The position numbers were made by a program, and so were the translations under genes. Positions 1-64,000 of a DNA stretch of 64,000 nt are shown one piece after another; position 1 is the stretch's first letter; the number at the start of each line of letters is the position of its first letter. Origin of the DNA: a virus. Its lineage: Duplodnaviria; Caudoviricetes. The stretch lies in IMG/VR virus record IMGVR_UViG_3300042307_000844; one strand, 5' to 3'. The notes beneath the pieces were generated by a model. That model searched no databases. It was not told the DNA's origin and was given only the letters and a program-made list of their open reading frames with translations.

Positions 1-2
1 GT

Positions 3-2105
3 AGGTCTTTCCAGAGCAAGGAACAACCTACGGACATTGATGCGATCAAATGCGCTTGGTTTGCGGCTCATGGTCTTTTGACCAAAGACAACCACACCTT
101 GGGCGGGGGAGAACATAACAGGGTTGATGTTGATCTTGTAGAACTCATCACGCTGTTTCTGATTCGGATTGATTGCGATGTCCAGAGCGTTTGTCACCAG
201 ACCACGGGTGAATCCAGCAGGAGCAGACCATGGGAATTCCGCAGCATCGCTACGTGCCATGATAGCAGCTTGGTATCCAGAGAATGGAAGCCAAACCTTT
301 TCACCTGTGAAATCATCATAGGCTTGCACCCAGTTTCCATAAGTTGCAGCATAGGAAGTGTTTTCCAATTCGAATTGGTGTCTCATAGCCCAATAAACAT
401 CTGTTTGGAAGTTCTTGTTTCTATCAGAAAGAATCTTGGTGTTTCTTCCAGTCACAAGAATGTGACGGATAGGATCAGCAATGAATACGCAGTCGCCACG
501 ACCACCAGTATTGGAGGGGAGGTTACAGAAGTTCTCAAATTGGTTGAAGATCGCGCTGTAATTGGCACGAAGATCGGTTGCTACCGTATTGTAGAAAATA
601 TCTTGGGATGTTCTCAGGGAGTCCACCTTAGCCTTCAACGCACTGTTATAAAGGGTATCGTCATAATATGCGGTTCCCGCAGCAGATGTCATCGTGAAGA
701 TCGTTCCCAGACCACCTTCGACAACCACATCAATGTCATAGATTTCATCATTCTTGATGCTTTCCAGAGCGCGGTTGATCTTGGTTGGAACATTGCCGAT
801 GATTTTTTGGGTGATCTTGACAGGATTGTAAACACCCAGAGGATACAGGGCATTTGCGACTCCAACGCTTTCAGAAAGACCCGAAAGTGCATATGTGTTA
901 GCTACTGTTAAATTAGAACTAAGAGCGGAGGCGGTAGAGGTAGTGGTTGTAATACCTAATGCAGCGGAGATGCTTGTATATTGAGTGGCAAGCAAGCTCT
1001 CAGTTACCACACGGATTTTCTTGGTGGGATTACCCGAAGAATCCAGCGAGGATTCGGTGAACTTGTTGGAGATGTATGGATTGACCATGATTTCCACATT
1101 GCGGGAATTGGTATCCTGAGTTTCAAGGAAGAATGGAACGGATGGTCCACCATTTGGATTGAGTTGAGTTCTGAAAGTATCAATGGAACCCACGATACGG
1201 TCATCAAGCACATAATCCAGCTTGAATGCTTCCGTTGCATATACACTCTTACGGAGCTTGAAGACACCAACGTTAAGAAGGTCATCGTCTTCCCTATCGG
1301 CAATGTTGTAGTCGGTAAGGTTCTCCATGACTTGGGAAATACTACCAGTGGCACCTCCATCGGTAGCGGAGAGATTGAATTGGAGCGTTCCGTTTGGAAT
1401 CTGCGTGAAATCCGAAATCACACCAGCAGTAAGGCTTGTGGTATATGCGCGGGTGATTGCATCAAAATTGGATGCTGGATTGAGATTTACGTTATCTGCG
1501 ATACCGACATAATAACCTTCAAATTGGCTATTGATCGTGGTTTGGGCTTTATCAAGCACAATGATACCAGCACCGCCCATGGCAGAAAGGGTATTTGCCT
1601 TTACAGAGGAAAAAGAGGAAAGGGGAGATGCCGTTGCAGACCAATCAAAGAGGGTTCCTTCCATGGCTTGGGCAAATTCCGTTTCCGATAGGGTAATCTG
1701 ATAGGGTTTTCCGAGGAAATAGGTTCCAGCGGAGAGATCGAGGTTTCTCGTTGTGGTAACTCCGGTGGGGGTTGCGGCAACAACGGGATAAACAAGGGCA
1801 GAATGTTGGCTTCCAAATCCATCACCAGAACCGGAACCATAAGGAAGACGGAAAGTGTAGATGTTTGCGGGAGAATTCAGGAGTTCCCTCACAGTGTAAT
1901 AGAAATAACGTTCTGCGCTATTGGTTGGGGTTCCATAGATTGCTTCCAGTTCGTCTCTGGAAGTGATTTTGATAACCTCATCAGAATATCCTTGAGGTGT
2001 ATAACCTGCTACGAAAATATTAGTCCCTACATTCGCCTGTGCGACGAGACTTAAATCTCTCTCAAATATCTCCACCCCAGCCGAATTTATTGTGCGTGTT
2101 GCCAT
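3..2105 (-). CDS. gp18: Tail sheath protein (T4 gp18-like), partial, runs off the left edge
   Basis: Missing from the ORF track because it has no stop in the window. Manual translation from ATG at 2105 gives MATRTINSAGVEIFERDLS...; near the edge it reads FPWSAPAGFTRG...INPVMFSPAQGVVVFGQKTMSRKPSAFDRINVRRLFLALE, typical of the gp18 C-terminus. Confidence 0.95.
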   Translation of the reverse strand, partial: MATRTINSAGVEIFERDLSLVAQANVGTNIFVAGYTPQGYSDEVIKITSRDELEAIYGTPTNSAERYFYYTVRELLNSPANIYTFRLPYGSGSGDGFGSQHSALVYPVVAATPTGVTTTRNLDLSAGTYFLGKPYQITLSETEFAQAMEGTLFDWSATASPLSSFSSVKANTLSAMGGAGIIVLDKAQTTINSQFEGYYVGIADNVNLNPASNFDAITRAYTTSLTAGVISDFTQIPNGTLQFNLSATDGGATGSISQVMENLTDYNIADREDDDLLNVGVFKLRKSVYATEAFKLDYVLDDRIVGSIDTFRTQLNPNGGPSVPFFLETQDTNSRNVEIMVNPYISNKFTESSLDSSGNPTKKIRVVTESLLATQYTSISAALGITTTTSTASALSSNLTVANTYALSGLSESVGVANALYPLGVYNPVKITQKIIGNVPTKINRALESIKNDEIYDIDVVVEGGLGTIFTMTSAAGTAYYDDTLYNSALKAKVDSLRTSQDIFYNTVATDLRANYSAIFNQFENFCNLPSNTGGRGDCVFIADPIRHILVTGRNTKILSDRNKNFQTDVYWAMRHQFELENTSYAATYGNWVQAYDDFTGEKVWLPFSGYQAAIMARSDAAEFPWSAPAGFTRGLVTNALDIAINPNQKQRDEFYKININPVMFSPAQGVVVFGQKTMSRKPSAFDRINVRRLFLALERP

Positions 2106-2110
2106 ATTAC

Positions 2111-2117
2111 TATTTAG
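2111..2117 (-). promoter_or_regulatory. T4-like late promoter box for gp18
   Basis: CTAAATA-GTAAT-ATG. Confidence 0.75.
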
Positions 2118-2155
2118 CAATTTATGGCTGAAAATTTGTTATTCTATAAAACACA

Positions 2156-2326
2156 CTATTTTTCAATCATCTCTGCCACAGAATTTCCATCAACATCCTC
2201 GACAATCTTGAAAGACGGTAATTTATTATCTTCTGCATATTTTTCCAATTTGGCTATCAATTCTGCACCCAATGGTTCTTCTCCTTGAACCATTGTTGGT
2301 AATTTTCCTAAAAATATATTTTCCAT
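2156..2326 (-). CDS. Small hypothetical protein (56 aa, MENIFLGKLPTMVQGEEPLG...)
   Basis: Manual translation, below the ORF-track cutoff; fills the gap between co-oriented genes. Confidence 0.55.
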   Translation of the reverse strand: MENIFLGKLPTMVQGEEPLGAELIAKLEKYAEDNKLPSFKIVEDVDGNSVAEMIEK

Positions 2327-2356
2327 GGAATTACTTTACCTTGAAAAATTGAAATG

Positions 2357-2965
2357 TCAACTCAGAGTCTGATTATATCTATCACATCCCAGTAAATTGA
2401 TGTGCATTTGTGAGAAAACAAAAGTAAATCCGCTTTCAATCTCCATTTCACCCGTCTCATTCTGAGAGAATGCTAATTCATCGATTGATGTTACAAAAGC
2501 TTTCGTATATTTAAATTGAATTACTTTATTATCATATTCATCCAATCCATACATCGTAATATCCGTCTGATAATCCGAAAAATTACCATCCACTATAATA
2601 CCCTTTTCATTGAATTGACCCGTCTTTTGGTCATGTTGTAGATTCAGCCATTGGTAAATTACCCAATAATTATTATATCCGCTATCCACTTTGAATTTGA
2701 CATTTACGGGAGGATAAGGGTCTTTGCTATGGCTTGACACATAAAGCGTATCTCCCGCATATCGGGTGGCAATCGCTTTAATGGTCAATCCCGGAACCAT
2801 CGTCCCATAGATGCTGAATTGCACACTATCGGGAATGATGGTATTGTCATTCCTTGTGTAATTGGATTGGATTCTCTTTAAAATTGGGGGCAAATCGAAA
2901 ACGAGAAGGAATTTATCCTTCCTGCTGCGATTTAAGAACGATTGTCGGACCTCTGTATTACTCAC
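2357..2965 (-). CDS. Tail completion / tail-tube-fold protein (gp3-like)
   Basis: QFKYTKAFVTSIDELAF and FTFVFS motifs of the gp3/gp19 fold; lies between terminase and sheath; GTG start 6 nt after TTAAATA. Confidence 0.65.
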   Translation of the reverse strand: MSNTEVRQSFLNRSRKDKFLLVFDLPPILKRIQSNYTRNDNTIIPDSVQFSIYGTMVPGLTIKAIATRYAGDTLYVSSHSKDPYPPVNVKFKVDSGYNNYWVIYQWLNLQHDQKTGQFNEKGIIVDGNFSDYQTDITMYGLDEYDNKVIQFKYTKAFVTSIDELAFSQNETGEMEIESGFTFVFSQMHINLLGCDRYNQTLS

Positions 2966-3464
2966 TAAACATATTTAATGGGAAACGCTCCTTTAACAGA
3001 TCATAGAATGGTTTATAAAAATAAACATTATCGGGAGGATATTCAACTGCCCACATTTCCACCATTTCATCCACATCATAACCATTATATCCCAACTTCG
3101 CATCCTGCGCGACATAGAATTTCCACTTTGGATTATTCTCCGCAAATCGGTAAAACCTTTGGATATTTTGTTTTAATTGTTTTTTTGGTATGGATCGTTT
3201 GGCTCCCGCTTTCGTGACGGATGGGATTGCATATGATTTACCCTCTCGCCCTTCTTGGATACCTTCAGCACAACCCTTCACATTCCATCGACCTTTCCAC
3301 CCATTCTCTTTTAAATGGTAATCGTATTTTCTCCAAACGTTACCAATTTCTCCAAAAGATGCATATCCCGCTGATCCGGCCCCGTGCCACCCCAATAAAT
3401 TCGAAGTGAACACAAACACTTCATCATCTTTTAGATCGGTGATGTAATTTTCATAACATTTCAC
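2958..3464 (-). CDS. A1S_2505-like phage non-structural protein (macrodomain-like)
   Basis: EVFVFTSNLLGWHGAGSAG...GKSYAIPS...FYRFAENNPKWKFYV matches the FVFGSN-x-G-x-HG-x-G...SYAIPT pattern as I recall it. Confidence 0.55.
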   Translation of the reverse strand: MKCYENYITDLKDDEVFVFTSNLLGWHGAGSAGYASFGEIGNVWRKYDYHLKENGWKGRWNVKGCAEGIQEGREGKSYAIPSVTKAGAKRSIPKKQLKQNIQRFYRFAENNPKWKFYVAQDAKLGYNGYDVDEMVEMWAVEYPPDNVYFYKPFYDLLKERFPLNMFSE

Positions 3465-3494
3465 ACTTTCACGTTAGCATGAAAACACACAAAA

Positions 3495-5357
3495 TCAACC
3501 GAAATATTTCTCCATTGCTGCCCATTGATCGGAAGAGATATTCCTTTCGGGATTGGAGAACACCGAATGATCTGGTAAAGCCCAACCCGCAGCTTCCAAT
3601 TCCGCCATGTCGCTGACAGCAGCACCCCCAAATCCTCCGAAGAGCATGGGAGAGATATTGGAGTGTTCAATCTTGTCAACCTCTTCATTCGTGTATATGG
3701 ATGTGGATGATCTGTATTGGTGAAGTCCCTGATCGATGGGTTTTATGCGTAAAGGTTTATCACAATCATCCAGTTCCTCAACTTCAAAATACAATTCAGT
3801 TATATCCTTGTAAAGAGCCATCAATGCCCACACAAATGCCATCACACGGTCATCATGTTCCCCGCTTTTGGCTTTCCAAGAGCCATTTGGGTATCGCACA
3901 AACATCTTGAACTCTTTCAGGGTGTCGATGTTGCGGAATACCACGGATTGCGCTTCATTAACAAAATATCTCTGGTTGAGAACCGCTTTGTATTTGGTAT
4001 TGATGTGGGAAATCATACCATTCTGCTTGTTCTTATGCGCTTCCTTGGCTCCCCAAGACACAAGATTCTGATACATATGTGTATTTGCCAAGGTATCACA
4101 TACTCCGGTTCCTTGGTTGTTGCGCTCAATCAATAGCAAAGGATTTCCCCAATGCCCACAAATTTCAACAACTTCATTGGTAAATTCCGATGGGCCGATC
4201 ATATTATTATGATATTCCGCAACTTGTATGATTTCATTGGGGTTTGTGATGTCAAGGACTTCTAAAACCGATGCATCCAACCCAACACCTTCGGAAACGT
4301 CTCCCCCAATGACATAAATTTTCTCAGGATCGTATTCTTCCCATATTTTATATTTACCGTCTTTTAGGATGTGGAGCGGTGATTTACAATCGATTTTAAG
4401 TTTATCGAACAATGCTTCGTCCAACGATGATTCACTATTGTCAACAAAATGACAATTATATTCCTGTTCAAATAATTCATATGATCCTAAACGAGCAACT
4501 TCTTTCAATTTCCATGCTTCGTCTCTACCCGGAACCTCCTCCCAAGTGATCGTTTCAGCGTGAAATTCGTTCCACCCATCAGTTCCTTTTTTCAACGCAT
4601 CTGCAAACATTTTATAAAAAACATTATCTTTTCCTCTGGGAGTTGAAGTGATTAATATTTTAGATGTTTTTGCTCTGGAGATGGTTGGTAGGACAGAAGA
4701 CATGAAATCAACCACCAAACTATCGGGATCAACCCACGCCAATTCGTCAAGTAAGAGGCATTGAATAGTGCTTCCTCTCGCAGTTGAACTACTTGTCGTT
4801 GCAATCCCGATGGTTGAACCATTTGAAAATTCGGTGCTTTCCTGACCCCATGTTTTAACTCCGGGTTTCAACCAGTTGGGCAATTCCTCATATGCTAATT
4901 TAACACGCTTGAAAATCATTTTCGCGGTGTCTTCTTTGTTGGCAACGATTATAGTGTTTCTATAATCCTTAAAACAAGTCTCATGTAGGGCTAATATGGT
5001 TAGACATGTGGTATTATGACTTAAAATACCGTTAGTGAAAATTCGATGATCTTCGCTATCCACAGTCGCATCATACATATGTTCGCTACGATCAGTCTTA
5101 ACAATTGATAAAACCGCTTCAAGACCGTTTTCCGTCCAAATATTATCACCAATATTCAAGTTCTCACAAAAAACTTCCTCATAATCAGAATTTTTAAAAA
5201 TTATGTGTTCATCAGCACATTCTAATTGAAAATTTTCGGTTGTTATGATCCACACATCATATACAACTGTCTTATGAAGATGTGTCAAGTCGTGCCACCC
5301 AGAATCAGTCCAGATTTCATAATCAGTTAAATCTATGGTTTCTATTATCTTCCCCAT
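3495..5357 (-). CDS. gp17: Terminase large subunit, C-terminal half, fused to a 115-aa C-intein
   Basis: Intein end ...FTNGILSHN followed by TTCLTILA; ARGSTIQCLLLDELAW (coupling motif and Walker B); ITSTPRG; nuclease motifs IGGDVSEGVGLD and HDDRVMA. Confidence 0.95.
   Translation of the reverse strand: MGKIIETIDLTDYEIWTDSGWHDLTHLHKTVVYDVWIITTENFQLECADEHIIFKNSDYEEVFCENLNIGDNIWTENGLEAVLSIVKTDRSEHMYDATVDSEDHRIFTNGILSHNTTCLTILALHETCFKDYRNTIIVANKEDTAKMIFKRVKLAYEELPNWLKPGVKTWGQESTEFSNGSTIGIATTSSSTARGSTIQCLLLDELAWVDPDSLVVDFMSSVLPTISRAKTSKILITSTPRGKDNVFYKMFADALKKGTDGWNEFHAETITWEEVPGRDEAWKLKEVARLGSYELFEQEYNCHFVDNSESSLDEALFDKLKIDCKSPLHILKDGKYKIWEEYDPEKIYVIGGDVSEGVGLDASVLEVLDITNPNEIIQVAEYHNNMIGPSEFTNEVVEICGHWGNPLLLIERNNQGTGVCDTLANTHMYQNLVSWGAKEAHKNKQNGMISHINTKYKAVLNQRYFVNEAQSVVFRNIDTLKEFKMFVRYPNGSWKAKSGEHDDRVMAFVWALMALYKDITELYFEVEELDDCDKPLRIKPIDQGLHQYRSSTSIYTNEEVDKIEHSNISPMLFGGFGGAAVSDMAELEAAGWALPDHSVFSNPERNISSDQWAAMEKYFG
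5013..5357 (-). other. C-terminal fragment of a split intein (IntC, 115 aa)
   Basis: Block B LECADEH, block F MYDATV, block G SHN followed by Thr+1. Confidence 0.9.
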
Positions 5358-6605
5358 TTAACTATTTAAAAAATTTACACAATCTTCTATGATTTTTTCA
5401 TTATCATTATTGAAATCTTTTTCTTTAACGTGTAAAACTTTACACCCCAACGTTCCAATTATTTCACTTTCCCTTAATAATTCTTCAGAAGCCCCTTTAC
5501 CTTTTTTCCCATGCCAATATGTCCCGTCAAATTCGATGCATTTATTAATATCTTTGATATAAAAATCTATTTTTCTACTTGATCTAAATGTTTTCACCCT
5601 AAACTCATGATTTTTACCATCGTTGACAATCTCTCCATTGTTTAATGTTGCGAAGTAAATATTTTTATATTTATCTTTCACTCTTTTCCAAACCTCAACA
5701 AACAATTTCTGTGAAATCATTGAATAATTCATTCTCTTAAATGATTTCAACCATTTATCGGTTATTTCAGCTCTAATTTGAACTGCTTCTTCCAATGAGC
5801 ATTTCTTTCTTTCCATGATAGAGTCAACAGCGTTGGTGGCTTGTGTTTCTCTAACTTTTTTATAAGCCTCCTCTTGCGTATGTCCTCGTTTTAACCAATA
5901 TCCCTCTTGAGATGGTAAACGATCCCCGATTAAATGTGTTTTTCTAATCTTTTCAGCGCAATTTTTAGCGCGATTTTCATGTTTATTATACCACAAAACA
6001 TTACAAGATGTGTTGTAGCAAAATTTATCGTATCCATCTCGCACATTTTTAAATCGTGTTGGGGTTTTACACCATTTACAAAATCCCTCACTATCACATT
6101 TTTTAATATGTTTTTTATAATAATCTTCTGGATCGATGTTTAGCACACCTTTGAGGTGTCTAGTCAAGCGATTTATTCTTGTGAATGTATTCCCATCTTC
6201 TAAACAGGTGTATTTAAAATCTTTTAATTTTAAACTTTTCAAATTTTGATTATAATGCAACAAACAACAAGTATTATACTTCAAAAAATCATAAGGAACT
6301 TGATTATTACAATCATGTTTTTTACATTTACTATTCGGTTTAAAATATTTTTCATAGAGAGATATTTTATCAACTTCACTCAGATTGTATCTCATTCCCA
6401 ATGATCTGGATGCTGCTCTCCAACAAGAATAATATTCATCATACTCGTCAATATATATCAAGTTATTTTCAACATCTTCTTTAGTTTTTTCTAAATCAAA
6501 TTTATTATCTTTATATATAAAAAACAAGGTTCTACTATGACAACCCTTCCACTTTTTTCCATCTGACAATAATTTTCCAGTAATTATACATGTTTTGTTC
6601 GTCAT
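5358..6605 (-). CDS. Free-standing homing endonuclease, Vsr/DUF559-like C-terminal nuclease with Cys/His-rich N-terminal domains
   Basis: C-terminal KIDFYIKDINKCIEFDGTYWH...GCKVLHVKEKDF; CxxC motifs; YWLKRGHTQEEA; located between the two terL halves. Confidence 0.8.
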   Translation of the reverse strand: MTNKTCIITGKLLSDGKKWKGCHSRTLFFIYKDNKFDLEKTKEDVENNLIYIDEYDEYYSCWRAASRSLGMRYNLSEVDKISLYEKYFKPNSKCKKHDCNNQVPYDFLKYNTCCLLHYNQNLKSLKLKDFKYTCLEDGNTFTRINRLTRHLKGVLNIDPEDYYKKHIKKCDSEGFCKWCKTPTRFKNVRDGYDKFCYNTSCNVLWYNKHENRAKNCAEKIRKTHLIGDRLPSQEGYWLKRGHTQEEAYKKVRETQATNAVDSIMERKKCSLEEAVQIRAEITDKWLKSFKRMNYSMISQKLFVEVWKRVKDKYKNIYFATLNNGEIVNDGKNHEFRVKTFRSSRKIDFYIKDINKCIEFDGTYWHGKKGKGASEELLRESEIIGTLGCKVLHVKEKDFNNDNEKIIEDCVNFLNS

Positions 6606-6610
6606 GTATA

Positions 6611-6617
6611 TATTTAG
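6611..6617 (-). promoter_or_regulatory. Late promoter box for endonuclease plus terL C-half
   Basis: CTAAATA-TATAC-ATG. Confidence 0.75.
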
Positions 6618-6638
6618 TCTAATCGCTTAGATATTTGT

Positions 6639-6998
6639 CTATTTTTTAATAGAATTGTAAAACTTTTCAGCTTCAACTTCTTCTATTTCACCTGTTTTTT
6701 TGTTTCGTATTTTTATTTTAGTATCACCAACAAAACATTTTCCCGATTGACGAGATGAGTTGACAATATTAAATCTGTTATCTCTAAATGCGTTCAGCAA
6801 CCGCTTCTGATATGGTAACAACGGTATTTTAATCTTACCTAAATCCGGCTCAATGATATAGAAATAATTTTCAGCAAAATATAAAATATCATCCCGACAC
6901 TTGGCAATCTCAGCCACCATCTCTGGTGTATATTCGAATGTAGCACTAGCTGTGGGCAAATTAGGATTGCCCATATATGTATCTTTTTTCCTACCCAT
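6639..6998 (-). CDS. gp17: Terminase large subunit, N-terminal 87 aa, fused to a 32-aa N-intein
   Basis: YMGNPNL...CRDDILYFAENY...LLPYQ...SSRQSGK (Walker A cut after K), then CFVGDTKIKI (intein block A) and stop. Confidence 0.93.
   Translation of the reverse strand: MGRKKDTYMGNPNLPTASATFEYTPEMVAEIAKCRDDILYFAENYFYIIEPDLGKIKIPLLPYQKRLLNAFRDNRFNIVNSSRQSGKCFVGDTKIKIRNKKTGEIEEVEAEKFYNSIKK
6642..6737 (-). other. N-terminal fragment of a split intein (IntN, 32 aa)
   Basis: CFVGDTKIKIRNKKTGEIEEVEAEKFYNSIKK-stop. Confidence 0.88.
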
Positions 6999-7004
6999 AT
7001 TACC

Positions 7005-7011
7005 TATTTAG
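7005..7011 (-). promoter_or_regulatory. Late promoter box for terL N-half
   Basis: CTAAATA-GGTAAT-ATG. Confidence 0.7.
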
Positions 7012-7916
7012 AAATAATTCCCATATACACTACCATCACTACCTCCCGTGGATGGAGGAAACACATCCCTTTGCACGATTTCATCGGAACTTTCGGTGTA
7101 TATCTTGTTATCATCCAGAACAGAAGATAGCGACAAAAATGCTGCCGAAAGACCCGGATACATTCCCGTCAATTCTGGGAACATCGTGGAAGACAGCTTA
7201 CCGAAGAAAGAATTATCAGCAATTTGATGATTCATATTTTCCCTTGGTTCATTGGTGGTGAAGTTATGCTCACTACGAACAGCTTTCAATCTCCAAACAT
7301 AATGACCCATTGCAGGATTGAGTTCAGCGGCATCTTCATCCAGAGCTTCCGTAACCTCAAATATCTTGGCTCCCCTGCCATTCGGCCTATCACATCCAAA
7401 TGGTGTCACCCTGATCTTATCCTGTGATTTGGGTTCGCAAGCCCATGGACCATTTTCCTGATCAATAATAATTTGCTCCCCTGCTTCCGTTAATATGGGA
7501 TTATTGTTTTCATCTCTTAAAACACCATCAAATACGCTAAGTCCAGCAAATTTGACATTAAAATCATCAATATGTAAATAGAGTGTCAAAGTATCGGGGG
7601 AATCCATACCAGCCAGAGCATAAATTGGGGAGGCATTCTCCATCTGGATATATGCTTTGATAACTGTTGGACCGAGCCAATACATGAGAGTGTGTTCCCC
7701 ATAGATGGAGTTCATTGCCTTTGGGTTGAAGGTGTTCACATAATAATCAATCTCCACCCCATAATTATTGATAAGCTCCCCAAATTGGGAATTGAATATG
7801 GCTCTTTCAGCCTTGAAATTGGAAGGATCGGCAAATCCCCCGCAATTGGGGCGATAAACACCAGCAAAGATGTTTTCAGGAGTGAGACAGGAAAGTGGAA
7901 TTGTTGGACAACCCAT
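7008..7916 (-). CDS. gp14: Neck protein (T4 gp14-like)
   Basis: ELINNYGVEIDYYVNTF...IYGEH...IKAYIQM...DTLTLYLHIDDF and IFEVTE...HYVWRLKA resemble gp14; next to terL. Confidence 0.65.
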   Translation of the reverse strand: MGCPTIPLSCLTPENIFAGVYRPNCGGFADPSNFKAERAIFNSQFGELINNYGVEIDYYVNTFNPKAMNSIYGEHTLMYWLGPTVIKAYIQMENASPIYALAGMDSPDTLTLYLHIDDFNVKFAGLSVFDGVLRDENNNPILTEAGEQIIIDQENGPWACEPKSQDKIRVTPFGCDRPNGRGAKIFEVTEALDEDAAELNPAMGHYVWRLKAVRSEHNFTTNEPRENMNHQIADNSFFGKLSSTMFPELTGMYPGLSAAFLSLSSVLDDNKIYTESSDEIVQRDVFPPSTGGSDGSVYGNYF

Positions 7917-8272
7917 TATTTTTTAACTTCTACGATTTTACCACATTGTTGACCATGGAGATTGGTGAACAGCTTTAGGATTTGATTACTGTTTTTTCTT
8001 TTGATCTCTTTACCATCTTTAAATTCCACACCATTGAGTTGTCCCAATTCCTTTAACAGATCATCCCCAATCAGAATCTCTCCTGCTGTTCTGATCTTCT
8101 TATACGGTCCTTTGTTCCATGGTATCTTTCTTGTCAGGGGATCGCGGGTAATATTACCCCCCTTCTTATTATTGGCGTGGAGGGATTGCTTAATGTCACC
8201 AAATCCATCCTTGTGTCGATACTCAAGTATCACACCATTGCGCTCTTCGAAAAATTCCAGAAAGGACTTCAT
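7916..8272 (-). CDS. Basic hypothetical protein, probable head-internal protein
   Basis: Start moved to MKSFLEFFEE (8272), 5 nt after TTAAGTA. Confidence 0.6.
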   Translation of the reverse strand: MKSFLEFFEERNGVILEYRHKDGFGDIKQSLHANNKKGGNITRDPLTRKIPWNKGPYKKIRTAGEILIGDDLLKELGQLNGVEFKDGKEIKRKNSNQILKLFTNLHGQQCGKIVEVKK

Positions 8273-8285
8273 GCTAATACTTAAC

Positions 8286-8317
8286 AAAAAAAGAGGGAAT
8301 CATCACGATCCCCTCTT
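8286..8317 (-). terminator. Rho-independent terminator
   Basis: Minus strand AAGAGGGGAT-CGTGATG-ATTCCCTCTT followed by a T run, downstream of the acidic core gene. Confidence 0.75.
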
Positions 8318-8342
8318 CTTAGGTTTATTTTTTTAATTCATA

Positions 8343-9368
8343 TTAGCGGAAGAAATCTTCTGCCTGTCTAATATCCGAAACTTTGTTCTGCTTGCCCATA
8401 TCAGGTTGCTTTGCACCGTGGAGAGCGTGACCATAATCACCGTCATTACCAACCTTATCAGTGGTTCCCACTACCTTGGTTTTTTGGTTTTTTGGTTGGG
8501 GACGGCCATTAACCTTGTTGCTACGACCTTGGAGCTTGTGTTGTTGACCACCACCCTTGCCATCCTTGGCACCTACGGTTCCGTCATTACCAACCTTGTC
8601 AGTTGGAAACGTTCCGCGCTCTTCATCTTCGTCATAAGAGAAATCATCTTCTTCTTCGTTATCTTCATCCATTTCGTCGTCTCCTCCGAAATCATCGCCT
8701 TCATCAAAGTCCAGATCATCTCCTTCGTCTTCCATACCACCATCAAGAACTCCCATCAAAACATCGTGAAGCTTTTGTGCTGTGGCACGATCAAGAGTAA
8801 ATGTAACTTGGTCTTCATCGTCACCGAATTCGTCATCTCCAAACTCATCGTCCATGGGAGCATCACCAAGGCCGAGGGCATCAACTTCTTGAGCATCCTC
8901 TTGCTGGTCAAAATTATTACCCATAACGGATTCAAACAACTTATCAAATGTAGATTTCTTAGTCATAAATGTATTTAGTCTATCTCTTGCAATTTTTTTA
9001 GATTCCTTGTGAATTCTCTCTTCCGCTTCCTCTCTTTGGATTCCACTCTCCATTCTTGCAATTTCTTTTTTAAGAGATTCCTTCTGTTTATCAGAAAGAT
9101 TGGGATTCTTCAACTTTTCTTTAAGTTTATCAAGATTAGCATACTTACGCTCTTCATCCTCATCATAAGTATCATTCAAAGCTTTGTGATAACCGCTTTT
9201 CTCAGATGGACCACCTTTTTGCAAGGGATTTGTTTCGTTGAAAGCGTTTTTGGATTGCTTGGGAATTTTTTTGGACTTGTTGATGTTTTCCTGTGCGTTC
9301 TCTTGAACGACTTGAACACTGTTCAGCATTTGTCCATATATATCTCCCAATGTCGGTTGTTTTTTCAT
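8343..9368 (-). CDS. Highly acidic prohead core / scaffold-like protein
   Basis: Long D/E tracts plus basic Gly-rich tail; probable start MKKQPTLGDIY (9368), 4 nt after the upstream stop; internal in-frame start at 8966. Confidence 0.55.
   Translation of the reverse strand: MKKQPTLGDIYGQMLNSVQVVQENAQENINKSKKIPKQSKNAFNETNPLQKGGPSEKSGYHKALNDTYDEDEERKYANLDKLKEKLKNPNLSDKQKESLKKEIARMESGIQREEAEERIHKESKKIARDRLNTFMTKKSTFDKLFESVMGNNFDQQEDAQEVDALGLGDAPMDDEFGDDEFGDDEDQVTFTLDRATAQKLHDVLMGVLDGGMEDEGDDLDFDEGDDFGGDDEMDEDNEEEDDFSYDEDEERGTFPTDKVGNDGTVGAKDGKGGGQQHKLQGRSNKVNGRPQPKNQKTKVVGTTDKVGNDGDYGHALHGAKQPDMGKQNKVSDIRQAEDFFR
8972..8978 (-). promoter_or_regulatory. Intragenic late promoter box before in-frame Met at 8966
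   Basis: CTAAATA-CATTT-ATG inside the coding sequence. Confidence 0.65.
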
Positions 9369-9372
9369 ATAA

Positions 9373-9738
9373 TTATTGTTGGTAAAGTGTATCGTGGACG
9401 GTGATAGTTCCAGCACTGAGGTTTGCGGTAAATGAGTGGGTGGGATACTTGACATCAACCGTTGCTCCATCCCCTTTGGCCAACATCAGAATAAATTGTG
9501 TAAGCTCCCCATGGAATTGAAAAATCTTAAAAACATCCGACCCCATCTCATCAATTATTTCCTGCGGAGTGAGGGTTTCGTCCTCCCAAACAATCTCAAT
9601 ACCTTCTCGTTGGGTTCTCACCAAATTACTGAAACATTCCTTGGAAAGATTTTTGATACGGGATACCGCTTGTTTCAATAGGACTTCCTTATTGGGTGTC
9701 GGGGGTGGTGGTAGTGTGTTATTACCTAGTATAGACAT
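9373..9738 (-). CDS. Hypothetical protein
   Basis: 121-aa ORF, 5 nt after CTAAATA. Confidence 0.7.
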   Translation of the reverse strand: MSILGNNTLPPPPTPNKEVLLKQAVSRIKNLSKECFSNLVRTQREGIEIVWEDETLTPQEIIDEMGSDVFKIFQFHGELTQFILMLAKGDGATVDVKYPTHSFTANLSAGTITVHDTLYQQ

Positions 9739-9743
9739 ATCAT

Positions 9744-9750
9744 TATTTAG
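9744..9750 (-). promoter_or_regulatory. Late promoter box
   Basis: CTAAATA-ATGAT-ATG. Confidence 0.7.
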
Positions 9751-10542
9751 TCATTTCTTCCAAAATTCATAACCATCCAATCCTTTACATATTTCATCCC
9801 CCAAAATTTCTTTAGCTTTTGAACTGGATGGGGTGACTTTACTCTTAATTTTATGTAAATCGACATAATTATAAACACCATCATCTTCTGGTGTTTGGTT
9901 CAATATGTTTTCAAAATCATGTTCACATTTGGGTATATTGAGGAAATCCCAAATTACGTCCATGACAATTTTAGGATTATGTGTCAGGTAATCATAATCC
10001 ACCAAAAGGAATCTATCCCCCAATCCTCTTAAAAAAGCATCCTTCAATATTGCGTAAGCAGCACCGACTTCCCCCTCCAAACTTGCCCAATGCATCATCC
10101 TACCTTCAGTTGTTAAACATTGGGGCATTGGTCCTTGGGGGTTGAACTTGTAGGAACCCTTTCGATATAATAATTCGAAAGACGCAAGAACATCCTTTAT
10201 ATCTCTAACTGGTGCTATGATCTTGGTTTTTTTATTGGTGATTGCCTCCAACATTTCAATGGAGAATCCCCACCCCCTACATTTGTCGATGACATACGGT
10301 TTTTCGGTATTATGGTAGGAATGTAATACAGTGTTGAGGATACGCTTCAAATTTTCATCATTACCAGCGTTTTTATCAGATCGATGTTCAATGATATTAC
10401 CCCACGATGTTTTGATATTATTCATCAATTGATTCAAACCCGATGTAGGAGTACAGAATACTTTAGGATTTTGTGCCATCAGATTCATCAGAAGAGTGCT
10501 TCCCGATCTGGGTAAGCCAGACACATAAAATATATCTCTCAT
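9751..10542 (-). CDS. Sulfotransferase family protein
   Basis: PAPS-binding loop GLPRSGSTLL; IDKCRGW; IIAPVRDIKDVLASF; LLVDYDYLTHNP...IWDFL. Confidence 0.85.
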   Translation of the reverse strand: MRDIFYVSGLPRSGSTLLMNLMAQNPKVFCTPTSGLNQLMNNIKTSWGNIIEHRSDKNAGNDENLKRILNTVLHSYHNTEKPYVIDKCRGWGFSIEMLEAITNKKTKIIAPVRDIKDVLASFELLYRKGSYKFNPQGPMPQCLTTEGRMMHWASLEGEVGAAYAILKDAFLRGLGDRFLLVDYDYLTHNPKIVMDVIWDFLNIPKCEHDFENILNQTPEDDGVYNYVDLHKIKSKVTPSSSKAKEILGDEICKGLDGYEFWKK

Positions 10543-11411
10543 TTTATGATGTTTTCGATATTGAAAATTTGATAAATATTATCATATGGGCATTCATGGA
10601 TGATTCCATTGAAACTATAATCATATAAATACGAATTAATATTACCCTTTGGAAAGGTAACAGGGGGAGTTATATTATTATGCATGTCATAACCAAATAC
10701 TTCCGGTTGTGTCCCAACCCACACCACTGTTGATGGTAATCCCATGGCAGCCGCAGCATGTTGTAAAGAAGAGTCGATTAGAATTCTTTTTTTAGAAAGA
10801 TTCAACATGGCACATAAAATCTTTTTATTTTGATTTTTATCATAGCGAATCACATTTTGTAATTGAGGATGGTGGGGGTGACAAATATGCAATATCGTAT
10901 ATTGTTCTTTAAGATTATTGATTATTTGTTGAGCAATGAAAGGATGAATATCCCTTGTCCATGAGTATGGAAATTCTTGGTTTTGTGCGCCTCCAAATGG
11001 TTGGAAGATGAGAATGGGTTTATCAGTTTGAGGTAGTAACGCTCTGGGTATTTCCCCTTCCCTAAAATTAAAATAAATGTTTGGATTTAAACCATCGTAA
11101 TTAATCCCTATCATATCACACCACGATTTCACCAGAGGTTGTTGTTTGGTGATATGATTTGTTGTTTTATATGGATCATGTGCAAATATTTCACAATCTT
11201 TATCGAAGATAAAGTCCTCATAAAAATACGGAGTATTTCCCAATAGATAACACCTATCAATATCAGGATTTCCTTGAAAAATGTCAGGATATGCAGAATT
11301 TACTATAATGTTGTGGATTGGATGTTCCTTTTTATAGGAACGGATAACCGAAGTGGCTACAATGTTTTTACCCAACCCCCCCTCAATATGAAAAATAGCA
11401 TTTTTTATCAT
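10539..11411 (-). CDS. Glycosyltransferase, GT9 (heptosyltransferase)-like GT-B fold
   Basis: HIEGGLGKNIVATSVIR at the N-terminus; ILIDSSLQHAAAAMGLPSTVVW at the C-terminus. Confidence 0.7.
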   Translation of the reverse strand: MIKNAIFHIEGGLGKNIVATSVIRSYKKEHPIHNIIVNSAYPDIFQGNPDIDRCYLLGNTPYFYEDFIFDKDCEIFAHDPYKTTNHITKQQPLVKSWCDMIGINYDGLNPNIYFNFREGEIPRALLPQTDKPILIFQPFGGAQNQEFPYSWTRDIHPFIAQQIINNLKEQYTILHICHPHHPQLQNVIRYDKNQNKKILCAMLNLSKKRILIDSSLQHAAAAMGLPSTVVWVGTQPEVFGYDMHNNITPPVTFPKGNINSYLYDYSFNGIIHECPYDNIYQIFNIENIIK

Positions 11412-11416
11412 ATTGC

Positions 11417-11424
11417 TATTTATA
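11417..11424 (-). promoter_or_regulatory. Late promoter, exact T4 consensus, for GT9-like plus sulfotransferase
   Basis: TATAAATA-GCAAT-ATG. Confidence 0.8.
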
Positions 11425-11429
11425 TAACA

Positions 11430-12659
11430 TTAAACGGAAAGCAACGCTATTTTCTTCATAGTTCCATTTATGTTTACAACTAAACAGTTGCCGCTATTAA
11501 CAGTTGATAGTGGGTATGCTGACGACCCCAACACTAATTGATTGTGTGATGTGGGGATGGCACAAGAGCCAAGGGCGATTGAAGCTGATAGAGAGGCACC
11601 GTTACCTGCGTTATAACCAATGAATATAGAGTGACATGCGTTTGTGGCACCGTTACCTGCGTTATAACCAAGGAAATTGGAGTTGGATGCGCATGTGGCA
11701 CAGTAACCTGCGCGATTACCAAAGAAATTGGAGTTGGATGCGTTTGTGGCACCGTTACCTGAACATCGACCAAAGAAATTGGAGTTGGATGCGTTCGTGG
11801 CACCGTTACCTGCGTTTGAACCAAAGAAATTGGAGTTACCTGTGTTCGTGACACCGTTACCTGCGTTTGAACCAAAGAAATTGGAGTTGTTTGTGAACGT
11901 GGCACCGTTACCTGCGTTATAACCAAGGAAATTGGATCTAAATGCGCCTGTGGCACCGTTACCTGCGCCATTACCAAGGAAATTGGAGTTGGATGCGATC
12001 GTGGCACCGTTACCTGAACATCGACCAAAGAAATTGGAGTTGGATGCGCATGTGGCACCGTTACCTGCGTTATAACCAAGGAAATTGGAGTTGGATGCGC
12101 ATGTGGCACAGTTACCTACACCATTACCAAAGAAATTGGAGTTGGATGCGCATGTGGCACCGTTACCTACACCATTACCAAAGAAATTGGAGTTGGATGC
12201 GTTCGTGGCACCGTTACCTGAACATCGACCAAAGAAATTGGAGTTGGATGCGTTCGTGGCACCGTTACCTGCGTTATAACCAAGGAAATTGGAGAAACAT
12301 GCGCATGTGGCACCGTTACCTGCGCGATTACCACCAAACAAACTATTACCACCCACTGTCGCAGATAAAGGAAATCCTCCGACATTTATTGAACTTGTGG
12401 TGAACGTTTGGGTAGATGAAAAATTATTATTGACATTAACCTTTGCATAATTGGCGGAATTTGAGGAAAATGTGGTGTAAGTGTTTTGCCAATTGGCAGA
12501 TAAGGTAGAAACATCAGAACCCCGCCCAATAAAATTACTCAAAACACTGGAATAAGTGCTTCCATTTTGATTGATGATAGCCACTTCATTACCAATAATG
12601 GGTAATGTTGCGGATGGTATTTGAGAAATCTTCGGCATACGATTATTTAATGTTGACAT
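11430..12659 (-). CDS. Fibre-like beta-solenoid protein with about 14-15 17-aa repeats
   Basis: Repeats GxxAGNGATxASNSNF(F/L); N-terminal PKISQIP...IIGNEVAIINQNGSTY attachment-like segment. Confidence 0.7.
   Translation of the reverse strand: MSTLNNRMPKISQIPSATLPIIGNEVAIINQNGSTYSSVLSNFIGRGSDVSTLSANWQNTYTTFSSNSANYAKVNVNNNFSSTQTFTTSSINVGGFPLSATVGGNSLFGGNRAGNGATCACFSNFLGYNAGNGATNASNSNFFGRCSGNGATNASNSNFFGNGVGNGATCASNSNFFGNGVGNCATCASNSNFLGYNAGNGATCASNSNFFGRCSGNGATIASNSNFLGNGAGNGATGAFRSNFLGYNAGNGATFTNNSNFFGSNAGNGVTNTGNSNFFGSNAGNGATNASNSNFFGRCSGNGATNASNSNFFGNRAGYCATCASNSNFLGYNAGNGATNACHSIFIGYNAGNGASLSASIALGSCAIPTSHNQLVLGSSAYPLSTVNSGNCLVVNINGTMKKIALLSV
11570..12332 (-). repeat. 51-bp coding tandem repeat, 14 full units plus one degenerate
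   Basis: Unit on + strand e.g. ggcaccgttacctgcgttataaccaaggaaattggagttggatgcgcatgt. Confidence 0.9.
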
Positions 12660-12689
12660 ATGAAAAACTCTAAATAAATTCCTACATCG

Positions 12690-12908
12690 ATGAAAAAGAA
12701 TACGATACTGAAAAAATTGGAACTACACGAAGAGAAAATCATCAAATCCATTATGGATTTACAGGATTTCCTTCATACCGTGGATGACGAAGAGATTTCC
12801 CAAATGGCTGATGATTTATGTGAGGGCATACAGGGATATCTATACGAAAATGATATTTGTAATTTGGAAAACGTTCGGGAATTTATTGAAAACGTATATG
12901 AAGCTTAA
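12690..12908 (+). CDS. Small acidic hypothetical protein
   Basis: 72-aa ORF overlapping the start of the next gene. Confidence 0.6.
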   Translation: MKKNTILKKLELHEEKIIKSIMDLQDFLHTVDDEEISQMADDLCEGIQGYLYENDICNLENVREFIENVYEA

Positions 12909-13812
12909 TTTATTAATTTTAGGAAAAGGTTACGTCAGCAATCACCTCTTCAATCATCTGAAAAATGATTTTAACGTGATTATCCAATCGGCTAAAGAAA
13001 TGGATTACCACAATGCAAATACATTACATAAATTTCTTCTCAATAATGATATTGACACGGTGATCAATTGTTCAGGATTCACGGGAAGACCCAATATTGA
13101 CGAAGCTGAGAAAAAAAAAGAGCTTTGTTGGGATTTGAACACAACATCTCCTCTAAGAGTGAATGCCATATGCAATACCAGAAATATAAATTATCTTCAT
13201 ATCTCATCTGGTTGTGTTTATGATGGTTATGAGAAAGTGTGGAGTGAGGAAGATTCCCCGAATTATGGATTGTTCTGTAACAGGGCTTCATTCTACTCCA
13301 AATCCAAACACGCTTTTGAAAACCTATCAAAAACCATGGATAATATAATTCTGCGCGTTCGTATGCCATTCCATTACGAATCATCTGGTAGGAATTATTT
13401 GAACAAAATTAGACAATACAACGATCTGATCAATTTCCGCAATTCCAAGACATATATTCCCGATTTCTGCGAATTTGTAAGAAATCTTTTGATTAAAAAA
13501 GTCGGTAAATGGAAAGGACAGAACATCTACAATGTCATCAATCCGGGGGCATTGACCACTCAGGAAGTATGTGATATTATGAAAGAATACGGTTTCCACA
13601 ACGATAATTGGAAATTCGTATATCTTGCCGATCTTCCCATTGCCACGGGTAGGAGCAATTGCGTTCTGGATGGCTCAAAATCGAAGGAAATCTATGAGAT
13701 GCGATTTGAGAAAGATGTAATGAAAGAATGCTTCAATAAAATGCTTGAGAAACAAGCGGAAGACAAGAGAATCAAACAAGAAATAGAGGAAAAATATGCA
13801 AGAGAATATTAA
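12898..13812 (+). CDS. RmlD-like / NRS-ER-type NDP-4-keto-6-deoxyglucose epimerase-reductase (SDR)
   Basis: Start moved to MKLNLLILGKGYVS (Rossmann); VINCSGFTGRPNIDEAE; HISSGCVYDG; SFYSKSK (YxxxK); LRVRMP. Confidence 0.8.
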   Translation: MKLNLLILGKGYVSNHLFNHLKNDFNVIIQSAKEMDYHNANTLHKFLLNNDIDTVINCSGFTGRPNIDEAEKKKELCWDLNTTSPLRVNAICNTRNINYLHISSGCVYDGYEKVWSEEDSPNYGLFCNRASFYSKSKHAFENLSKTMDNIILRVRMPFHYESSGRNYLNKIRQYNDLINFRNSKTYIPDFCEFVRNLLIKKVGKWKGQNIYNVINPGALTTQEVCDIMKEYGFHNDNWKFVYLADLPIATGRSNCVLDGSKSKEIYEMRFEKDVMKECFNKMLEKQAEDKRIKQEIEEKYAREY

Positions 13813-14548
13813 GCGTGGTATTGTGCTTTCGGGTGGGAGGGCAACCCGTCTTTACCCTGTAACCAAGGTAATATCAAAACAGCTTTTAAATTTATACAAT
13901 AAGCCCGTCATTGCATTTCCACTCCAAACACTGAAGGATATGGGATATGTTGACATTCTCATTATTAATGCCGATGAGGATCAACAGAAACAATTCAAGA
14001 TTCTGCTTGGAGATGGAAGTAAATTCGGATTGAATCTTTCTTACGCTATTCAAGATTCCCCAAAGGGATTGGTGGATGCTTTCATTGTTGGAGAGGAATT
14101 TATCAAAGATGCTGATGAAATATGCTTAATTCTTGGAGATAATGTCATTATTGGCAATTCCCCCATTCATCCCCAACCAAACACTATTTACACCTACAAG
14201 GTAAAAGACCCTTCAGCATATGGTGTAGTTGAAACGGATGAAAACGATAATATTATTCAAATTGTGGAAAAACCCAAGGAATTCATCTCAGAGGATGCTG
14301 TGATTGGTCTTTACGTGTTTTCCAATGAAGTTGTGGAAATGGCTAAAAAGGTAAAACCATCTGCTAGGGGAGAACTGGAAATCGTTGACCTGATTCGTTT
14401 GATGAATGATAAAGAAGGTGTAGGGGTTGAGAAATTGGATGGATTTTGGTTCGACGTTGGCACATTTTCTAGTTTATTGGATTGTGCTAATCTTGTTAGA
14501 ACTATCGATGAACGCTCAAATCACTCAATCGGGCTTGATTTGTCTTGA
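13796..14548 (+). CDS. rmlA: Glucose-1-phosphate thymidylyltransferase
   Basis: GIVLSGGRATRLYPVTKVISKQLL; QDSPKGLVDAF; ILGDN; IVEKP; PSARGELEI; WFDVGT. Confidence 0.9.
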   Translation: MQENIKRGIVLSGGRATRLYPVTKVISKQLLNLYNKPVIAFPLQTLKDMGYVDILIINADEDQQKQFKILLGDGSKFGLNLSYAIQDSPKGLVDAFIVGEEFIKDADEICLILGDNVIIGNSPIHPQPNTIYTYKVKDPSAYGVVETDENDNIIQIVEKPKEFISEDAVIGLYVFSNEVVEMAKKVKPSARGELEIVDLIRLMNDKEGVGVEKLDGFWFDVGTFSSLLDCANLVRTIDERSNHSIGLDLS

Positions 14549-14562
14549 ATGTGTGATAATTT
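14535..14562 (+). promoter_or_regulatory. Sigma70-like promoter for gp44
   Basis: TTGATT-N16-TAATTT-N6-ATG. Confidence 0.5.
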
Positions 14563-14568
14563 CCAATC

Positions 14569-15492
14569 ATGGAAGAGCAAATTTGGGTGGAAAAATACAG
14601 ACCACAGACCTTGGATGATCTGATGGTAGATGATAATACTAGAAAAATTATTCAAAATTTTGGTAAAAAAATACCCCATTTATTGTTGACTGGTAAACCC
14701 GGAGTGGGAAAAACCACCTTAGCTAAAATCATCGCCAAAGATATTCTCAACTGTGACTTTTTATATATAAATGCTTCCGATGAGAATGGTATTGACACCA
14801 TCAGGGAAAAAGTAATTGGGTTTGCACAGACAAGAAGCTTTGACGGGGGGTTGAAAATCATCATCCTTGATGAGTGTGATGGGCAAAGCAAAAATGCTCA
14901 AAATGCTCTTCGCAATGTGATGGAGTCTTACGCATCAACCACCAGATTCATCCTAACTGGTAATAATAAATATAAGATTGAACCCGCCCTACAATCCCGT
15001 TGCCAGAGTCTCACGCTCCATACATCCCTGAAAGATGTCACCCGTAGGTGTCTGGAGATTCTGAAAAAGGAAAATGTTGAGATTCCTGATAACCAGAAGA
15101 AACCTTTGGTTGCCCTGATCAAAAGCCATTATCCTGATATCAGAAAATGTATCAATGAATTGGAAAAATATTCCAAATCCGGTATTCTCTCCATTGAGAC
15201 GAAAAAAGACACCAATCAGGTGATGGATTTGATTTACACCAATCTCCAATCGGGAGATACTTTGAAAACACGTAAATTCCTGATTGAGAACGAGGAATTA
15301 TTCGATTCCGATCACGAATCTTTGTTGAAAGACCTTTTGAATTATTTCTACGATCTCTCCATGGATGATACCACAAAAAAACAGGCTATCCTTATCATTG
15401 CGGAGAGCCTGTTTAAGATGATGTCCGTTACGGACAGAGAGATTTGTGCTATTGCTTGCTTGCTACAGCTTGAGGAATTATTTCCAGAATAA
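14569..15492 (+). CDS. gp44: Clamp loader AAA+ subunit (T4 gp44 / RFC-like)
   Basis: WVEKYRPQTL; GKPGVGKTT; INASDENGID; IILDECD; QNALRNVME; LQSRC. Confidence 0.93.
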   Translation: MEEQIWVEKYRPQTLDDLMVDDNTRKIIQNFGKKIPHLLLTGKPGVGKTTLAKIIAKDILNCDFLYINASDENGIDTIREKVIGFAQTRSFDGGLKIIILDECDGQSKNAQNALRNVMESYASTTRFILTGNNKYKIEPALQSRCQSLTLHTSLKDVTRRCLEILKKENVEIPDNQKKPLVALIKSHYPDIRKCINELEKYSKSGILSIETKKDTNQVMDLIYTNLQSGDTLKTRKFLIENEELFDSDHESLLKDLLNYFYDLSMDDTTKKQAILIIAESLFKMMSVTDREICAIACLLQLEELFPE

Positions 15493-16170
15493 TTTATCCA
15501 AATCCTCTTCTGCCTCTGATGGAGAACCCGGAAGATATTTATCTAAGCGGTTTTGCACAATCTTGCTCTTGTTTGGGTTTTGAATTATTTCAGAATTCTC
15601 TACATCCATTTGCTGTTGTGGTAAAGGAGGAGGTGTTGCACCAGATTGTTTTGGTAAAGGAGGAGGTGTTGCACCAGATTGTTTTGGTAAAGGGGGAGGT
15701 GTTGCACCAGATTGTTGTGGTAGCGGAGGAGGTGTTGCACCACTCACGCTTTTCTTGAGGTGTCCGAGAGCAGCATTGATACCAGACACAATTTCAATGT
15801 TACCAATGTCCAACCCAAGCTTTTTAATATCATTTTTAATATCAGCGACAAATGAGTCAATACGTTTGTCAATATTCTTTTGAAGATACTGGACTTTAGC
15901 ATTGTGACCAGAAACCATACCTTCTCCCGATGCTTGTTGACCTTGTTGGGAATATTCCTGACCTTTTCTGGATAACTTATCACTTTCAATCCAATCTCCA
16001 GCTTTGCTAAGGGCAGAACCACCAGCTTGTTGAAAACCACCTTTGATTTGTTGACCCAAACCCTTGGCGGAACCCAGAGCTTCGGCTCCCCGTGCCTTGA
16101 GACGATCCATCCATCCTTCCTCAAGAAGTTCTTCCAAATTGCGCTGGTCTTTGTTATTGAATTGTGCCAT
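15478..16170 (-). CDS. Hypothetical protein with four SGATPPPLP repeats, probable head-internal protein
   Basis: N-terminal LEELLEE followed by GWMDRLKARGA; Gly/Gln-rich middle; Pro-rich repeats. Confidence 0.65.
   Translation of the reverse strand: MAQFNNKDQRNLEELLEEGWMDRLKARGAEALGSAKGLGQQIKGGFQQAGGSALSKAGDWIESDKLSRKGQEYSQQGQQASGEGMVSGHNAKVQYLQKNIDKRIDSFVADIKNDIKKLGLDIGNIEIVSGINAALGHLKKSVSGATPPPLPQQSGATPPPLPKQSGATPPPLPKQSGATPPPLPQQQMDVENSEIIQNPNKSKIVQNRLDKYLPGSPSEAEEDLDKLFWK
15614..15744 (-). repeat. 33-bp coding tandem repeat x4 (SGATPPPLP[K/Q]Q)
   Basis: + strand ggtaaaggaggaggtgttgcaccagattgtttt repeated. Confidence 0.85.
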
Positions 16171-16174
16171 ATTA

Positions 16175-16426
16175 TTATTTATTCTTTTTTCCCCAATTAA
16201 CTCTTTTGGAGCTTTTCTTTTTATACATCTTACCTTTTATTTTTTTACAGTCTGCCTTTGTAGCTCTACATGCAGGGTAAGAACCTTTTGAGGTATCCTT
16301 CCTACCACATGGACCTCCCGTTTTACAATTGATCCAACCTTTAAATTTTTTACCTTCCTTATCTACATGAGGAGCAAACCAATCACGTAAATTTTCCAGT
16401 AATTCTCTTTGGGACATCTGTTCCAT
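16175..16426 (-). CDS. Small basic Cys-containing phage protein
   Basis: LRDWF...GWINCKTGGPCGRK...YPACR, a module I recall from large-phage head-associated genes. Confidence 0.65.
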   Translation of the reverse strand: MEQMSQRELLENLRDWFAPHVDKEGKKFKGWINCKTGGPCGRKDTSKGSYPACRATKADCKKIKGKMYKKKSSKRVNWGKKNK

Positions 16427-17241
16427 TATTTTTCACTATTTCCCCAATTTTTTGCTCCCACTTTTCTACATTTGACCAATGCTCCAGAGGCATATGCACT
16501 AGGCCATACATCATATCGAGATTTTACTTTTTCATAACAAGCATCTTGTTCGTCTTCTTCTCCGCATTCTTCGTTATCTTCTTCTTCATCCCCATCTTCA
16601 TCATCACCGAAGACTTTTTTACCTATATTTTCTTTCCAATCTTCTAATTCACCATTTTTATTTCTATCGGCTTTTTTGAAATCAAATTTTTCTTGCAATA
16701 TTTCATCATAAATATTACCCAATTCTTTGGTGAAATCCCAAGACTTGGATTCTCCTGCCAATTTCAGATCGGTGGGGGTATTCTTGCCATTTCCCTTGTC
16801 AGTGACATTGGTGATGATATTAGGATCGATTTTAAGCTGCTTGGGCTTGATGATCACAACGTCTTTTTTCTTGAATTTGTCTGGAACTGGAACTCCTGCG
16901 CTCACATCCACCATATCAACCATGTCGGGAGTCACTGTGACTCTACCATACGTTCTACCACCACCATGATCGGCAGCAATGGTGAGAACGACCTGTGATG
17001 CTGGTTTGAATTGATTCCCAACGGAATATCCCGATTGCTTATCTCCAACTTGGCATACCTTGATGTTCAGTCCACAAGTTGCCAATTCATCCACTTCTTT
17101 CTTGAGTGTGGATGGCATATACTTGTAAGTTTCCGTGTTCTTATATCCATCACGGAACTTTACAATATCACCGTTAAGGTACCCCCCAATTTCCGAACGT
17201 GACACAACCGCTTCAAATATCTGATCAAATTTCTTGCCCAT
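16426..17241 (-). CDS. Hypothetical virion protein with C-terminal WPSAYASG module (DUF5872-like)
   Basis: DACYEKVKSRYDVWPSAYASGALVKCRKVGAKNWG; late box 5 nt upstream. Confidence 0.65.
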   Translation of the reverse strand: MGKKFDQIFEAVVSRSEIGGYLNGDIVKFRDGYKNTETYKYMPSTLKKEVDELATCGLNIKVCQVGDKQSGYSVGNQFKPASQVVLTIAADHGGGRTYGRVTVTPDMVDMVDVSAGVPVPDKFKKKDVVIIKPKQLKIDPNIITNVTDKGNGKNTPTDLKLAGESKSWDFTKELGNIYDEILQEKFDFKKADRNKNGELEDWKENIGKKVFGDDEDGDEEEDNEECGEEDEQDACYEKVKSRYDVWPSAYASGALVKCRKVGAKNWGNSEK

Positions 17242-17246
17242 AGGAT

Positions 17247-17269
17247 TATTTAGTCATTTACTCTAAATA
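17247..17269. promoter_or_regulatory. Divergent pair of late promoter boxes
   Basis: Minus CTAAATA-ATCCT-ATG (17247-17253); plus CTAAATA-TTAAC-ATG (17263-17269). Confidence 0.75.
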
Positions 17270-17274
17270 TTAAC

Positions 17275-18912
17275 ATGAACTTTGATGATTTGTATAATTT
17301 AGTGGTGGAAGCAAAAGGAACCAAGCCGGGGGAAAGAGTATTCAACGCCCAACAAGCGGCTGGACCATCTGGTTTTTCGTCTTCTCCAATAGGCAAATCA
17401 AATTACAATCCGGTCAATAGAGACAGGGAAGGAAGACGAAAAACAATAGACCAGTATAAAGGAGAAAATTTAACGGATGTTATGAGTCTTTCAAGTTTTG
17501 CATCTTACGATCCCAATTCTCATATAACACCAGCCCATAACCCTAAAGATAAAGGTATGACAGATCAAGCCAATGTTATCAAGCTTTTAGGTAAATCTTT
17601 TCAACTTCTCAAGAATGATGATGTGTTTGCAGACCAAATGAAAGGTATTATGAAAGGATTTGAGAAAAATCGTCGTCAAATCTCCGCATATCAGGAAAGT
17701 GTGCTTAAAACCAAACCAAAACACATTGACAATCTTTGGGGAAAGATCAACAATCTTGCCACTATTATAAACAATCCAAAAAATAAAACTGAAAAGGATA
17801 TTGAGGATTTTAAGAAAGATTTAATAAAATTTAAGGCTATTCGTGATGAAGCACAATCTGAGTTAGATGATGTTTACGAATCCATTGAAAATGTTTCTCA
17901 AGAAAACGAGGAAATTAACGATAGCTATCTGGAACAAATGCTTGCAGTGATTCGTGACACTGCCAAAAGACTTTATAAAAAACAAGCCGAAGAAATCCTG
18001 TCAACTCCCGAAGAATCTCCGAAAAGAACGATACCTCTTCATGAATTGGATATTAATATGATTGAGAAAGAAGTTGCCAAGGATGCTCAAACACAGCTTC
18101 AACTTTTGGAAATGTTATTTTCAGATAATTCTGATATGAATCCTTTGGTTTTGTTCCTTGATATGCAGAAGCAGAATTATGATGAATATAAAAATAACTT
18201 CTTTGAAGCTAAAAGAGGGGATAATTACAGTATTTCCATTGAACAACTTTACAGAAGCTTGCCCCTGTTTAAAATGATTTCTTATTTTTATAATGTGATC
18301 ATGAAAAGTCCTGCGATTTCCCTCAATATGAAGCAAGCCAAACGTGCCAAGGCTCTTGGAGGAGGAGATGACATGATCCAGCGTTTGGAAGGTGTTAAAA
18401 ATGAAAAAGAATGGGAAGAAATTCGTCCCGATCTGCTTGTATATCTCAAAAAACAGAAAATTGACAAAGATCGTAAGAGAATGCTTACCGATCTAGCCAA
18501 AGGAAGATTCCAAGCCATCCGTGGTAGAGCCAATGCTGCAATCAAGCTCGTCACAGCCCTCAAAGCGGCAGCTATCACCGAGTCATTCGATGAATTGGCG
18601 AACAAATACGCATCCTCTTTCAACGTGGATTTGAATGATTTCATGATTGATCTTCAGGAAGTCGCCGTGTTTTTGGAAAAATCCAAGAAATGTGACGGTC
18701 CAACCAAAAAAGCCTCCAGTGATCGCAAGGGTAAAAAGTGGACTAAGTGTGCCAGACAACCAGATGGTTCTTATAAAAGGATTCATTGGGGAGAAGCTGG
18801 TGTAAGAGTTGGGAAGGATAATCCAAAACGCCGCAAATCATTCCGCGCACGGCATAAATGTTCTTCCGCTAAACCCGGATCACCCAAGGCTGCTGCTTGC
18901 TCCGACTGGTAA
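17275..18912 (+). CDS. Coiled-coil hypothetical virion protein with C-terminal basic Cys module
   Basis: N-terminal MNFDDLYNLVVE; C-terminal NPKRRKSFRARHKC...AACSDW; late box 5 nt upstream. Confidence 0.7.
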   Translation: MNFDDLYNLVVEAKGTKPGERVFNAQQAAGPSGFSSSPIGKSNYNPVNRDREGRRKTIDQYKGENLTDVMSLSSFASYDPNSHITPAHNPKDKGMTDQANVIKLLGKSFQLLKNDDVFADQMKGIMKGFEKNRRQISAYQESVLKTKPKHIDNLWGKINNLATIINNPKNKTEKDIEDFKKDLIKFKAIRDEAQSELDDVYESIENVSQENEEINDSYLEQMLAVIRDTAKRLYKKQAEEILSTPEESPKRTIPLHELDINMIEKEVAKDAQTQLQLLEMLFSDNSDMNPLVLFLDMQKQNYDEYKNNFFEAKRGDNYSISIEQLYRSLPLFKMISYFYNVIMKSPAISLNMKQAKRAKALGGGDDMIQRLEGVKNEKEWEEIRPDLLVYLKKQKIDKDRKRMLTDLAKGRFQAIRGRANAAIKLVTALKAAAITESFDELANKYASSFNVDLNDFMIDLQEVAVFLEKSKKCDGPTKKASSDRKGKKWTKCARQPDGSYKRIHWGEAGVRVGKDNPKRRKSFRARHKCSSAKPGSPKAAACSDW

Positions 18913-18916
18913 TCAT

Positions 18917-19402
18917 ATGAACATCAAAATCAAATCACTTCAAGCATCCAAGATTGATGAGGCATCGTTGAAAAATGACTATCTCTACAAAGATGTGTCA
19001 TTTGATTTGGAACCATCATATTCTTTCAACAACCAACTCAATCGTAAGGAGCAATTGAAGGATATTCGGGCTATTTTTGATGTGGAAGCCATCAAGACAA
19101 GCATTTCCAATGCATTCCTCACCTCCCCCGGTCAAAAGATACTCAATCCCCTCTTTGGCATTGATCTGAGACGATATCTGTTTGAACCCGTGGATGAATT
19201 CACAGCGGAAGACATTCAGGATGATATTGAAAGGAAATTACCCCGTTCGGAACCACGCATTGTCGTGAGAAACGTGAGTGTGGTGGGTAATGAGGATGAA
19301 CAGGAATATGATGTGTCCCTGCAAATTGATGTTCCATCTCTGGGTGTCAAGGGACTTTCCCTGAAATCGAAGTTGAATTCCACGGGTTATTCGATCATTT
19401 GA
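18917..19402 (+). CDS. gp25: Baseplate wedge subunit (T4 gp25-like)
   Basis: AIKTSISNAFLTSPGQKILNPLFGIDLRRYLFEP...LPRSEPRIVV; start moved to 18917. Confidence 0.88.
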   Translation: MNIKIKSLQASKIDEASLKNDYLYKDVSFDLEPSYSFNNQLNRKEQLKDIRAIFDVEAIKTSISNAFLTSPGQKILNPLFGIDLRRYLFEPVDEFTAEDIQDDIERKLPRSEPRIVVRNVSVVGNEDEQEYDVSLQIDVPSLGVKGLSLKSKLNSTGYSII

Positions 19403-20783
19403 AAAAACTCGACATTATACTTTGATAGTATTTGTCAAAGTGGGTGGATTCTTGAATACTATCTGTTGTTTCCGATAAAATATCACATAATTCTGAATGA
19501 AATGATTCTGTAAAAGTATCATCTTCTTCCCAATCTTCTCCAAAATATCCACGTTTTCCAAAATAGTTACGCAATTCATCAGAGATGTCACTACCACGCT
19601 CCGATTCCATTATAGATTCATAAATATCTGCTGGTATCATGGTGTTTGGGGCATTTTCAACAACCCATTCTGCATACTCCAAAGCCAAATAAGGATCGTC
19701 TGCTAGTAATTCATACACTTCATATGGGATATTTTCTAAATTGTTTTTCCATGACATCATATAAGTCATCGCAAAAAAAGGATGCTTCAAAACATTTTCA
19801 ATATCATCAAGCTTGTTGGCACTAAATTCTGGATAATAATCGGGATACTCATCATCAAATAACGTATCTCTGACTTTTTTATATCGTAATATCTCATTCG
19901 GTTTCAAATCATCCATTTGATAATCAGACAAATTAGGATTAATGTTGATATATTCGTTCCTAAGACCAGAATCCAATTGTTTCCAGATTACATCGTGAAG
20001 TGTATCATCGTAGTAATCCGAAAGAACTGCCGCTTTTTCTTTATGAGAAAATTTATTCCACAGTAACACCGCTTTATCAAAATCAACATCTGGATCATTG
20101 GTGTATGATGGTAATTGTTTTTTAAAATTTCTTTTTCTTTCTAAAAAATCTTTTTCCACGTTATCCAGTTCCTTATTAACCAATAATTTTTCATATTTCG
20201 TTAATTCTGGATATTTACGAACTATCTCGTTCCACCCACCTTCCACTTCTTTGGTATTATTATCTGCAAATGTCCAATCATATCCTCGTCTATTACGATC
20301 TAATACCATAATATGGTCAGTTGCGGTCTTAGGCTTCTTTTTAAAATAAATAAAATAAAACGTTGCCAAATCATTAAACCGATAATTTGAGAACATATTA
20401 CCACCTCCCGTTCTTGAGATACAGAAAGAGTATCCCTTTCCATATAACACACATTTATCTTGGGAATCCCCCCGATAGATCGTCACATTCTCATCATCAG
20501 CTACAATATCCTCCTGATTGGCAACCACATCTTTGGTTGGTGCTTTTTTCTTTTTAAATTCCGCCTTACCCTTTGCAGCATGGATCGCTTCCGTGAACTC
20601 TATCCACGATTTATATTGGAAAGGGTCTTTCTTTTGGAGAGCGTTCTTATATTTCTCAAAATCTTGTAATTCCCTACGGATTTCCTGTTCCGTGGCATCG
20701 TTCTGAAATTTCTTCACAATGTTACGGATCGCTCCTTCCGAGAACTCCAACATCAATCTACGATACTCCTTATCAAATTCCAT
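19395..20783 (-). CDS. Hypothetical protein, probable head-internal, inserted antisense between gp25 and gp6
   Basis: Start moved to MEFDKEYRRLMLE (20783), 5 nt after TTAAATA; contains FCISRTGGGNMFSNY. Confidence 0.7.
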   Translation of the reverse strand: MEFDKEYRRLMLEFSEGAIRNIVKKFQNDATEQEIRRELQDFEKYKNALQKKDPFQYKSWIEFTEAIHAAKGKAEFKKKKAPTKDVVANQEDIVADDENVTIYRGDSQDKCVLYGKGYSFCISRTGGGNMFSNYRFNDLATFYFIYFKKKPKTATDHIMVLDRNRRGYDWTFADNNTKEVEGGWNEIVRKYPELTKYEKLLVNKELDNVEKDFLERKRNFKKQLPSYTNDPDVDFDKAVLLWNKFSHKEKAAVLSDYYDDTLHDVIWKQLDSGLRNEYININPNLSDYQMDDLKPNEILRYKKVRDTLFDDEYPDYYPEFSANKLDDIENVLKHPFFAMTYMMSWKNNLENIPYEVYELLADDPYLALEYAEWVVENAPNTMIPADIYESIMESERGSDISDELRNYFGKRGYFGEDWEEDDTFTESFHSELCDILSETTDSIQESTHFDKYYQSIMSSFFK

Positions 20784-20788
20784 ATGAT

Positions 20789-20812
20789 TATTTAATATCA
20801 TCCACCTAAATA
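20789..20812. promoter_or_regulatory. Divergent pair of late promoter boxes (head-internal-like gene / gp6)
   Basis: Minus TTAAATA-ATCAT-ATG; plus CTAAATA-ATAACA-ATG. Confidence 0.75.
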
Positions 20813-20818
20813 ATAACA

Positions 20819-22627
20819 ATGAGTGATTCTCTTGAGTATAACCTGCCCAAAAACGCATACATCAACTTCGATGCGTTGTCCCTGAAAGATTTCATCATCC
20901 AACGGCTGAATGAGAATCCCAAATTCACGGATCAGAATTACGAGGGGAGCAATCTAGCTTCTTTCATCGACATCATCGCTTATAGTTACCACACCCTGCT
21001 TTTCTATTTGAATCAAACGGGATCGGAAGCTCTTTTCTCCCAGACATCTCTCTATGAGAACATGAACAAGATCGTGAACCTTGTGGGATACAATCCTACG
21101 GGCAAACAAACGTCTCTGGTTCCCGTCACCTGCACCGCCAGTGCCTCCCTAGCGGCTGGGAACTACACCCTCCGCAAGTATTCCTATTTCCTTGTCAATA
21201 ACATCCAATACACCATCCTGAACGATTTCTCCTTTGAGAAGACCACAAGCGGATCGGAGAAAATCGATTCCATTGAAAATAATCTCATTCTCTATCAGGG
21301 AACCGTTCAGGAATACCCGATTTACACAGCGGAGGGTAAGGAATTTGAAACCTTTCCGATTGTTGTTGATAATCTGGTGGATGAGAACGATGATCGTTTC
21401 ATTGCCCATGGCACTCTCGCTGTTTACGTGAAAGAAATCGGAGATGCAACTTGGTATGAATATGACGAGACTGACAACCTGTTTCTCACTCCTGATTCCG
21501 ATAGATACTATTCGGTTCGTCTCAATGAGAACGGGCATTATGAAATCAAATTTGGTAATAATGTGTTTGGTAAGAAACTTGCCGAGGGTGATCAGGTTGC
21601 CGTTTATTATCTCCTAAGCGATAATGACAAGGGTATTATCAGCAAGAATGTCATCAATGGCAACAAATTGTTCAATTTAAACACTTCTCAATTCACTCAG
21701 ATTTATAATGATGTAATTACTGTTGATCCTTCGTCCATCATTGACCTGACAAACAATGCAACTCTGAATTTCTCCAATACCGCCAATTCCACGGCAATTT
21801 CCGATGGGGAGACGGTGGATCAGATTCGCCAGAATGTTCCCAAGTATCTCAGTTCGCAGCTTAGGCTTGTGACAGAGATTGATTATGACACATATCTCAC
21901 TAAAAACCTTTCCAACGTGCTTCAATCGGTGGAAGTGGTGAACAATAAGAAGTTCATTGATGAATACATTGATTATTTCTATCGAATCTGTGTTGATCCC
22001 AATAAATCCAATAGGGTTATATTGAATCAGGTTAATTTTGCGGATTCCTGTGACTTCAACAATGTGAATATCTTCGTGGTTCCCAAGTTTGTGGTTCAAA
22101 CGGATGCAGAGTATCCCCCATTTCTCTCAAACAGCCTGAAAAACCTGATCATTGACTCCACATTTGATAAGAAGATGCTTAGTCACGAGGTTGTTCCCCG
22201 TGATCCAATCTATACGGCATTTGATATTGGGTATTCCGCTCAAGCAGCGAATAAGGATGTGTATTCCACCTCCAAATTGGAAATCGTTCGCACATCCAAT
22301 TCCAAGATTAACAAGGAGAACCTGAAAAAGCGTATTATCAACATTATTCTGGATTTCTTCAACCCTCTCAATAATTCTCTGGGTCAAAGGCTTGATCTTT
22401 CAGACCTGACATCCACAATTCTTGGATTGGAAGGTGTTGACAAGATCAGAACCCGCAATGGGAATGAGATATTCAATGGAATCTCCTTCATAAGCTGGAA
22501 TCCCGTCTATGAAGGTGTGGATGAAGAATTTGTGAACCAAACAACCACACTACCATTTTTCAAGTTCCCTTATTTTTACAGACCACAAACAATCGGAGAT
22601 AGAATCCTAATCACGGATAGCGAATGA
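20819..22627 (+). CDS. gp6: Baseplate wedge subunit (T4 gp6-like)
   Basis: NFDALSLKDFI...FTDQNYEGSNLASFIDIIAY...LVGYNP; YEIKFGNNVFGKKL; GETVDQIRQNVP...RLVTEIDY. Confidence 0.9.
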   Translation: MSDSLEYNLPKNAYINFDALSLKDFIIQRLNENPKFTDQNYEGSNLASFIDIIAYSYHTLLFYLNQTGSEALFSQTSLYENMNKIVNLVGYNPTGKQTSLVPVTCTASASLAAGNYTLRKYSYFLVNNIQYTILNDFSFEKTTSGSEKIDSIENNLILYQGTVQEYPIYTAEGKEFETFPIVVDNLVDENDDRFIAHGTLAVYVKEIGDATWYEYDETDNLFLTPDSDRYYSVRLNENGHYEIKFGNNVFGKKLAEGDQVAVYYLLSDNDKGIISKNVINGNKLFNLNTSQFTQIYNDVITVDPSSIIDLTNNATLNFSNTANSTAISDGETVDQIRQNVPKYLSSQLRLVTEIDYDTYLTKNLSNVLQSVEVVNNKKFIDEYIDYFYRICVDPNKSNRVILNQVNFADSCDFNNVNIFVVPKFVVQTDAEYPPFLSNSLKNLIIDSTFDKKMLSHEVVPRDPIYTAFDIGYSAQAANKDVYSTSKLEIVRTSNSKINKENLKKRIINIILDFFNPLNNSLGQRLDLSDLTSTILGLEGVDKIRTRNGNEIFNGISFISWNPVYEGVDEEFVNQTTTLPFFKFPYFYRPQTIGDRILITDSE

Positions 22628-24705
22628 GCAGCTTTGGCGATATAGAATTTAGTGTTCTGGATTGGAAGAACGAAAATGTGTTGAGTTCCTATGCTCTGGA
22701 ACAGACACCGCTTCGGTTCGTTCCCGATCTGGATGATTTCAGCTATGTTCGGGTCTTGTGGGACTTTGGAGATGGAACCATTTCCAGTTCTTTGACGGCA
22801 GAGAAGTATTGGGAAAATCCCGGCAAATATGTCGTCAATTTCACCCTCTATGATTGCTATTCCAATGCGGTGATTTCCACGGAATACAAGATCATTCACA
22901 TTATTGATTATCTCAAGCACACATTCACCGTGGATTTTGACAGTCCTACCTACTATGACAATATATCATGGAAATGTGGTAAGATCAGCGATCCCATCAC
23001 AATCAGAGCATATTATCCTCCAACCATTCCAACCACAAGCCTGTTCTACCGCATAAGCGGTAGCAACAGCGATTATTATTTCGATGAATTGACAAAATTT
23101 CGTCATTTGGATAAGACATATGCTTTTCATGAGAAGATTTACAACAATTACCTCTCAAGCTATCAATATCAGGAAATTGACCGCATCACCACGGATAACA
23201 CTTCGATCTATGCCAAAATATCGGGAACCAATCTGATAGGTGCCACGGAATCTGATAATAATTCGTTTTTTGTTGGGGTATCGGGAACCAAGGATATTCA
23301 TTTCAAGGATGATTCCATCAATCGGATCAACATTGATCTGTTTTTTGATAGAAGTGTGGAATATCTCAATAATCGGAACAATACCAAAATTTCACTATCA
23401 GCCCTTATCGTGGATAATGATGAGGTGGAGGATTTATCAATCACCAGTAATGGATTGGATGGGGAATTCTATGAAATTGATTCTTTTAAAATTGATGGTA
23501 GAAAATTCTCCCATGTGGACATACCATTTGTTATAAAAATCAAGGATTCGGAGAATTTCAGCGTCAAGAACTTTCCCCTGCTTTCCGCTTCCGATGTCAA
23601 TGTTCTGGTATTATCGGGGGGAGACGTAGTAAATTCTTCCTATTATGAATTGGAAGATGTGGGAGCTTATTATGGTTCCGCCAGAGGTAAGATAAAATTA
23701 AAAACGAACGATGTTTTACACTATGTTCAGTTGAGTGCAAACCTGTCCACAACCAATGATCAGGGGAGTTCATATTCCTTGGTAGGAATCACCGACTACT
23801 TCGATGTGTATCCCAAAAATTACGTTTCCATTGAAAAGAGAAATGAAGATTTTGATGCCCAAGAGACATTCAAGGGTTTAAGATTCCAAGAATTCCTCTT
23901 GGATAAGACGGTATTATTTGACGATTTCATGGGATCGGTGTTTGGAACCCTAAGTTCTTCCTATGACACTCTTGGTAAGAAAATCTATGAAAAGATTACC
24001 AATTTCGTGGAAAACACCCAAGATGTGGACAGAGGTGAAATATTCTCCCTGATTTCCCAGATGAAAATGACGGGGGTTGATAATGATGTGTTTGAATCCA
24101 ACCTTTTCACATATCCGGAGAAAATCAAGCGTATTCTGGACTTGGGATCGATCAGCAAGAACAAATTGATTGGATTTAATAACAAATTTAAGGAGAATTT
24201 TGATATCAAGGGATTTTCTTCCAAGGAAATCTTCGGAACAAATCTGGGAACGGAGATCAACACCGATACCTACATCATATCGGCGGGAACCCCCATTGTG
24301 GCTCTGGAAAAGTTCTCCAACCGCTATGTGTTGCTGAATACTGAACAACCCGTGGAAGAAACCGTGTTGAGTGCTTACATGTTATCGGGATACAATGCAA
24401 ATTGGGGTTGGCCTCTGGTTCTTCCCGACACCTACCAATATTCCGATCTGGAGAAGTATTATTTATTCTTTGAATATCAGACGGGATATGAAAACACCCT
24501 TGTTGATAATACGATTGTATATGACTACACCCTTTATGATAATCTCTCATCCAAACATGTATTAAGGGATGAAGATGGGGAACCCATACTCACCGAAACA
24601 TCTCAACCAATCTTTGAGGAATTTGATTTCAATTATAATTCTGAAATGATGAACATTTCTTTGCGAGATATGTTATACTCTTCCTTATCACTGTATCATC
24701 TCTAA
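22624..24705 (+). CDS. Virion structural protein with N-terminal PKD-like domain (baseplate/tail)
   Basis: VLWDFGDGT...YWENPGKYVVNFTL PKD signature; coupled to gp6. Confidence 0.7.
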   Translation: MSSFGDIEFSVLDWKNENVLSSYALEQTPLRFVPDLDDFSYVRVLWDFGDGTISSSLTAEKYWENPGKYVVNFTLYDCYSNAVISTEYKIIHIIDYLKHTFTVDFDSPTYYDNISWKCGKISDPITIRAYYPPTIPTTSLFYRISGSNSDYYFDELTKFRHLDKTYAFHEKIYNNYLSSYQYQEIDRITTDNTSIYAKISGTNLIGATESDNNSFFVGVSGTKDIHFKDDSINRINIDLFFDRSVEYLNNRNNTKISLSALIVDNDEVEDLSITSNGLDGEFYEIDSFKIDGRKFSHVDIPFVIKIKDSENFSVKNFPLLSASDVNVLVLSGGDVVNSSYYELEDVGAYYGSARGKIKLKTNDVLHYVQLSANLSTTNDQGSSYSLVGITDYFDVYPKNYVSIEKRNEDFDAQETFKGLRFQEFLLDKTVLFDDFMGSVFGTLSSSYDTLGKKIYEKITNFVENTQDVDRGEIFSLISQMKMTGVDNDVFESNLFTYPEKIKRILDLGSISKNKLIGFNNKFKENFDIKGFSSKEIFGTNLGTEINTDTYIISAGTPIVALEKFSNRYVLLNTEQPVEETVLSAYMLSGYNANWGWPLVLPDTYQYSDLEKYYLFFEYQTGYENTLVDNTIVYDYTLYDNLSSKHVLRDEDGEPILTETSQPIFEEFDFNYNSEMMNISLRDMLYSSLSLYHL

Positions 24706-24708
24706 ATA
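24702..24708 (+). promoter_or_regulatory. Late promoter box
   Basis: CTAAATA-ATACCA-ATG. Confidence 0.65.
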
Positions 24709-24714
24709 ATACCA

Positions 24715-27279
24715 ATGACTCTAGCATCATTAGGTTATCCAAACATTCCCAAGTCCATCACCAATCCAAATGTGGTGGTTCGTGATGCTCTGGATGCGAA
24801 TACATCCCTTTCGTTCCTACAATTCATCAAAACGATGGATGTGTCTTTCAATCCTTCAAAAAATCAGGATTATTACACGGCATATCTCAAATCTTGGAAT
24901 TTTGTGAAGAATACCAAGACTGCGGATGATAATTCCGTGATCATCGAAAGGTATCGGGAATTCATTCAGGATGTCAATCTAGAATACACCACTTTAGAGG
25001 AGCAGAAGTTCCTTTCCAAGCTGGATTTCAACGATCCCCTTGATCTTGATATTGCCATTCCGTTTTATTCCCGCAAATTAATTGAAATTTCGGAATATTA
25101 TAATAAAAAACGGGAAGAAGCCAAGTTTCAGATCACCAAGAAGAGAATTTCAGGAACAAATTTTGGATTGACCAAGGATATCAAAGATATTACCATAAAT
25201 TATTTGGAAAATCTTGATAACAGAAAGATCAATTATGACTTTTCCAATCTGAAAAACGATTTGGAGGTGGAAATCGAGGAGTTGTATGAAACATATCCTG
25301 AATACTTCAATCAAACACCGAATGTTCAGATATATGATAACAAGGATTTGGATTATGGGCTGGATATTTTCCTCAAAACCAATGCAGAACTCATTCCCGA
25401 AGTATTTGCTGGGGTATCCGCTTCACTGATTGAATTGAAAGAAGGGAACTCCTTACTGGATAACAAGAGAAAATTAACGGAGAAATACATTTCTTCCAAT
25501 TATTATTATCTTTCCACGGGTTCCACTGTATATGACTTCATTTCGGGTAAGATGTTGGATGCTGATAATCCAGCAGCTTCCTTTTTCAACACGAAATATC
25601 CCACAACAGCTTCCACTCAGAGAAAAGAATTCACAACACCTGTGGAAATGGGGTTCTTTCGCCCCCACAAGCTATCCATTATTTTGATTGATGGGGAAAT
25701 ACCTTCATATTCCTTCAATTTTGATAATCTAGAACCCAATACCATCTACTATTTTCCTGATCCTGATATCAGGGGTAATAATGATGGTATTCTAACATTC
25801 GTAAACAACGATTTATTCCTGAAACGCAATGATTCTTCGGGGAAAGCCAAAAATCAACCGATTAGTAATAAAAGCGATTCCCAATATTACGGTTATATCT
25901 CCCAAACGGAGACGACACCTTCAAAATATCTGGATAAAGTGTTTGAATCGGGTTACATTCAGGATTCCAAGGAGGATATCTATAACAATCTCTATGGTTT
26001 GTTTAAAAATGATGGGAGTTTCAAGCAAACCATCAAGGTAATACCAGAAACAGAGAAACAATATATCATTCTAGATGGACATACCTTCTACGATTTCAAA
26101 TATGGGGAAGGATATGCCTTTGATTATTCAACGGTTGATGATTCCACCTTTCCATATACCACAAGATCGGGGTTATCTTCACACACGGGAGGATTTACCA
26201 CCGATTTCTCCCGCCATTACATTCTGTTCGGAGGAAAATTTACGGATAATTTCACATATCCTCCCGATTTTTATCCAATTTGTCAAATTCTGGAAGGTTA
26301 TAATGTTTTCCGCAATGGAGTTCTCGTAACCGATACCATTTCATCCGATTTGAGTGGGTATCCTCTCAGTGGCACTTACTATTACTCCCGTTTGATTGAG
26401 GGGGGTATCCACGACTCATCCCCCCTTCAAAGAGCATTGGTTGATCCTTCATATCCAACTTTAACTGCGAATGCAACCCAAGAAATTGTTCCTGATGAAG
26501 TGAATACATTCATGATTGATGGGGGTAAGGCAACCAATTCGTTGTGTGATATCCAATTTCAATTCCCATCTATCTATTACGATCCCACGGTATTGCAATC
26601 CAGTGTTTACAATCTTTCATCTTCCCCAACTGAGAATTACTTCACAAGGTTGTCGTCACATGGCACGATCTATGTTAGGAATGCATACACCAAAGAGGTT
26701 AAATCACTTCAAACAACCTTCAGTTACCTCTCAACAACCCTGTTGAGTTCTGTTTATAACGAATTATCGGGTGTTTCCTCATTCGAAGTGGTGGGAGACA
26801 CCATATTCATCCAAACCGATAACAATCTAATCGCTAAAAAAATCCTTTTTGACAATGGAGCTTTTGTAAATCCCAAGAAATCCACATATGTCACATCATT
26901 CAATGATAATCCTTACCAAAAAGTGTCCAAACGATTCAAGAAAAAAGATAAGGTGTATTACGCAAGATTGGATGTTGAGACTTATCCAGTGGTGAGTAAC
27001 GATTTCAAAATATATCCAACAATTTATGAGATTGATACCACGAAACACATCAAAAAAATCTATTCTGTAGGGGGATTGACCAACTTCTACACGGTGTCAG
27101 GAGGATCGGAAGCATACATCAAGGCAGAGGAACCAATGTTCACCTATGATAATCGCTCCGATCAATATAACATATCATTCCTCATGAAAACCGTGGGCAA
27201 CCAATTCATCATTCAGGAATTTGATTTCAAATTGAATCCGTTCTCCATGATTAACCATAAGCAAATCAAACAACGATGA
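24715..27279 (+). CDS. Large virion structural protein (baseplate/tail region)
   Basis: 854-aa ORF in the structural run; CTAAATA 6 nt upstream. Confidence 0.65.
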   Translation: MTLASLGYPNIPKSITNPNVVVRDALDANTSLSFLQFIKTMDVSFNPSKNQDYYTAYLKSWNFVKNTKTADDNSVIIERYREFIQDVNLEYTTLEEQKFLSKLDFNDPLDLDIAIPFYSRKLIEISEYYNKKREEAKFQITKKRISGTNFGLTKDIKDITINYLENLDNRKINYDFSNLKNDLEVEIEELYETYPEYFNQTPNVQIYDNKDLDYGLDIFLKTNAELIPEVFAGVSASLIELKEGNSLLDNKRKLTEKYISSNYYYLSTGSTVYDFISGKMLDADNPAASFFNTKYPTTASTQRKEFTTPVEMGFFRPHKLSIILIDGEIPSYSFNFDNLEPNTIYYFPDPDIRGNNDGILTFVNNDLFLKRNDSSGKAKNQPISNKSDSQYYGYISQTETTPSKYLDKVFESGYIQDSKEDIYNNLYGLFKNDGSFKQTIKVIPETEKQYIILDGHTFYDFKYGEGYAFDYSTVDDSTFPYTTRSGLSSHTGGFTTDFSRHYILFGGKFTDNFTYPPDFYPICQILEGYNVFRNGVLVTDTISSDLSGYPLSGTYYYSRLIEGGIHDSSPLQRALVDPSYPTLTANATQEIVPDEVNTFMIDGGKATNSLCDIQFQFPSIYYDPTVLQSSVYNLSSSPTENYFTRLSSHGTIYVRNAYTKEVKSLQTTFSYLSTTLLSSVYNELSGVSSFEVVGDTIFIQTDNNLIAKKILFDNGAFVNPKKSTYVTSFNDNPYQKVSKRFKKKDKVYYARLDVETYPVVSNDFKIYPTIYEIDTTKHIKKIYSVGGLTNFYTVSGGSEAYIKAEEPMFTYDNRSDQYNISFLMKTVGNQFIIQEFDFKLNPFSMINHKQIKQR

Positions 27280-27761
27280 ACACCAAATTCCTATCCTTGT
27301 CTTCAACAAACACCAACCAAACCACAACCTATTCAACAATAGGTGTGGTTGATCATACCTTGTTGACATTATCTTTATCGGGAGTCACTGAACGAATTTT
27401 TCCCACACACCTAACCATTGATTGGGGAGATAATGTGGAAGATTTCTTTGAAAATGATATACTACAGAATCAAAACATTGCATCCAACGTGTTTTCATCT
27501 CTTCTGATGACCACCTACACACACGAATACTTCCCATCTGTCATCTCCACAAGTCAAACACTGACAGCGACGGTTTCCTTATATTATACCAATACTGATA
27601 TATCAACTTTTACATTACCTTTATCCATCACCAACTATGATTATGCGACATCAGTGGGAGATGTTAAGCTTGTAAATACCGTTTATTTACAGAGCGGTTC
27701 AAAGATGCATCAATTGGTGACTAATGAAGGTGGTTATCTATTGGAATTACTCATTAAATAA
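27276..27761 (+). CDS. Virion structural protein, Ser/Thr-rich beta-sandwich
   Basis: LTIDWGD PKD-like motif; overlapping start/stop with the previous gene. Confidence 0.6.
   Translation: MNTKFLSLSSTNTNQTTTYSTIGVVDHTLLTLSLSGVTERIFPTHLTIDWGDNVEDFFENDILQNQNIASNVFSSLLMTTYTHEYFPSVISTSQTLTATVSLYYTNTDISTFTLPLSITNYDYATSVGDVKLVNTVYLQSGSKMHQLVTNEGGYLLELLIK
27754..27760 (+). promoter_or_regulatory. Late promoter box
   Basis: TTAAATA-ATCTT-GTG. Confidence 0.65.
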
Positions 27762-27765
27762 TCTT

Positions 27766-29991
27766 GTGGCTATTTTATTTGATAAATTATCATCCTGTGA
27801 ATCTGTTCCCCTTTCCTCAAATTTGGAAGATATAAGGTTTCAGAATTTTTCAAGATATTATCAAGGAGATTATACGCTGACGTTTTACAACGCTCTTTCG
27901 GGTATCGTTGATGTCAAAAATAAGAATTATACCAATTTCTTACTGACTAGAAATACCAAAGTATCGAACATTCTCGAAAAGGAAGATCAAATTCTGAAAT
28001 CCGATTCATTATTAACCAATCTGAACTTTGGGGGTAATTTTTTGGCGTTTCAAAGAGCAGATACCAGAAGATTGGGATTGTCGGGTATCTATAACGAGAG
28101 TGAATACTACGGAAATTATAATTTCTCGACAAACGGTGATTCTTTGTCCACAAATTTTGTCATTACACTGAAACCCAACAATGTTTGCAACATTCATCAA
28201 TATTATGACTATAAAAAATATTATTTGACTAGAAATGCTAATAATGAATTAAATTTTTATACTCAAAATCTAGGATTGACTGCCTATGATTTCAAATATA
28301 TCTACTCCCGCCCAAACAAGGCTATATTCCTCTTCCAAACCTTATCTGGTGTTCCTTATTTTGTCAGAAAAACGGGTAATTCGCTGACATTATCTCCATC
28401 CACATCCGCAAATAAAGCGAGTGTTTACACCAATCCCATTTATCTGAGCAAAGACATATATTCCGATTTCAATATTAATCCAAATACTTCTTATGTTGAA
28501 TATGGGGACGATAATACCATATCGGAAAACGGAATACTAAAGGATTTGGATAATAACTATCTGTTACACCGTGAAAACGATTCAACTGATATCATTGTTC
28601 TAAAGAATCAACTCACCCAAGACAATACGTTTACATCGGGCAACACATTATTATCTTCACAAGACTTGAAATTTTTCGTTGATGGTATGCGGAATTATAC
28701 ATCCATTTTCAATGATATCGACACTGAAAAAGATGAGACTTTAGCTCTAAATTATGTTCTTTACAACAAATCATATGAAATTCTTCCCGGACTGAATCGT
28801 TTTACTGCGCCGGATAACATGTCCCCATTCAGCAGGATCAATATCAATGATACAAAATTCGTGGAATCGGGAGCATTTGGATATCCAACACCCGAATATG
28901 CAGATAAGGTATATCGCTCCGATGTTTCAGTGAGCTATGATGATGGGCAAACATATCTATGCACTTGGTTGTCCGGTTCCCCCCTTGGTAGTGATAAAGT
29001 TTGGGTGGATCGTTACTATTACCCCGATTTGATTGAAAAATCCTTGGCACTGGTGGGAGATAATTCATTCAATCCTACATATGATGATGTGGTGGAGGAA
29101 TTAGTGACTGGAAATACATCAATACGGGACAGTCTCTCATCTTTCACGGTGTTTGATAAAAAAAGTGATATGTTATTTGTACCGAATTGCAAATACACAT
29201 ACGAAAGAATTAAAGCGGAAGAGTCTGTAACCGATCCGGTGGTGATAACACCCTGTCAATCCCTAACAACAACCGGAAATAATATTAATTATTTCAAACA
29301 ATTGAATGATGCTAGTAAATTCACCGTAAAATTTTATTTTGATGGTAATAGACAAAATTGGAAATTCAAAAGCAAACGAAATAATACCAATGGAGGACTC
29401 ACCATTGAAAAAAGAGGTGATAATCTCATATTTGAAATGAACCTTTATAATCCCGGATTCGTTGAAACCACCACTTTCACGGAAACGGTTGTGTATAAAC
29501 CATCCCAGCGCAATTTTGTTTGTGTTTCCATTGATGCTGTAACCGGACAATTATATTTCTTTCTAAATAACCAAATTGTGGGGTATTATACTTTTGATAT
29601 TTACCAATTTTATGGAAAAAGATTGGTGTTTGGAGATTTTGTTGTGAATGATGAGGACATTTTTAACCAAAATACCTTGTTGAAAGTTGGTGTAACTACA
29701 GAATATACATCAGAAAATCTCGCATTTATCACTCCAATGCTTGACGGGGAATCTAAAATAGACCCAATTACAATTACTTTACCTTGTGGTATGAGAAACA
29801 GCACCGACACGGTTGAATATCTTCAAAGTGTGTGCAACAATCAAGCTTATAAATCGAATTTTGTCAATATATTCATCAAAAATGTTGAATTGGAAGATTC
29901 TGATATGGATGGACTTCGTAATCGTATATCTTCAGAGATTGTTGATCGCTCTTCAATAACCACTCAAATAAATAATTTAACAATCCCATGA
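27766..29991 (+). CDS. Large virion structural protein with possible C-terminal LamG/ConA-like domain
   Basis: GTG start 5 nt after TTAAATA; NFVCVSIDAVTGQLYFFLNNQIVG resembles LamG strands. Confidence 0.6.
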   Translation: MAILFDKLSSCESVPLSSNLEDIRFQNFSRYYQGDYTLTFYNALSGIVDVKNKNYTNFLLTRNTKVSNILEKEDQILKSDSLLTNLNFGGNFLAFQRADTRRLGLSGIYNESEYYGNYNFSTNGDSLSTNFVITLKPNNVCNIHQYYDYKKYYLTRNANNELNFYTQNLGLTAYDFKYIYSRPNKAIFLFQTLSGVPYFVRKTGNSLTLSPSTSANKASVYTNPIYLSKDIYSDFNINPNTSYVEYGDDNTISENGILKDLDNNYLLHRENDSTDIIVLKNQLTQDNTFTSGNTLLSSQDLKFFVDGMRNYTSIFNDIDTEKDETLALNYVLYNKSYEILPGLNRFTAPDNMSPFSRININDTKFVESGAFGYPTPEYADKVYRSDVSVSYDDGQTYLCTWLSGSPLGSDKVWVDRYYYPDLIEKSLALVGDNSFNPTYDDVVEELVTGNTSIRDSLSSFTVFDKKSDMLFVPNCKYTYERIKAEESVTDPVVITPCQSLTTTGNNINYFKQLNDASKFTVKFYFDGNRQNWKFKSKRNNTNGGLTIEKRGDNLIFEMNLYNPGFVETTTFTETVVYKPSQRNFVCVSIDAVTGQLYFFLNNQIVGYYTFDIYQFYGKRLVFGDFVVNDEDIFNQNTLLKVGVTTEYTSENLAFITPMLDGESKIDPITITLPCGMRNSTDTVEYLQSVCNNQAYKSNFVNIFIKNVELEDSDMDGLRNRISSEIVDRSSITTQINNLTIP

Positions 29992-31766
29992 TTTCGTATT
30001 TCAAATTTACATCAGGTGAAGCATTTACCTTAAATGGTGCCGATTACTCTGGATTCTTCCACGTTGAAGAAGGGGTTGCATATACGGAACGCAAAAAAAG
30101 CGAGACTTCTGAGCAACTTACCCCGAAGAACACTTTCATTTCAGATTTCTATCTCAATAAAATGGAATTTGACAATCAATTTGATTCAATCACGGAAACA
30201 TCCGATATAACAGCCAATGTTTTTGATGTTCTCAACAAGGTTGAGATGGAAAGATTATTATCCATCATCAACCAGAATAATCTAATTGTTTTCAAATCTT
30301 TGGTTGTTAATAATCCTCAAATCATCAATTTCACGGAAAACGACTCCCATTATTACGGGTTGTCATCCACCATCGTTGACATGAGAAACGACGATCTCAT
30401 GTCGGGGAAGAAAAATATATCTCATATCGATCCATTTCGATATTCTCTCGAATGGGCATTTCTTGAAAAGATTAAATATGGGGCGTTATTTGTCAAATCT
30501 GATCAAACGTTTAAATATCTATGTTCAACTGGTTTCGAACTTTATACTCTCAAGGGATCATTTACAGATGAAGGATATATCGAATACTCCGTTCAGGAGT
30601 TGGAATTTTCCGAAGAGGTATATGGAATTGATTATGATGAATTTGAAAATAAAATAACCATTATCACGCTTGGTGATTTATTGGTATATGATTCTATTAA
30701 TTATATTGAATGCGATACTTTAGTTCTGGTGGACTCGATCAAATTAGGGGATGTTAATTCTGAAATATTTAAATGGAGTATTGAAAAGAAATTTAAGGAC
30801 TTGATCGGTAAATGGGGACGCAAATTTTATAATATCCCAAATTTTTCAACAGAATTCATTCGTTTCGGGGATAATTACAGGACATCCATTGAAAATGATG
30901 CTCTTGTTCTTAGAAATAAATACTCAACAGAAAAAATAATTGAGTTCAATTTAGCATCCCTTGGGATTGAGGAATTATTAAGCGTTAATATTCGGGTTAT
31001 TGATGATTATGTCATCATTTTACATCAAAAATCAAATATTTTTCATATTATGTTTTTTGATCCTTTGGATATTGAAGGAACGTTGAGGGACACCCCAATA
31101 TCAGAATTCCAAAATAGTGACAATTATAGGGTATCGTTTTCCAATCACGATTCCAATATATTTTATTTAAATAGTTCGGCGCAATGTCAAACCCGTGTGG
31201 TATCAAACCCAACATATCCAACAGGGCAAATGCGAGAAAGCAACCTCAAGTATGTGAAAAAAGAAACGTGGAAAAATTATATCCAAAAATTTGGAAATGG
31301 TAATTTGAAATGGAATACCACATCTCTGGATTCCAATTATTACACTAATTATATGTTCGATAATATCGTTAAATCTGATAAAAATTACGTTTTCTTATTG
31401 AATTCTGGTAGAATATATCCTCTTCGGCAAAATATTCCCGATTCATATCTTAGTTCCATTTCCTTGGATTTAATAAAAAATTATGATGGTGTCAAATGTG
31501 CAGACACTTCGTATGGATTATTTTTCAACAAAACCATATCATACATTCTCAAAGATATACTAACACTTTATACAAATGCAACCAATTCCTACTCAATTGG
31601 TAAAAATGACGTATTTCTAAATAAAATACAAGAAATCACATACGACACCAACAATCTTTACATGAATGGGAATGAATCTGTCAATGTTTTGATGATGCAA
31701 CGCATCTTAACACTATTAACCGATCTCCAAAAACAATTGGTTGCCAATTTGATAACCGTGGATTAA
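29988..31766 (+). CDS. Virion structural protein
   Basis: 592-aa ORF coupled to the previous gene in the structural run. Confidence 0.6.
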   Translation: MISYFKFTSGEAFTLNGADYSGFFHVEEGVAYTERKKSETSEQLTPKNTFISDFYLNKMEFDNQFDSITETSDITANVFDVLNKVEMERLLSIINQNNLIVFKSLVVNNPQIINFTENDSHYYGLSSTIVDMRNDDLMSGKKNISHIDPFRYSLEWAFLEKIKYGALFVKSDQTFKYLCSTGFELYTLKGSFTDEGYIEYSVQELEFSEEVYGIDYDEFENKITIITLGDLLVYDSINYIECDTLVLVDSIKLGDVNSEIFKWSIEKKFKDLIGKWGRKFYNIPNFSTEFIRFGDNYRTSIENDALVLRNKYSTEKIIEFNLASLGIEELLSVNIRVIDDYVIILHQKSNIFHIMFFDPLDIEGTLRDTPISEFQNSDNYRVSFSNHDSNIFYLNSSAQCQTRVVSNPTYPTGQMRESNLKYVKKETWKNYIQKFGNGNLKWNTTSLDSNYYTNYMFDNIVKSDKNYVFLLNSGRIYPLRQNIPDSYLSSISLDLIKNYDGVKCADTSYGLFFNKTISYILKDILTLYTNATNSYSIGKNDVFLNKIQEITYDTNNLYMNGNESVNVLMMQRILTLLTDLQKQLVANLITVD

Positions 31767-31769
31767 ATA
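31763..31769 (+). promoter_or_regulatory. Late promoter box
   Basis: TTAAATA-ATGTT-ATG. Confidence 0.65.
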
Positions 31770-31774
31770 ATGTT

Positions 31775-32653
31775 ATGACTTTACCAGATTTAACAGACCA
31801 ATTCGCTGCGGATTCCTTTTTAGGGATATTACACACCAGCAACAATGCACTAACAACAAGCGATCTTAAAACCATATATGATGGTGTTGGAAACCCATCA
31901 TCTTTGAAATTATCTAATGATAGAGCGTCAATAGCTGGAATAACATATCCGCTATCTGATCCCGGTTTTAATCTCAGTCTTATGACATCTGGGGGAACCA
32001 ATGTTTTATCACTCAGTTCTTGGTCGCAAATACAGCAATTTTTAGGGGGTATTGCAAATGGTTCTTACTATAATCCCATCATCACTATGACCGATGGGAC
32101 TATTACGAACATAACCACAGCACCAAAAGGCATACAAACATATACAATAGCAGGTTCCTACACATTCACCGTGCCAGAAAATGTCAAAGTAGTGAAATTC
32201 ATTGTGACAGGTGGTGGGGGATATGCTGTAGTTAGAAGTGCTGGTGGGGGAGGAACTGCCATTGGGTATATGGATACTATTCCCGGTGAAGAATTCACTG
32301 TTGTTGTGGGTGCTGCTGGTAATTCGGGGAATGCTGTCGGTGATACATCATCGATAACAGATGATGATGGTAATATTGTAGCATCTGCCACAGGAGGAAA
32401 TACCACGACGGTTTTTGGTGGGAGTTATGGTGGAGGGGGAGCTAATATTGGTTCCTCTCCGAAAGTTACGTCATTTTTGGAAGTCAAAGGTGGGGATGGT
32501 GGACACGCTGTTGCTGGGGAGAATGATAGAGACTCCACTGGTGGGTCTTCTTATTGGGGTGGAAGTCGAGCATATGGTGGAGGGGTTGGGTGTAGCACAG
32601 CGGGGGCGAGTGATAGCGTAGCTGGTAGTGGAATTGTGTATTTAGAGTGGTAA
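31775..32653 (+). CDS. Tail fibre protein with glycine-rich C-terminal domain
   Basis: YTFTVPENVKVVKFIVTGGGG...GGGGTAIG...GSGIVYLEW glycine-rich domain. Confidence 0.7.
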   Translation: MTLPDLTDQFAADSFLGILHTSNNALTTSDLKTIYDGVGNPSSLKLSNDRASIAGITYPLSDPGFNLSLMTSGGTNVLSLSSWSQIQQFLGGIANGSYYNPIITMTDGTITNITTAPKGIQTYTIAGSYTFTVPENVKVVKFIVTGGGGYAVVRSAGGGGTAIGYMDTIPGEEFTVVVGAAGNSGNAVGDTSSITDDDGNIVASATGGNTTTVFGGSYGGGGANIGSSPKVTSFLEVKGGDGGHAVAGENDRDSTGGSSYWGGSRAYGGGVGCSTAGASDSVAGSGIVYLEW

Positions 32654-32657
32654 TAAT

Positions 32658-33716
32658 ATGGCTGATATCTACATTTCAAAAATCAAAGTTCGTAGAGGAA
32701 CAAACGCTGAGATCAATTCAACCCGTTTTGACCAAGGAGAACTTGTCCACGCAACAGATTCCAAACGTCTATTCATTGGTAACGGAGTGTTGAGTGGTGG
32801 TAATCCGGTTTCCAGTAAAGTCCACCCCCCTCTCAACAATTATTATAGTCTTAGCACCACTTTGGCTGAAGTTGGTGATCTTGTATCTGTAAATTCAATC
32901 TGGTATCAACTTACTGCATCTCCTTATAGTTCCGCCACGAATTGGGGAGATGTGAGAACAAAATTCTCTTCTGAATTTATATATGATTCGACTTCCACTG
33001 TTAATATGGCAGTAAGTGGACTATCGGCATCCAAAATTAACCCAAACACGGTTACAAATGGTGTCAATATCATTGATGGTAAAATTCAATTAAATTATAG
33101 AACAAATTTCTTTGAAATATCTTCCAATCAACTCTCCATAAAAACAGGAGGAATCACAACAAGGGAAATTCTTTCATCTTCTTTCAGTAATGGATTGAGT
33201 GGTGGTAATGGAAGACCAATTTCTTTGACTGTTTCCCCCACCGATTTCACATTCCAATCGGGAATACTTTCCGCCAATTACGCCAGAATTTCCGCCTATG
33301 GATTGAACACACAATCCCATTTGCCAGTATCCGCATATAACGCTCTCAGTGGAGTTACTGCTAAAGTTGGGAACACAGCATCAGTTGATAAAGTGATTTA
33401 TCAATTACAATCATTACCAGCCACCGCACTATCGAATTGGGAAGCCATTTCCAAAGATGCATTGACAATTTATGATACTCTGACTGGGAATTCCACGCAT
33501 CATTCCTTATCTGCTCTTTTTAATGGTAGTCCATCGCAACTCACGGATGGTGTGGTTCCCGGAATACAATTGACAAGTTTCACGGCATTGTCTTCCAACG
33601 GTCTTTCTTCCGTATCAATCACCTTATCTTCCGCTGGATTCATCACATTTGCGGGGGATACATCCGAAACCGGAAAAACGGTAAATAGATTCGCAATCCC
33701 AATCTTCACATACTAA
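32658..33716 (+). CDS. Tail fibre/appendage protein with Mtd-N-like N-terminus
   Basis: KIKVRRGT...FDQGELVHATDSKRLFIGNG. Confidence 0.7.
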   Translation: MADIYISKIKVRRGTNAEINSTRFDQGELVHATDSKRLFIGNGVLSGGNPVSSKVHPPLNNYYSLSTTLAEVGDLVSVNSIWYQLTASPYSSATNWGDVRTKFSSEFIYDSTSTVNMAVSGLSASKINPNTVTNGVNIIDGKIQLNYRTNFFEISSNQLSIKTGGITTREILSSSFSNGLSGGNGRPISLTVSPTDFTFQSGILSANYARISAYGLNTQSHLPVSAYNALSGVTAKVGNTASVDKVIYQLQSLPATALSNWEAISKDALTIYDTLTGNSTHHSLSALFNGSPSQLTDGVVPGIQLTSFTALSSNGLSSVSITLSSAGFITFAGDTSETGKTVNRFAIPIFTY

Positions 33717-33717
33717 T

Positions 33718-34185
33718 ATGTCAATATCAATCACCAACGACACCCTTTTAAAGTTGCTTGCCCGCCAAGGAACCAATGCAGAACGTTTAAACGTTCTGTT
33801 AAATTCAGGAGAATTTGCATTCACCACCGATACTGAACGTCTTTTCATTGGCAATGGTGCGGATAACGGGGGTGTTTTGGTTGGCAATAAATTCAAGGGA
33901 TCAAATCCCGATGTCACCACCTTCTCTCCCGCAGAAATAGGAGATTTGGCATATAATAGTGATGCTCTCGTATTATATAGACTCAAACAAAATGATGGGT
34001 CAAACTTATCCGATTGGGAAAAAATCGGCGGTTCCGGGTTGACAAGTGATATCAACCAAGCTCTGGGAGGTGTTCAGATTGATAATCTGGTTCGGGTCAC
34101 TTCGGTTGGGTGGTCAACGCTGTCTGCTTCCAACGATCCAAACACTTTTTACATCGTTTCTGATGTGAATTATATAATCGTTTAA
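33718..34185 (+). CDS. Short fibre/adaptor protein with Mtd-N-like domain
   Basis: LARQGT...LNSGEFAFTTDTERLFIGNG; C-terminal DPNTFYIV. Confidence 0.65.
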   Translation: MSISITNDTLLKLLARQGTNAERLNVLLNSGEFAFTTDTERLFIGNGADNGGVLVGNKFKGSNPDVTTFSPAEIGDLAYNSDALVLYRLKQNDGSNLSDWEKIGGSGLTSDINQALGGVQIDNLVRVTSVGWSTLSASNDPNTFYIVSDVNYIIV

Positions 34186-34209
34186 TGTAACATATACTTT
34201 GACACTGTA

Positions 34210-34686
34210 ATGCCTACAAGCACCACCACTACTCTCTCAGGCACCACCACTCCAACGCCTACTACAAGCACCACGACTGCTCCATCAGACACCACGACTA
34301 CTACAAGCACCACGACTGCTCCATCAGACACCACGACTACTACAAGCACCACGACTGCTCCATCAGACACCACTACAGAACCCCCCATCACTACAGAACC
34401 CCCCACCACTACAGAACCCCCCACAACACCATCTTTAAGTTGTTGCGCTCCCCCTCCAAACCCACCAGTAATCAATCCCCCCATCATTCTGAACTTTACA
34501 ACACGAACCATTCCCCCGTTAGTGATTGATATAACACCCCCGACATCTCTCAATCCATTTACCATTCAAATAACTACGACCACCACAACAACGACTACGA
34601 CCACAACGACCACAACAACTGTTCCAAGAACTGGAACAGTTGTGCCTATTGAATGTGAAAGTTATTGTAAAAAGCTTGGGTTCTGA
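34210..34686 (+). CDS. Mucin-like Thr/Pro-rich protein
   Basis: TTSTTTAPSDTTT repeats, TTEPP repeats, poly-Thr tract, terminal CESYC. Confidence 0.65.
   Translation: MPTSTTTTLSGTTTPTPTTSTTTAPSDTTTTTSTTTAPSDTTTTTSTTTAPSDTTTEPPITTEPPTTTEPPTTPSLSCCAPPPNPPVINPPIILNFTTRTIPPLVIDITPPTSLNPFTIQITTTTTTTTTTTTTTTTVPRTGTVVPIECESYCKKLGF
34261..34425 (+). repeat. 39-bp x about 3 then 18-bp x3 coding repeats
   Basis: actacaagcaccacgactgctccatcagacaccacgact; actacagaacccccca(tc/cc/ca). Confidence 0.85.
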
Positions 34687-34697
34687 TAATTATTAAC

Positions 34698-35534
34698 ATG
34701 CGAAAACTCACGATTGGTATTCCCACCTATAATGATTATGATGGATTATATTTCAGCATTCAAGCCATTAGAACATATCATCGGGAAGTTATAGATGATA
34801 TTGAATTTATTATTATTGATAATAATCCTGATTCTCCCCATGGGCAATCCAATAGGAATCTCACGAATTGGATCAAAGAACCTTTTCAATACCTCCCATT
34901 CACCAAATACAACGCATCCACCGTTAAAAATAAGGTGTTTTCCCTATCGGATACCCCTTATACCCTATGCATGGATAGCCATGTGATGATTGTCCCCGGT
35001 GCCTTGAAAAAGCTGATCCATTTATACGATTGTGGTGGAGATGGTGGAAATCTTTTACAAGGTCCTCTGCTTTATGATGATTTCCATCATTATTCCACCC
35101 ACTTTGATGACACTTGGAGTTCCCATATGTGGGGAACGTGGCAAACGGATGAGAGGGGCAAGGAAACGGATGCTCCCCCCTTTGAAATACCAGCCCAAGG
35201 CATGGGACTGTTCTCCTGTAGGACAGACTCATGGTTGGGATTCAACAAAGCTTTTAGGGGCTTTGGGGGGGAGGAGAAGTATATCCATGAGAAATACCGC
35301 CAACACGGTAAGAAGACGCTCTGCTTGCCCTTCCTGCGTTGGTTACACCGCTTTGAGCGTCCTGCTGGTATCCCATACAAGAATGATCTCAAGGATCGCT
35401 TTCGTAATTACATGATTGGGCATCACGAATTGGGGCAAGATACCAAAGTTCTCAAGGAACAGTTCAAAGGGGTCGTATCAGTGGAAGATATGAACAAGAT
35501 TGAAGTGGAAGCTACGATATTATCAAAATTATAA
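34698..35534 (+). CDS. Glycosyltransferase family 2 (GT-A)
   Basis: LTIGIPTYNDY; EFIIIDNN; TLCMDSHV (DxH); FRGFGGEE; ATAATTA box 5 nt upstream. Confidence 0.85.
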   Translation: MRKLTIGIPTYNDYDGLYFSIQAIRTYHREVIDDIEFIIIDNNPDSPHGQSNRNLTNWIKEPFQYLPFTKYNASTVKNKVFSLSDTPYTLCMDSHVMIVPGALKKLIHLYDCGGDGGNLLQGPLLYDDFHHYSTHFDDTWSSHMWGTWQTDERGKETDAPPFEIPAQGMGLFSCRTDSWLGFNKAFRGFGGEEKYIHEKYRQHGKKTLCLPFLRWLHRFERPAGIPYKNDLKDRFRNYMIGHHELGQDTKVLKEQFKGVVSVEDMNKIEVEATILSKL

Positions 35535-35714
35535 ACAATAGTTCTTCACATTACCCATCTCATCACGGTATCTTGCATATGAATATGTAGCTACACAAGA
35601 ATCTTCGTTTTCCTCCCATACTCCTAGAGTAGATTGCAATTCGTAAATTGCTTTAATATATTGTTCACAGGCAGATTTGGCAAGTGTAATATTTTCGTAG
35701 ATTATTTCTTCCAT
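35529..35714 (-). CDS. Hypothetical protein
   Basis: 61-aa ORF in the minus-strand run. Confidence 0.55.
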   Translation of the reverse strand: MEEIIYENITLAKSACEQYIKAIYELQSTLGVWEENEDSCVATYSYARYRDEMGNVKNYCL

Positions 35715-35717
35715 GTT

Positions 35718-35948
35718 TCAAATATTTCCCAATTGATGTTCAATTCTTGTGTCCCATAACATTGCAGGAAGTCTATCCTCAATATATTGGGTGATTGCCA
35801 ACGGTTTGATCATCTCCGCTGGATTGACTTCAAGTTCTTCCGCCCTCTGTTGAATGAAATGGAATGCTTCCACCAAGCAAGCCCATTTTGCAAATTCCTC
35901 GATGGTCATTTTGATCACCCCTCTTTTTTTAGTTTGTATTTTTATCAT
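35718..35948 (-). CDS. Hypothetical protein
   Basis: 76-aa ORF; the start may be the internal MTIEEF. Confidence 0.55.
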   Translation of the reverse strand: MIKIQTKKRGVIKMTIEEFAKWACLVEAFHFIQQRAEELEVNPAEMIKPLAITQYIEDRLPAMLWDTRIEHQLGNI

Positions 35949-36474
35949 TTAGTTTTGTTTTAATTAATTTATCGATGTTTAAATCCTCAATCGGTTCCGT
36001 GATCAGAACAGTATCAAGCTTTAAAGTAACGGAATATGTGTTATTACAGGCATCACATTTCACTTCATATTCCTCCTCCGGTTTGAAAATACCCTCAAAC
36101 ATGTTTTGACCACAGTTGCAGGGGAATCTAACGGAAGCTTCTTCCAACATACTCTCGTAGTTTTTAATCACCTCTTCCTGTTCGACCATCACCCCATCCG
36201 CTTCCTGAAGCATCTTCTCCAATTGAATCACCCGCTCATCGGTCTGTTTCTTCTCAAGCTGGTTCTCCAATTCAATAACCCTATCATCCTTTTGCTTGCG
36301 ATTGTTCCACCAAAACATTCCCACCCCACATCCAATCATGGATAACACGAAATATCGTAGGAAATCCATCTCATTTGTGGTCAACCCAAAAGCCAACCCA
36401 AGGGAAATAGTAATTCCTCCCAATATTTGCAGTCCTATTTTTTCTATTTTTTCTGTCATAATTTTTATGTCCAC
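35929..36474 (-). CDS. Membrane-anchored coiled-coil protein with Zn-ribbon
   Basis: Two hydrophobic helices, coiled coil, then CNCG...CDAC. Confidence 0.6.
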   Translation of the reverse strand: MDIKIMTEKIEKIGLQILGGITISLGLAFGLTTNEMDFLRYFVLSMIGCGVGMFWWNNRKQKDDRVIELENQLEKKQTDERVIQLEKMLQEADGVMVEQEEVIKNYESMLEEASVRFPCNCGQNMFEGIFKPEEEYEVKCDACNNTYSVTLKLDTVLITEPIEDLNIDKLIKTKLNDKNTN

Positions 36475-36848
36475 ATGTAGCCCCGCTGTTGGATGATGAT
36501 CCGCATCACTTCCGAATCCTCATCATAAAGTTCTTTCTCAATCTTCTCATATTCTTTCCAATCCTCAATCGTGTCAAGAATTTTTACGATTTCAGATCGT
36601 CCCACCTTGATCCAATCATAACATTGTTTGAGCAAGCCTTCTCTGGCCTTGATCAGATCGACAGTCTCTTGCGTCACATGTCCTTTCTCAAGCTCTTCTT
36701 TGAATAGCTCATCAAGATTATCACGAAGACCTCGTTCTTCCTCCACATAATGAACCAGAGATTCAAATAAACAGATTTCCAGCAGTGCGTCCTTATCCAT
36801 CCAAGTTCCTTTGAGCTTGTTTGTTAGCCATCTTTGTTGATTTTTCAT
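36465..36848 (-). CDS. Hypothetical protein
   Basis: 127-aa ORF. Confidence 0.6.
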   Translation of the reverse strand: MKNQQRWLTNKLKGTWMDKDALLEICLFESLVHYVEEERGLRDNLDELFKEELEKGHVTQETVDLIKAREGLLKQCYDWIKVGRSEIVKILDTIEDWKEYEKIEKELYDEDSEVMRIIIQQRGYMWT

Positions 36849-37031
36849 TTATTTTTCAGATTTATAGTGTGCGTATAACCCAACCACACCCAAGAGTATC
36901 CATGTAAATGGAAGATAATCAAGATTTTTTATGTTAATGAGAAGCAATAGCGGGGTAGTTATCACACCCATCACACACCCAAACATGAGTTGATTCCAAA
37001 GTTGTTTGTTCATTTCTTTATTACGTGCCAC
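36849..37031 (-). CDS. Small membrane protein
   Basis: Two hydrophobic segments in 60 aa. Confidence 0.5.
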   Translation of the reverse strand: MARNKEMNKQLWNQLMFGCVMGVITTPLLLLINIKNLDYLPFTWILLGVVGLYAHYKSEK

Positions 37032-37065
37032 TTTTATGTTGGATTTCGTATTTCATATTTCATAA

Positions 37066-37248
37066 TCAATTAAAATTATCTTTATCTCTGAAAATATTGT
37101 CAATTTCCCTCAAACAATTCTCCACACCTTCACTTGATAGTGAAATATTTCGAGCAATATAGAGCCTATTGCAGATATCCTGCAATTCCCCAGCTTGATC
37201 AATAAAATCCATTACCACGTCCAAATCAATTGTATTCTCGTCTTCCAT
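37066..37248 (-). CDS. Hypothetical protein
   Basis: 60-aa ORF, 7 nt after the TTAAAAACTAGACTACAAT box. Confidence 0.6.
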   Translation of the reverse strand: MEDENTIDLDVVMDFIDQAGELQDICNRLYIARNISLSSEGVENCLREIDNIFRDKDNFN

Positions 37249-37255
37249 GCTTAGG

Positions 37256-37274
37256 ATTGTAGTCTAGTTTTTAA
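37256..37274 (-). promoter_or_regulatory. Conserved 19-bp box, copy 1
   Basis: TTAAAAACTAGACTACAAT-N7-ATG. Confidence 0.6.
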
Positions 37275-37621
37275 TGTCCAATTGTGAATTTCTCAAGCGT
37301 TTTATCCCCGTTCTGCATGAGATACATAATAATCTTCTCCAGATTTCCCTTGAGTTTGATAAGTTCCCCGTTTTTCTGAAATTCCTCCATTTTCAGGAGA
37401 TTTTCCAGATTTCGGGACGCTGCAAACGCATTATCCACGATATTTGCCATTTGTTGGGGTAATTCCCCAAATTCAAACGGTAGAGTGTGGGGAGCCTTGG
37501 CTTCTTTCTCATCCGTCTTGTATTTTCGCATCTGTTCCGAAGGATTCAGCGAACTTTCAAAGTCGAAATCGATGGCACCGGACGCGATTGCAGTGGAATA
37601 GGGAGAATTTGAGGCAGACAT
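37271..37621 (-). CDS. Hypothetical protein
   Basis: 116-aa ORF. Confidence 0.6.
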   Translation of the reverse strand: MSASNSPYSTAIASGAIDFDFESSLNPSEQMRKYKTDEKEAKAPHTLPFEFGELPQQMANIVDNAFAASRNLENLLKMEEFQKNGELIKLKGNLEKIIMYLMQNGDKTLEKFTIGH

Positions 37622-37629
37622 ATTAGTAT

Positions 37630-37920
37630 TTAATCACTTTTTCCATAAAGCCTGATAATTCTATAAATATCAGATGCTTCACCCACCTTTTCAACACCTT
37701 GGCAATATGAATCGTTATTACCAGCTTCTTCCTCAACCTCTGTTGCCGTCAGTGTATTACCAATTCCCATTCCAAAATCAATTCCACCCCCAATATATAC
37801 TATTTTATTTTCATTATGATAGATTCCTGTAAATATCCAAGTCTTCCCTTCTTCCCAATCATCACAATGCCACCGAATAACATCACCACATTTCACCGTT
37901 TCCCCGTTTTTGTATGTCAT
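37630..37920 (-). CDS. Hypothetical protein
   Basis: 96-aa ORF, 6 nt after the TTAAAAACTAGAATATAAT box. Confidence 0.65.
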   Translation of the reverse strand: MTYKNGETVKCGDVIRWHCDDWEEGKTWIFTGIYHNENKIVYIGGGIDFGMGIGNTLTATEVEEEAGNNDSYCQGVEKVGEASDIYRIIRLYGKSD

Positions 37921-37926
37921 ATTTTC

Positions 37927-37945
37927 ATTATATTCTAGTTTTTAA
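37927..37945 (-). promoter_or_regulatory. Conserved 19-bp box, copy 2
   Basis: TTAAAAACTAGAATATAAT-N6-ATG. Confidence 0.65.
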
Positions 37946-37956
37946 CGCTATTTCCA

Positions 37957-37963
37957 CTAAATA
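37957..37963 (+). promoter_or_regulatory. Late promoter box
   Basis: CTAAATA-CTATC-ATG. Confidence 0.7.
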
Positions 37964-37968
37964 CTATC

Positions 37969-38385
37969 ATGGCTAATAAATTCCACGCTAAATTCCTCAA
38001 AATTCTCCAAGAAGCTCCCCAACTTGACATTGATCCTGATTTGGAGAGAGGTGCTGCTGAGATGTCCCTAGACGATGATGTTGCCATGGATGATTATGAT
38101 GTGGACATGGAAGTTGATCCATCCGCTGTGGATGAGATTGGGGATGCCATGGCTCGCCAGAATGAGCAAATGGTTGGTGTTGTTGATAAATGGAATTCAA
38201 ATATTGATAAGTTCCTTGGTTATCTCAATGGTGATCAGCCAAACAGTATTCAGAGTGTTCTGGCTACCGCCAATCCTGAGTCGATGTTGGGTAATTTGAA
38301 GAACCAACAAGTGAAAATTGGTCGCATTGCTTCCGATCTTGCTGCCCTTCAACAGTCGTTTATGACTGCGAAGAAGTCTCAGTGA
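37969..38385 (+). CDS. Acidic hypothetical protein, probable head-internal
   Basis: MANKFHAKFLKILQE; CTAAATA 5 nt upstream. Confidence 0.65.
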   Translation: MANKFHAKFLKILQEAPQLDIDPDLERGAAEMSLDDDVAMDDYDVDMEVDPSAVDEIGDAMARQNEQMVGVVDKWNSNIDKFLGYLNGDQPNSIQSVLATANPESMLGNLKNQQVKIGRIASDLAALQQSFMTAKKSQ

Positions 38386-39417
38386 TTATTTGATTAATTT
38401 CATTTTTACCGTAGCTGCCAAACCCTTGCAGCTATTTTTCACGATTAAATCCGTGGGATATTCATCCATGCCATAAGCCATACACACAGCATTCAGGTCT
38501 TTGAACTTTTTTCCATCATATTCTGGCCAGATGAAGACCTTTTCTCCCATATCAATCAGCTTTAGGGTCTTCTCCCGTGCTGTTTTATCGATCCACTGGC
38601 TATCCAATACCCAAATCCTCTCAAAGAACTTCAAACCATCCATCTGTTCCTGTTGATACGATGTGAAAAGCTGATCACCCTTGGTAATACCCCCAATACC
38701 AAGCCCATTGTTCACAAAACAAGCATCCAGTGGTCCTTCTATGATGAATACCTTATCCAAATCGGATGATATGCGCTCAATTCCAAACACACTCTTATCT
38801 CCCCCATCTTTTGATAGGTAAGAAGGGGATTCGTCATCCACCAATCGTCGGCTCTGGTAATAAACAATCTTCCCGTTCTCATCCTTGAAAGGTATCACCA
38901 GACGCTTATCATGCTTTTCATCCTTCAAAGAGATGTAGAAGGCATCTGGACGGTTCACAGCGGTATCCAATCGCCTTTCCTTGATGTAAGCCAGAGCTTT
39001 TTGGACGATCTTGTTATTCTTGTAGTAATCGGTCTGATTCTTATCAAATAGATTGATACTATCCATCGGTAAGGATGCTGATTTGGGTTTTTCCTGTTTT
39101 TCTTCCATATCCATGACATTAATCATCCCATAATTACCTTTCTCAATCTCATCCACCATCTGATTGAAGGACAATCCCGACACTTCCTTGATCCATTTGT
39201 AAGGCTTGGATGACCAGCCGCAATTGTGGCAAAATATGTTGTCATTTTCGGGAATGTAGAAGCATCGTTTCTTTGATCCCCAACTTTTACCTTCCCGGCA
39301 TATGGGACAACAGCAATTATAATTACCATTATGGCTGTTAAAAGAAACTTTATATCCATATTCGTAAAATTTGGACACCACATAATCAGTGGGAAACTCA
39401 ATGATCCTCTTTTGCAA
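38386..39417 (-). CDS. gp61: DNA primase (T4 gp61-like); start uncertain (TTG 39417 or nearby)
   Basis: Zn finger CPIC...CHNC; RLVIPFKD...YYQSR; TOPRIM IIEGPLDA; KDLN. Confidence 0.92.
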   Translation of the reverse strand: MQKRIIEFPTDYVVSKFYEYGYKVSFNSHNGNYNCCCPICREGKSWGSKKRCFYIPENDNIFCHNCGWSSKPYKWIKEVSGLSFNQMVDEIEKGNYGMINVMDMEEKQEKPKSASLPMDSINLFDKNQTDYYKNNKIVQKALAYIKERRLDTAVNRPDAFYISLKDEKHDKRLVIPFKDENGKIVYYQSRRLVDDESPSYLSKDGGDKSVFGIERISSDLDKVFIIEGPLDACFVNNGLGIGGITKGDQLFTSYQQEQMDGLKFFERIWVLDSQWIDKTAREKTLKLIDMGEKVFIWPEYDGKKFKDLNAVCMAYGMDEYPTDLIVKNSCKGLAATVKMKLIK

Positions 39418-39667
39418 GGACTTCGTATTGGGCTTGGACAACGCGGCGGATATTTTTTGGGAGATGTTCAACGAATTCAATAATCTCATGTTCTTTGGCA
39501 AAGTCAAATTTGTCTTCCGGGACTCTTTGGATTTTTATATCTGGAACAGAGAGAAACACATAATCATCCCCATCTTTTTTAATAAAATTGAATAATTGTC
39601 CAACGAAATCCCCCGTTTGAACGGCATAAACATCACCTTTCTTAATTTTTGGTTTTTTAAAAAACAT
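39398..39667 (-). CDS. Hypothetical protein
   Basis: 89-aa ORF. Confidence 0.6.
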   Translation of the reverse strand: MFFKKPKIKKGDVYAVQTGDFVGQLFNFIKKDGDDYVFLSVPDIKIQRVPEDKFDFAKEHEIIEFVEHLPKNIRRVVQAQYEVLAKEDH

Positions 39668-39670
39668 TAT

Positions 39671-39985
39671 TCAAAAATCGTCTGCAAGATTCATCCTACC
39701 AGCCATGAACTCTCCAAATTTCTGGATGAATAGGTTTTGCATGGCATTATCCTCCATCTTATTGGCGTGAAATGCGATTTCCACAACATTTCCATCCAGA
39801 TCATATCCGAGGAGCTTACCACATACTAAAAATTCCTTCAAAATAGCCTTTAGAGCATCGTTTGTCAGTGGATGAGAACCTTTCTTACGCTCGTTCCTAA
39901 GCTTCTTTTTCAGGGATTCCCGAAGAACTTCCAATACCTGCTCATCCACGAAGATTTCCTCCGGTTCTTCATCATTCTTGGCCAT
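39671..39985 (-). CDS. Hypothetical protein
   Basis: Start moved to MAKNDEE, 5 nt after ATAAGTA. Confidence 0.6.
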   Translation of the reverse strand: MAKNDEEPEEIFVDEQVLEVLRESLKKKLRNERKKGSHPLTNDALKAILKEFLVCGKLLGYDLDGNVVEIAFHANKMEDNAMQNLFIQKFGEFMAGRMNLADDF

Positions 39986-40319
39986 ATTCATACTTATCCT
40001 TGACATAAACAGAATTAACATTCATCTGCCTCACTCCTTTTTCAATCAGAGTAGTGACAACAATTTCCATACTCTGAGTTTTAAGGTTGAAATTCTTGAT
40101 AAAACGATTACCCCCGTCATTAAACTCAAACATCACATCCCCCAGAGCTTCCTTGTTCTGATAACAGGTAATAATAACCGAAGTATTGCTAGGATCAACC
40201 ATGATCGACCATTTGCGGGGATCGTGTTGGGCATACTTATCAAACAGCTTAATGGTTGCAAACCCCGAATCCCTGAGTCTCTTGATGAAATACCCCTGTG
40301 TGCTAACGTTGTTCTTCAT
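39972..40319 (-). CDS. Hypothetical protein
   Basis: Start moved to MKNNVST, 5 nt after TTAAGTA. Confidence 0.6.
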   Translation of the reverse strand: MKNNVSTQGYFIKRLRDSGFATIKLFDKYAQHDPRKWSIMVDPSNTSVIITCYQNKEALGDVMFEFNDGGNRFIKNFNLKTQSMEIVVTTLIEKGVRQMNVNSVYVKDKYEYGQE

Positions 40320-40348
40320 GTTAATACTTAACGAATATTTTGGATAAC

Positions 40349-40753
40349 TCAAGCAAGATATTCTTTCATAATGTCACGAATAATCCGTCTTCCTTCCTCA
40401 TTTGCAGAGTGAACATAGACCTTGATGTTATCATTTGGAGACAATTTATCCTTCAGATACTTGGCACAGTGAATACCAGACTTTGTTTGGAAATTCTCCC
40501 ATTCATAATAACCGGGATTCTTGAGAAAATTGATATAATATTTCATGTGTTCCAAGCACAAATCATTGTCAAATGAACAAATGGATGGAAACCCTCGTTC
40601 CTCAATAATCTTCACGAAATCGTTATAATTTCTAACAATTTCCCAATTTCCATTGGATGTTTTGGTCTTATCCAACAGCATCACACCCCCGTCATTATAT
40701 AGAAATGCATCTTTGGGTTGGCGCACATCATCAAGAAATAATAAATAAGACAT
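40349..40753 (-). CDS. Cyclic-phosphate-processing receiver-domain-like protein
   Basis: LLFLDDVRQP...WEIVRNYNDF...SFDNDL...SGIHCAKYL...VHSAN. Confidence 0.7.
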   Translation of the reverse strand: MSYLLFLDDVRQPKDAFLYNDGGVMLLDKTKTSNGNWEIVRNYNDFVKIIEERGFPSICSFDNDLCLEHMKYYINFLKNPGYYEWENFQTKSGIHCAKYLKDKLSPNDNIKVYVHSANEEGRRIIRDIMKEYLA

Positions 40754-41568
40754 TATTCAACACCCTCACTAAATTTTTGTTTATCTCTAAATTCAGCCAC
40801 CGATGGGTATCCACCATCAATAACTTTCAATTCCTCTGGATTAATTCCTCGAAATTCCCATACTACCTTCTTTTCAAAGGGGGATATTTTGAAATTGGAA
40901 TGCGCCCTCATCAGAATATCAACGATATCTTCATGTGATAATTCGGGATATATTTTGCTTTTTAATTCTTTGATCTCCCCCGATGGCGTGTCCCTAAAAG
41001 TATCACCGTAATGAGAAAATTGTTTGGAATCTATGGCAACCCAAAAAATATCATCACCCGCAAAACAATTCTTAATACTTTTCAATATATTATTATCAAT
41101 ATTTTTAGTATCACACCAAAAAGCAATCAGAGAGACATTCTTACCAGCAGATTTGGATTTAATATTTTTCCAGATTCTTCCAGAAAATGTGTTGCGTCGA
41201 GTATTGCCCATGATCTGATCCTTTTGATTATCATAATAATAGTCAAGATCATCAGAAGTCGCTTCACCACAAACCTTAACAGAGTAATCTTTTAAAATAC
41301 TCTTAAATTGTTTAGGGTCTGCTTTGACTTTAGCTAAAGCATTGAAAATAGATGGGTGTGTATTGGAAGTATGAAAGAGTGTCTTTCCTATGAAAGAAAA
41401 AGCTTCTCCCGATTCATATGAATAGGAGTCCCCATCAAAATTAATCTGATCAGGACTAGAATTTTTGGAAGGAATCTTAACGTTTTCCATTAAAATTACA
41501 CCTCTTGCTGTAGCTCGCTCCTCAATTATCTTTTGGTAAAGCTCTCGTATGTTCAAATCATCCTTCAT
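40753..41568 (-). CDS. Hypothetical protein, probable head-internal
   Basis: Probable start MKDDLNIRELYQKIIEE. Confidence 0.6.
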   Translation of the reverse strand: MKDDLNIRELYQKIIEERATARGVILMENVKIPSKNSSPDQINFDGDSYSYESGEAFSFIGKTLFHTSNTHPSIFNALAKVKADPKQFKSILKDYSVKVCGEATSDDLDYYYDNQKDQIMGNTRRNTFSGRIWKNIKSKSAGKNVSLIAFWCDTKNIDNNILKSIKNCFAGDDIFWVAIDSKQFSHYGDTFRDTPSGEIKELKSKIYPELSHEDIVDILMRAHSNFKISPFEKKVVWEFRGINPEELKVIDGGYPSVAEFRDKQKFSEGVE

Positions 41569-41863
41569 TGTTCCAAATTTCCTCCCATTTTTTAAATTTT
41601 TCAATCAATATATCCAAATTTTTAGATTCATACCTACAATCAACTGAAGTTGTATAGTAATGAATGTTCCTATTCAATTCCTTATAACCACCATAATTCA
41701 ACACATCTTCCCCGTCAGAATGCTCAACTTTTAACACGAATGTATCATACATCCCATTGTCATCAACGTCAATAGACATGAATTTGTCTTTTATTGGATA
41801 AAAACGAACATTCTCGTATTTGGAAGCATTTTCTTTGTATTCTTCTGGATAAAATATAATCAT
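41558..41863 (-). CDS. Hypothetical protein
   Basis: 101-aa ORF, 6 nt after TTAAAAACTAGAGTATAAT. Confidence 0.6.
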   Translation of the reverse strand: MIIFYPEEYKENASKYENVRFYPIKDKFMSIDVDDNGMYDTFVLKVEHSDGEDVLNYGGYKELNRNIHYYTTSVDCRYESKNLDILIEKFKKWEEIWNNEG

Positions 41864-41869
41864 GATAGC

Positions 41870-41888
41870 ATTATACTCTAGTTTTTAA
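41870..41888 (-). promoter_or_regulatory. Conserved 19-bp box, copy 3
   Basis: TTAAAAACTAGAGTATAAT-N6-ATG. Confidence 0.65.
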
Positions 41889-42477
41889 CCATAAAAATCA
41901 CCACCGTAGGATTTGTGGGATCAACGTTTCCGTTATCATCCACAAAATATGAAATACCGTTTTTCACCGGATATTCTCCCTCCATATTCAGCGTTCGATC
42001 AATCACGAAACCATTTCTACTGTAAAGCCTGAACAAACCTTCATCCTTGATGTTGCCTTTATCGTCTTGGGTTGCAAAACAGTCCAATCTTGTGGCTCCC
42101 TGTTTGATAGCCTCCTGCACCAGAGCATTACCCGAAGATTCCTGCGAGGAGAACACCGAAACCAATTCATCTTCATCCTTGATACAAAATCCACTGGAAT
42201 TGTTCTTACCCAAGAAACACTTCATGCGCTGGTAATCTTGAACGGGATAAACACTGAGATTATTCTTGATGTTCTTAAAAAATTTGGGATTTACCGTTTT
42301 GCGAAATTCATCATTCTTCGTGATATTTGTCAGGGCTTGGAAAAATACCCTACCGCTCACCTGTTGAAAATTATCAGGATTGTTTGGATCAAGTCTTTGA
42401 CCCTTTCTTAATTGTTCGGGAGATAATTTGCCAATATCGGTGAATTTTTCCCAAAAAAATTGATAAAACGATTTCAT
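41878..42477 (-). CDS. GNAT-like protein with head-protein-type N-terminus
   Basis: MKSFYQFFWE; ELVSVFS...GNALVQEAIKQGATRLDCF...LFRLYSRNGF; TTAAATA 5 nt upstream. Confidence 0.55.
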   Translation of the reverse strand: MKSFYQFFWEKFTDIGKLSPEQLRKGQRLDPNNPDNFQQVSGRVFFQALTNITKNDEFRKTVNPKFFKNIKNNLSVYPVQDYQRMKCFLGKNNSSGFCIKDEDELVSVFSSQESSGNALVQEAIKQGATRLDCFATQDDKGNIKDEGLFRLYSRNGFVIDRTLNMEGEYPVKNGISYFVDDNGNVDPTNPTVVIFMVKN

Positions 42478-42481
42478 TCAA

Positions 42482-42739
42482 TTATTTAACTGATATATCG
42501 GCAATTACTGTTGAATGATTCAAACGATTATTAAAATCCGACCATTTAATGGGAGTATCCATCGTCACTCCATCGTCCCATGCCCAGCCATTGGGATTCA
42601 CAATACGAATAACCTCTGGCGTTTCCTTGAGCCATTCGTGGGCGGTCTTCTTGGCGAAGATACGCTCCCACCCTTCATCATAAGCTTTGTTCTGGATACC
42701 AGACTTTATAACTTTTCCCGTCACATCATTGATCGCCAT
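42482..42739 (-). CDS. Conserved small T4-like phage protein
   Basis: NDVTGKVIKS...AYDEGWERIF. Confidence 0.6.
   Translation of the reverse strand: MAINDVTGKVIKSGIQNKAYDEGWERIFAKKTAHEWLKETPEVIRIVNPNGWAWDDGVTMDTPIKWSDFNNRLNHSTVIADISVK
42483..42489 (-). promoter_or_regulatory. Late promoter box for the GNAT-like gene
   Basis: TTAAATA-ATTGA-ATG. Confidence 0.65.
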
Positions 42740-42968
42740 AGATACCCCTTTCTACCATTTTACCATATTCGGAAGAGTCACAAGGATAACTATTGAAACA
42801 ATGATCCCATAGCCAAGGTTCTTGTTCTTCTGATGGCTCAATTTCATCAATCAACTTGTCATATAGATCATTCTGCTGCTGTTGAAGCTGTTCGATAACC
42901 GCTCGCGTTCCTTCAATCTTGCTCCGGTGCTGTTCCATACCATCTGTCGTATTTTGTTCTGTATTCAT
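42726..42968 (-). CDS. Hypothetical protein
   Basis: 80-aa ORF. Confidence 0.55.
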   Translation of the reverse strand: MNTEQNTTDGMEQHRSKIEGTRAVIEQLQQQQNDLYDKLIDEIEPSEEQEPWLWDHCFNSYPCDSSEYGKMVERGIYGDQ

Positions 42969-43599
42969 TTATTTTATTTTGTATTTCTTTTAAATCCGTG
43001 TAATAATCCTCAATTTGAGGAATCACATAATTCCTTCGGGTGATCTCATCAATCCCATCAATCAGCATTTCTTTGGCGTTTGGGTTTTCCAAACGATTCT
43101 TCCTAAGCCTGTCATTGATTTCCTTGCGGTTTTGTTCGACTTCTTCCAAATACGCTTTCAATTCATCATCCGTTCTCTTGTAAGGAATGTCGTGCTTTAC
43201 CAAAGTAATATCACTCAATTCACCATCAATGAATTTAACATCCCATTCAATCCATCCACAGATAAATCTATGAGCATCAGGAGTGCCATACTGCATACCC
43301 TTATCTTCAGGATGACGATAAGATTCGTAAATACCAACCGTTCCGGTGAAGTCATATGGCTCCCACCATTCTTTTTCAACTACGAATTCCATACCAAAGA
43401 ACGGAATGTTGGGATTTTCAAAATGATGTCCTGTTTGTCTGAGGATTTCCAACTTCTTTTCAGAATTTACCCTGAAATTCAGCATCAGATTTTCATCCAA
43501 ATCCTTGGTTTGGAACACCAAAGTCTTCCGATCAATCTCTGAAGGAAGATCGGGTAGAGTGATGCTCTCGTCTATTGTGAGGTTGTTAAACATTCCCAT
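42913..43599 (-). CDS. Conserved phage hypothetical protein
   Basis: MGMF...FQTKDL; 6 nt after TTAAAAACTAGAATATAAT. Confidence 0.65.
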   Translation of the reverse strand: MGMFNNLTIDESITLPDLPSEIDRKTLVFQTKDLDENLMLNFRVNSEKKLEILRQTGHHFENPNIPFFGMEFVVEKEWWEPYDFTGTVGIYESYRHPEDKGMQYGTPDAHRFICGWIEWDVKFIDGELSDITLVKHDIPYKRTDDELKAYLEEVEQNRKEINDRLRKNRLENPNAKEMLIDGIDEITRRNYVIPQIEDYYTDLKEIQNKINEYRTKYDRWYGTAPEQD

Positions 43600-43605
43600 A
43601 ATTTT

Positions 43606-43624
43606 ATTATATTCTAGTTTTTAA
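43606..43624 (-). promoter_or_regulatory. Conserved 19-bp box, copy 4
   Basis: TTAAAAACTAGAATATAAT-N6-ATG. Confidence 0.65.
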
Positions 43625-44321
43625 GCGATGATAAGATGTATTCCATCTCAAAATCCCCACTCTTCGTGATGATGCAACCAACTCCCAGCTTGGAATTGAT
43701 CTTGAACACATTTCCGTTCTTGGATACCTTGGAAAGCAATTTGAGATTATCAATCTTCAGAATGAATGATTCCAATTCAAAATCCACTTCATCCCCCACG
43801 ATGCTCAGAGTGTCACTGTTGGGAACCGTCTCATCGCCCAGCTTCCACACCAGAGAATCATTCTCAGTGAAGAGGTAAAGCTTATTGGTGTTTGTGATGG
43901 ATGATTTCTGAAGAACATTGGAAAGGAATTCAAAATCCAAATCAAATTGGAGATTGTATTCAAAATTACGAATCTTTTCCAGAGACAGCTTCGGTTTGGT
44001 GATCACTCCATCTTCGTGGAGATGATACTTGAACTTCAGGGACTTGTCCTTGTATTCCAGATGATTGTTATTCAGCTTGAGCTTGATATCATCGGAAGAA
44101 ATCATATCCAAAGCTTTGGAAAGCTTCTTCAAGGATGGTAGATTGAGATTCTGATCCTCATAATCACCTGCAAGGTAAGCATGGGCATACATGGAATTAT
44201 CCTCGCTGGAGGCAATCCCATGAATACCATCTTCCCTCAGTTCCAGAACACAGGTGTCATGGATTGTGCCGAGGCTTTGTAGCAAGAACTGGAACTCTTT
44301 CTTTTTCAGGCTTAATTGCAT
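43614..44321 (-). CDS. gp45: Sliding clamp (T4 gp45 / PCNA-like)
   Basis: 235 aa, two-domain clamp-like pattern (LELREDGIHGIASS...LNLPSLKKLSKALDM...FKYHL...MEYILS); next to gp32. Confidence 0.7.
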   Translation of the reverse strand: MQLSLKKKEFQFLLQSLGTIHDTCVLELREDGIHGIASSEDNSMYAHAYLAGDYEDQNLNLPSLKKLSKALDMISSDDIKLKLNNNHLEYKDKSLKFKYHLHEDGVITKPKLSLEKIRNFEYNLQFDLDFEFLSNVLQKSSITNTNKLYLFTENDSLVWKLGDETVPNSDTLSIVGDEVDFELESFILKIDNLKLLSKVSKNGNVFKINSKLGVGCIITKSGDFEMEYILSSLKN

Positions 44322-44733
44322 ATTGCTTTTCTATCAGACTATTTTGCTTTGTCAACTTTAAAGAAATCTCTTTCAGTAAATTGATGATGATATCTGCCTT
44401 GGATGGTTCCAAATTCAGTTCCAATTGCCCGTCATCCACTTTTTGGGGCATGGGAGCATATTGGGGAACTTGTGGAATGGGTTGAGGGGGATAATATGGC
44501 AGTGGAATATTGGTTGCCGCAACATCACCATAATGATGTGTTGGAACGGATTGTTGGGGTGGTTGAATGCGCTCTCGCTTCTGTTGCTCTTGATATTCTG
44601 CGATACCTCTCTTGAGAGTGTTGGTATTGGTAGCCAACTGTGCAGGATTATTGATCATCAACGAATCAATGGCAGCACTCTCCCCAAGTAGAGCAGCCAT
44701 CGTTTTATATTCTTCTGGTATGTTCGGATTCAT
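44257..44733 (-). CDS. Hypothetical protein (Pro/Gln-rich linker, DDGQLELNL)
   Basis: 158-aa ORF between gp32 and gp45. Confidence 0.6.
   Translation of the reverse strand: MNPNIPEEYKTMAALLGESAAIDSLMINNPAQLATNTNTLKRGIAEYQEQQKRERIQPPQQSVPTHHYGDVAATNIPLPYYPPQPIPQVPQYAPMPQKVDDGQLELNLEPSKADIIINLLKEISLKLTKQNSLIEKQYAIKPEKERVPVLATKPRHNP
44328..44355 (-). promoter_or_regulatory. Sigma70-like promoter for gp45
   Basis: TTGACA-N16-TAGAAA-N6-ATG. Confidence 0.5.
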
Positions 44734-44738
44734 ATATT

Positions 44739-44776
44739 TAAAAAGGAAACCCTCCCCACCGACTTGATGGGGAGGG
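44739..44776 (-). terminator. Rho-independent terminator after gp32
   Basis: Stem ccctcccca / tggggaggg, then TTTCCTTTTT on the minus strand. Confidence 0.75.
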
Positions 44777-44783
44777 AATCGGG

Positions 44784-45692
44784 TTAATCGTCTAGTCCTG
44801 CAAGAAGTTCGTCAATATCGTCGTCCTCCTGCTTCTCAACTTTCTTTGGTTTTGCCGCTGGTTTCTTTTCCTCATGTTTCATGGGAATTTCATCCTTGTC
44901 CTCGTCTTCAACCGCTTCTTTCTTGGCTTGTTTCAGAGTCTTGCGCTCTTCCTTTTCTTCGCCAACGAAGAAGTGTTCGTTAAGGACTTCCTGAAGCTCA
45001 TCATAGGTCTTCACGGAATACACAGCTTCCAGATCATGGATTTCCGAACAAATCTTTTCAATCTCTTCCTCATCCAGAACAGTCTTAGATTTGGTTGTGA
45101 TAAAGGAAGATTCAAAGGTTGTGTAGTCCCCTTTCTTCTCTGCCACGATCTTGAAATCATGTCCCTTGGTAGGGTCGAAGATGTCCCAACCAAGTTCATC
45201 GGAACGCTCCCCTTCGGTTGCATCATCAATGATCTTCTTGAGTTGTGGTCCCATGCGAAGAATCTTCACCGTGCCATTGTTCTCTGGCTTTGCGGGATCG
45301 TTGATCACATAGACATTCACAAGCCATTGCTCCTTTTGGGAGATGTCCGCACTGTATTCCCTGTTCTCAGCCTTTGGATTTGCTTCTTTCCAGCTTTTGA
45401 AAAGTTTCCAACGAAGCTCCGCAATTGGATCACGATCTCCCATGGTTTGAAGTCCAAGGAAGCTTGTGTATTTACCACTCGCCTTGCTGGTGAATCCATG
45501 CACCCAATGATGAAACAGACTCTTCTCAGGGTCTTCCACGTTGGGAATCAACCTAAGCGTGTAGGTGTGTCCTGCTGGGAAGCTCATGATATTGGAGAAT
45601 TGACCCCCCGATGAATCGTTGTTCTTGTTTAATGCCGCTTTGATCGAATCGAACATAGCTGCGCCGAATTTTGTTTTTTGTTTTGTTGCCAT
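44784..45692 (-). CDS. gp32: Single-stranded DNA-binding protein (T4 gp32-like)
   Basis: YTLRLIP...HGF...DPIAE...WLVNVYVINDPAKPENNGTVKILRMG...FDPTKGHDFKI; acidic tail DDDIDELLAGLDD. Confidence 0.92.
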   Translation of the reverse strand: MATKQKTKFGAAMFDSIKAALNKNNDSSGGQFSNIMSFPAGHTYTLRLIPNVEDPEKSLFHHWVHGFTSKASGKYTSFLGLQTMGDRDPIAELRWKLFKSWKEANPKAENREYSADISQKEQWLVNVYVINDPAKPENNGTVKILRMGPQLKKIIDDATEGERSDELGWDIFDPTKGHDFKIVAEKKGDYTTFESSFITTKSKTVLDEEEIEKICSEIHDLEAVYSVKTYDELQEVLNEHFFVGEEKEERKTLKQAKKEAVEDEDKDEIPMKHEEKKPAAKPKKVEKQEDDDIDELLAGLDD

Positions 45693-45696
45693 TGTT

Positions 45697-46326
45697 TTAT
45701 TTTATTTGTTCTTTTATTTTTGTTATTGCTTTGTGAGAGAATTCCTTCATTTTCTTGCTCAGATGAAATTTGTTTTTCGTCTTTTGAAAAGTGATCCAAA
45801 AATCTGAGAATATGAAATCCAGAATCCGATTCTCCACCTCGATTTTTGAGACACCCAAAGAATGCAAAGCATACATATTAATGTGATGGTTCTTTAGATG
45901 GTCAATCATGTTTGGTAGTGACTCTTCTGTATATAAGGGATATTGTTCCAAAGTCAACCCTTTTTCTTTACAAAAGTTCTTAATAAATTTGAGACTATCA
46001 ACCAATCTCTTGAGAGAACTTTCAGAATCAGGATCATCCATCTCAATCTTCTTCATATACTGTGAATATGCCTTTTTAGCTTTGGAAGTCAAGAAGAATT
46101 CCAGATCAAAATAATCATCATCCTCGAAAATCCTATAAGGAGCAGAGAAGTAATCATCAATTTTAATATTATTATAACTGTTGAAGAACCTTTCCAGAGA
46201 AGCAAGGTGATCCAATTTGGATTGATCCATATCGGAGAAGTCCTTACGAATCCGAAATGGTTTGTCGCGCATCTTACGAGAAATCGCCAGATGGGAGTTA
46301 TATATTCTTTTTTGGAAATCAGTCAT
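45697..46326 (-). CDS. Hypothetical protein, possibly gp59-like helicase loader
   Basis: 209 aa directly upstream of gp32, as gene 59 is in T4; sequence similarity not verifiable by eye. Confidence 0.4.
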   Translation of the reverse strand: MTDFQKRIYNSHLAISRKMRDKPFRIRKDFSDMDQSKLDHLASLERFFNSYNNIKIDDYFSAPYRIFEDDDYFDLEFFLTSKAKKAYSQYMKKIEMDDPDSESSLKRLVDSLKFIKNFCKEKGLTLEQYPLYTEESLPNMIDHLKNHHINMYALHSLGVSKIEVENRILDFIFSDFWITFQKTKNKFHLSKKMKEFSHKAITKIKEQIK

Positions 46327-46639
46327 ACCATTTATTGGTTTTAACGTCGAATGATTTCAACTTTCTCCGTATTCTCCAAGTCTTCATCGATTTGGATTCT
46401 TTTTTAGGTTTTGATAAAAATTCTTTCAAATCTTTCTGGAGAACGAACTTATCATAAAATTCATCCCACGTTTTCTTAGAAGCATTTTTCCTTGGTATTC
46501 TAGCGGTGGCGGAAATCATAACCTTCTCCCCAACACAGCCTTCTTCATGTGGTGTTCTCCAACCAAAACATTTACATGTTGGGCAATAATAATTGCGATG
46601 GGAATGTTGTGAACCGGAATCTCCTAAATTAAGTTTCAT
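46319..46639 (-). CDS. Small Zn-finger protein
   Basis: YYCPTCKCFGW...C; start moved to MKLNLG. Confidence 0.55.
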   Translation of the reverse strand: MKLNLGDSGSQHSHRNYYCPTCKCFGWRTPHEEGCVGEKVMISATARIPRKNASKKTWDEFYDKFVLQKDLKEFLSKPKKESKSMKTWRIRRKLKSFDVKTNKWYD

Positions 46640-46640
46640 A

Positions 46641-46871
46641 TCAATCCATAATTGCCACAAATGCTGCATGAATGGTTACAGCCCCATCGTCATCCCTACC
46701 TTGATAAGTCACTGCTCCAATATGTCGTAAAAAAACATCACGGGCTAAAAGTCTATTAATTTGATCCTCATAACTTTTCCCAAGTTGCCACGAATCAAAA
46801 TGAGGTAGAGATTCAATGTAATCATACACTTCTCTCACTCCTCCACTAATTAAATCGTATTTTTGTATCAT
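46641..46871 (-). CDS. Hypothetical protein
   Basis: 76-aa coupled ORF. Confidence 0.55.
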   Translation of the reverse strand: MIQKYDLISGGVREVYDYIESLPHFDSWQLGKSYEDQINRLLARDVFLRHIGAVTYQGRDDDGAVTIHAAFVAIMD

Positions 46872-47167
46872 CGTCTGTTCTTCTCTTGATTCTCTCTGAT
46901 CTTCCTAGCTCTTTCCAATGCCCTCTCAGCAGCCCGTTCGTATTGTTCAGCAGTGGGGAATCCCGCGATCATACCAATACCCACATCTTCATATTCTGTT
47001 AATTCGCGGATGATTTTTCCATCAGACCTAACCATTCTCAGATGTGGTCGTGGTAAATCGTGTTTTCTCCCATCCATATAACCGTCACAATACGATTTGA
47101 TTTGATATTTGATGAAAGAGTTCCATTTGTTTAGACATGGACTTTGGATGCTATAGGTGTATTTCAT
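46868..47167 (-). CDS. Hypothetical protein
   Basis: 99-aa coupled ORF. Confidence 0.6.
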   Translation of the reverse strand: MKYTYSIQSPCLNKWNSFIKYQIKSYCDGYMDGRKHDLPRPHLRMVRSDGKIIRELTEYEDVGIGMIAGFPTAEQYERAAERALERARKIRENQEKNRR

Positions 47168-47598
47168 TGTTCCAAGAGTTCTGGATTTTCAAATATATTA
47201 CCACACACCACCCAATATGTCCAGTCGCATAAATTTACAAAATTATCATGCAGTGGAGATGGCGATCCATGTAAATTATTGACATTGTTATGGACGAAAC
47301 AACATTCTTTATCATTCCAACCAACCACAATTTTACAAAAAGACCCATTACCCACCCTCTCAAGGATATCCCCATCATAAATCTCTTTGTTGTTTTTGTC
47401 TATCAATCCAGTGAATTGTTGAAGAACGTAATCATCGGAACAATCAACATCTCCACAATGTTTAAAATCTCCACGCAACTTGCCGTTCAATTGTAAATAG
47501 AATTTTTCAGCATATTCTCCATTCATTATCGGAGTCGAAGATGGGTAAAACATCTCTTTATATAGAATATTCCAAATCCTGAATTTTATATCTCTCAT
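47164..47598 (-). CDS. YopX family protein
   Basis: MRDIKFRIW...QQFTGLIDKNNKEIYDGDIL...GNIFENPELL. Confidence 0.9.
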   Translation of the reverse strand: MRDIKFRIWNILYKEMFYPSSTPIMNGEYAEKFYLQLNGKLRGDFKHCGDVDCSDDYVLQQFTGLIDKNNKEIYDGDILERVGNGSFCKIVVGWNDKECCFVHNNVNNLHGSPSPLHDNFVNLCDWTYWVVCGNIFENPELLEQ

Positions 47599-47882
47599 TT
47601 CTTTTTAACTTTTTTCTGCTCGGAACGAACATACTTGGTGACAAATTTACTCTTCGAAATTGTGCTGTCTTGATCCAAAAACACCTTAACAAGCTCCTGA
47701 TCAGAGTCAAGGGACAATATCGTTTTCAGGATCGTTTTCAGCTTCTCCTCTTGGAGAGTTGTCACGAAAACGTTCTGGATGGATAATTTCTTACCTTTGA
47801 TGTTATTTACGAAAGTGCAATAACAGAGAAATAAGTGGTTCTGTTCATTTTCTATTATATTTGAGGAGGGGTCGTATATCAT
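47595..47882 (-). CDS. Hypothetical protein
   Basis: 95 aa; HLFLCYCTFVNNI. Confidence 0.6.
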   Translation of the reverse strand: MIYDPSSNIIENEQNHLFLCYCTFVNNIKGKKLSIQNVFVTTLQEEKLKTILKTILSLDSDQELVKVFLDQDSTISKSKFVTKYVRSEQKKVKKK

Positions 47883-47884
47883 AA

Positions 47885-47932
47885 TTAAATTGCGTGGGGT
47901 TGTTCGATAGATGAATCAAATAGGCGTTTCAT
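47885..47932 (-). CDS. Candidate 15-aa mini-ORF MKRLFDSSIEQPHAI
   Basis: ATG 6 nt after TTGACT-N16-TATAGT; stop 2 nt before the next ATG. Confidence 0.35.
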   Translation of the reverse strand: MKRLFDSSIEQPHAI

Positions 47933-47938
47933 ATATAT

Positions 47939-47966
47939 ACTATAATCTATTTTTCACCGAAGTCAA
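47939..47966 (-). promoter_or_regulatory. Sigma70-like promoter for the 47.9 to 44 kb leftward run
   Basis: TTGACT-N16-TATAGT-N6-ATG. Confidence 0.55.
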
Positions 47967-48004
47967 ATTAAATTACGATATTTCATAAAATATTAAGAAA
48001 AAGA

Positions 48005-48011
48005 CTAAATA
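48005..48011 (+). promoter_or_regulatory. Late promoter box in front of tnpB
   Basis: CTAAATA-ATAAC-ATA, with ATA in frame with tnpB. Confidence 0.6.
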
Positions 48012-48016
48012 ATAAC

Positions 48017-49234
48017 ATAGAAGAGGAAATTACATACCAAGCTTTCAAATTCAGAATCTATCCGTTAGATTCTCAGAAGGAATTACTAGCAAAGCATTTT
48101 GGATGCTCTCGATTTATTTATAATTATTTTCTAAAAGAGAAACAAGATCATTATTTGAATAATGGCAAAACTTTAAATTATAATTATTGTTGTTCTGGTG
48201 TTAAAAAATTAAAAGACTCTGATGAATATTCATGGCTCAAAAAAGTCAATTCACAAACACTACAACAATCTTTAAAAAATCTTGAGACTGCGTATGGCAA
48301 TTTTTTCCGTAAGAAATCTAAATTTCCAAAATTTAAAAAGAAATCAAACCAACAATCATTTGGGGTTTGCCAAGGAGTTAAAATAAAAAATAATAATAAA
48401 TTACAAATTTATAAATTTAAAGAAGGAATACCGATTCATCTCCATCGTAAATTGGAAGGAAAAATCAAATCAGCAACAATTTCCAAAACGCCCACCGATA
48501 AATATTTTGCTTCCATCCTTTGTGAAGTCCCCAAGAAATCTAAACCAAAGACTGGTAAGACTTTGGGTATTGACTTGGGTATTACAGATTTCATAGTAAC
48601 AAGCGATGGGGAGAAAGTAAAAAATCCCAAATTCAATCATTCTTTAAAACAAAAGCTTTCAAAAGCTCAAAAACATTTAAGTAGGAAAACGAAAGGTAGC
48701 AATAGATACAAAAGACAAAGAAAAAAAGTAGCGAGAATCCACGAGAAGATAACCAATTCTCGGAAGGATTTCCAACACAAATTAAGCACTCGTTTGATTA
48801 ACGAGTATGATATGATTTCTTTAGAATCTCTGGCTGTTAAGAACATGATTAAGAATGTAAATCTTTCTTATAGTATTCAAGATAGCTCTTGGAGTTCTTT
48901 TATATCAATGTTGGAATATAAAGCCAAGTGGTATGGTAAGGAGATTAGGAAGATTGATAGATGGTATCCTAGTTCCAAGACCTGCCATAAGTGTGATTAT
49001 ATTATCGATAAGCTACCTTTGTCAGTGAGGCGTTGGATATGTCCCAAGTGTGGTGAGAACCATGACAGGGACATCAACGCCGCAAAAAACATTCATCGTC
49101 AGGGATTGGCGATTACAGATGTGGAGATGGAAGCTCTGGTTGCCAGCAATGGCGACGAAACTACTGTCTGTGAAGCGTCTAAAAAGAAGTCTTATAGACT
49201 AAGACTGAAGCCGCTGGGTCTTGCCCATCGGTAG
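48017..49234 (+). CDS. tnpB: TnpB RNA-guided endonuclease (IS200/IS605 family), 405 aa if started at ATA 48017
   Basis: In-frame N-terminus upstream of the track start: YQAFKFRIYP...KHFGCSRFIYN; RuvC-I GIDLG, RuvC-II SLESL, Zn finger CHKC...CPKCG, RuvC-III DRDINAAKNI. Confidence 0.92.
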   Translation: MEEEITYQAFKFRIYPLDSQKELLAKHFGCSRFIYNYFLKEKQDHYLNNGKTLNYNYCCSGVKKLKDSDEYSWLKKVNSQTLQQSLKNLETAYGNFFRKKSKFPKFKKKSNQQSFGVCQGVKIKNNNKLQIYKFKEGIPIHLHRKLEGKIKSATISKTPTDKYFASILCEVPKKSKPKTGKTLGIDLGITDFIVTSDGEKVKNPKFNHSLKQKLSKAQKHLSRKTKGSNRYKRQRKKVARIHEKITNSRKDFQHKLSTRLINEYDMISLESLAVKNMIKNVNLSYSIQDSSWSSFISMLEYKAKWYGKEIRKIDRWYPSSKTCHKCDYIIDKLPLSVRRWICPKCGENHDRDINAAKNIHRQGLAITDVEMEALVASNGDETTVCEASKKKSYRLRLKPLGLAHR

Positions 49235-49259
49235 TTCACCTTTGAGATGGTTCACGAAG
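49090..49259 (+). ncRNA. Putative TnpB omegaRNA (reRNA) scaffold plus guide
   Basis: Right-end hairpin GAAGCCGCTGGGTCTTGCCCATCGGTAGTTCAC ending at 49239, typical of IS605/IS1341 ends; the downstream flank would be the guide; 5' boundary approximate. Confidence 0.55.
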
Positions 49260-49320
49260 GAACAATAACAAATGAATAAGTGATCGCTCTCGCTTTCTAT
49301 AATTGCAGATGAAGGATTGC

Positions 49321-50010
49321 TCATAATTCTATTGTTTCTATGTGAATATTGTTTTCAAAAAGCGGTTGGAAATGACTCCAATTTTTATGAAATTGATTTA
49401 GACCAGAATTGTCAAATAAACCCACTTGATATCTAATACCTTTCAATGGGAATGTGTCCCTATTGATATTTTGGAACTCAATTGGAGGAGATTTACCATC
49501 AAAACGAATATCGATATTTTCATCATATTGTCTCCGCACCATCTCACATAATTGTCGGTTGGAAGAAAAATGGATAACATTTTTACCGTTGAAAGCTTCC
49601 CAAGCAGCCAGCGTCAACAAGAAAATGGATACACCTTTTCGTCTGGTAAAGGTGAGATAATTATACCCTTCAATATAACCACGAAACATCGTTTTTTGAT
49701 CATAATTGATCGGATATCCATTAAAATTCTCAAAGAACTTATAGAATTCCCCCGTGGGATTAGGATTATTAGGCTTTGGTGTATAGAACTCCCCAAGATA
49801 TACCGATCCTTCATACGGATTATCATTATTCCATGCCAGAAACAGCATATGAGATATCCTTCGCACGTTATCCCAATCCTTTGGTTGTTTTTCCGCTGGA
49901 TAGAATTTCTCAGAGATTTTAGACACTTCGGAGACGAATCGCAATTCCTCCCCCATTACCTTATTGGGGTTGTGTTTCTCGTTGATGTGTTGTATTTCGT
50001 ATAATTTCAT
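49321..50010 (-). CDS. Hypothetical protein with degenerate terminase-like ATPase domain
   Basis: YDQK...TRRKGVS...LAAWEAF...LKG...GLFDN parallel to Q motif / RQxGKT / LRG / hhhDE. Confidence 0.45.
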   Translation of the reverse strand: MKLYEIQHINEKHNPNKVMGEELRFVSEVSKISEKFYPAEKQPKDWDNVRRISHMLFLAWNNDNPYEGSVYLGEFYTPKPNNPNPTGEFYKFFENFNGYPINYDQKTMFRGYIEGYNYLTFTRRKGVSIFLLTLAAWEAFNGKNVIHFSSNRQLCEMVRRQYDENIDIRFDGKSPPIEFQNINRDTFPLKGIRYQVGLFDNSGLNQFHKNWSHFQPLFENNIHIETIEL

Positions 50011-50012
50011 TA

Positions 50013-50495
50013 TTATTCAGGATTTCCAAAGTTAATTTCTCGTTTCTCCCCACAAGCATCAAACCAATGATGATTTTTGGGTTTCAGATATTTATAGAAT
50101 GCTCCTTGAGGGCGCATCTTCCGCTTTCTAGCACAATACAGAAGACAACCATCGTCTCCCGCATCATTCAGAGATTGTTCCAACAGATTCCATTCATCAA
50201 GCTCCTCACAATCACCGCAAGCCCACCAGAAAAAGTCATTGCAATTGATGAAGCACTTCACTTCCCCATCTTTCAATGTGAGATAACGATAATCTTCCAC
50301 TTTCTCCAGTAGAGTTCTCTGATTATCTTCCAGAGAGTAGAACCATTTTTCAAATGCTATGGTATTGTCTATGATTTTTGACAGACAAGCGTTCCACCCC
50401 TCTTGCCATTCGGTTCTTTCGGTAATAATCCCATCCTTTGTGGTTGATTTGGGATATCCGCCGATGCTATCCAGTGCTGTTTCGTAAAAGTTCAT
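50013..50495 (-). CDS. Conserved phage hypothetical protein
   Basis: NCNDFFWWACGDCEE...LYCARKRKMRPQGAFY. Confidence 0.65.
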   Translation of the reverse strand: MNFYETALDSIGGYPKSTTKDGIITERTEWQEGWNACLSKIIDNTIAFEKWFYSLEDNQRTLLEKVEDYRYLTLKDGEVKCFINCNDFFWWACGDCEELDEWNLLEQSLNDAGDDGCLLYCARKRKMRPQGAFYKYLKPKNHHWFDACGEKREINFGNPE

Positions 50496-51352
50496 ATTTC
50501 AGTTAAGGTTTCACTAAATTTCAAAAATTCCTTGGTGATTTTGCCTCCCGATGCCCATTCGCCCCCACCACCATCACAAAGAGTAGCAGCCATTTTAGCA
50601 ATGTCAACCTCCGACCCCTTGTATCTCCTAAAAGAAATGAATTGTGTATCCGCATTCATCACGATAACCACATCTCCATGATAAGAATCCATAATAGCAC
50701 CCGCTATTTCATTTACGGAGAACTTGGATATGGTCGAAATAACCTTGAATTCCTCCCATTCACCAAAATATAGAGTGATTTCTTCCAATTCCTTTTCCAA
50801 TTCTTTAAAAAATCCATCTGCCAATTTGACTTCTGATGCCGTGAACCCATCAAAACCGTTCCAGAACCTATTTACAAAATTAATGAAACGGTTTCCACCG
50901 GATTTCCTATACAATGCATTCAAATACTTGGTTTCTTCGTGTTTTAGATCATAAGAATTATAATCATCCACATAAAGGAAGAATTTCTTCAAATTCTTGG
51001 TAAATTCCACCTTTTCTTTGAATTTTTTATATAACATCTTGGTGCAAGATGAGCATTCTTCCTGAATCATGGTGGAATCCCACGTTTTGAAGTCTTCAGG
51101 ACGGTCTGAAACGAACACCACACGATGGTCATCAATCTTTTTGATAAGATTTTGATCTAGAACCATGCCGACGATGAAGATTTTATCATAGTCCTCTGCG
51201 TTTTCCTTAGCCCATGGTAGGTATTGCTCTTCAAATTTGCCGAAGAAGCAGTGACGATACTCAAAATTTTTGAAAATGTTCCCCAATAGAATTGTTGATC
51301 CAATTCCATCCAAATCAGAGTTGACCCAAGCAAAAACACGCGACATATTCAT
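50492..51352 (-). CDS. DHH/DHHA1-fold protein, catalytic motifs degenerate
   Basis: SDLDGIGS motif 1 and C-terminal SFR...CDGGGGEWASG (GGGHxxAxG); DHH position reads SDRP. Confidence 0.65.
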   Translation of the reverse strand: MNMSRVFAWVNSDLDGIGSTILLGNIFKNFEYRHCFFGKFEEQYLPWAKENAEDYDKIFIVGMVLDQNLIKKIDDHRVVFVSDRPEDFKTWDSTMIQEECSSCTKMLYKKFKEKVEFTKNLKKFFLYVDDYNSYDLKHEETKYLNALYRKSGGNRFINFVNRFWNGFDGFTASEVKLADGFFKELEKELEEITLYFGEWEEFKVISTISKFSVNEIAGAIMDSYHGDVVIVMNADTQFISFRRYKGSEVDIAKMAATLCDGGGGEWASGGKITKEFLKFSETLTEI

Positions 51353-51375
51353 AATTAATAATTTTTATGGGTTTG

Positions 51376-52698
51376 TCAAGACGACAATTTTTGCAGCAAG
51401 TCCAATTCATCATCATCCATAATTTCTTCCTCGTCGTCCTCCGATTGGTAAATGGAGAGCGTGGAGTAATCAATTCTCATGGCTTGAACCATACCACGAG
51501 GACCAAATCTATTTTTCATCATTCCCAATCGAATCACTGCCATTTCTTGGTCTTCTTCGTTCTGGAAGATGGAAACGATACAGTCCGCAGTCATAACAAT
51601 TGCCAAGGACTCCGCAATTCCCGACATATCGGGGTTATTTTGACCCACGGCAGACCTATTCAATTGGGCAGCACTGATAAATGGGCATTTGAACACGTAA
51701 GATAGGGCGCGGACTTGCTCACAAATCTTCTTACCCTGTTCATAACTATTACTACCCGCAGCAGTAAGCAAAGTAAGGTAATCTACCACCACAGCATCGA
51801 TTCTGACACCAGAATCCTTCATTTTCTTGATGAAAGCTCCCAATTGCTTTGGTGTAATCGTGGATGGGGGGAATTCCTTAATATAAATCCTACCATCGGT
51901 GTTCTTATGCTCCTCTTCCAGAGCATGACGGAGCGTGGGAATACAATTGCGGAACTCCTTCATGGGAATCTTTGTCACATTGGACGCGATTCTCTTGGCA
52001 TAGAGCGTTTCGCTCATCTCCAGAGTCACCACAAGCACATGCTTACCCTGTGATGCCATGTTTGCTGCCACATTACCAAGGAAGATACTCTTACCAATGT
52101 TGGATTGTCCCGCGAATACATACAGAGCCTTACCAGCTTCCGTGAAACCACCATCCAAAGCTTGATCCAACCATTGCCATTTGGAAGAGATCATAGTCTC
52201 ATCACTCAAAATGTCCTCAATGATCTTCTCCGTATCCCCATAAAGCTCAATACCCGTATCAACATTGAGATTGATACCCGCAATCTTTTCAAATTTCTCA
52301 ACAATCTTGGAAGTATCCACTTCTCCTTCCGATATTTCTTCCGCTGACTCCAAAATGGAATGATACATCCCCCGTTCCTTGAGAAATCTTTCCGTATTCT
52401 CCCACAATTCATCTTCATTGTGATTGGAATCTATCTCTTTAAAGGACTCGATTAACTTCTTAAAGTTGGTCTTGAGTTCATCTGTAGTGAGGTAGGTCTT
52501 AACTTCTGAAAATGTGGGGAGAGATTGTCGCTTATCATAGAAATCCGCGACAATATCAAAATATTTCGCAATATTCTTATCCGTGAAATATTTTGGCTGG
52601 ACGTAATCTGCGATGGAAGCTAGGTAAGCTCCATTCGTGATCGCGTTCTTTACCAGAACCTTTTCAAAATAATCAAAATCAATTTCACTCATTACCAA
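51376..52698 (-). CDS. gp41: Replicative DNA helicase (T4 gp41, DnaB-like)
   Basis: AGQSNIGKS; VTLEMSE; IKEFPP; VVVDYL; SAAQLNR; MKNRFG. Confidence 0.95.
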   Translation of the reverse strand: MVMSEIDFDYFEKVLVKNAITNGAYLASIADYVQPKYFTDKNIAKYFDIVADFYDKRQSLPTFSEVKTYLTTDELKTNFKKLIESFKEIDSNHNEDELWENTERFLKERGMYHSILESAEEISEGEVDTSKIVEKFEKIAGINLNVDTGIELYGDTEKIIEDILSDETMISSKWQWLDQALDGGFTEAGKALYVFAGQSNIGKSIFLGNVAANMASQGKHVLVVTLEMSETLYAKRIASNVTKIPMKEFRNCIPTLRHALEEEHKNTDGRIYIKEFPPSTITPKQLGAFIKKMKDSGVRIDAVVVDYLTLLTAAGSNSYEQGKKICEQVRALSYVFKCPFISAAQLNRSAVGQNNPDMSGIAESLAIVMTADCIVSIFQNEEDQEMAVIRLGMMKNRFGPRGMVQAMRIDYSTLSIYQSEDDEEEIMDDDELDLLQKLSS

Positions 52699-52988
52699 TT
52701 TTCAAAATTATTATAAAAATCCCACCTTTGTTTAGCACGTTTTGGTAAACAATTAGAGCAATATGTAACATTGCGTCGTCCATCTTTGATGTAAGGTTTC
52801 GGTAACTGTTCGTTTGATAGTGTTACTGAAAAATCTGCCCTCCCACCACATCGCACACAATCCCAATATAGTCTAGCTATTCCCATGATATCACCAATAT
52901 CTGTGATATCAACATTTACCTTTTCCTTCATTTTGGTATTTGTATATAAATCTACTAACTGATCAATTTTTTCTTCTATTTCACTCAT
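52692..52988 (-). CDS. Small Zn-binding hypothetical protein
   Basis: CVRCG...YCSNC. Confidence 0.55.
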   Translation of the reverse strand: MSEIEEKIDQLVDLYTNTKMKEKVNVDITDIGDIMGIARLYWDCVRCGGRADFSVTLSNEQLPKPYIKDGRRNVTYCSNCLPKRAKQRWDFYNNFENW

Positions 52989-53181
52989 ATTTTTTCATTT
53001 TTTTGGTTCTGTTAGGGTTTTCAACAGGCATTAGAAATCCACACTCATCACACTTCCTCACATAATCCCACCTATAATTAAGTTGAGGTAAGCGCACGGA
53101 ATGGACTTCCCCAAAAGTTCCGTTACACCATTTAGTCGCGCCGTTACCTTCAACTGTTCGCATGTCTGGATGCCCGTTCAT
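52981..53181 (-). CDS. Small hypothetical protein
   Basis: 66 aa, CDECG. Confidence 0.5.
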   Translation of the reverse strand: MNGHPDMRTVEGNGATKWCNGTFGEVHSVRLPQLNYRWDYVRKCDECGFLMPVENPNRTKKMKKYE

Positions 53182-53189
53182 CTCTGTTT

Positions 53190-53666
53190 CTACCCATCAT
53201 TATGTGTTAATACCACCCACTTATCCCCATCCTTGATGATACCACATTTTTCTGTCTGTCCTTTGAATTTACCATCCACCATCAACCAATTACATTTCAC
53301 ACCCGCCGAATAAGCAAGCGCAAATCTTTCATCCTCCGTCAAATCTTCCGCTTTTTGCTTGGTTGATACTGATTTAAGATTATCGGAAATCCAATTATTA
53401 TAAATATTCAACGTGTTTTGAAAGTCATTCTCATTATCCAACTGCCATTTTTTACAAAAATCTGGTGCGTCAGCGGAGAATTGAACTCCGATACCCGCCT
53501 TAATAGGGAACCTATTCCTTTCGGACTCCGTGATGTTCTCATCACTCGTTTCGCGCTCTACCATTGAGCTACTGACACTTTGTTCATCAAACATATTGTA
53601 AAAATGGTCATTGTCCTTGACATACATCATCTCATAGTGTTCATTAAATTTAATTTTATTTTCCAT
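53190..53666 (-). CDS. Hypothetical protein
   Basis: 158-aa ORF. Confidence 0.6.
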   Translation of the reverse strand: MENKIKFNEHYEMMYVKDNDHFYNMFDEQSVSSSMVERETSDENITESERNRFPIKAGIGVQFSADAPDFCKKWQLDNENDFQNTLNIYNNWISDNLKSVSTKQKAEDLTEDERFALAYSAGVKCNWLMVDGKFKGQTEKCGIIKDGDKWVVLTHNDG

Positions 53667-53835
53667 ATTTTTCTAATTCTTTTCTCTTACAAGCATGATG
53701 ATAACTCTCAAATGTTTCATACGACACATCTGAATCAGGCGTGACCATAATGTGTGTAGCTAACCCCAATTCTAATGAATCGTATGACATGAAACGCCCA
53801 CAGATATCACATTTAATCGAATTTTTATTTTCCAT
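53656..53835 (-). CDS. Small Zn-finger-like protein (59 aa, MENKNSIKCDICGRF...HHAC)
   Basis: Manual translation; fills the gap and overlaps both neighbours by 11 nt. Confidence 0.55.
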   Translation of the reverse strand: MENKNSIKCDICGRFMSYDSLELGLATHIMVTPDSDVSYETFESYHHACKRKELEKYGK

Positions 53836-54505
53836 ATGTCTGAATATAATATGACTCCCCAGCTTTCCAATCCTCTGTAAATTCTCTCAGACCGGGAGAC
53901 TCGTGAGTTATCATAACATCCCCCACCCCGATTTTCAAGCCCTTTTCTAAAATTGATGCGATCATGCAAAGGTCATAAAAATGGAACTTCGATGGACAAT
54001 CCTCATCAAATCGCACTTTCTCAATCGCTTTCCGATTAAATGCCATGAAAACACCATCAATCATCACTACCCTTTGGGGATAGGAACCAAAGCTGGTCAT
54101 GTATTTCTTATCAGCGTTCCCATGAGCTACTGCACCATGTAGATTACCACCTTCCCACCCACCACCCATGATGTGCCAGAGCGCGGGAGACTTGATTTCG
54201 GCTTGAGAACATCCTGCAACACCGACAATATCAAATTCCTGAAATAGTTTCTCCAGCTTTGGACGGGGATCGTGTTCCAGATGGACATCATCGTGGATGA
54301 ACATGACGTATTCAAAGTTCTCTTTGATGGCTAGGTCTAGAAATTCGTTGTAAACCTTGGCAAGTCCTTGGCGATTGTTGAATTTTGGGTGTATGAATTC
54401 ATCCAGATTCAATTCCAATGCTGTTTGGGCTAAGGGAAAGTGCCAATTATTGCCTTTGGTTGCCGTGAAAATGGCGATATTGGATGATACATTAGGATTT
54501 TCCAT
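53825..54505 (-). CDS. Glycosyltransferase (GT2-like, Glyco_tranf_2_5 type)
   Basis: GLAKVYN; MFIHDDV; DIVGVAG; VMIDGVFMA; FHFYDL; HESPG. Confidence 0.8.
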   Translation of the reverse strand: MENPNVSSNIAIFTATKGNNWHFPLAQTALELNLDEFIHPKFNNRQGLAKVYNEFLDLAIKENFEYVMFIHDDVHLEHDPRPKLEKLFQEFDIVGVAGCSQAEIKSPALWHIMGGGWEGGNLHGAVAHGNADKKYMTSFGSYPQRVVMIDGVFMAFNRKAIEKVRFDEDCPSKFHFYDLCMIASILEKGLKIGVGDVMITHESPGLREFTEDWKAGESYYIQTYGK

Positions 54506-54523
54506 GAATTACCTTAACATGTC

Positions 54524-55255
54524 TTATCGGGAAGTCAACTTTGTTCTCCCACCTCTAAGCATGTTACTAGGTTCGTAATCCTTGGATGTCATGGCGGCAG
54601 TCAAAGGATTATCACTATTCTCATCCCCTGTCCAGACCGGATCAACCCAAACATATTGACCATCATCTCGCATCATCACATTATCTCCATGCAAATCAGG
54701 ATTTAAATCAGGCAAATCCCTACGGAGCAGATACCATCCTTCCAGCAGATTATAAACAGCTTTTGGTAAAGATTTGACTTTTGAAGATAGCTTCATGAAT
54801 TGCGTTCTATCTTGTATTAATTTTGGATTTTCTTTCAAATGGAAATATAGCATCAAATTATTATCTATTAACCCCAACACATTAACAGGTGTTGGTTTAA
54901 GTCTTTCAATTCTCGCTAAATATTGCTTTGCTTCGTCCTTGTATCGTGTGAATTGCGGGACTACTCTTTGTGGTTTGCCGAAGAATTTGGGGAAGGATGG
55001 GTGAGGATTATCGTGAGCATATCTAGCGAATTTTAAGTAAGGATCATCCCAAGAGAAAACTTTTAGAACATACGGCCACTTGGGATGGGAATACACGATA
55101 CCAAACGAACCGGAACCGATGACCTCCCCCCCTGATGCCTCAAATTCTGCAATAAGTTCATCATAGTCCTTATCTGAATTTTCAGGATTTAACATGAATT
55201 CGGTGACAGTATCAAACGCTTCTTTGATTAGGTAAAACTCTGAAAAGGAAATCAT
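54524..55255 (-). CDS. Protein kinase-like (ePK/APH fold) protein with head-protein-type N-terminus
   Basis: IGSGSFGIVY, YVLKVF, DLHGDNVM, VWVDP; MISFSEFYLIKE; CTAAATA 5 nt upstream. Confidence 0.75.
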   Translation of the reverse strand: MISFSEFYLIKEAFDTVTEFMLNPENSDKDYDELIAEFEASGGEVIGSGSFGIVYSHPKWPYVLKVFSWDDPYLKFARYAHDNPHPSFPKFFGKPQRVVPQFTRYKDEAKQYLARIERLKPTPVNVLGLIDNNLMLYFHLKENPKLIQDRTQFMKLSSKVKSLPKAVYNLLEGWYLLRRDLPDLNPDLHGDNVMMRDDGQYVWVDPVWTGDENSDNPLTAAMTSKDYEPSNMLRGGRTKLTSR

Positions 55256-55260
55256 GATAT

Positions 55261-55274
55261 TATTTAGTTAAATA
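55261..55274. promoter_or_regulatory. Back-to-back late promoter boxes (kinase / head-internal-like gene)
   Basis: Minus CTAAATA-ATATC-ATG; plus TTAAATA-TCAAT-ATG. Confidence 0.75.
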
Positions 55275-55279
55275 TCAAT

Positions 55280-55705
55280 ATGCTGGAAGATTTGCAACAA
55301 TTATACGAGGAGATTTTAGAAGAAGGTCGTGTATCAAAACACCAATTTTCAGAAATGACGCTTAAAGAAGCGTATCAAATTTGTTATAATGTTTTCAAAC
55401 AATTGGGAGAATCCACTGCTGCAACTTTTAATGTGATGAATTACATCTATCAAAATTTGCCAAATTCGATCAAAACACCAGAAGTTGAAGAAGAAAAAAG
55501 AAAAAATTTCGGAGCATATTTAAGACCGTTTGTGATTGATCTTGTCAACAATAATATAAAAAATATTGATATCGACGAATTAAAAATGAAAATGGTAGAT
55601 AAACAAATGATACGAGATTATATTAATCGCCCTCCAACTGGTAGTAGAAGAAAGGGGATAGTCAATCAAATGAATAGACCCCAAAATAAACAATTACCTA
55701 TTTAA
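55280..55705 (+). CDS. Hypothetical protein, probable head-internal
   Basis: MLEDLQQLYEEILEE; TTAAATA 5 nt upstream. Confidence 0.65.
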   Translation: MLEDLQQLYEEILEEGRVSKHQFSEMTLKEAYQICYNVFKQLGESTAATFNVMNYIYQNLPNSIKTPEVEEEKRKNFGAYLRPFVIDLVNNNIKNIDIDELKMKMVDKQMIRDYINRPPTGSRRKGIVNQMNRPQNKQLPI

Positions 55706-55712
55706 CTAAATA
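55706..55712 (+). promoter_or_regulatory. Late promoter box
   Basis: CTAAATA-TAATT-ATG. Confidence 0.7.
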
Positions 55713-55717
55713 TAATT

Positions 55718-57130
55718 ATGAGAAATTACGGATTTGATTACTTGGTGGAAAAGGTTCAAGTTTTGTCTGAGATGGCGAAAACTTCCTCAACAAGACCGGA
55801 AAAAAATAAAGAGGTTGCAAACTTTATCAATGTGATTCGACCAGAAATTGGAAAAAAACTGTTTGAAAAATGGAAAGTTCCTGCAAATGTTAAGTTGTTG
55901 AATGATTATGTAACGGAAGCATTATATGAGAAGATTTTTAAAACAACTTTTCAATATACAAGTGTTAATCAATACATTGCAAAGTTGTGGGAAAAATCTC
56001 CTGAATTACAGGATGATTATCTCGATTTCATTGGAACGGGATCAAATGATAGTAATAAACGATCCAAATGGATTATCTCATACTTGGCAAATAAAAAACC
56101 CAATCTTGCAACTTCCGAAGAATTCTTCAACCAAGTAACCAGTCCTGAATATATTGAAAAATATAAACAAATACTTGAAGATAGATTAGAATTTAAAAAC
56201 AGAGCAAAAGGATATGCTACCAGTATTCAAACGAAATATTCCATGTCTGCTAATGATTTTGCAACCATGAAGGGTGAGGTTTGGCCGATTATTACTAAAA
56301 TCAATAGAAGAAGCAAAACTTTACTACCTCCCGGAACACTACAAACTCTTCGCAACAAAGAGAGAATCGTGATTGACACAAGCAATAAAGCAACTTCCGA
56401 AGATTTAAAACCTTTGGATGCGTTTATCGAAACTTTAATAGGCTTACGGGATGATCAAGAATTAGTTGAGTATTACAACGTAGATGTTAAGGGATTGAGT
56501 GGGATCATTAAAACTTTGGAAGATAGATTATCAAATAATAAACCAGTCTCCAAGGAGAAACTTTATGATGCTTTTATCAATAAATTTCCCGCAGAAATAA
56601 GCGAATATGTTGCGGATGAATATGAACGTGATCTGGAATCCCGTAAAACAAAAGGAGTATCTGAAGAAATGATAGATGACAAACGGAAAGCTGTTGAAGA
56701 TATTCTTGACATATATACTCCAGATTTTCTTAAAAGCGTTGCAACCAAGGGTATTATAACGGAACCGGAAATTGAAATAGTTCTCAAATGGAAAGAATTG
56801 ATAAAATCTTCCGATGCTTTGGAAAAACAAGAAGTTTCCGCTGGTAGAAAAGCGGCAGGATTTAGTTCGGCAGAGATTGATACATCCGGTAATTTCTCTG
56901 ATGTTGGAAAAGCTGCTGATAAAAGATTTTACGCTAAAGAAAAAGAAAGCCCAACTCAAAAACCAAAAAAACCTCGTAAACAAAAGCAAGAGGATGAAGA
57001 AAACGGTGTTATGGGTTATTTCTCCGAGCAAGTTAGAAAAGATAGTCTTCTAAACAATATTGGAGAGTTTAAAGAACGCGGATTTAAGAAGCCAGTGAAT
57101 TATCACCACTGGTTAAGCTTAAATGATTGA
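55718..57130 (+). CDS. Helical hypothetical protein, probable head-internal
   Basis: MRNYGFDYLVEKVQVLSE; CTAAATA 5 nt upstream. Confidence 0.65.
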   Translation: MRNYGFDYLVEKVQVLSEMAKTSSTRPEKNKEVANFINVIRPEIGKKLFEKWKVPANVKLLNDYVTEALYEKIFKTTFQYTSVNQYIAKLWEKSPELQDDYLDFIGTGSNDSNKRSKWIISYLANKKPNLATSEEFFNQVTSPEYIEKYKQILEDRLEFKNRAKGYATSIQTKYSMSANDFATMKGEVWPIITKINRRSKTLLPPGTLQTLRNKERIVIDTSNKATSEDLKPLDAFIETLIGLRDDQELVEYYNVDVKGLSGIIKTLEDRLSNNKPVSKEKLYDAFINKFPAEISEYVADEYERDLESRKTKGVSEEMIDDKRKAVEDILDIYTPDFLKSVATKGIITEPEIEIVLKWKELIKSSDALEKQEVSAGRKAAGFSSAEIDTSGNFSDVGKAADKRFYAKEKESPTQKPKKPRKQKQEDEENGVMGYFSEQVRKDSLLNNIGEFKERGFKKPVNYHHWLSLND

Positions 57131-57854
57131 TCAACCGATCTCTTCCAGCTTCATAAAACTTCACATCTTTTTCAATACCAATATATTTTCTATTGGTATT
57201 TAAAGTTGCGATACCACATGAGTTGGAACCATAACAAAAATCTAATACCAATTCGCCTTCATTGGAATATGTGTTAATCAAGTATTCCAACAATGCTACT
57301 GGTTTTTGAGTTGGATGTATCTTACCTTTATTCTTTTCCCAAAATCCCTCTAAAATGGTTTCAGGATTTTTATGGGTGTATTCCCGATATTCCCCATCAT
57401 TTTTTCCAATAAAAAAAGTATTATCTTTTTTATAGAGTTTTCGTTTGATGGGTTTATCACGTTTTACCATAACGGGGTAATAATTAAGATTGGGATTACC
57501 GAATACCAAAATATTCTCATGTCTCACCATGGGCTTATACTTGGCGGTTTGCATTCCCCGTGAAATATGCTTATCCCAAATCCATTCACATTTATATTCT
57601 TCCAAATTTGAATGAATCAACTTAGAAGTGAATGGTTGTTGAGAAAACAACACGGTGGGAGTTTTATCTTTCCTAATTCTTTTCAACTCTTCCCACATTT
57701 GATTCAGATCAATGATTGAATCCCATGAAGTTGCATACTTCATTTTCTCATATGGTGGATCAGCTAGAATCAAATCAACGGAATTGCTTGGAAGCTTTTT
57801 GAGGACTTCCAAGCAATCTCCATGAAACAGGTGAATACCTTTTTCAATCTGCAT
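57084..57854 (-). CDS. DNA methyltransferase (N4-C/N6-A, beta class)
   Basis: GDCLE...DLILADPPY...HPTQKPVALLEYLI...VLDFCYGS. Confidence 0.9.
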   Translation of the reverse strand: MQIEKGIHLFHGDCLEVLKKLPSNSVDLILADPPYEKMKYATSWDSIIDLNQMWEELKRIRKDKTPTVLFSQQPFTSKLIHSNLEEYKCEWIWDKHISRGMQTAKYKPMVRHENILVFGNPNLNYYPVMVKRDKPIKRKLYKKDNTFFIGKNDGEYREYTHKNPETILEGFWEKNKGKIHPTQKPVALLEYLINTYSNEGELVLDFCYGSNSCGIATLNTNRKYIGIEKDVKFYEAGRDRLINHLSLTSGDNSLAS

Positions 57855-58968
57855 CTAATTCATCATCCTCTTCCAATGCCACCAGATCATCATCTTCAGG
57901 AGAAGAACCATACGCCCAATGGATTTTGATGCGCTTCTCAAGTTCGGGTAGCAATTTGTGTTCCCAAAGATCAATATTCTTGGAGAATGATTTATAATAA
58001 CCAAGCTTATTTCCTTCCCAATCGGTATATGATGAGCCAGAATTACTAACAACTCCCATACCCTTCATGATTTCCAGAAGACCAAAATACTTGTCAATAC
58101 CCTTGCTAAAGGAGAGATAAAATTCTCCCTCCAGATATTGCTTGATGAAGCGATTCTTAACAGTTAGAGCGCGAATCACAACACCAGAATAGTTCTTTTG
58201 GGAAGCAGATAACTTATCACTAACTTGCTTATTCTCCGAATCCTTGACAAGCTTTCGTGCAAGCTGAACTGTCACGGATGGAAGATACACCGCAGCCTTA
58301 CCTCCCGGCATGTTCTTCTCTAGAGAAGGATACATAGCACTTGGATCATCATACACATGATTGGTGATGACGATAGGAGTCTTGGTGAGAGTTGACATGT
58401 TCGTGCAACGCTTGAGAAGACTCTTGATCGACTTAGCAAATGTTCCCATGTCTGCTGACATGGAATCCTTATCCATTCTCGACAGTTCCATCTCAGAATT
58501 TAAGTTGGCAAGAGAATCAATCACGATAATGAATTTACCGAATTGCTTCTTCTCTCTTACATTAGTAAGGAACTTGTGAATGGCGTTTCTGGTTTGTTCA
58601 ACCGATTCACAACCCACATACTTTACTTTTGAAATATCCAAACCGAATTTGGCAGCGGACTCAGGATCAATGGCACCTTCGGTATCGAAGATGACGGGAA
58701 TTAGCCCTTTCTTTTGGGCATTTGCCATGATGTTTAGAACAACGCCAGTTTTGAAGGCACCTGATGGTCCTGCAAATTGTGTAATTCTTCCATTTGGAAT
58801 ACCACCATACAACGAACCGGAAATCAGGGCATTTAGCACCATACTTCCCGTGTCAATCCAATCATCAACCGATGATAGGGTGGATTCACTTAGGAATGCC
58901 GAATACGGCACCACATCATCCAACGCTTTCAAAGAAGCGAATAATTCTTTATCAATATCTTTGCTCAT
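57844..58968 (-). CDS. uvsX: RecA-like recombinase
   Basis: DTGSMVLNALISG; GPSGAFKT; FDTEGA; IVIDSL; TNHVY; VKNRF. Confidence 0.93.
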   Translation of the reverse strand: MSKDIDKELFASLKALDDVVPYSAFLSESTLSSVDDWIDTGSMVLNALISGSLYGGIPNGRITQFAGPSGAFKTGVVLNIMANAQKKGLIPVIFDTEGAIDPESAAKFGLDISKVKYVGCESVEQTRNAIHKFLTNVREKKQFGKFIIVIDSLANLNSEMELSRMDKDSMSADMGTFAKSIKSLLKRCTNMSTLTKTPIVITNHVYDDPSAMYPSLEKNMPGGKAAVYLPSVTVQLARKLVKDSENKQVSDKLSASQKNYSGVVIRALTVKNRFIKQYLEGEFYLSFSKGIDKYFGLLEIMKGMGVVSNSGSSYTDWEGNKLGYYKSFSKNIDLWEHKLLPELEKRIKIHWAYGSSPEDDDLVALEEDDELDAD

Positions 58969-59013
58969 AATTTAACAGTATCTTGTTTCTTCTTTGGGTG
59001 TTCTGATCTTTGT

Positions 59014-59217
59014 TCAATCAATCCCACCTAATGGCTTGGATGTTACTCCCGTAAATTCGGTGTCCAACAATTCATGTCCCGATCTATCAGGAGTAACCTT
59101 TTCAAACACCAGAGCCAAATGATCCCGAATGATCTGAACCTGTTGGGGACTCAGATTATTGCTATCGGAGATTTCAAAATAGCCTTGTAGCCAATATGTG
59201 AACGATTCGGGAGACAT
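59014..59217 (-). CDS. Conserved small phage protein
   Basis: FTYWLQGYFEI...QIIRDHLALVFEKVTP. Confidence 0.65.
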   Translation of the reverse strand: MSPESFTYWLQGYFEISDSNNLSPQQVQIIRDHLALVFEKVTPDRSGHELLDTEFTGVTSKPLGGID

Positions 59218-59597
59218 TACAGAGAGTTAATGCTTACAACCTTGGGAGATGCACTTGAAATAACTTGCGGTTCCAGCGGAGGGGTGTTGATCTTTTCGTA
59301 TTGGGCAAGAATCCTCTCATCCAGAACGACATCACTTGTAGTGATATTAGCCTTTTGATAAGTCCAATTGTTTTGTCCACGGAATTCCTTGTTGATAAAT
59401 TCGAAGAAGAATACAGGGAAGCTCTGAACTTGAATCTGTCCACTTTGTTCGGGCTGGACAAACACAATAACTGGATTGTGGAGTGTCAGGGTGGTATCGG
59501 TTTCTCTCACCAAATTGCCGATGATGTTGCGTCCAATTTGGTCGATGATTACTACGTGTTTTTCTTTATCCATAATTGTTTTGTATGTTGCTGTCAT
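59217..59597 (-). CDS. Sm-like-fold hypothetical protein
   Basis: GRNIIGNL...LTLHNPVIV beta-rich pattern. Confidence 0.45.
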   Translation of the reverse strand: MTATYKTIMDKEKHVVIIDQIGRNIIGNLVRETDTTLTLHNPVIVFVQPEQSGQIQVQSFPVFFFEFINKEFRGQNNWTYQKANITTSDVVLDERILAQYEKINTPPLEPQVISSASPKVVSINSL

Positions 59598-59613
59598 GTA
59601 TTAACTTACCTCA

Positions 59614-59865
59614 TTATCTGGTTTTTTCAAGGTATTCTTTCTGTTCTTTCAATTTTTTCTTAAAAGACTTACCCATGTTATTATTACGCTTGGCTAAATC
59701 ATGATAATAATCACAACGATCTTTAATAATGTGTCTTACGATCTCCAACTTGGGATTGGGAAAAGGAACGTCATGATTGGGATCGTTCAGAAGGTTGATC
59801 AGGTTGTCAATGATTCGGTTTTCTGCGTCCGTCAATCCTTTCAAATAAGCGTCTTGGGGTGTCAT
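59614..59865 (-). CDS. Hypothetical protein
   Basis: 83-aa ORF. Confidence 0.6.
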   Translation of the reverse strand: MTPQDAYLKGLTDAENRIIDNLINLLNDPNHDVPFPNPKLEIVRHIIKDRCDYYHDLAKRNNNMGKSFKKKLKEQKEYLEKTR

Positions 59866-60053
59866 ATTCTTTGTAATGTTATGTTGTTATCTATTCTTAT
59901 CTCAGAATTTGAAAATGTCCAGCATTCTTTGGTGTCATTTATAAAACAAACCCAATATAGATCATGTTCTTGGGAATAATCTATAATCAAATGCGCGTAA
60001 CCCTTTCCTTTCGGGGTAACTATCGGTATGGTGGGATTTAACTGTAATATCAC
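59862..60053 (-). CDS. Conserved small phage protein
   Basis: QLNPTIPIVTPKGKGYAH...DYSQEHDLYWVC. Confidence 0.65.
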   Translation of the reverse strand: MILQLNPTIPIVTPKGKGYAHLIIDYSQEHDLYWVCFINDTKECWTFSNSEIRIDNNITLQRI

Positions 60054-60358
60054 TGCAAATTAAGTTCAATATAAAGAGGGTGGACAGACCAATCCCGATA
60101 CACTTCAATGACTACCCCATATAATGTCAACCATATCTCATTCCCATCGACAATTTTAGAAAATCCTGATTTCGATAGATATTCAAAAAATTCAATACCA
60201 GCAATACATGATTGTAATACGGGCTTTCTACCAAATTCTGTTTGCCATTCCTCTAGAAATTCATCAATTCGTTTTACACAGTGAGCAGTCCTCTCAGATT
60301 GCCATCTTATATTTTTTTCAAGTTCTTCTCTATCTTCTATAATATCGTATTTTTTCAT
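60050..60358 (-). CDS. Hypothetical protein
   Basis: 102-aa ORF. Confidence 0.55.
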   Translation of the reverse strand: MKKYDIIEDREELEKNIRWQSERTAHCVKRIDEFLEEWQTEFGRKPVLQSCIAGIEFFEYLSKSGFSKIVDGNEIWLTLYGVVIEVYRDWSVHPLYIELNLQ

Positions 60359-60361
60359 AAT

Positions 60362-62869
60362 TTATTCTCCAAACAAGTCATCCAATTCTACGGTTAAGTT
60401 TTCGCTGGGTTTTCTCAATTTCCAACCCACTGCCCTATAAAATCTCTCAATCGCTGCATAAAACACTTTACTAAACATCTTTTCAAAGTCAACTGTGAAG
60501 ATGTTATCAAATTCTTCTGGCCAGTCCCCCTTGAATCCGATCATATCCAGATTGTATTTGTTGGGTTTCTTAACATATACCATGCGAACCTTGTCTCCCG
60601 ACTTGAATTTCTCATATTTGGAACCCCATCCGTTCTGTTCCATGATCATGTCGTGAAAATAAGCGGCTTTCAGATGGGATGGCATACCTTTCACAGTGTT
60701 CATACCATTACACCTTGAGGAATATTCTGCAAAATTGTTCATACTGGAAATCTTGGAAATCTCCGCAATGGATAGATTCTTGAATTCCTCATAAGCCTCG
60801 TTGAACATATCATTGGTTTCCTTCAAAGATTGAGACGTTATCATATGTTCAATAACTTTCTTAACATAAGGCTTAACCTTCTTGGGCATCGTTGTTTTCA
60901 CAACATCAACTCCCCGATACTTGAACTTGTCCACCTTGGTTCCCTCATCATCCAAAACATGAAGGACATAATATTTCTTACCGATGAAGATTCCGCTATC
61001 ACAAATGGTTTCCCGCTTGAACACAAAACGTGGATCAGTGCTTCTCAGGGCTTTTCTTGCCCATTCTGTTATATTTATATTAATATAATCCTCAATATCA
61101 TCACACAGCTTATAAAATTCATCGGATGCGGTTTCTAGCCCAAATTGTTTTAAAGATAAAAATATACTGTCCGTATCACCGTAAACACAACTTTGTTGTA
61201 ATAAGGATTCTGACAAATCCGGTAGATTTTCTCTTACATAATCCTGAAACAGATCATTGCTCTTCTTGATTACCGCTTGTCCAGTCAATGTAACCGATGT
61301 TCCAATATCCTCATCTCCAAGGGGAGCATATTTGTTGAGCATATAACCATACAGGGAATTGAGATGGATTTTGTAAGCGTATTGGATGCTATCGAATTTC
61401 TGCTCCCCTTCTTTATCCCCGTTCTTACGGCATTCCATCATCTTGTTTTTCATCTCTTTACGTTTAGTGTAAAGATTATCTAAGAATTCAGGAACCAGTC
61501 CGCGTTTCTTTTGGGAAAATAGAAATCCAGCCTTGGTTAAAGCCGCTTGTTCCTCATCAATGAATTTCTTGAAGTTCTCAGGTGTCATCTCAAATAACCT
61601 ACCAGAAACATGATGGATTTTTACCTTATCCCCATCCTTCTCCACCCTCCCAATCTTCGTTTCAGGAGAGAGATTCAAGGAAATCATCACCGATGGATAC
61701 AGGGAATTGGCATCAAAGGATACGATGTTCTCCGCAAACCCAATTTTTGGTTCTGCCACATAGCCACCGGGAGCGCGGAAATCCGTCACGGGACGAATGA
61801 ACGTGGGAATGTATTCCCCCCGCATACGGGCGCGTATGGCAATTGCTCCGTTCATTGCTGGAAGTGTTCTGATTGCGCTTTCCAGATCACATAATCCGGT
61901 GTATGCAAGGAATCGGATGAGATTGATATATCCCTTTTTTTGATCTAACCCCACAACGATTTCCACATCGCGTATATTGTAATCAGTGTAGGTATTCCAA
62001 TCATTCTTTGCGAGTTCCCAGAGATTGCCTTCGTGAGCTACCTTATTAATCCCCAATTCAACTTCCCCGATGTTATCCAGCTTATACGATTCCTGTTTCT
62101 CCAGATTGAACTTCTGATAAATCACATAATAATCAAGGATTGACAATCCTTCGACCACATATTCCTTGGATGGCATTCCAAATTTACCGTTTGGATTGGT
62201 CTTTTCATAAATTCTACCTGTTGGGGACAGCTTATCAGCCCATTCCTTCCCCAATTGAAAGGTGATTCGATTTACAAGATATGGAACGTCGAATGCTGCT
62301 ATGTTCCAACCACTTAAAACATCGAAACCTTCCTTTTGAAATAATTTGATGAATGATTTAAGCAACTCCTCTTCGGATTTGCACCAATAATATTTCACAT
62401 CATCTCTCGTGGTGTGAAAATTCTTCAATCCAAATACATGATACATCTTGGATTCGGAATTATAGATCGTGATCAGATTGATTATCGATTCAGCTAATTC
62501 CGGTTCGGGAAAATGTGAGGAATTCGGGCATTCCAAATCAAAATAAGCCACCTTCAAAGGATGTTGGGAGAAATTATCATCCTCACAAACAGACCAATAA
62601 TTATCAATCAGGAATTGCTGATATGGTGGCAAATTCTCATAAATCCGCTTAATATTACTATCTTTTACGAAATTATTCCTGTCGTATCCACTGGCAAATT
62701 CGCGTTTCGTGAGAGATGTCCCATATATGGACTTCTCCGTTCCCTTCTTGTCTTCCAAAAGGATGTAGGGCTTGAAATCATGTTCTTCGCGGATGCGCTC
62801 CCCATTCTCATTCCATGAAAAAAGTGTGATCTTTCTTTCCCGATTGTTGTAAACACAGTTCCTATACAC
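60362..62869 (-). CDS. gp43: Family B DNA polymerase (T4 gp43-like)
   Basis: Exo FDLE, GWNIAAFD, YNIRD; pol SFDANSLYPS, KIHLNSLYG, YGDTDS; no intein. Confidence 0.97.
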   Translation of the reverse strand: MYRNCVYNNRERKITLFSWNENGERIREEHDFKPYILLEDKKGTEKSIYGTSLTKREFASGYDRNNFVKDSNIKRIYENLPPYQQFLIDNYWSVCEDDNFSQHPLKVAYFDLECPNSSHFPEPELAESIINLITIYNSESKMYHVFGLKNFHTTRDDVKYYWCKSEEELLKSFIKLFQKEGFDVLSGWNIAAFDVPYLVNRITFQLGKEWADKLSPTGRIYEKTNPNGKFGMPSKEYVVEGLSILDYYVIYQKFNLEKQESYKLDNIGEVELGINKVAHEGNLWELAKNDWNTYTDYNIRDVEIVVGLDQKKGYINLIRFLAYTGLCDLESAIRTLPAMNGAIAIRARMRGEYIPTFIRPVTDFRAPGGYVAEPKIGFAENIVSFDANSLYPSVMISLNLSPETKIGRVEKDGDKVKIHHVSGRLFEMTPENFKKFIDEEQAALTKAGFLFSQKKRGLVPEFLDNLYTKRKEMKNKMMECRKNGDKEGEQKFDSIQYAYKIHLNSLYGYMLNKYAPLGDEDIGTSVTLTGQAVIKKSNDLFQDYVRENLPDLSESLLQQSCVYGDTDSIFLSLKQFGLETASDEFYKLCDDIEDYININITEWARKALRSTDPRFVFKRETICDSGIFIGKKYYVLHVLDDEGTKVDKFKYRGVDVVKTTMPKKVKPYVKKVIEHMITSQSLKETNDMFNEAYEEFKNLSIAEISKISSMNNFAEYSSRCNGMNTVKGMPSHLKAAYFHDMIMEQNGWGSKYEKFKSGDKVRMVYVKKPNKYNLDMIGFKGDWPEEFDNIFTVDFEKMFSKVFYAAIERFYRAVGWKLRKPSENLTVELDDLFGE

Positions 62870-62875
62870 ATCAAC

Positions 62876-62903
62876 AGATTACCACAGGTTCTTTCTAAGT
62901 CAA
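62876..62903 (-). promoter_or_regulatory. Sigma70-like promoter for gp43
   Basis: TTGACT-N16-TAATCT-N6-GTG. Confidence 0.55.
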
Positions 62904-63563
62904 TCACTTGGTAGCAACCAATAAATCATATCCCCTTGCACTGTTTGTATTGGGATCGACAAAAATGTTCGGGAAGTCCTTGCTGATATGTCGTTTCAGC
63001 AATGTTTTATAGAAATTCATCCGTCTTGGATTGTTCTTATCAACTCTCATCATGATACCAACCAACTTGTCCGCGAATCCACCTTGAACACTGTGGATGA
63101 ATGATTGTTTCAACATCTCAAACAATTCCAAGGCATGGATTCCCACATTTCCAGTGTCATCATGTCGCCCACTGGAATCCTTGAACTCAACCATCATCAC
63201 ATATTCTCCATCTTGGATATTTAAAAATGGTTCATATCCTGAAACAATTTCCATCTGATTCTTGTGTTCCGCTTCAAGGGAAGCTTTGTTTGAAATATCG
63301 CGGATACGCTTGGCATTGTTGTAGCTCAAAGTTACTTGGAATTTCTGACCATTTTTCAATTCAATCTCATACGCATCAAAAACGCCGTCATCAAACGGTT
63401 CTTTGTCTTTGATTTTCTCAAATGATTCCAGAAGGAATAAATCATTGTGGGGGATAGATTCAAATATCCCGTCCCATCCAAAATCGGGTTCATCAATCAG
63501 AACGATATCGCCAAATCTGATAGACTCGTAAATAATTCCCAAAATTTTATCATCTTTTTTCAT
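62904..63563 (-). CDS. Hypothetical protein, possible head-internal
   Basis: MKKDDKILGIIYES. Confidence 0.6.
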   Translation of the reverse strand: MKKDDKILGIIYESIRFGDIVLIDEPDFGWDGIFESIPHNDLFLLESFEKIKDKEPFDDGVFDAYEIELKNGQKFQVTLSYNNAKRIRDISNKASLEAEHKNQMEIVSGYEPFLNIQDGEYVMMVEFKDSSGRHDDTGNVGIHALELFEMLKQSFIHSVQGGFADKLVGIMMRVDKNNPRRMNFYKTLLKRHISKDFPNIFVDPNTNSARGYDLLVATK

Positions 63564-63565
63564 AA

Positions 63566-64000
63566 TTAATCATTCCAATATTTCATGAACCTACGGGATG
63601 GATCACCCCATGCTGTATTAAGTGGCTCCAAGAATGCCCCGATATTCTCCGGTCTTTCAAGGAATCTGCTTTCCCCAAGCTTTCTAAGCTCTGGAACCAG
63701 CTTGTAATATTTGGAACGGTTCTTGTAATTTAGAATCGTTTCCACCTTCTGTTCCAAATCGGTAGAATCTGTGAATTTAAGGAAATCGGGAGCATCCTCA
63801 TACGTCACCATATCCTGCACCATGCAAGGAATACCCAAACAAGCTCCCTCGATGTATTTGATATCGGATTTTGATCTGTTGAATGGTATGTCCTTCAAGG
63901 GCGCAAGAAGCAATTGGGGATTCAAAGAAGCGATGAATTTAGGGTAATCCATCAAAGATTGCCAAGGGTGGAATTCAATCTCCTTGTTATTAACATAAGG
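63566..64000 (-). CDS. Glycosyltransferase (GT-B/GT4-like) C-terminal part, runs off the right edge
   Basis: Frame open to 64000 (PYVNNKEIEFHPW...); LAPLKDIPFNRSKSDIKYIEGACLGIP. Confidence 0.75.
   Translation of the reverse strand, partial: PYVNNKEIEFHPWQSLMDYPKFIASLNPQLLLAPLKDIPFNRSKSDIKYIEGACLGIPCMVQDMVTYEDAPDFLKFTDSTDLEQKVETILNYKNRSKYYKLVPELRKLGESRFLERPENIGAFLEPLNTAWGDPSRRFMKYWND

Follow-up and report, generated by a model that had tools for sequence, protein, structure and literature searches.

In the 64,000-nt window analysed here, a stretch of the 177.6-kb genome of an uncultured T4-like lake phage, a short box is fused to the start codons of roughly one third of all genes, an arrangement that T4 does not use. 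Since box and start codon are separated by exactly five (sometimes six) bases, the messages of the box genes most likely begin on the AUG, without a ribosome-binding leader. The best explanation, which we regard as probable, is that the boxes are late promoters giving leaderless mRNAs. The box was found at about 26 of the about 80 window genes and at about 55 genes in the genome. Roughly every second or third gene has a box of its own, and the rest are coupled to their upstream neighbour. A preliminary description had assigned an own promoter to every gene, which does not hold, as the remaining window genes are box-less and many neighbours are coupled via overlapping stop and start codons.

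The spacing between box and start codon was compared with 200 dinucleotide-preserving shuffles of the window. TAA[AG]TA followed by 5 nt and ATG occurs 21 times in the window versus 2.0 +/- 1.4 times in the shuffles (maximum 7), and 54 times in the whole genome versus 5.5 +/- 2.3 (maximum 12), so that the 5-nt spacing proposed in the preliminary description is enriched in both. The box as such is not enriched (83 in the window, 84 in the shuffles), and only its position is over-represented. When 6-mers were counted without bias at every offset upstream of the ATGs of long ORFs, TAAATA at offset 5 came first in window and genome. Among the 45 genomic occurrences of TAAATA+5+ATG, 42 open a frame of 80 codons or more. 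The genome peak is sharp, with 45 boxes at 5 nt, eight at 6 nt and background level at 4 and 7 nt; a few boxes lie 8-19 nt before the ATG, e.g. at genome positions 53883, 22715 and 22653. The variant TAATTA has no spacing peak genome-wide. Among the controls, 49 kb of T4 late genes lack the peak at 5 nt and have a broad rise at 27-29 nt, and 41 kb of cyanophage S-SM1 lack a spacing peak.

All 23 sites given in the preliminary description are real, with n-TAA(A/G/T)TA before ATG or GTG, 19 at 5 nt and four at 6 nt (starts 2965, 6998, 20819 and 24715), and the exact TATAAATA reported at 11417 was confirmed. Four sites had been overlooked (starts 5357, 12638, 16170 and 37621). Three box sites have a GTG start, and as E. 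coli initiates poorly at GTG on leaderless messages, these sites speak against the leaderless reading. The sites in the window are the following.

2103..2117, minus strand: CTAAATA, 5 nt, ATG 2105; tail sheath gene, running off the window start (PHROG 5.8e-38)
2963..2978, minus strand: TTAAATA, 6 nt, GTG 2965; tail tube gene 2357-2965 (PHROG 5.6e-15)
5355..5369, minus strand: TTAAATA, 5 nt, ATG 5357; large terminase C-terminal piece 3495-5357 (PHROG 3.4e-44)
6603..6617, minus strand: CTAAATA, 5 nt, ATG 6605; 415-aa gene between both terminase pieces, with a weak REase/DUF559-like C-end in Pfam and nothing stronger
6996..7011, minus strand: CTAAATA, 6 nt, ATG 6998; terminase N-terminal piece 6639-6998 (PHROG 4.4e-28), the TAA of the box being the stop codon of the upstream gene
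8270..8284, minus strand: TTAAGTA, 5 nt, ATG 8272; 118-aa gene
8964..8978, minus strand: CTAAATA, 5 nt, ATG 8966; in frame inside the 375-codon frame 8343-9470
9736..9750, minus strand: CTAAATA, 5 nt, ATG 9738; 121-aa gene
11409..11424, minus strand: exact T4 consensus, 5 nt, ATG 11411; 290-aa glycosyltransferase-like gene
12636..12650, minus strand: TTAAATA, 5 nt, ATG 12638; 402-aa repeat fibre-like gene
16168..16182, minus strand: ATAAATA, 5 nt, ATG 16170; 230-aa gene
17239..17277, back-to-back boxes in a 33-bp divergent gap: CTAAATA, 5 nt, ATG 17241 (minus) and CTAAATA, 5 nt, ATG 17275 (plus)
20781..20821, back-to-back boxes in a 35-bp divergent gap: TTAAATA, 5 nt, ATG 20783 (minus; 462 aa) and CTAAATA, 6 nt, ATG 20819 (plus; baseplate wedge gp6, PHROG 4.7e-37)
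24702..24717, plus strand: CTAAATA, 6 nt, ATG 24715; 854-aa gene, the TAA of the box being the upstream gene's stop codon
27754..27768, plus strand: TTAAATA, 5 nt, GTG 27766; 741-aa gene
31763..31777, plus strand: TTAAATA, 5 nt, ATG 31775; tail-fibre-like 292-aa gene (PHROG tail fibre families 2.7e-08)
34686..34700, plus strand: doubtful variant ATAATTA (weaker TAATTA form), 5 nt, ATG 34698
37619..37633, minus strand: TTAAATA, 5 nt, ATG 37621; 116-aa gene
37957..37971, plus strand: CTAAATA, 5 nt, ATG 37969; 138-aa gene, divergent from an early-box gene
39983..39997, minus strand: ATAAGTA, 5 nt, ATG 39985; 104-aa gene
40317..40331, minus strand: TTAAGTA, 5 nt, ATG 40319; 115-aa gene
42475..42489, minus strand: TTAAATA, 5 nt, ATG 42477; 199-aa gene
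55253..55282, back-to-back boxes in a 24-bp divergent gap: CTAAATA, 5 nt, ATG 55255 (minus) and TTAAATA, 5 nt, ATG 55280 (plus)
55706..55720, plus strand: CTAAATA, 5 nt, ATG 55718; 470-aa gene

In orthologues at 99-40% protein identity box and spacing are retained, whereas the flanks have changed, and the spacing peak is also present in 80 clade loci and two complete relatives. Box and spacing of the tail sheath gene are kept in relatives L005 and L012, the tail tube gene of relatives has ATG at the unchanged 6-nt spacing, and the box of the terminase N-terminal piece is retained as well. Relatives of the 8272 gene carry CTAAATA or TTAAATA at the same spacing, and the 9738 box was kept in eight out of eight relatives, down to 41% identity. 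Of the five relatives compared for gp6, four (71-57% identity) have retained a box 5-7 nt upstream of this gene, in two cases with a GTG start, whereas the most distant (44%) has none. Gain or loss at single genes was seen at 7916 and 11411; the 11411 box has decayed in some relatives, which therefore indicates turnover. Such changes would be as expected for redundant internal promoters. The preliminary description had also used the box to correct ORF starts. Several starts are indeed improved, such as 12638, which lies 21 nt inside the longest frame and whose orthologues all begin with ATGCCnAAGATT directly 3' of the box, while the sequence upstream diverges. The 8966 start, in contrast, lies in frame within a longer conserved reading frame, so its box points to an extra product, a predicted nested protein of 207 aa, and not to a start correction; the bases of this box, which lie within coding sequence, are identical in eight relatives, down to 62% identity.

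The T4 late box TATAAATA is located at -13 to -6 (PMC2988020). Given this register, a 5-nt spacer sets +1 on the A of the ATG, as the preliminary description had correctly deduced; with that A as +1 the box lies at -11 to -6, matching the register of the T4 late box. The predicted +1 base of the spacer-5 sites is always a purine, namely the A in ATG or the G in GTG. Hardly any variation occurs at T(-11), T(-7) and A(-6), whereas position -12 is C or T here and A in T4, the full 8-mer being present at one window site only. The 5 nt 3' of the box are 73-84% A/T and the -35 region is without conservation, as in T4. An independent early class, AAAAACTAG-NN-TAnAAT, has its hexamer at -12 to -7, the canonical sigma70 register, with a 6-nt spacer in 35 out of 47 sites. 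Late box and early hexamer, which belong to promoter types unrelated to each other, hence point to one and the same +1.

We infer that yTAAATA would be a phage late promoter, a variant of that of T4, read by the host RNA polymerase core with a phage gp55-type sigma. Because the box ends 5 (sometimes 6) nt before the start codon, transcription would begin at the A of the ATG or within one base, and initiation at this A would therefore yield leaderless late messages for about 26 genes in the window and about 55 in the genome. Ribosome and initiator tRNA would then bind the 5'-terminal AUG directly. Box-less genes behind a boxed gene would be expressed from the shared message, via stop-start overlaps or very short A-rich, G-poor junctions.

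Boxed genes with assignable function belong to virion or packaging genes, including those for sheath, tube, baseplate wedge and the two terminase pieces as well as one fibre-like gene. The box is absent from the replication genes for DNA polymerase, gp44, gp32, clamp, primase, helicase and UvsX, and likewise from the DNA methylase gene. In our own tally of identifiable T4-type genes in the genome, 11 out of 14 late genes carry the box versus 0 out of 12 early or middle genes. A gp55 homologue, which the preliminary description had proposed to look for, is encoded at genome positions 61911-62360, 4.4 kb past the window end (E 1.7e-15 to T4 gp55; E 1.4e-13 to PDB 7d7c chain F). This homologue is without the C-terminal LDFL-type clamp-binding motif, whereas the polymerase homologue retains LDDLFGE, and a search of the phage genome did not find gp33; therefore, activation may differ from that in T4. 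The window also encodes a clamp and a clamp loader.

43614..44321, minus strand: sliding clamp (gp45-type), phmmer 0.0033 to cyanophage gp45; presumed late-transcription machinery
14569..15492, plus strand: clamp loader gp44 homologue, phmmer 2.2e-39 to T4 gp44 and 2e-43 to S-SM1 gp44

The clamp model (pLDDT 91.5) has the PCNA fold (TM 0.75-0.80, E 5e-13), and the start of its gene is preceded by a sigma70-type promoter, TTGACA-N16-TAGAAA-6 nt.

Shine-Dalgarno sequences, described earlier as missing from the late genes, are indeed lacking, with GGAG or GAGG at -20 to -4 in 0 out of 56 box sites. This is not peculiar to late genes, as Shine-Dalgarno sites are not enriched genome-wide (8% versus 6.7% background). 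Box-less starts have an A-rich, G- and T-poor context, unlike box starts. The claim of leaderless late transcription throughout was overstated, as gp23, the major capsid gene located shortly beyond the window, is without a box at the ATG and is preceded by an intergenic leader of 63 nt containing a conserved hairpin. That the late protein needed in the largest amounts is made from a message with a leader speaks against the leaderless reading. Because gp23 and most coupled genes are without box, the box is dispensable for translation.

The three divergent gene pairs have gaps of 24-35 bp filled by two boxes alone. Another box directly follows a terminator.

8285..8320, minus strand: intrinsic terminator, 14-bp stem and seven consecutive T, its end 1 nt ahead of the 8272 gene's box

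This terminator (-19 kcal/mol, z -4.4) folds better than all shuffles (0 out of 200 as well), its hairpin is kept in relatives, and it leaves 15 nt for transcription to restart. Seventeen out of the 56 boxes head divergent or first genes and 25 are downstream of the preceding gene's stop, 17 of these at most 40 nt from it. Ten out of 56 boxes contain or touch the upstream gene's stop codon, and four more have it in the spacer; eight of the ten are found at an 8-nt gap, which makes the TAA of the box the stop. The box is not merely a stop-codon junction. Since 66 out of 127 box-less internal genes overlap the upstream gene, re-initiation is common in this phage.

Late promoters might initiate off the A, giving a 1-5 nt leader, or within the codon with use of a downstream start. 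Spacers of both 5 and 6 nt and the few boxes at 8-19 nt would agree with this, and the start site chosen at promoters of T4 and of sigma70 can shift by about 1 nt; nonetheless, the sharp peak, the matched canonical register of two promoter classes and the purine at each spacer-5 site make it unlikely. The boxes could also be RNA signals at gene junctions of long late messages in a non-Shine-Dalgarno host, consisting of a stop codon and an A/U-rich ribosome landing or re-initiation site. The ten boxes overlapping an upstream stop, together with the genome-wide Shine-Dalgarno absence, make a translation role on read-through messages conceivable, and the four stops in spacers and the frequent re-initiation point the same way. 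We consider it quite improbable, as an upstream message is absent at the 17 boxes preceding divergent or first genes, and one box directly follows a strong terminator. Moreover, the box is limited to the virion gene class, while box-less genes such as gp23 must still translate well, box-less starts differ in context, the near-invariant T(-11), T(-7) and A(-6) are not demanded by a stop codon, and the box resembles the T4 late box in a phage with a gp55 homologue.

A phage or host endoribonuclease cutting long late transcripts at the box just before the AUG, like MazF of E. coli, would produce leaderless messages through processing and would explain the fixed distance to the AUG, as expected from a ruler-like cut. 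A candidate nuclease was not identified, and divergent gaps, terminator, T4 late box likeness and gp55 all speak against such a cut, as does the early class, which is fused likewise with a plain sigma70 -10 hexamer and points to transcription; cleavage is thus very improbable.

Compared with known systems, the presumed leaderless late promoters of this phage are close to those of the gp55/gp33/gp45 system of T4 (Geiduschek and Kassavetis 2010, PMC2988020; PDB 7d7c/7d7d). Both share the core TAAATA at equal predicted distance from +1, the absent -35, the A/T-rich stretch after the box and late genes on both strands, and gp55 homologue, sliding clamp and gp44 are present here. T4 differs in position -12, in gp33 and in the clamp-binding tail of gp55, as well as in its boxes preceding leaders of 15-35 nt with GGAG, whereas here the box abuts the ATG; that T4 late messages have leaders with Shine-Dalgarno sequences had been noted in the preliminary description. 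The Thermus phage phiYS40, a large myovirus, reportedly has mostly leaderless middle and late transcripts by RNA mapping, and its -10-like element is said to lie a few nt upstream of the start codon; it does not belong to the T4-like phages and is not known to encode a late sigma of the gp55 type. Leaderless genes are also abundant in the phylum of its host, Deinococcus-Thermus. The leaderless state was reportedly established by RNA mapping in phiYS40, whereas we infer it here. In Deinococcus-Thermus, a '-10 motif adjacent to ORF', a hexamer 6-7 bp before about 1/3 of ORF starts, is by experiment a promoter and not a ribosome-binding site, and also corrects start annotations (PMC12340547). Its geometry is that of our early class; this pattern is cellular, with TANNNT used via the housekeeping sigma, whereas the late box is off the TANNNT register and presumably read by gp55.

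Similar to our phage, the cultured T4-like Pelagibacter (SAR11) myophage HTVC008M has TAAATA+5+ATG 12 times in its first 100 kb, versus about 2.5 at each other spacing, with boxed examples gp3, gp4, gp48 and gp25 and an annotated late sigma. Plain AGGAG sites precede its genes for sheath, tube, portal, capsid and clamp, whereas in our phage the fused box is found at the sheath, tube and portal genes, and Shine-Dalgarno sites are lacking in every gene class. For gp23 of our phage, no phage in the compared collection reaches 35% identity, and the HTVC008M capsid is distant. The lambda cI message from PRM, the classic leaderless phage mRNA, also starts on the A of the AUG; it concerns a single gene transcribed via host sigma70, whereas a regulon would be involved here.

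All of the 23 box sites listed in the preliminary description show n-TAA(A/G/T)TA followed by 5 or 6 nt and ATG or GTG on the strand reported for them. When the window was scanned for TAA[AGT]TA with a start codon 4-7 nt downstream opening at least 50 codons, all of these sites were recovered, together with four further box starts that had been overlooked, at 5357, 12638, 16170 and 37621. The proposed 5-nt spacing was clearly enriched. TAA[AG]TA+5+ATG occurs 21 times in the window (2.0 +/- 1.4 expected, maximum 7) and 54 times in the genome (5.5 +/- 2.3 expected, maximum 12), as compared with 200 dinucleotide-preserving shuffles each, so that the fixed position of the box before starts is confirmed both in the sequence and against shuffles. 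The frequency of the box itself is not above that in the shuffles; only its position is unusual. Genome-wide, 45 of the 189 TAAATA copies are followed by ATG at a spacer of exactly 5 nt, compared with 2-8 at each other spacing, and 42 of the 45 open at least 80 codons. A motif-free count of 6-mers before the ATGs of long ORFs returned TAAATA at offset 5 as the commonest 6-mer at any offset. The spacer-5 peak was absent from the control sequences, the T4 late region and cyanophage S-SM1.

The spacer-5 sites (n=49) follow the pattern y(-12) T A A A/G T A(-6), counted back from the A of ATG as +1, with A favoured at -13 (A/T there) and with the TAAATA core invariant at the aligned sites through the selection of sites. 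The exact 8-mer TATAAATA is found at 11417-11424 only, with y at -12 elsewhere in place of A. Positions -30 to -14 of the box sites show no conservation (near background) and no -35 element, while the spacer (-5 to -1) is 73-84% A/T, compared with 62% in the genome. Start codons at these sites show a marked AUG preference (ATG at 46 and GTG at 3 of the 49). Copies of one repeat were ruled out as the source of the boxes, the flanks not being conserved, and the box is not a stop-codon artefact, since only 10 of 56 boxes contain the upstream stop codon. Elsewhere, a small number of intergenic boxes are separated from ATG by 8-19 nt (genome 53883, 22715, 22653 and 10675), and at genome 57-75 (plus strand, outside the window) TAAATA precedes by 11 nt the ATG of a mini-gene ahead of the tRNA cluster. 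Boxes at such distances are possibly late promoters with short leaders.

The spacers of 5-6 nt were described as leaving no room for a Shine-Dalgarno sequence, and this holds, with GGAG or GAGG present in none of the 56 cases. T4 late transcription is the textbook system and, part by part, the closest known one; its messages carry leaders and ribosome-binding sites. T4 boxes are followed by 15-35 nt including GGAG, whereas here the box is fused to the start codon. The lack of Shine-Dalgarno sites extends to the whole genome. No enrichment was found before any gene class, GGAG or GAGG occurs in -20 to -4 of 8% of the other genes against a background of 6.7%, and G is depleted at -7 to -4, where a Shine-Dalgarno site would sit. 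Among the boxless internal genes (n=127), 66 overlap the upstream gene and 25 start within 10 nt of it, and in the virion block box genes often alternate with such coupled boxless genes. The proposal that each gene has its own promoter was not borne out, as only about 26 of about 80 window genes possess a box.

The box genes in the window include those for sheath, tube, both pieces of the large terminase, baseplate wedge gp6 and a fibre-like protein. The genes for DNA polymerase, gp44, gp32, clamp, primase, helicase, UvsX and DNA methylase are boxless. In our tally of the identifiable T4-type genes of the whole genome, the box is present at 11 of 14 late genes versus 0 of 12 early or middle genes, and late-class genes with a box occur on either strand. 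The gaps of the divergent pairs 17241/17275, 20783/20819 and 55255/55280 (24-35 bp; coordinates are those of start codons) contain two boxes and nothing else. At 8272, only one base separates the box from the end of a preceding hairpin (-19 kcal/mol, with seven T).

Box and spacing are kept in orthologues at 99-40% identity, the flanks having diverged. The box of gp6 is retained 5-7 nt upstream in 4 of 5 relatives. Boxes were gained or lost among relatives at single genes (7916 and 11411), the behaviour that redundant internal promoters would show. The spacing peak also recurs in 80 loci surrounding gp23 (72 and 121 spacer-5 sites), and the complete genomes of two relatives (212 and 230 kb) show it as well. 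In the split large terminase, both pieces and the gene between them each possess a late box of their own:

3495-6998, minus strand: large terminase, split into 119 aa (6639-6998) and 620 aa (3495-5357)
5358-6605, minus strand: 415-aa gene between the terminase pieces, with a weak REase/DUF559-like C-end only

No orthologue of this 415-aa gene was found in the relatives' loci examined.

The box rule had been used to correct several gene starts. The ATG at 8966 is in frame inside a conserved 375-codon frame (window 8343-9470, minus strand, very acidic), and would therefore add a shorter product instead of replacing the start. The box bases at 8966 are identical in eight relatives despite lying inside coding sequence. 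From the internal box and ATG, a nested product of 207 aa is predicted, expressed from a promoter inside the gene. The arrangement resembles the internal starts in T4 genes 17 and 21.

Two further promoter-like classes lie next to start codons. The early class, AAAAACTAG-NN-TAnAAT, has ATG after a 6-nt gap in 35 of 47 cases. Most of its sites belong to the early region beyond the window; four are inside the window. The third class consists of a few TTGACA-N17-TAnnnT-5/6 nt-ATG sites; sigma70-type sites with a -35 box show a modest rise at spacers 5-6, although the 8 sites are too few for statistics. The following examples are in the window:

37066-37920, 42913-43599 and 44784-45692, minus strand: early-type boxes (AAAAACTAG-NN-TAnAAT, 6-7 nt, ATG), one of them preceding the gp32 homologue
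ahead of three genes, with starts at 44321 (clamp), 54505 and 2326: sigma70-type TTGAC(A/T)-N16-17-hexamer-5/6 nt-ATG

Box genes and early-class genes both have a putative promoter element 5-7 nt ahead of the start codon, and no ribosome-binding site intervenes. If the A of ATG is taken as +1, the early hexamer lies at -12 to -7, the canonical sigma70 register, and the late TAAATA lies at -11 to -6. This matches the register of the late box in T4, which has its first T at -13 (PMC2988020). The same +1 is therefore predicted by two unrelated promoter types. This is our strongest sequence argument for leaderless messages, and from it we infer that the messages of the box genes would be leaderless.

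The genome also encodes components of the late-transcription machinery. The search for a gp55-like sigma elsewhere in the genome revealed a homologue 4.4 kb past the window end, a 149-aa ORF (genome 61911-62360) with 40% identity to T4 gp55 (E 1.7e-15) and a match to PDB 7d7c_F (E 1.4e-13). gp55 is a small sigma of the sigma70 family with domain 2 only. The clamp-binding epitope (SLDFLYEA in T4) is absent at the C-terminus of the homologue, which ends ...NLEGDEYDDE; S-SM1 gp55 likewise lacks a C-terminal clamp-binding motif. The gp43 homologue keeps a clamp-binding-type end (...LDDLFGE). For gp33, a small fast-evolving protein, neither phmmer with T4 gp33 nor a scan for the C-terminal clamp-binding motif gave a match in this 87% complete record. 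The gene at window 43614-44321 is predicted to have a two-domain PCNA-type clamp fold (pLDDT 91.5, TM 0.75-0.80), and on this model it is assigned as a gp45-type sliding clamp, recognised solely via a weak cyanophage match and the fold search. The gp45 Pfam models found no match in the genome, and phmmer against solved structures gave chance-level matches only, none of them a clamp. The gp44 homologue is located at 14569-15492, and gp62 has only a weak match (E 0.027). The 250-aa gene beside gp44 (13796-14548) was considered as the clamp and rejected in favour of 43614-44321.

An exception among the late genes is gp23, which speaks against the view that all late transcription is leaderless. 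Its ATG lacks a box, and the 63-nt upstream region contains a hairpin:

L021 (gp23 region of this phage) 10116-10193, genome about 34116-34193, outside the window, minus strand: gp23 leader hairpin

The hairpin, AUGAGGnn-loop-nnCCUGA, shows compensatory changes at 3 of 6 pairs among 18 relatives, and had no match in Rfam. A mini-ORF begins at the conserved AUG of the leader and, in the phage studied here, ends in a stop codon overlapping the ATG of gp23. More distant relatives possess AAGGAG ahead of gp23. A search for RNA runs matching window 1-10000 gave none. About a third of the words of a gp23 query were found in six metatranscriptome runs. Four of the six were compared with genome 24001-44000, giving assembled contigs that cover little beyond gp23 and that were assigned to relatives because they are mostly 90-95% alike. 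The contigs end at L021 10158, 10161 (with an Illumina adapter following), 10170 and 10230. These ends fall 40-52 nt upstream of the gp23 ATG (112 nt in one case), close to the conserved hairpin and to a degenerate element resembling the box. Assembled contigs cannot show transcription starts and these ends are silent on the box genes, so that they give no more than a hint that the gp23 message may be leadered. The leaderless interpretation of the preliminary description is partly supported: the late class of the box genes, the gp55 homologue and the promoter register agree with it, and the boxless genes, gp23 and the start at 8966 do not.

The source phage, from lake water, is a T4-like myovirus only distantly related to known ones. 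The viral record is linear, with 177,639 bp, 39% G+C and an estimated completeness of 87%; the window corresponds to its bases 66719-130718, read on the minus strand. The gp23 of this phage shares no more than 34% identity with that of any other phage in the collection, cyanophages coming closest, and blastn of 8 kb against cultured phages gave zero matches. The phage DNA is present in many lake metagenomes, and at least 599 IMG/VR contigs encode gp23 relatives with 58-92% identity. The TnpB gene (window 48155-49234, plus strand) offers no host clue, because its best bacterial relative in the bacterial genome scan, from a Cytophagales MAG, reaches only 51% identity, followed by Segatella, Bacillota and cyanobacteria. 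The complete close relative G006 (207 kb) encodes, at L212:1424-1496, a tRNA with a CAT anticodon, a C1xA72 mismatch and only two G:C pairs beside the anticodon loop. The C1xA72 mismatch is a mark of bacterial initiators. Some 2 kb separate the gene from the tRNA-Lys cluster that follows it, and the corresponding place is just beyond the start of the record of this phage.

A late promoter of the T4 kind appears to be fused to start codons across the regulon, as a trait common to a lake-abundant clade. Judged on DNA, the layout is best described as T4-type late promoters that would be used leaderless across regulon and clade. A wider reading, which we consider doubtful with all its parts taken together, is that the very large uncultured aquatic T4-like clade comprising these gp23 relatives would have abandoned Shine-Dalgarno initiation. 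Early, sigma70-type and gp55-late promoters would all be welded to start codons, downstream genes would be read by termination-reinitiation, and a phage-supplied initiator-type tRNA would push 70S initiation on 5'-terminal AUGs. The capsid gene alone would retain a structured leader, and the promoter-plus-start unit would be a self-contained gene cassette, movable between phages. If RNA mapping confirms the leaderless state, a major group of environmental phages would express its genes chiefly through leaderless translation, and the box would be a simple rule that fixes start codons and splits gene calls, applicable to thousands of phage genomes from metagenomes. The question would then be how ordinary host ribosomes translate dozens of leaderless late messages at high level, for which the initiator-type tRNA gene of the close relative is a possible lead.

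Among the papers searched, none links leaderless messages to gp55 or T4-like late promoters, and none describes gp55-type promoters fused to start codons. By behaviour, the closest parallels are Thermus phage phiYS40 and the Deinococcus-Thermus ORFs that sit next to their promoters. For these ORFs, experiments identified a hexamer 6-7 bp upstream as a promoter rather than a ribosome-binding site (PMC12340547). The layout is also present at some genes of a cultured phage, the SAR11 myophage HTVC008M, which makes the idea testable at the bench. TAAATA+5+ATG occurs 12 times in 100 kb of HTVC008M, including gp3, gp4, gp48 and gp25, whereas its sheath, tube, portal, capsid and clamp genes possess plain AGGAG sites instead. 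With fused boxes at some genes and AGGAG at others, HTVC008M is a mixed and testable model. A gene for ribosomal protein S21 was not found in the record of this phage; HTVC008M encodes one at L221:41228-41431.

Follow-up and report, generated by a model that had tools for sequence, protein, structure and literature searches.

Why does a phage keep genes for a glycosyltransferase and a sulfotransferase directly beside the gene of a repeat fibre, and what do the two enzymes modify? The question arises from positions 9751-14548 of a 64,000-nucleotide stretch (the window) from a T4-like lake-water phage. This segment encodes a sulfotransferase, a glycosyltransferase (GT), a repeat fibre, an NRS/ER-type epimerase/reductase and an RmlA-like nucleotidyltransferase, all of them where the initial annotation had placed them, and all five identities hold in profile, sequence and fold matches. 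The observation as a whole is confirmed; its interpretation, i.e., a candidate sulfated glycan coat on the virion, is partly supported.

The GT (290 aa; 10539..11411, minus strand) has no match in Pfam or NCBIfam and remains below the threshold of the Pfam GT9 family (PF01075). Its AF2 model has a pLDDT of 92 and a pTM of 0.90, and the top 29 Foldseek matches in the PDB are all GT9 enzymes (3tov, WaaF 1psw, WaaC, TibC). From this model the protein is confidently predicted to be a compact GT-B glycosyltransferase of the GT9 (heptosyltransferase) type. The motif IDSSLQHAAAA aligns with the donor-site motif which it shares with WaaC and WaaF in the GT9 C-domain (D-S/T-G/S-x-x-H-x-A-A-A). An alignment of 41 homologues (52-85% identity) shows no variation in DSSLQH-AAAA or at about 54 further positions. 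Such conservation, together with the linkage of the gene to sugar-nucleotide and sugar-decorating genes, argues against a non-catalytic assembly factor or chaperone of the fibre that has retained only the fold. This role is suggested by the score under the GT9 sequence-family thresholds and by the frequency with which genes right after phage fibre genes encode chaperones; we regard it as highly improbable.

The classical substrate of GT9 enzymes is the LPS core, which brings up a second explanation: GT and sulfotransferase may act on the LPS core, the capsule or another surface glycan of the host, to block superinfection or to keep progeny off debris, and the fibre gene would merely be a neighbour. 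The characterised GT9 members are mostly LPS-core heptosyltransferases, WaaC and WaaF (PDB 2GT1, 1PSW) are the best folds, and some of the 2,526 metagenomic GT homologues are labelled ADP-heptose:LPS heptosyltransferase by JGI. Further, GT clusters of aquatic phages are usually read as host-surface modification in the literature (PMC12801897), and the phage depends on the host for PAPS and possibly for sugar donors. Against this stand the fibre gene as the constant neighbour, with no LPS genes nearby, and late-type boxes which indicate that the enzymes are made close to lysis. In addition, the subfamily is nearly absent from 185,579 prokaryote genomes (two matches in a pattern-limited scan, of which one lies on a wrongly binned phage contig). 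The N-domain of the phage GT is acidic (pI 5.7), whereas E. coli WaaC and WaaF bind lipid A/Kdo with basic domains (pI 9.7-10); yet the charge argument, an acidic GT domain meeting a basic fibre, is weak because N-domain pI values span 5.3 to 9.7 across the family. On balance we consider remodelling of the host envelope, and with it either purpose, unlikely, though it is the foremost of the alternatives.

The fibre gene itself (11430..12659, minus strand) is an ORF of 409 aa; the true start is most likely the internal ATG at 12638 (402 aa), which agrees with the N-termini of the relatives, MxxKISxLP. An array at 11595-12324 with a tandem period of 51 bp and 14.3 copies (TRF) encodes 14 copies of a 17-aa unit with the consensus FFGNNAGNGATNASNSN. 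G, N, S, T and A make up 67% of the protein, acidic residues (Asp plus Glu) number only two, and the pI is 9.1. By its Atlas model the protein is similar to YadA-head adhesins and to phage fibres carrying an S74 chaperone (TM 0.61-0.72); it is presumably located on the virion. The initial annotation had pointed to a repeated Asn-Ala-Ser and to N-x-S sequons as candidate glycan acceptors. Asn-Ala-Ser is indeed present, but in just 4 of the 14 repeats, the Asn position alternating with Cys, and N-x-S/T sequons are depleted (8 observed versus 16.4 +/- 3.2 expected from composition); this speaks against Asn as the acceptor. Those GT9 relatives which modify proteins, TibC and AAH, O-link the sugar to Ser (PMC4358343).

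The bacterial autotransporter heptosyltransferases (BAHT: TibC/TibA, AAH/AIDA-I; PDB 4RAP, 4RB4; PMC4358343) are of particular relevance. They possess a GT9-related GT-B core, TibC being among the top folds of the phage GT, and the enzyme gene adjoins the gene for a Ser/Asn/Gly/Ala/Thr-rich β-solenoid repeat protein whose Ser residues are multiply O-glycosylated in the cytoplasm; TibC heptosylates Ser within the TibA repeats. The phage GT has 290 instead of 406 aa at an identity of about 12%, its model begins at the first Rossmann strand, without the N-terminal β-barrel, and the four-Cys iron finger is missing, the only invariant cysteines in the 41-homologue alignment being C98, C177 and C274. 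BAHTs use ADP-heptose, whereas phage-made rhamnose is a candidate donor for the phage GT. Finally, the phage module adds a sulfotransferase, and a phage fibre takes the place of the autotransporter as putative substrate.

Is the fibre-GT adjacency accidental? We compared 80 IMG/VR loci, whose GTs fall into 21 clusters at 80% identity and into 13 at 70%. A co-directional gene for a repeat protein rich in G/N/S/T/A lies immediately upstream of the GT gene in every cluster, 21/21 and 13/13, respectively; among other genes of at least 200 aa only 3.7% are equally rich in these residues. The pair is constant while its flanks vary: the sulfotransferase occurs in three relative positions, the downstream genes differ, and an NRS/ER-like gene is found within 7.2 kb in 28 of the 34 loci with a full upstream flank. 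Part of this synteny is inheritance, since all 80 T4-like loci are kin. The same arrangement exists in an unrelated podophage, the cultured Pelagibacter (SAR11) phage HTVC111P, in which the tail fibre gp52, equipped with YadA-like repeats and a Peptidase_S74 chaperone, is directly followed by the GT9-like gp53. This adjacency, in relatives as well as in HTVC111P, is new here, and it much strengthens the earlier proposal of the fibre as target. The recurrence of the pair in dozens of related aquatic phage contigs and in HTVC111P makes the fibre itself the most likely target of the enzymes. In mycobacteriophages, too, GT genes occur between structural genes, and glycosylation of virion proteins by these GTs has been shown or is assumed (Freeman et al. 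2023, PMC10527164, as cited in PMC12619734 and PMC12801897). There, however, modification is directed at the C-termini of capsid and tail-tube proteins, and the GTs belong to other families; in the accounts of the citing papers neither sulfation nor a dedicated sugar-nucleotide pathway appears.

Co-occurrence in relatives holds for fibre and GT, but not throughout for the sulfotransferase, which is missing from one clade of the GT tree. Because the loci without it form this single clade, its co-variation with RmlA (14/18 versus 0/16) amounts to about one event. Other genes may take its place. In the Kyanoviridae virus AG-345-L05 sulfotransferase and GT9 adjoin a carbamoyltransferase, and in S-SSM7 GT9 adjoins a carbamoyltransferase and Nol. 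Since carbamoyltransferases act as sugar decorators, their position beside GT9 points to a GT product which is a glycan and receives further decoration. A Flavipsychrobacter (Bacteroidota) MAG carries a GT9-FkbM methyltransferase, a GT9, a sulfotransferase, a GNAT and an APS kinase beside an SprB/CHU_C adhesin of type IX secretion; the GT9-sulfotransferase pair in this lineage is likewise a new observation.

The sulfotransferase (263 aa; 9751..10542, minus strand) is of the PAPS type. It matches Sulfotransfer_3 (PF13469, 50 bits) and Sulfotransfer_1 (PF00685, 43 bits) above the Pfam cut-offs as well as phrog_27463 (3.5e-53), and the pLDDT of its AF2 model is 89. Foldseek ranks the tyrosylprotein sulfotransferases TPST1/2 first (the 13 best matches, E ~2e-9; PDB 5WRJ, 3AP1), with heparan sulfate 3-OST and the CurM sulfotransferase behind them. 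The phage enzyme shares the 5'-PSB and 3'-PB motifs for PAPS binding with the TPSTs; across 20 homologues neither the PRSGST loop nor R113...S121 varies. According to PMC10580990, no role is known for phage sulfotransferases. Neither APS kinase nor ATP sulfurylase was found in the phage genome, which means that PAPS must come from the host, as had been suspected.

TPST1/2 are the best sequence matches as well, and this calls for consideration of two separate protein modifications, in which the GT glycosylates the fibre and the sulfotransferase sulfates Tyr or Ser/Thr of the fibre directly. Tyr recurs in the repeats (FLGYNAG) and makes up 3.6% of the residues in fibres adjoining a sulfotransferase versus 2.35% in those without, a weak point because one loss event underlies the contrast. 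In the siphophage S-SKS1, where no GT9 lies close by, a sulfotransferase is flanked by two G/N/S/T/A-rich proteins. However, at about 20% identity the phage enzyme has another residue in place of the catalytic Glu of TPST (CGEETR aligns with CTPTSG), the repeats, in a fibre with just two acidic residues, lack the acidic context preferred by TPST, and the enzymes replacing the sulfotransferase beside the GT, carbamoyltransferase and FkbM methyltransferase, are sugar decorators. Direct sulfation of the protein is therefore rated as rather improbable, slightly more so than host remodelling; the sulfate would instead go onto the glycan.

Which sugar could be transferred? Divergently from the fibre a 72-aa ORF (12690..12908, plus strand) heads an operon; homologues of 67-75 aa occupy the equivalent position in L002, L010 and 29 IMG/VR loci, and Pfam has no family for it. 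The NRS/ER-type bifunctional NDP-4-keto-6-deoxyglucose 3,5-epimerase/4-reductase (304 aa; 12898..13812, plus strand) most likely starts behind this ORF at 12898. A start at 12784 is unlikely. The PDB entries closest to the enzyme are Arabidopsis NRS/ER (4qqr, 9e-23) and the Mimivirus L780 UDP-L-rhamnose synthase (7jid, 1.2e-13), bifunctional enzymes which replace RmlC plus RmlD; the motifs TGRPN, SGC, YSKxK, LRVRMP and RSN are kept and Pfam RmlD_sub_bind matches. The RmlA-like sugar-1-phosphate nucleotidyltransferase (250 aa, short C-terminus; 13796..14548, plus strand) scores 182 bits with Pfam NTP_transferase and 249 bits with its best NCBIfam model, rmlA TIGR01207, under the equivalog cut-off of 360.65. 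An RmlB-type dehydratase, earlier noted as missing from the window, is present about 10.5 kb outside it (G000:141255-142223; TIGR01181, 327 bits). The phage genome contains no RmlC, which fits the bifunctional route, and with RmlA-like, RmlB-like and NRS/ER enzymes a complete NDP-L-rhamnose pathway in the style of plants and giant viruses is encoded, differing in that the partner enzymes are of bacterial type; the nucleotide may be dTDP or UDP. Rhamnose is not an obligatory donor, because GT-bearing genomes without Rml genes exist: the 93% complete G002 carries the GT and no RmlA.

The timing of expression was proposed from an exact late box ahead of the GT gene. This box, TATAAATA (11417..11424, minus strand), is read directly 5 nt ahead of the GT ATG. 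The octamer alone is not enriched, with 7 occurrences in the window versus 4.9 expected. Genome-wide, the position of TAAATA in the arrangement TAAATA-N5-ATG is sharply defined: 30 genes have it at a spacing of 5 versus 6 genes at a spacing of 6. The fibre has a TAAATA box (12644..12649, minus strand) 5 nt ahead of its likely start, the same spacing as in other late genes, and CTAAATA-N5-ATG directly after the sulfotransferase stop precedes the next gene, p121. An ATGA overlap of 4 nt joins the GT stop to the sulfotransferase start, and by this arrangement the latter is translationally coupled to the GT. With boxes at fibre, GT and p121 and the coupling, the genes of fibre, GT and sulfotransferase look late, and the minus-strand run stands as first described. 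Late boxes also speak against a modification of phage DNA bases by sugar and sulfate. In favour of it, T4-like phages glucosylate their DNA, and GTs of viruses are capable of DNA hypermodification, as cited in PMC12619734. Beyond the boxes, the GT9 fold differs from known DNA glycosyltransferases, the GT is strictly linked to the fibre gene, and nothing in the module points to base hydroxymethylation; we consider this reading extremely improbable.

A decoration of the virion fibre could then proceed as follows. The sugar-nucleotide genes would probably be transcribed, along with the clamp loader, from an early-type promoter; a sigma-70-like match facing them (TTGACA-16-TAAATT, 12653..12680, plus strand; 10/12 positions in a consensus scan) is a pattern match only. 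An NDP-6-deoxyhexose, most probably dTDP- or UDP-L-rhamnose, would be supplied by the phage itself through the RmlA-like enzyme, the RmlB-like 4,6-dehydratase and the epimerase-reductase. Fibre, GT and coupled sulfotransferase would be produced together late in infection. In the cytoplasm the GT would O-glycosylate Ser/Thr of the 17-aa β-roll repeats, by analogy with TibC and AAH acting on TibA and AIDA-I, and the sulfotransferase would then sulfate the attached sugar with host PAPS, so that an almost uncharged fibre gains a negatively charged glycan surface. To this combination, TibC/AAH-like O-glycosylation of the repeats followed by sulfation of that glycan, we give about an even chance.

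The run of fibre, GT and sulfotransferase genes ends with p121 (121 aa; 9373..9738, minus strand), for which Pfam, PHROG and NCBIfam return no family, only a sub-threshold Glyco_transf_6 match (Pfam, 18 bits, cut-off 25). In L002, L004 and nine IMG/VR loci a homologue comes after the sulfotransferase, and p121 is possibly an accessory part of the module.

The virus record (G000) is 177,639 bp long, the window corresponds to G000:C1:66719-130718 on the minus strand of its contig, and completeness according to CheckV is 87%. The large terminase of the phage is of T4 type and its clamp loader of gp44 type. The terminase shares only about 31% identity with those of cultured phages, and a blastn search with window positions 9000-16000 against phage records yielded no match. 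On the minus strand the gene order is a repeat fibre with a 51-bp tandem array (11430-12659), a 290-aa glycosyltransferase (GT; 10539-11411), a sulfotransferase with the Pfam domains Sulfotransfer_3 and Sulfotransfer_1 (9751-10542) and a 121-aa gene (9373-9738). A divergent operon on the plus strand runs from a 72-aa ORF (12690-12908) through an epimerase-reductase and an RmlA-like gene to the clamp loader. The initial annotation had described a glycosylation-plus-sulfation module at this place; gene identities, folds and signals are confirmed. The 72-aa ORF which heads the operon is conserved: homologues of 67-75 aa occupy the same position in 29 related loci, and it overlaps the likely start of the epimerase-reductase (12898) by 11 nt. 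A 375-aa protein without family assignment (8343-9470, minus strand) adjoins the module and has homologues near the GT in 44 related loci, in either orientation.

The GT and sulfotransferase genes overlap by ATGA, and TATAAATA is located 5 nt before the GT start. The octamer TATAAATA by itself is not enriched within the window. Genome-wide, TAAATA is positioned exactly 5 nt ahead of the start codon in 30 genes and 6 nt ahead in 6 more (examples are at window positions 11417, 9744, 17247, 24702 and 31763). This position-specificity identifies TAAATA as a real late-type box. It is carried by both terminase halves, by the 121-aa gene and by many large ORFs of the tail-fibre region of the window, mostly without a named family. 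A spacing of 5 nt leaves no room for a Shine-Dalgarno sequence, thus the late mRNAs may be near-leaderless. The fibre gene has a TAAATA-N5 box if translation begins at 12638. Its first ATG (12659) probably is not the start; the internal ATG at 12638 gives MPKISQIP, an N-terminus which fits the MxxKISxLP of relatives. A sigma-70-like match, as a pattern match only, faces the sugar-nucleotide genes.

The GT of the window matches no family in Pfam or NCBIfam; the gathering threshold of PF01075 is not reached. One homologue (P0120) carries PF01075. A profile of GT homologues run against PDB sequences reached WaaC at E 1.7 only, and hhalign against WaaF gave E 1.2e-4 at a probability of 55%. An AlphaFold2 model computed from 41 homologues (pLDDT 92) is a GT-B two-Rossmann fold closest to solved GT9 enzymes. 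The Foldseek PDB ranks 1 through 29 are all GT9 (3tov, 1psw, 2gt1/2h1h/6dfe, 4rap/4rb4; E 1e-11 to 2e-6, TM 0.54 to 0.70), and the best matches include Veillonella 3tov, WaaF, WaaC and the autotransporter heptosyltransferase TibC. The donor-site motif of the C-domain, D-(S/T)-(G/S)-x-x-H-x-A-A-A followed by P...G, is present: IDSSLQHAAAAMGLP aligns to VDTGLSHLTAALDRP of WaaC and DSGLMHVAAALNRP of WaaF, and D213, S214, Q217 and H218 are invariant among the homologues. The designation GT9-like is right by fold and motif, though the protein stays below sequence-family thresholds. A role of the GT as a non-catalytic chaperone is unlikely, and we give it very little credence. Genes of the ADP-heptose pathway were not found in the phage (PF01467 CTP_transf_like and PF13580 SIS are absent).

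The metagenomic homologues of the GT number 2,526 at E <= 1e-3. Long lake and ocean contigs from JGI and ENA display the same layout as the module: the clamp loader shares a strand with RmlA and NRS/ER, and the opposite strand carries the repeat protein, the GT, the sulfotransferase and a small gene. ORFs were called and neighbours labelled in 80 IMG/VR loci; these T4-like loci are mutually related. The gene upstream of the GT, in the same direction, encodes a protein of 225-1414 aa rich in G/N/S/T/A (44-71%), often with an N-terminal I-S/T-x-L-P motif. Such a gene is found in 33/34 GT clusters at 90% identity, in 21/21 at 80% and in 13/13 at 70%, compared with 3.7% equally rich genes among the other 626 genes of at least 200 aa. 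The type of repeat varies by lineage, from the 17-aa NSNF units of the window fibre to the GGGxxN type of marine contigs. What is conserved beside the GT is a protein class, not a sequence.

The sulfotransferase is present in 42/79 loci, and its placement varies: it may follow the GT, lie upstream of it, or sit in inverted orientation between it and the fibre. In the GT tree the loci which lack it constitute one clade, so its absence reflects about one loss. RmlA tracks the sulfotransferase (14/18 versus 0/16), an association which for the same reason counts as one event. Consequently, the correlations of the sulfotransferase with RmlA and with Tyr content were dropped as independent evidence. 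Of 34 loci with complete flank, 28 have an NRS/ER-like gene no farther than 7.2 kb from the GT, in sulfotransferase-bearing and -lacking clades alike.

The tandem array of the fibre (14.3 copies) translates into 17-aa repeats with the consensus FFGNNAGNGATNASNSN. Gly, Asn, Ser, Thr and Ala make up 67% of the protein; acidic residues are two in all. The ESM Atlas model of the exact fibre protein (pTM 0.67) resembles YadA adhesin and phage S74-fibre clusters at TM 0.61-0.72. The fibre sequence has no match in Pfam, YadA_head repeats included, and tblastn searches with the fibre or with its first 100 residues found no match in phage records. It holds 14 Cys at varying repeat positions (5, 9, 12), alternating with Asn or Gly; the Cys content of related fibres is 2-7%. 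The initial annotation had considered the repeated N-x-S as acceptors. This part of its interpretation fails: the fibre has 8 N-x-S/T sequons compared with 16.4 +/- 3.2 expected by composition, NAS occurs in 4/14 repeats, and the Asn is not conserved and swaps with Cys. The acceptor-side domain of the GT is acidic and the fibre basic, the opposite of WaaC/WaaF; given a wide range within the family this contrast weakly supports the fibre as acceptor. A complex prediction for the GT and fibre residues 100-300, run without controls, scored 0.00 and argues neither for nor against binding.

TibC and AAH, the autotransporter heptosyltransferases (BAHT), are GT9-related, are encoded beside TibA/AIDA-I and O-heptosylate Ser in solenoid repeats rich in Ser/Asn/Gly/Ala/Thr (PMC4358343). 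They are the closest mechanistic precedent for the module. The GT itself is not a BAHT member. The first elements of its model, strand 4-9 and helix 13-29, already belong to the first Rossmann domain; an N-terminal beta-barrel and the four-Cys iron finger are lacking, and its 290 aa compare with 406 aa in TibC (PMC4358343). Its three invariant cysteines (C98, C177, C274) are scattered along the chain, unlike the iron-finger cysteines of TibC, C339, C342, C358 and C370, which are needed for the dodecamer (PMC4358343). As a BAHT gene adjoins that of its beta-solenoid repeat substrate, the GT gene adjoins a repeat fibre gene, in 21/21 clusters and in phage HTVC111P, an adjacency which strengthens the earlier view of the fibre as the linked target. 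By analogy, the GT may work like a BAHT enzyme.

HTVC111P is a cultured 31.6-kb podophage of Pelagibacter HTCC7211. Its gp52 is annotated as tail fibre and has YadA-like NTAIG...NTTG repeats with a Peptidase_S74 chaperone at the end. Directly after it gp53 is a GT homologue (30% identity) with a weak PF01075 match (19.6 bits, cut-off 22). In the Kyanoviridae single-cell virus AG-345-L05 (MH319754.1, 119000-133000) a 916-aa Laminin_G protein is followed by a 2OG-Fe(II) oxygenase, a sulfotransferase, DUF7936, a GT9-like gene and a carbamoyltransferase. In Synechococcus phage S-SSM7 (97344-108114) a GT9-like domain precedes a carbamoyltransferase and Nol, and a tail-fibre-like gene is located 4 kb upstream. 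In both of these Kyanoviridae cyanophages the carbamoyltransferase after the GT9-like gene is of the NodU type. A genome-wide scan of prokaryotes used short peptide patterns. The GT9-sulfotransferase pair has a counterpart in bacteria, on a 98-kb contig of a Flavipsychrobacter (Bacteroidota) MAG (CAYSIG010000016.1, 85440-98288). It consists of two tandem copies of the GT9 subfamily (an FkbM methyltransferase is fused to one of them) with a homologous sulfotransferase, GNAT and APS kinase, and its neighbours are an SprB/CHU_C type IX secretion adhesin together with PorP/SprF and an OmpA-TPR protein. The second prokaryote-genome match comes from a Beijerinckiaceae MAG, into which a contig of low GC content and phage-like gene layout had been binned. 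Judged from these gene contents, carbamoyl- and methyltransferases in the place of the sulfotransferase argue that the GT product would be a glycan which is subsequently decorated. Remodelling of the host envelope by GT and sulfotransferase would conform to the classical GT9 role and is what the literature usually assumes (PMC12801897), yet it leaves the fibre linkage unexplained; we consider it rather improbable.

The sulfotransferase scores 50 bits on PF13469 (Sulfotransfer_3; cut-off 27) and 43 on PF00685 (Sulfotransfer_1; cut-off 22), and its model (pLDDT 89) confirms the fold. Both PAPS motifs (5'-PSB PRSGST; 3'-PB R113 to S121) are kept in 20/20 aligned homologues, with P11, R12, G14, S15, T16 and R113...S121 invariant. 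The closest solved structures are tyrosylprotein sulfotransferases (TPSTs), then heparan sulfate 3-O-sulfotransferases and the CurM sulfotransferase. TPST membership was rejected: the catalytic Glu after the PSB loop is not kept, and the CGEETR segment of TPSTs aligns to CTPTSG, where T31, T33, S34 and G35 are invariant. The TPST-like fold and the Tyr in the fibre repeats could speak for direct sulfation of protein, which nevertheless we deem a distinctly minor prospect. The search for PAPS-synthesis genes which the initial annotation had suggested revealed neither APS kinase nor ATP sulfurylase in the phage genome; hence PAPS must be supplied by the host. The one weak match to APS kinase, at G000:165175, belongs to a KaiC/RecA-like ATPase. 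What phage sulfotransferases do was called unclear in 2023 (PMC10580990). In the Synechococcus siphophage S-SKS1 (HQ633071, 203159-206345) a sulfotransferase sits between two G/N/S/T/A-rich proteins with a common N-terminal segment (...NFESWPESATYGYFGGG); there is no GT9 gene nearby.

The solved structures closest to the epimerase-reductase are Arabidopsis NRS/ER (4qqr, 9e-23) and the Mimivirus UDP-L-rhamnose synthase L780 (7jid, 1.2e-13), compared with 2e-6 or weaker for RmlD structures; on TIGR01214 (rmlD) it scores 67 with a cut-off of 224. It possesses the SDR YxxxK, SGC and RSN motifs of NRS/ER. RmlC (PF00908) is absent from the whole phage genome, as expected if an NRS/ER-type enzyme performs both steps. 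The RmlA-like protein matches Pfam NTP_transferase; its best NCBIfam model is TIGR01207 (249 bits, below the equivalog cut-off of 360.65), and it lacks about 40 aa at its C-terminal end. An RmlB-type dehydratase, which the initial annotation had missed, is encoded outside the window: an RmlB-like dTDP-glucose 4,6-dehydratase (G000:C1:141255-142223, plus strand; TIGR01181, 327 bits) lies about 10.5 kb ahead of where the window begins, amid genes without family and unlinked to the module. Together with the RmlA-like and NRS/ER-type proteins this completes, by predicted functions, a three-enzyme route to an NDP-L-rhamnose-type sugar in the phage.

The chemistry, the virion location of the fibre and the biological role of the module we infer. 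The BAHT precedent favours O-glycosylation of the fibre repeats with sulfation, to which we assign roughly even chances. Late in infection the GT would O-glycosylate the repeats in the cytoplasm, with a donor sugar that is possibly rhamnose made by the phage; the sulfotransferase would then sulfate the attached sugar with host PAPS. Modification of DNA by the module is unlikely, indeed the least credible of the alternatives. A wider proposition is distinctly more tentative: that this widespread, compact and phage-specific GT9 subfamily might comprise dedicated fibre glycosyltransferases of aquatic phages, with a TPST-like sulfotransferase sulfating the glycan in about half of the sampled lineages, the sugar arriving by a rhamnose route as in plants and giant viruses, and the module being common to Bacteroidota surface-adhesin loci.

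Sugar and sulfate genes of marine and lake phages usually are classed as 'auxiliary', altering host surface or DNA. A conserved fibre-GT9-sulfotransferase module would make the phage's own fibres the target. It would be a form of virion glycosylation and of BAHT-like adhesin glycosylation; in the part of the literature that was searched, neither a phage GT9-fibre module nor a phage fibre-sulfation module is described. If true, virion glycosylation would extend from actinophages to abundant aquatic phages, SAR11 phages included, sulfation would be added as a new virion modification, and these would be the first known tailed-phage virions with a sulfated glycoprotein. With a charged glycan on them, receptor-binding or whisker fibres could change the host range of a phage, the way it sticks to particles or mucus and how well it withstands proteases or grazers. 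The fibre-GT pair of the cultured HTVC111P would allow a direct test, since the proteins are of a size suited to co-expression and mass spectrometry.

The same phage has a second glycan island past the window end (G000:C1:43044-49981). It encodes an RmlD-like SDR, a PseB-like 4,6-dehydratase, two methyltransferases, DUF3431 and GT17, GT11, GT2 and GT7C-like transferases, co-directional with an adjoining 1340-aa protein which bears a BppL_N-like segment. Within the window (34210-35534, plus strand) a 158-aa Thr/Pro-rich protein (55% G/N/S/T/A, without Pfam family) is directly followed by a GT2 at the end of Mtd_N / Gly_rich_2 fibre genes, a candidate for a second acceptor-enzyme pair.

Follow-up and report, generated by a model that had tools for sequence, protein, structure and literature searches.

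An uncultured T4-like phage from a lake, represented by a 177.6-kb IMG/VR record (39% G+C, 87% complete) of which we analyzed a 64,000-nucleotide stretch (the window), carries a tnpB gene that lies 5 nt behind a late promoter-like box and has ATA at the start position. The locus is probably a late-expressed, translationally attenuated, transposase-less TnpB/omegaRNA cassette of a free-standing, RNA-guided homing type, belonging to T4-like lake phages. The anatomy of the cassette, its conservation, its targets and the immune copies of the target were all read from sequence (Table 1). A more specific reading falls somewhat short of probable and is offered tentatively: that the ATA is a selected, working AUA start that keeps the nuclease at a low dose, and that the cassette is a self-contained RNA-guided gene drive, spreading among lytic phages by intronless homing and leaving short immune patches in genomes that escape it.

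Table 1. Features of the tnpB locus, in window coordinates.
Feature	Position	Strand	Description and basis
Gene X1, complete copy of the target gene	47595..47882	-	95 aa; ORF, 82% identical to L064 gene X
TTAC, TAM-like motif at left junction of the inserted DNA	47793..47796	+	Identity break; naive contigs
D', recoded gene X 5' part and start region	47797..47895		Alignments; shuffle test
Unique spacer between D' and the conserved left end	47896..48001		Single occurrence
Conserved cassette left end	48002..48016	+	AGA-CTAAATA-ATAAC, T4-type late promoter box and 5-nt spacer
ATA, putative weak initiation codon of a leaderless late mRNA	48017..48019	+	9/9 clade members
tnpB ORF	48017..49234	+	405 codons, stop TAG 49232-49234; Pfam domains, ISDra2 match, dN/dS
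omegaRNA scaffold	49098..49239	+	Overlaps tnpB 3' end, ends in GGTAGTTCAC; consensus fold, covariance model
Guide template CTTTGAGATGGTTCACGAAG	49240..49259	+	Flank divergence after TTCAC; 19/19 match in L149-L152
D, displaced original gene X 5' part	49240..49335		About 85/90 bases identical to L149-L152
41-aa ORF left within D	49199-49324	-	ATGA overlap with stop of upstream 229-aa gene
229-aa gene upstream of original gene X, right-hand homology arm	49321..50010	-	Highly variable

The tnpB gene is on the plus strand, surrounded by early genes on the minus strand. Its frame is closed by a TAA at 47969-47971 and is open from 47972 to the TAG stop; a sequence-only reading of the locus had stated that there is no in-frame ATG back to this TAA, which is true, and GTG and TTG are also absent until a TTG at 48155. 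The protein matched the Pfam families HTH_OrfB_IS605, OrfB_IS605 (RuvC) and Cas12f1-like_TNB (a zinc ribbon) with E-values of 8e-16, 2e-33 and 2.5e-26, all of which pass the curated cut-offs. The nearest solved structure is ISDra2 TnpB (8h1j, 8bf8; E-value 3e-88), and the alignment runs from residue 6-7, so that an N-terminus at the ATA has normal length. The RuvC D-E-D triad, which aligns to the D191, E278, D361 region of ISDra2 TnpB, and the four cysteines of the CxxC...CxxC zinc finger are invariant in the clade alignment described below; both had been called intact from the sequence, and the Pfam domains and the ISDra2 alignment agree. The loss of RuvC residues that marks TldR, the nuclease-dead regulator, was not seen in the triad. 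By its domains, catalytic residues, omegaRNA and guide/target layout, the protein is a TnpB.

The absence of tnpA noted earlier for the window extends to the whole 177.6-kb record, which had no match to the Y1 transposase (PF01797) or to the serine recombinase (PF00239) families and holds no TnpA of the kind that an autonomous IS200/IS605 or IS607 element carries. A megablast of the locus against GenBank phages gave no match. We rejected an assembly error as the origin of the locus and its ATA: lake metagenome contigs from three runs (2020, 2023 and 2025) reproduced positions 47400-49700 with zero differences, as did contigs from a fourth run (2018) for positions 47713-49700. These lake runs may include the source sample.

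The arrangement upstream of tnpB is that of the phage's own genes. The box CTAAATA (48005-48011) is followed 5 nt on by the ATA at 48017-48019. The window contains 18 copies of CTAAATA (9.9 expected), 12 of which are followed by an ATG after 5-6 nt, and 10 of these 12 ATGs open ORFs of 119-854 aa; the other two are at 2117, where the ORF extends past the start of the window, and at 9750. Across the whole record, among ORFs of at least 60 aa, TAAATA-N5-ATG precedes 44, TAAATA-N5-GTG 3 and TAAATA-N6-ATG 5, and tnpB is the only ORF with ATA behind TAAATA-N5. One of the TAAATA-N5-ATG genes encodes a baseplate wedge subunit, which bears out the earlier claim that CTAAATA-N5-ATA repeats the layout of the phage's own late genes. 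The 'late' assignment is read from the motif and this one baseplate gene.

In T4, transcripts begin 5 nt downstream of the late -10 box, TATAAATA. Taken with this spacing, the TAAATA-N5-start layout predicts leaderless late mRNAs, and transcription of tnpB should begin at or beside the A of the ATA, giving a leaderless message.

Scans of viral and metagenome contigs placed the window TnpB in a clade of nine lineages (the window, L006a, L006b, L008, L009, L010, L011, L069 and L072), monophyletic with support of 99/99; L005 is an identical copy of the TnpB of the window cassette. The eight further lineages share 69-81% TnpB identity with the window. A TAAATA-type box, 5 nt and ATA are found in all nine (the box of L009 is altered to CCAACTA), preceded by unrelated upstream flanks. 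The nearest outgroups have CTAAATA-N7-ATG (L077) and TTAAATA-N5-GTG (L073). A link between the nuclease and the late program, as had been suggested, thus gains ground from two sides, the use of the phage's own late-gene layout and the conservation of promoter-N5-ATA in nine lineages.

The sequence-only reading had left two accounts of the ATA, an attenuated start or an inactivating ATG-to-ATA mutation. The second would make the locus an untranslated, decaying relic of an IS200/IS605 element, and the missing canonical start, transposase and left-end hairpin are what such a relic would present. We consider it extremely unlikely, as the ATA is common to nine lineages at saturated synonymous divergence (pairwise dS of 0.75 to more than 2), all nine frames are open over 403-414 codons, pairwise dN/dS of tnpB is 0.08-0.24, the catalytic residues are kept and the omegaRNA covaries. 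At such high dS, these dN/dS values indicate that tnpB has long been kept as a protein gene with ATA. Invariance of the ATA codon is by itself weak evidence, given that 43 of the 188 invariant residues with degenerate codons are encoded by a single codon in all nine sequences. The argument for its age is instead a joint one, from the lack of any ATG, GTG or TTG among the first 16 codons in all nine clade members, from an in-frame TAA immediately before the ATA in L008, and from purifying selection. On these comparisons the ATA is old and not a recent defect; the inactivating mutation falls to the monophyletic clade and its purifying selection, and the attenuated start is what remains, with translation from it a prediction.

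The same observations bear on whether the protein starts at the ATA at all. The ATA could have been kept as the start region of the promoter, with protein made from a downstream non-canonical codon or from rare read-through transcripts; the frequency of invariant codons in the clade is compatible with this, as is the very weak activity of near-cognate starts on leaderless mRNA. However, codon 5 varies among ATT, CTT and ACT in the clade and offers no conserved start, the first canonical codon in the window frame is the TTG at 48155, and initiation there would lose about 46 residues that align to the ISDra2 TnpB N-terminus. The stop of L008, lying directly upstream of the ATA, also counts against this alternative, which we regard as quite improbable. 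An upstream ORF or a frameshift into tnpB was ruled out by the same L008 stop and by the startless upstream frame of the window.

We infer that the most economical reading of the ATA is a weak start maintained by selection. A leaderless bacterial mRNA is expected to initiate very poorly at AUA, and we know of no natural precedent. In Caulobacter, changing AUG to AUA on a leaderless mRNA cuts expression drastically, with a non-cognate GGG control lowest (10.1101/2020.05.06.081141). The tnpB genes of this clade may be the first example of an AUA start that is conserved on leaderless mRNA of the bacterial type. Two other ways to read the ATA were dropped. The record encodes only tRNA-Lys, Asn, Glu, Thr, Tyr and Pro, leaving no phage initiator-like tRNA to read AUA, and the ATA site at 48017 is without the UACG loop context that we take to characterize TadA substrates, which removed A-to-I editing.

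The late reading had been flagged as vulnerable if CTAAATA proved to be the left end of the insertion sequence in unrelated hosts. The box is indeed part of the cassette end: the conserved left end spans about 15-35 nt and consists of the promoter and a short TTAT(C/T)ACC motif, and in L008 the stop of the neighboring gene lies 30 nt before the ATA, where the conserved stretch begins. The late reading survives this check because two tested carrier phages share the late-promoter layout, their records containing 13 and 6 CTAAATA-N5-ATG sites versus 0 in the control. A subterminal hairpin was not found at the left end, and the insertion does not have the duplication-free form, 3' of a TAM, since the repeats D' and D flank the insert.

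The right-terminal 140-170 nt can be aligned across all nine elements and share a common fold, in which 15 of the 31 pairs show compensatory changes. A covariance model scored the omegaRNA at the locus with 144.6 bits and found it to be the sole copy in the record, which disposed of additional, protein-free omegaRNA copies in the genome. No Rfam family matched the window at gathering thresholds, and the omegaRNA family is therefore not catalogued. The right-end hairpin and terminal GGTAGTTCAC described from the single sequence are present in the window and recur in the nine-sequence fold, all nine elements finishing in this sequence or a near variant, and beyond TTCAC the sequences are unrelated. 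This flank divergence settles a boundary that a second GTTCAC at 49250 had made ambiguous: the window element ends at 49239 and the guide runs from 49240, with the second GTTCAC inside it. The guide comprises the initial 16-20 nt of this flank. The sequence items that the sequence-only reading had listed are in fact all present, and its question about the codon at 48017 is answered by ATA in the lake-run contigs as well as in all nine clade lineages.

The guide matches a gene of TnpB-free relatives. In L064/L153, which are syntenic and TnpB-free, the gene order is a 160-aa gene (88% identity), the homologue of the 229-aa gene, a 94-aa gene that we call gene X, and a 99-aa gene; within gene X, the guide sequence, with a single mismatch, comes after TTAC. 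A search for the guide in relatives and empty alleles, as had been proposed, found 19/19 matches directly behind TTAC in four TnpB-free contigs (L149-L152), where they lie within the small gene, in its 5' part. The right flank of the window is nearly identical to these contigs (Table 1), and D is therefore the original gene X 5' part. Gene X and its neighbors had no function match in PHROG or Pfam.

TTAC is known as the IS608 target and as the TAM of SfaTnpB (PMC8612924, PMC12781874). As the TAM of the phage nuclease, it is predicted from one target family and the alignments of the left copy; in L008, the left copy has TTGA, not TTAC.

On the left side of the cassette, gene X has been restored by different DNA. 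The window equals L064 at 54 of 56 aligned bases left of TTAC and is about 70% identical to it on the right, so that the identity break falls at the same TTAC that directly precedes the guide match in L149-L152. Correspondingly, X1 differs from the L064 gene X at 9 positions in residues 1-29 and at none in residues 30-68. Over about 100 nt, D' shares 71% identity with D (local alignment score 48, shuffle maximum 28), and it is also about 70% identical to L064. D' shares TTAC and CTTTGA with the target but is mismatched from position 7, at 6 of the 20 positions; the guide template in D is preceded by TCAC rather than TTAC; and the record has no other TTAC-adjacent site with up to 3 mismatches to the 16-nt guide. 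The phage thus appears to be protected from cutting by its own TnpB. At the L008 and L010 insertion sites, the cassette is likewise flanked by an imperfect direct repeat of the target, which corresponds to a gene 3' end in L008 and to a gene start region in L010.

The 71% identity of D and D' could also come from two old tandem gene X paralogues, one of which received an ordinary insertion, with the guide match as a by-product of IS605 behavior that plays no part in phage competition; small paralogous genes are numerous in phage early regions. Against this, TnpB-less relatives have a single gene X here, the rest of a second paralogue is absent, similar flanking repeats occur at two unrelated insertion sites, and the identity break falls exactly at TTAC, all of which make a paralogue origin very unlikely.

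The spacer between D' and the left end had no second copy in the genome or in the loci. It contains a sigma-70-like TTGACT-16-TATAGT at 47966-47939 on the minus strand, directed toward X1, which is weak evidence for an X1 promoter as such sites number 15 in this AT-rich DNA against 7.6 expected.

A different allele of the target was found in L155, which has no cassette. Its sequence equals the naive L149 type for 106 nt on the left side of the target and 54 nt on the right side; in between, at target positions 7-23, it carries 8 substitutions, all of which are D' bases. ISDra2 TnpB cuts 15-21 bp from the TAM. The L155 allele could be what a short D' conversion tract from the repair of a cut would give; alternatively, it could be an older natural polymorphism and the source of D'. 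On either origin, by comparison with the guide, the allele escapes the match.

We propose the following course of events under the homing reading. Late transcription from CTAAATA would give a leaderless AUA mRNA and a low yield of nuclease, and TnpB would process its own message at the 3' end to yield the omegaRNA. In a mixed infection, TnpB-free relatives would be cut at the TTAC-adjacent target in gene X, at a distance of 15-21 bp from the TAM, while recombination-dependent replication is under way. With the cassette-bearing genome as template, repair would copy D' together with the cassette, which is homing, or alternatively would copy only a short D' patch, leaving an immune, empty allele; both sites in the phage's own genome would stay uncut. 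Two marks of a homing system were found in silico, namely a target that lies in the neighboring gene of relatives without the nuclease and an own allele protected by substitutions. Indirect signs of homing come from the mosaic break at the TAM and from the patch in L155.

The suggestion from the sequence that the nuclease may act against tnpB-free phages is supported by the TTAC and 19/19 match in L149-L152, the recoding of the own target and the L155 patch. This targeting evidence would serve equally for a weapon that destroys or excludes co-infecting phages with a naive gene X, the copying of the cassette being incidental. The 229-aa right arm is only 41-48% identical to its homologues in L064-L067, and such poor conservation would make gene conversion inefficient. 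Both outcomes occur with protein homing endonucleases (PMC13565253). We nevertheless think a weapon unlikely: both the change in identity at the TAM and the patch allele of L155 suggest repair by recombination rather than loss of the cut genome, and D' is what a homing cassette requires to be harmless once it has been copied.

The cassette has close counterparts among known systems. The domain set, D-E-D triad and zinc finger are those of ISDra2 TnpB (8h1j, 8bf8, 8exa), as is the layout, in which the omegaRNA extends over the gene 3' end to the right end, the flank serves as guide and the target lies beside a short 5' motif. Unlike ISDra2, the phage cassette has no TnpA or left-end hairpin, its left end is a phage late promoter, its start codon is ATA, and its predicted TAM is TTAC, that of ISDra2 being TTGAT. 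The insert also brings a substitute gene end and an imperfect flanking repeat of about 100 nt, whereas peel-and-paste transposition gives none.

Intronless homing by the free-standing endonucleases of T-even phages was reportedly described by Belle et al. in 2002. As with SegF, SegB and MobE, the phage nuclease gene lies between conserved genes, its predicted target is in the adjacent gene of nuclease-free relatives, its own allele is protected by substitutions, and co-conversion of flanking markers is expected. These T-even enzymes are expressed late and at a low level (PMC13565253, and textbook knowledge), a hairpin over the ribosome site providing the attenuation that a weak start codon would provide in the phage TnpB. 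The T-even enzymes recognize their target by protein; the phage TnpB would do so by a guide RNA from the displaced target, with self and non-self told apart by guide mismatches. The cassette has none of the protein-only recognition of GIY-YIG, HNH or LAGLIDADG enzymes, and would work alike without being a member of their class.

TnpB restores its own transposon after excision. It has also been shown to drive IS605 through plasmid populations by non-restorative homing (PMC11870625, discussed in PMC13565253), in which the empty orthologous site is cut and the element is copied without TnpA, as proposed here. That spread was experimental and involved plasmids and a complete IS, whereas the phage cassette is natural and transposase-less, occurs in lytic phages, and has its own promoter and an immune substitute allele. 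We did not find RNA-guided intronless homing in lytic phages described in the literature searched, and a 2026 review treats the copying of TnpB between co-infecting phages as theoretical (PMC13565253). The locus would be a concrete natural case whose parts can all be read from the sequence: a target with its TAM in element-free relatives, an immune substitute allele and a footprint-like patch; if true, the conserved AUA start would be a simple means to keep a dangerous nuclease at a low dose.

The guides of other clade members gave sparser matches among viral contigs. The L008 guide matched only its own record and the L072 guide had no match. The L072 guide resembles a tRNA T-arm, and ARAGORN found no tRNA in L072. 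The L010 guide has a 20-nt exact match in L165/L166, beside CAAC and between non-homologous flanks, which may be due to chance.

The layout of the cassette's start, with an ATA behind a late promoter, can be set against that of the phage's other late genes. Across the whole record, 44 ORFs of 60 aa or longer begin at the ATG of a TAAATA-N5-ATG arrangement, and three more (824, 741, and 101 aa) at the GTG of TAAATA-N5-GTG. A baseplate wedge gene belongs to this set with TAAATA-N5 starts. The phage's late genes thus appear to be leaderless.

Features around the tnpB cassette and its relatives (positions without a prefix are those of the window)
Feature	Position	Strand	Remark
YopX-family gene	47164-47598	-	between gene X1 and 99-aa gene
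Sigma-70-like site, TTGACT-16-TATAGT	47939-47966	-	in spacer, directed at gene X1
229-aa gene	49321-50010	-	right beside cassette
TAAATA-N5 start sites, examples	17263, 20806, 24702, 37957, 55706	+	
TAAATA-N5 start sites, examples	55267, 17253, 8978, 7011, 6617	-	
Right-end-like hairpin, then ...TCGAAC	L009:1400-1480		upstream of cassette
Right-end-like hairpin, then ...TCGAAC	L072:1405-1443		upstream of cassette
Second TnpB cassette, 409 aa	L006:1796-3045	-	on 45.6-kb contig holding L006
Second full-length omegaRNA, 131 bits	L069:3614-3770	-	at end of contig

In a 2018 lake run, a low-depth contig (run X1, contig record 3) shows gene X, the small target gene, in a third allelic form over window positions 47695-47798. 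Immediately past TTACCT this form departs from both the displaced original 5' part (D) and its recoded substitute (D'), so the target site varies within a single lake. The restored complete copy, gene X1, may have its own promoter in the sigma-70-like site of the spacer; such sites are frequent in this AT-rich DNA.

The YopX-family gene is missing at the corresponding place in L064, the syntenic TnpB-free relative. On the other side of the cassette, the 229-aa gene shares only 41-48% identity with its homologues in relatives and the next gene (160 aa) 88%; the former is a hypervariable slot immediately beside the cassette.

In L009 and L072, two contigs with related cassettes, a hairpin resembling the right end, with ...TCGAAC after it, occurs ~60-110 nt upstream of each cassette. 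The apparent 3' half of this hairpin (GCGTGGGGTTGTTCGAT) is found in the window at 47896-47912, immediately beyond the gene X1 start. The feature, which the covariance model built from the omegaRNA alignment of the nine cassettes did not detect, may be left over from an earlier element or guide unit.

In the related L010 cassette, the 20-nt guide exactly matches two unrelated viral contigs (L165:11138-11157 and L166:3215-3234); the matches adjoin CAAC, have flanks without homology and represent either chance or a second target. The L072 guide (L072:2756-2780) resembles a tRNA T-arm, GAAGG-TGCGAAT-CCTTC, and ARAGORN found no tRNA gene in the L072 locus.

Some relatives hold additional components. 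The second omegaRNA of L069 lies on the strand opposite to the first. The L006 contig has two TnpB cassettes in divergent orientation, ~1 kb apart, the second of which has a separate omegaRNA of its own, a guide unlike that of the first, and AGACTAAATAATAAC-ATA as well.
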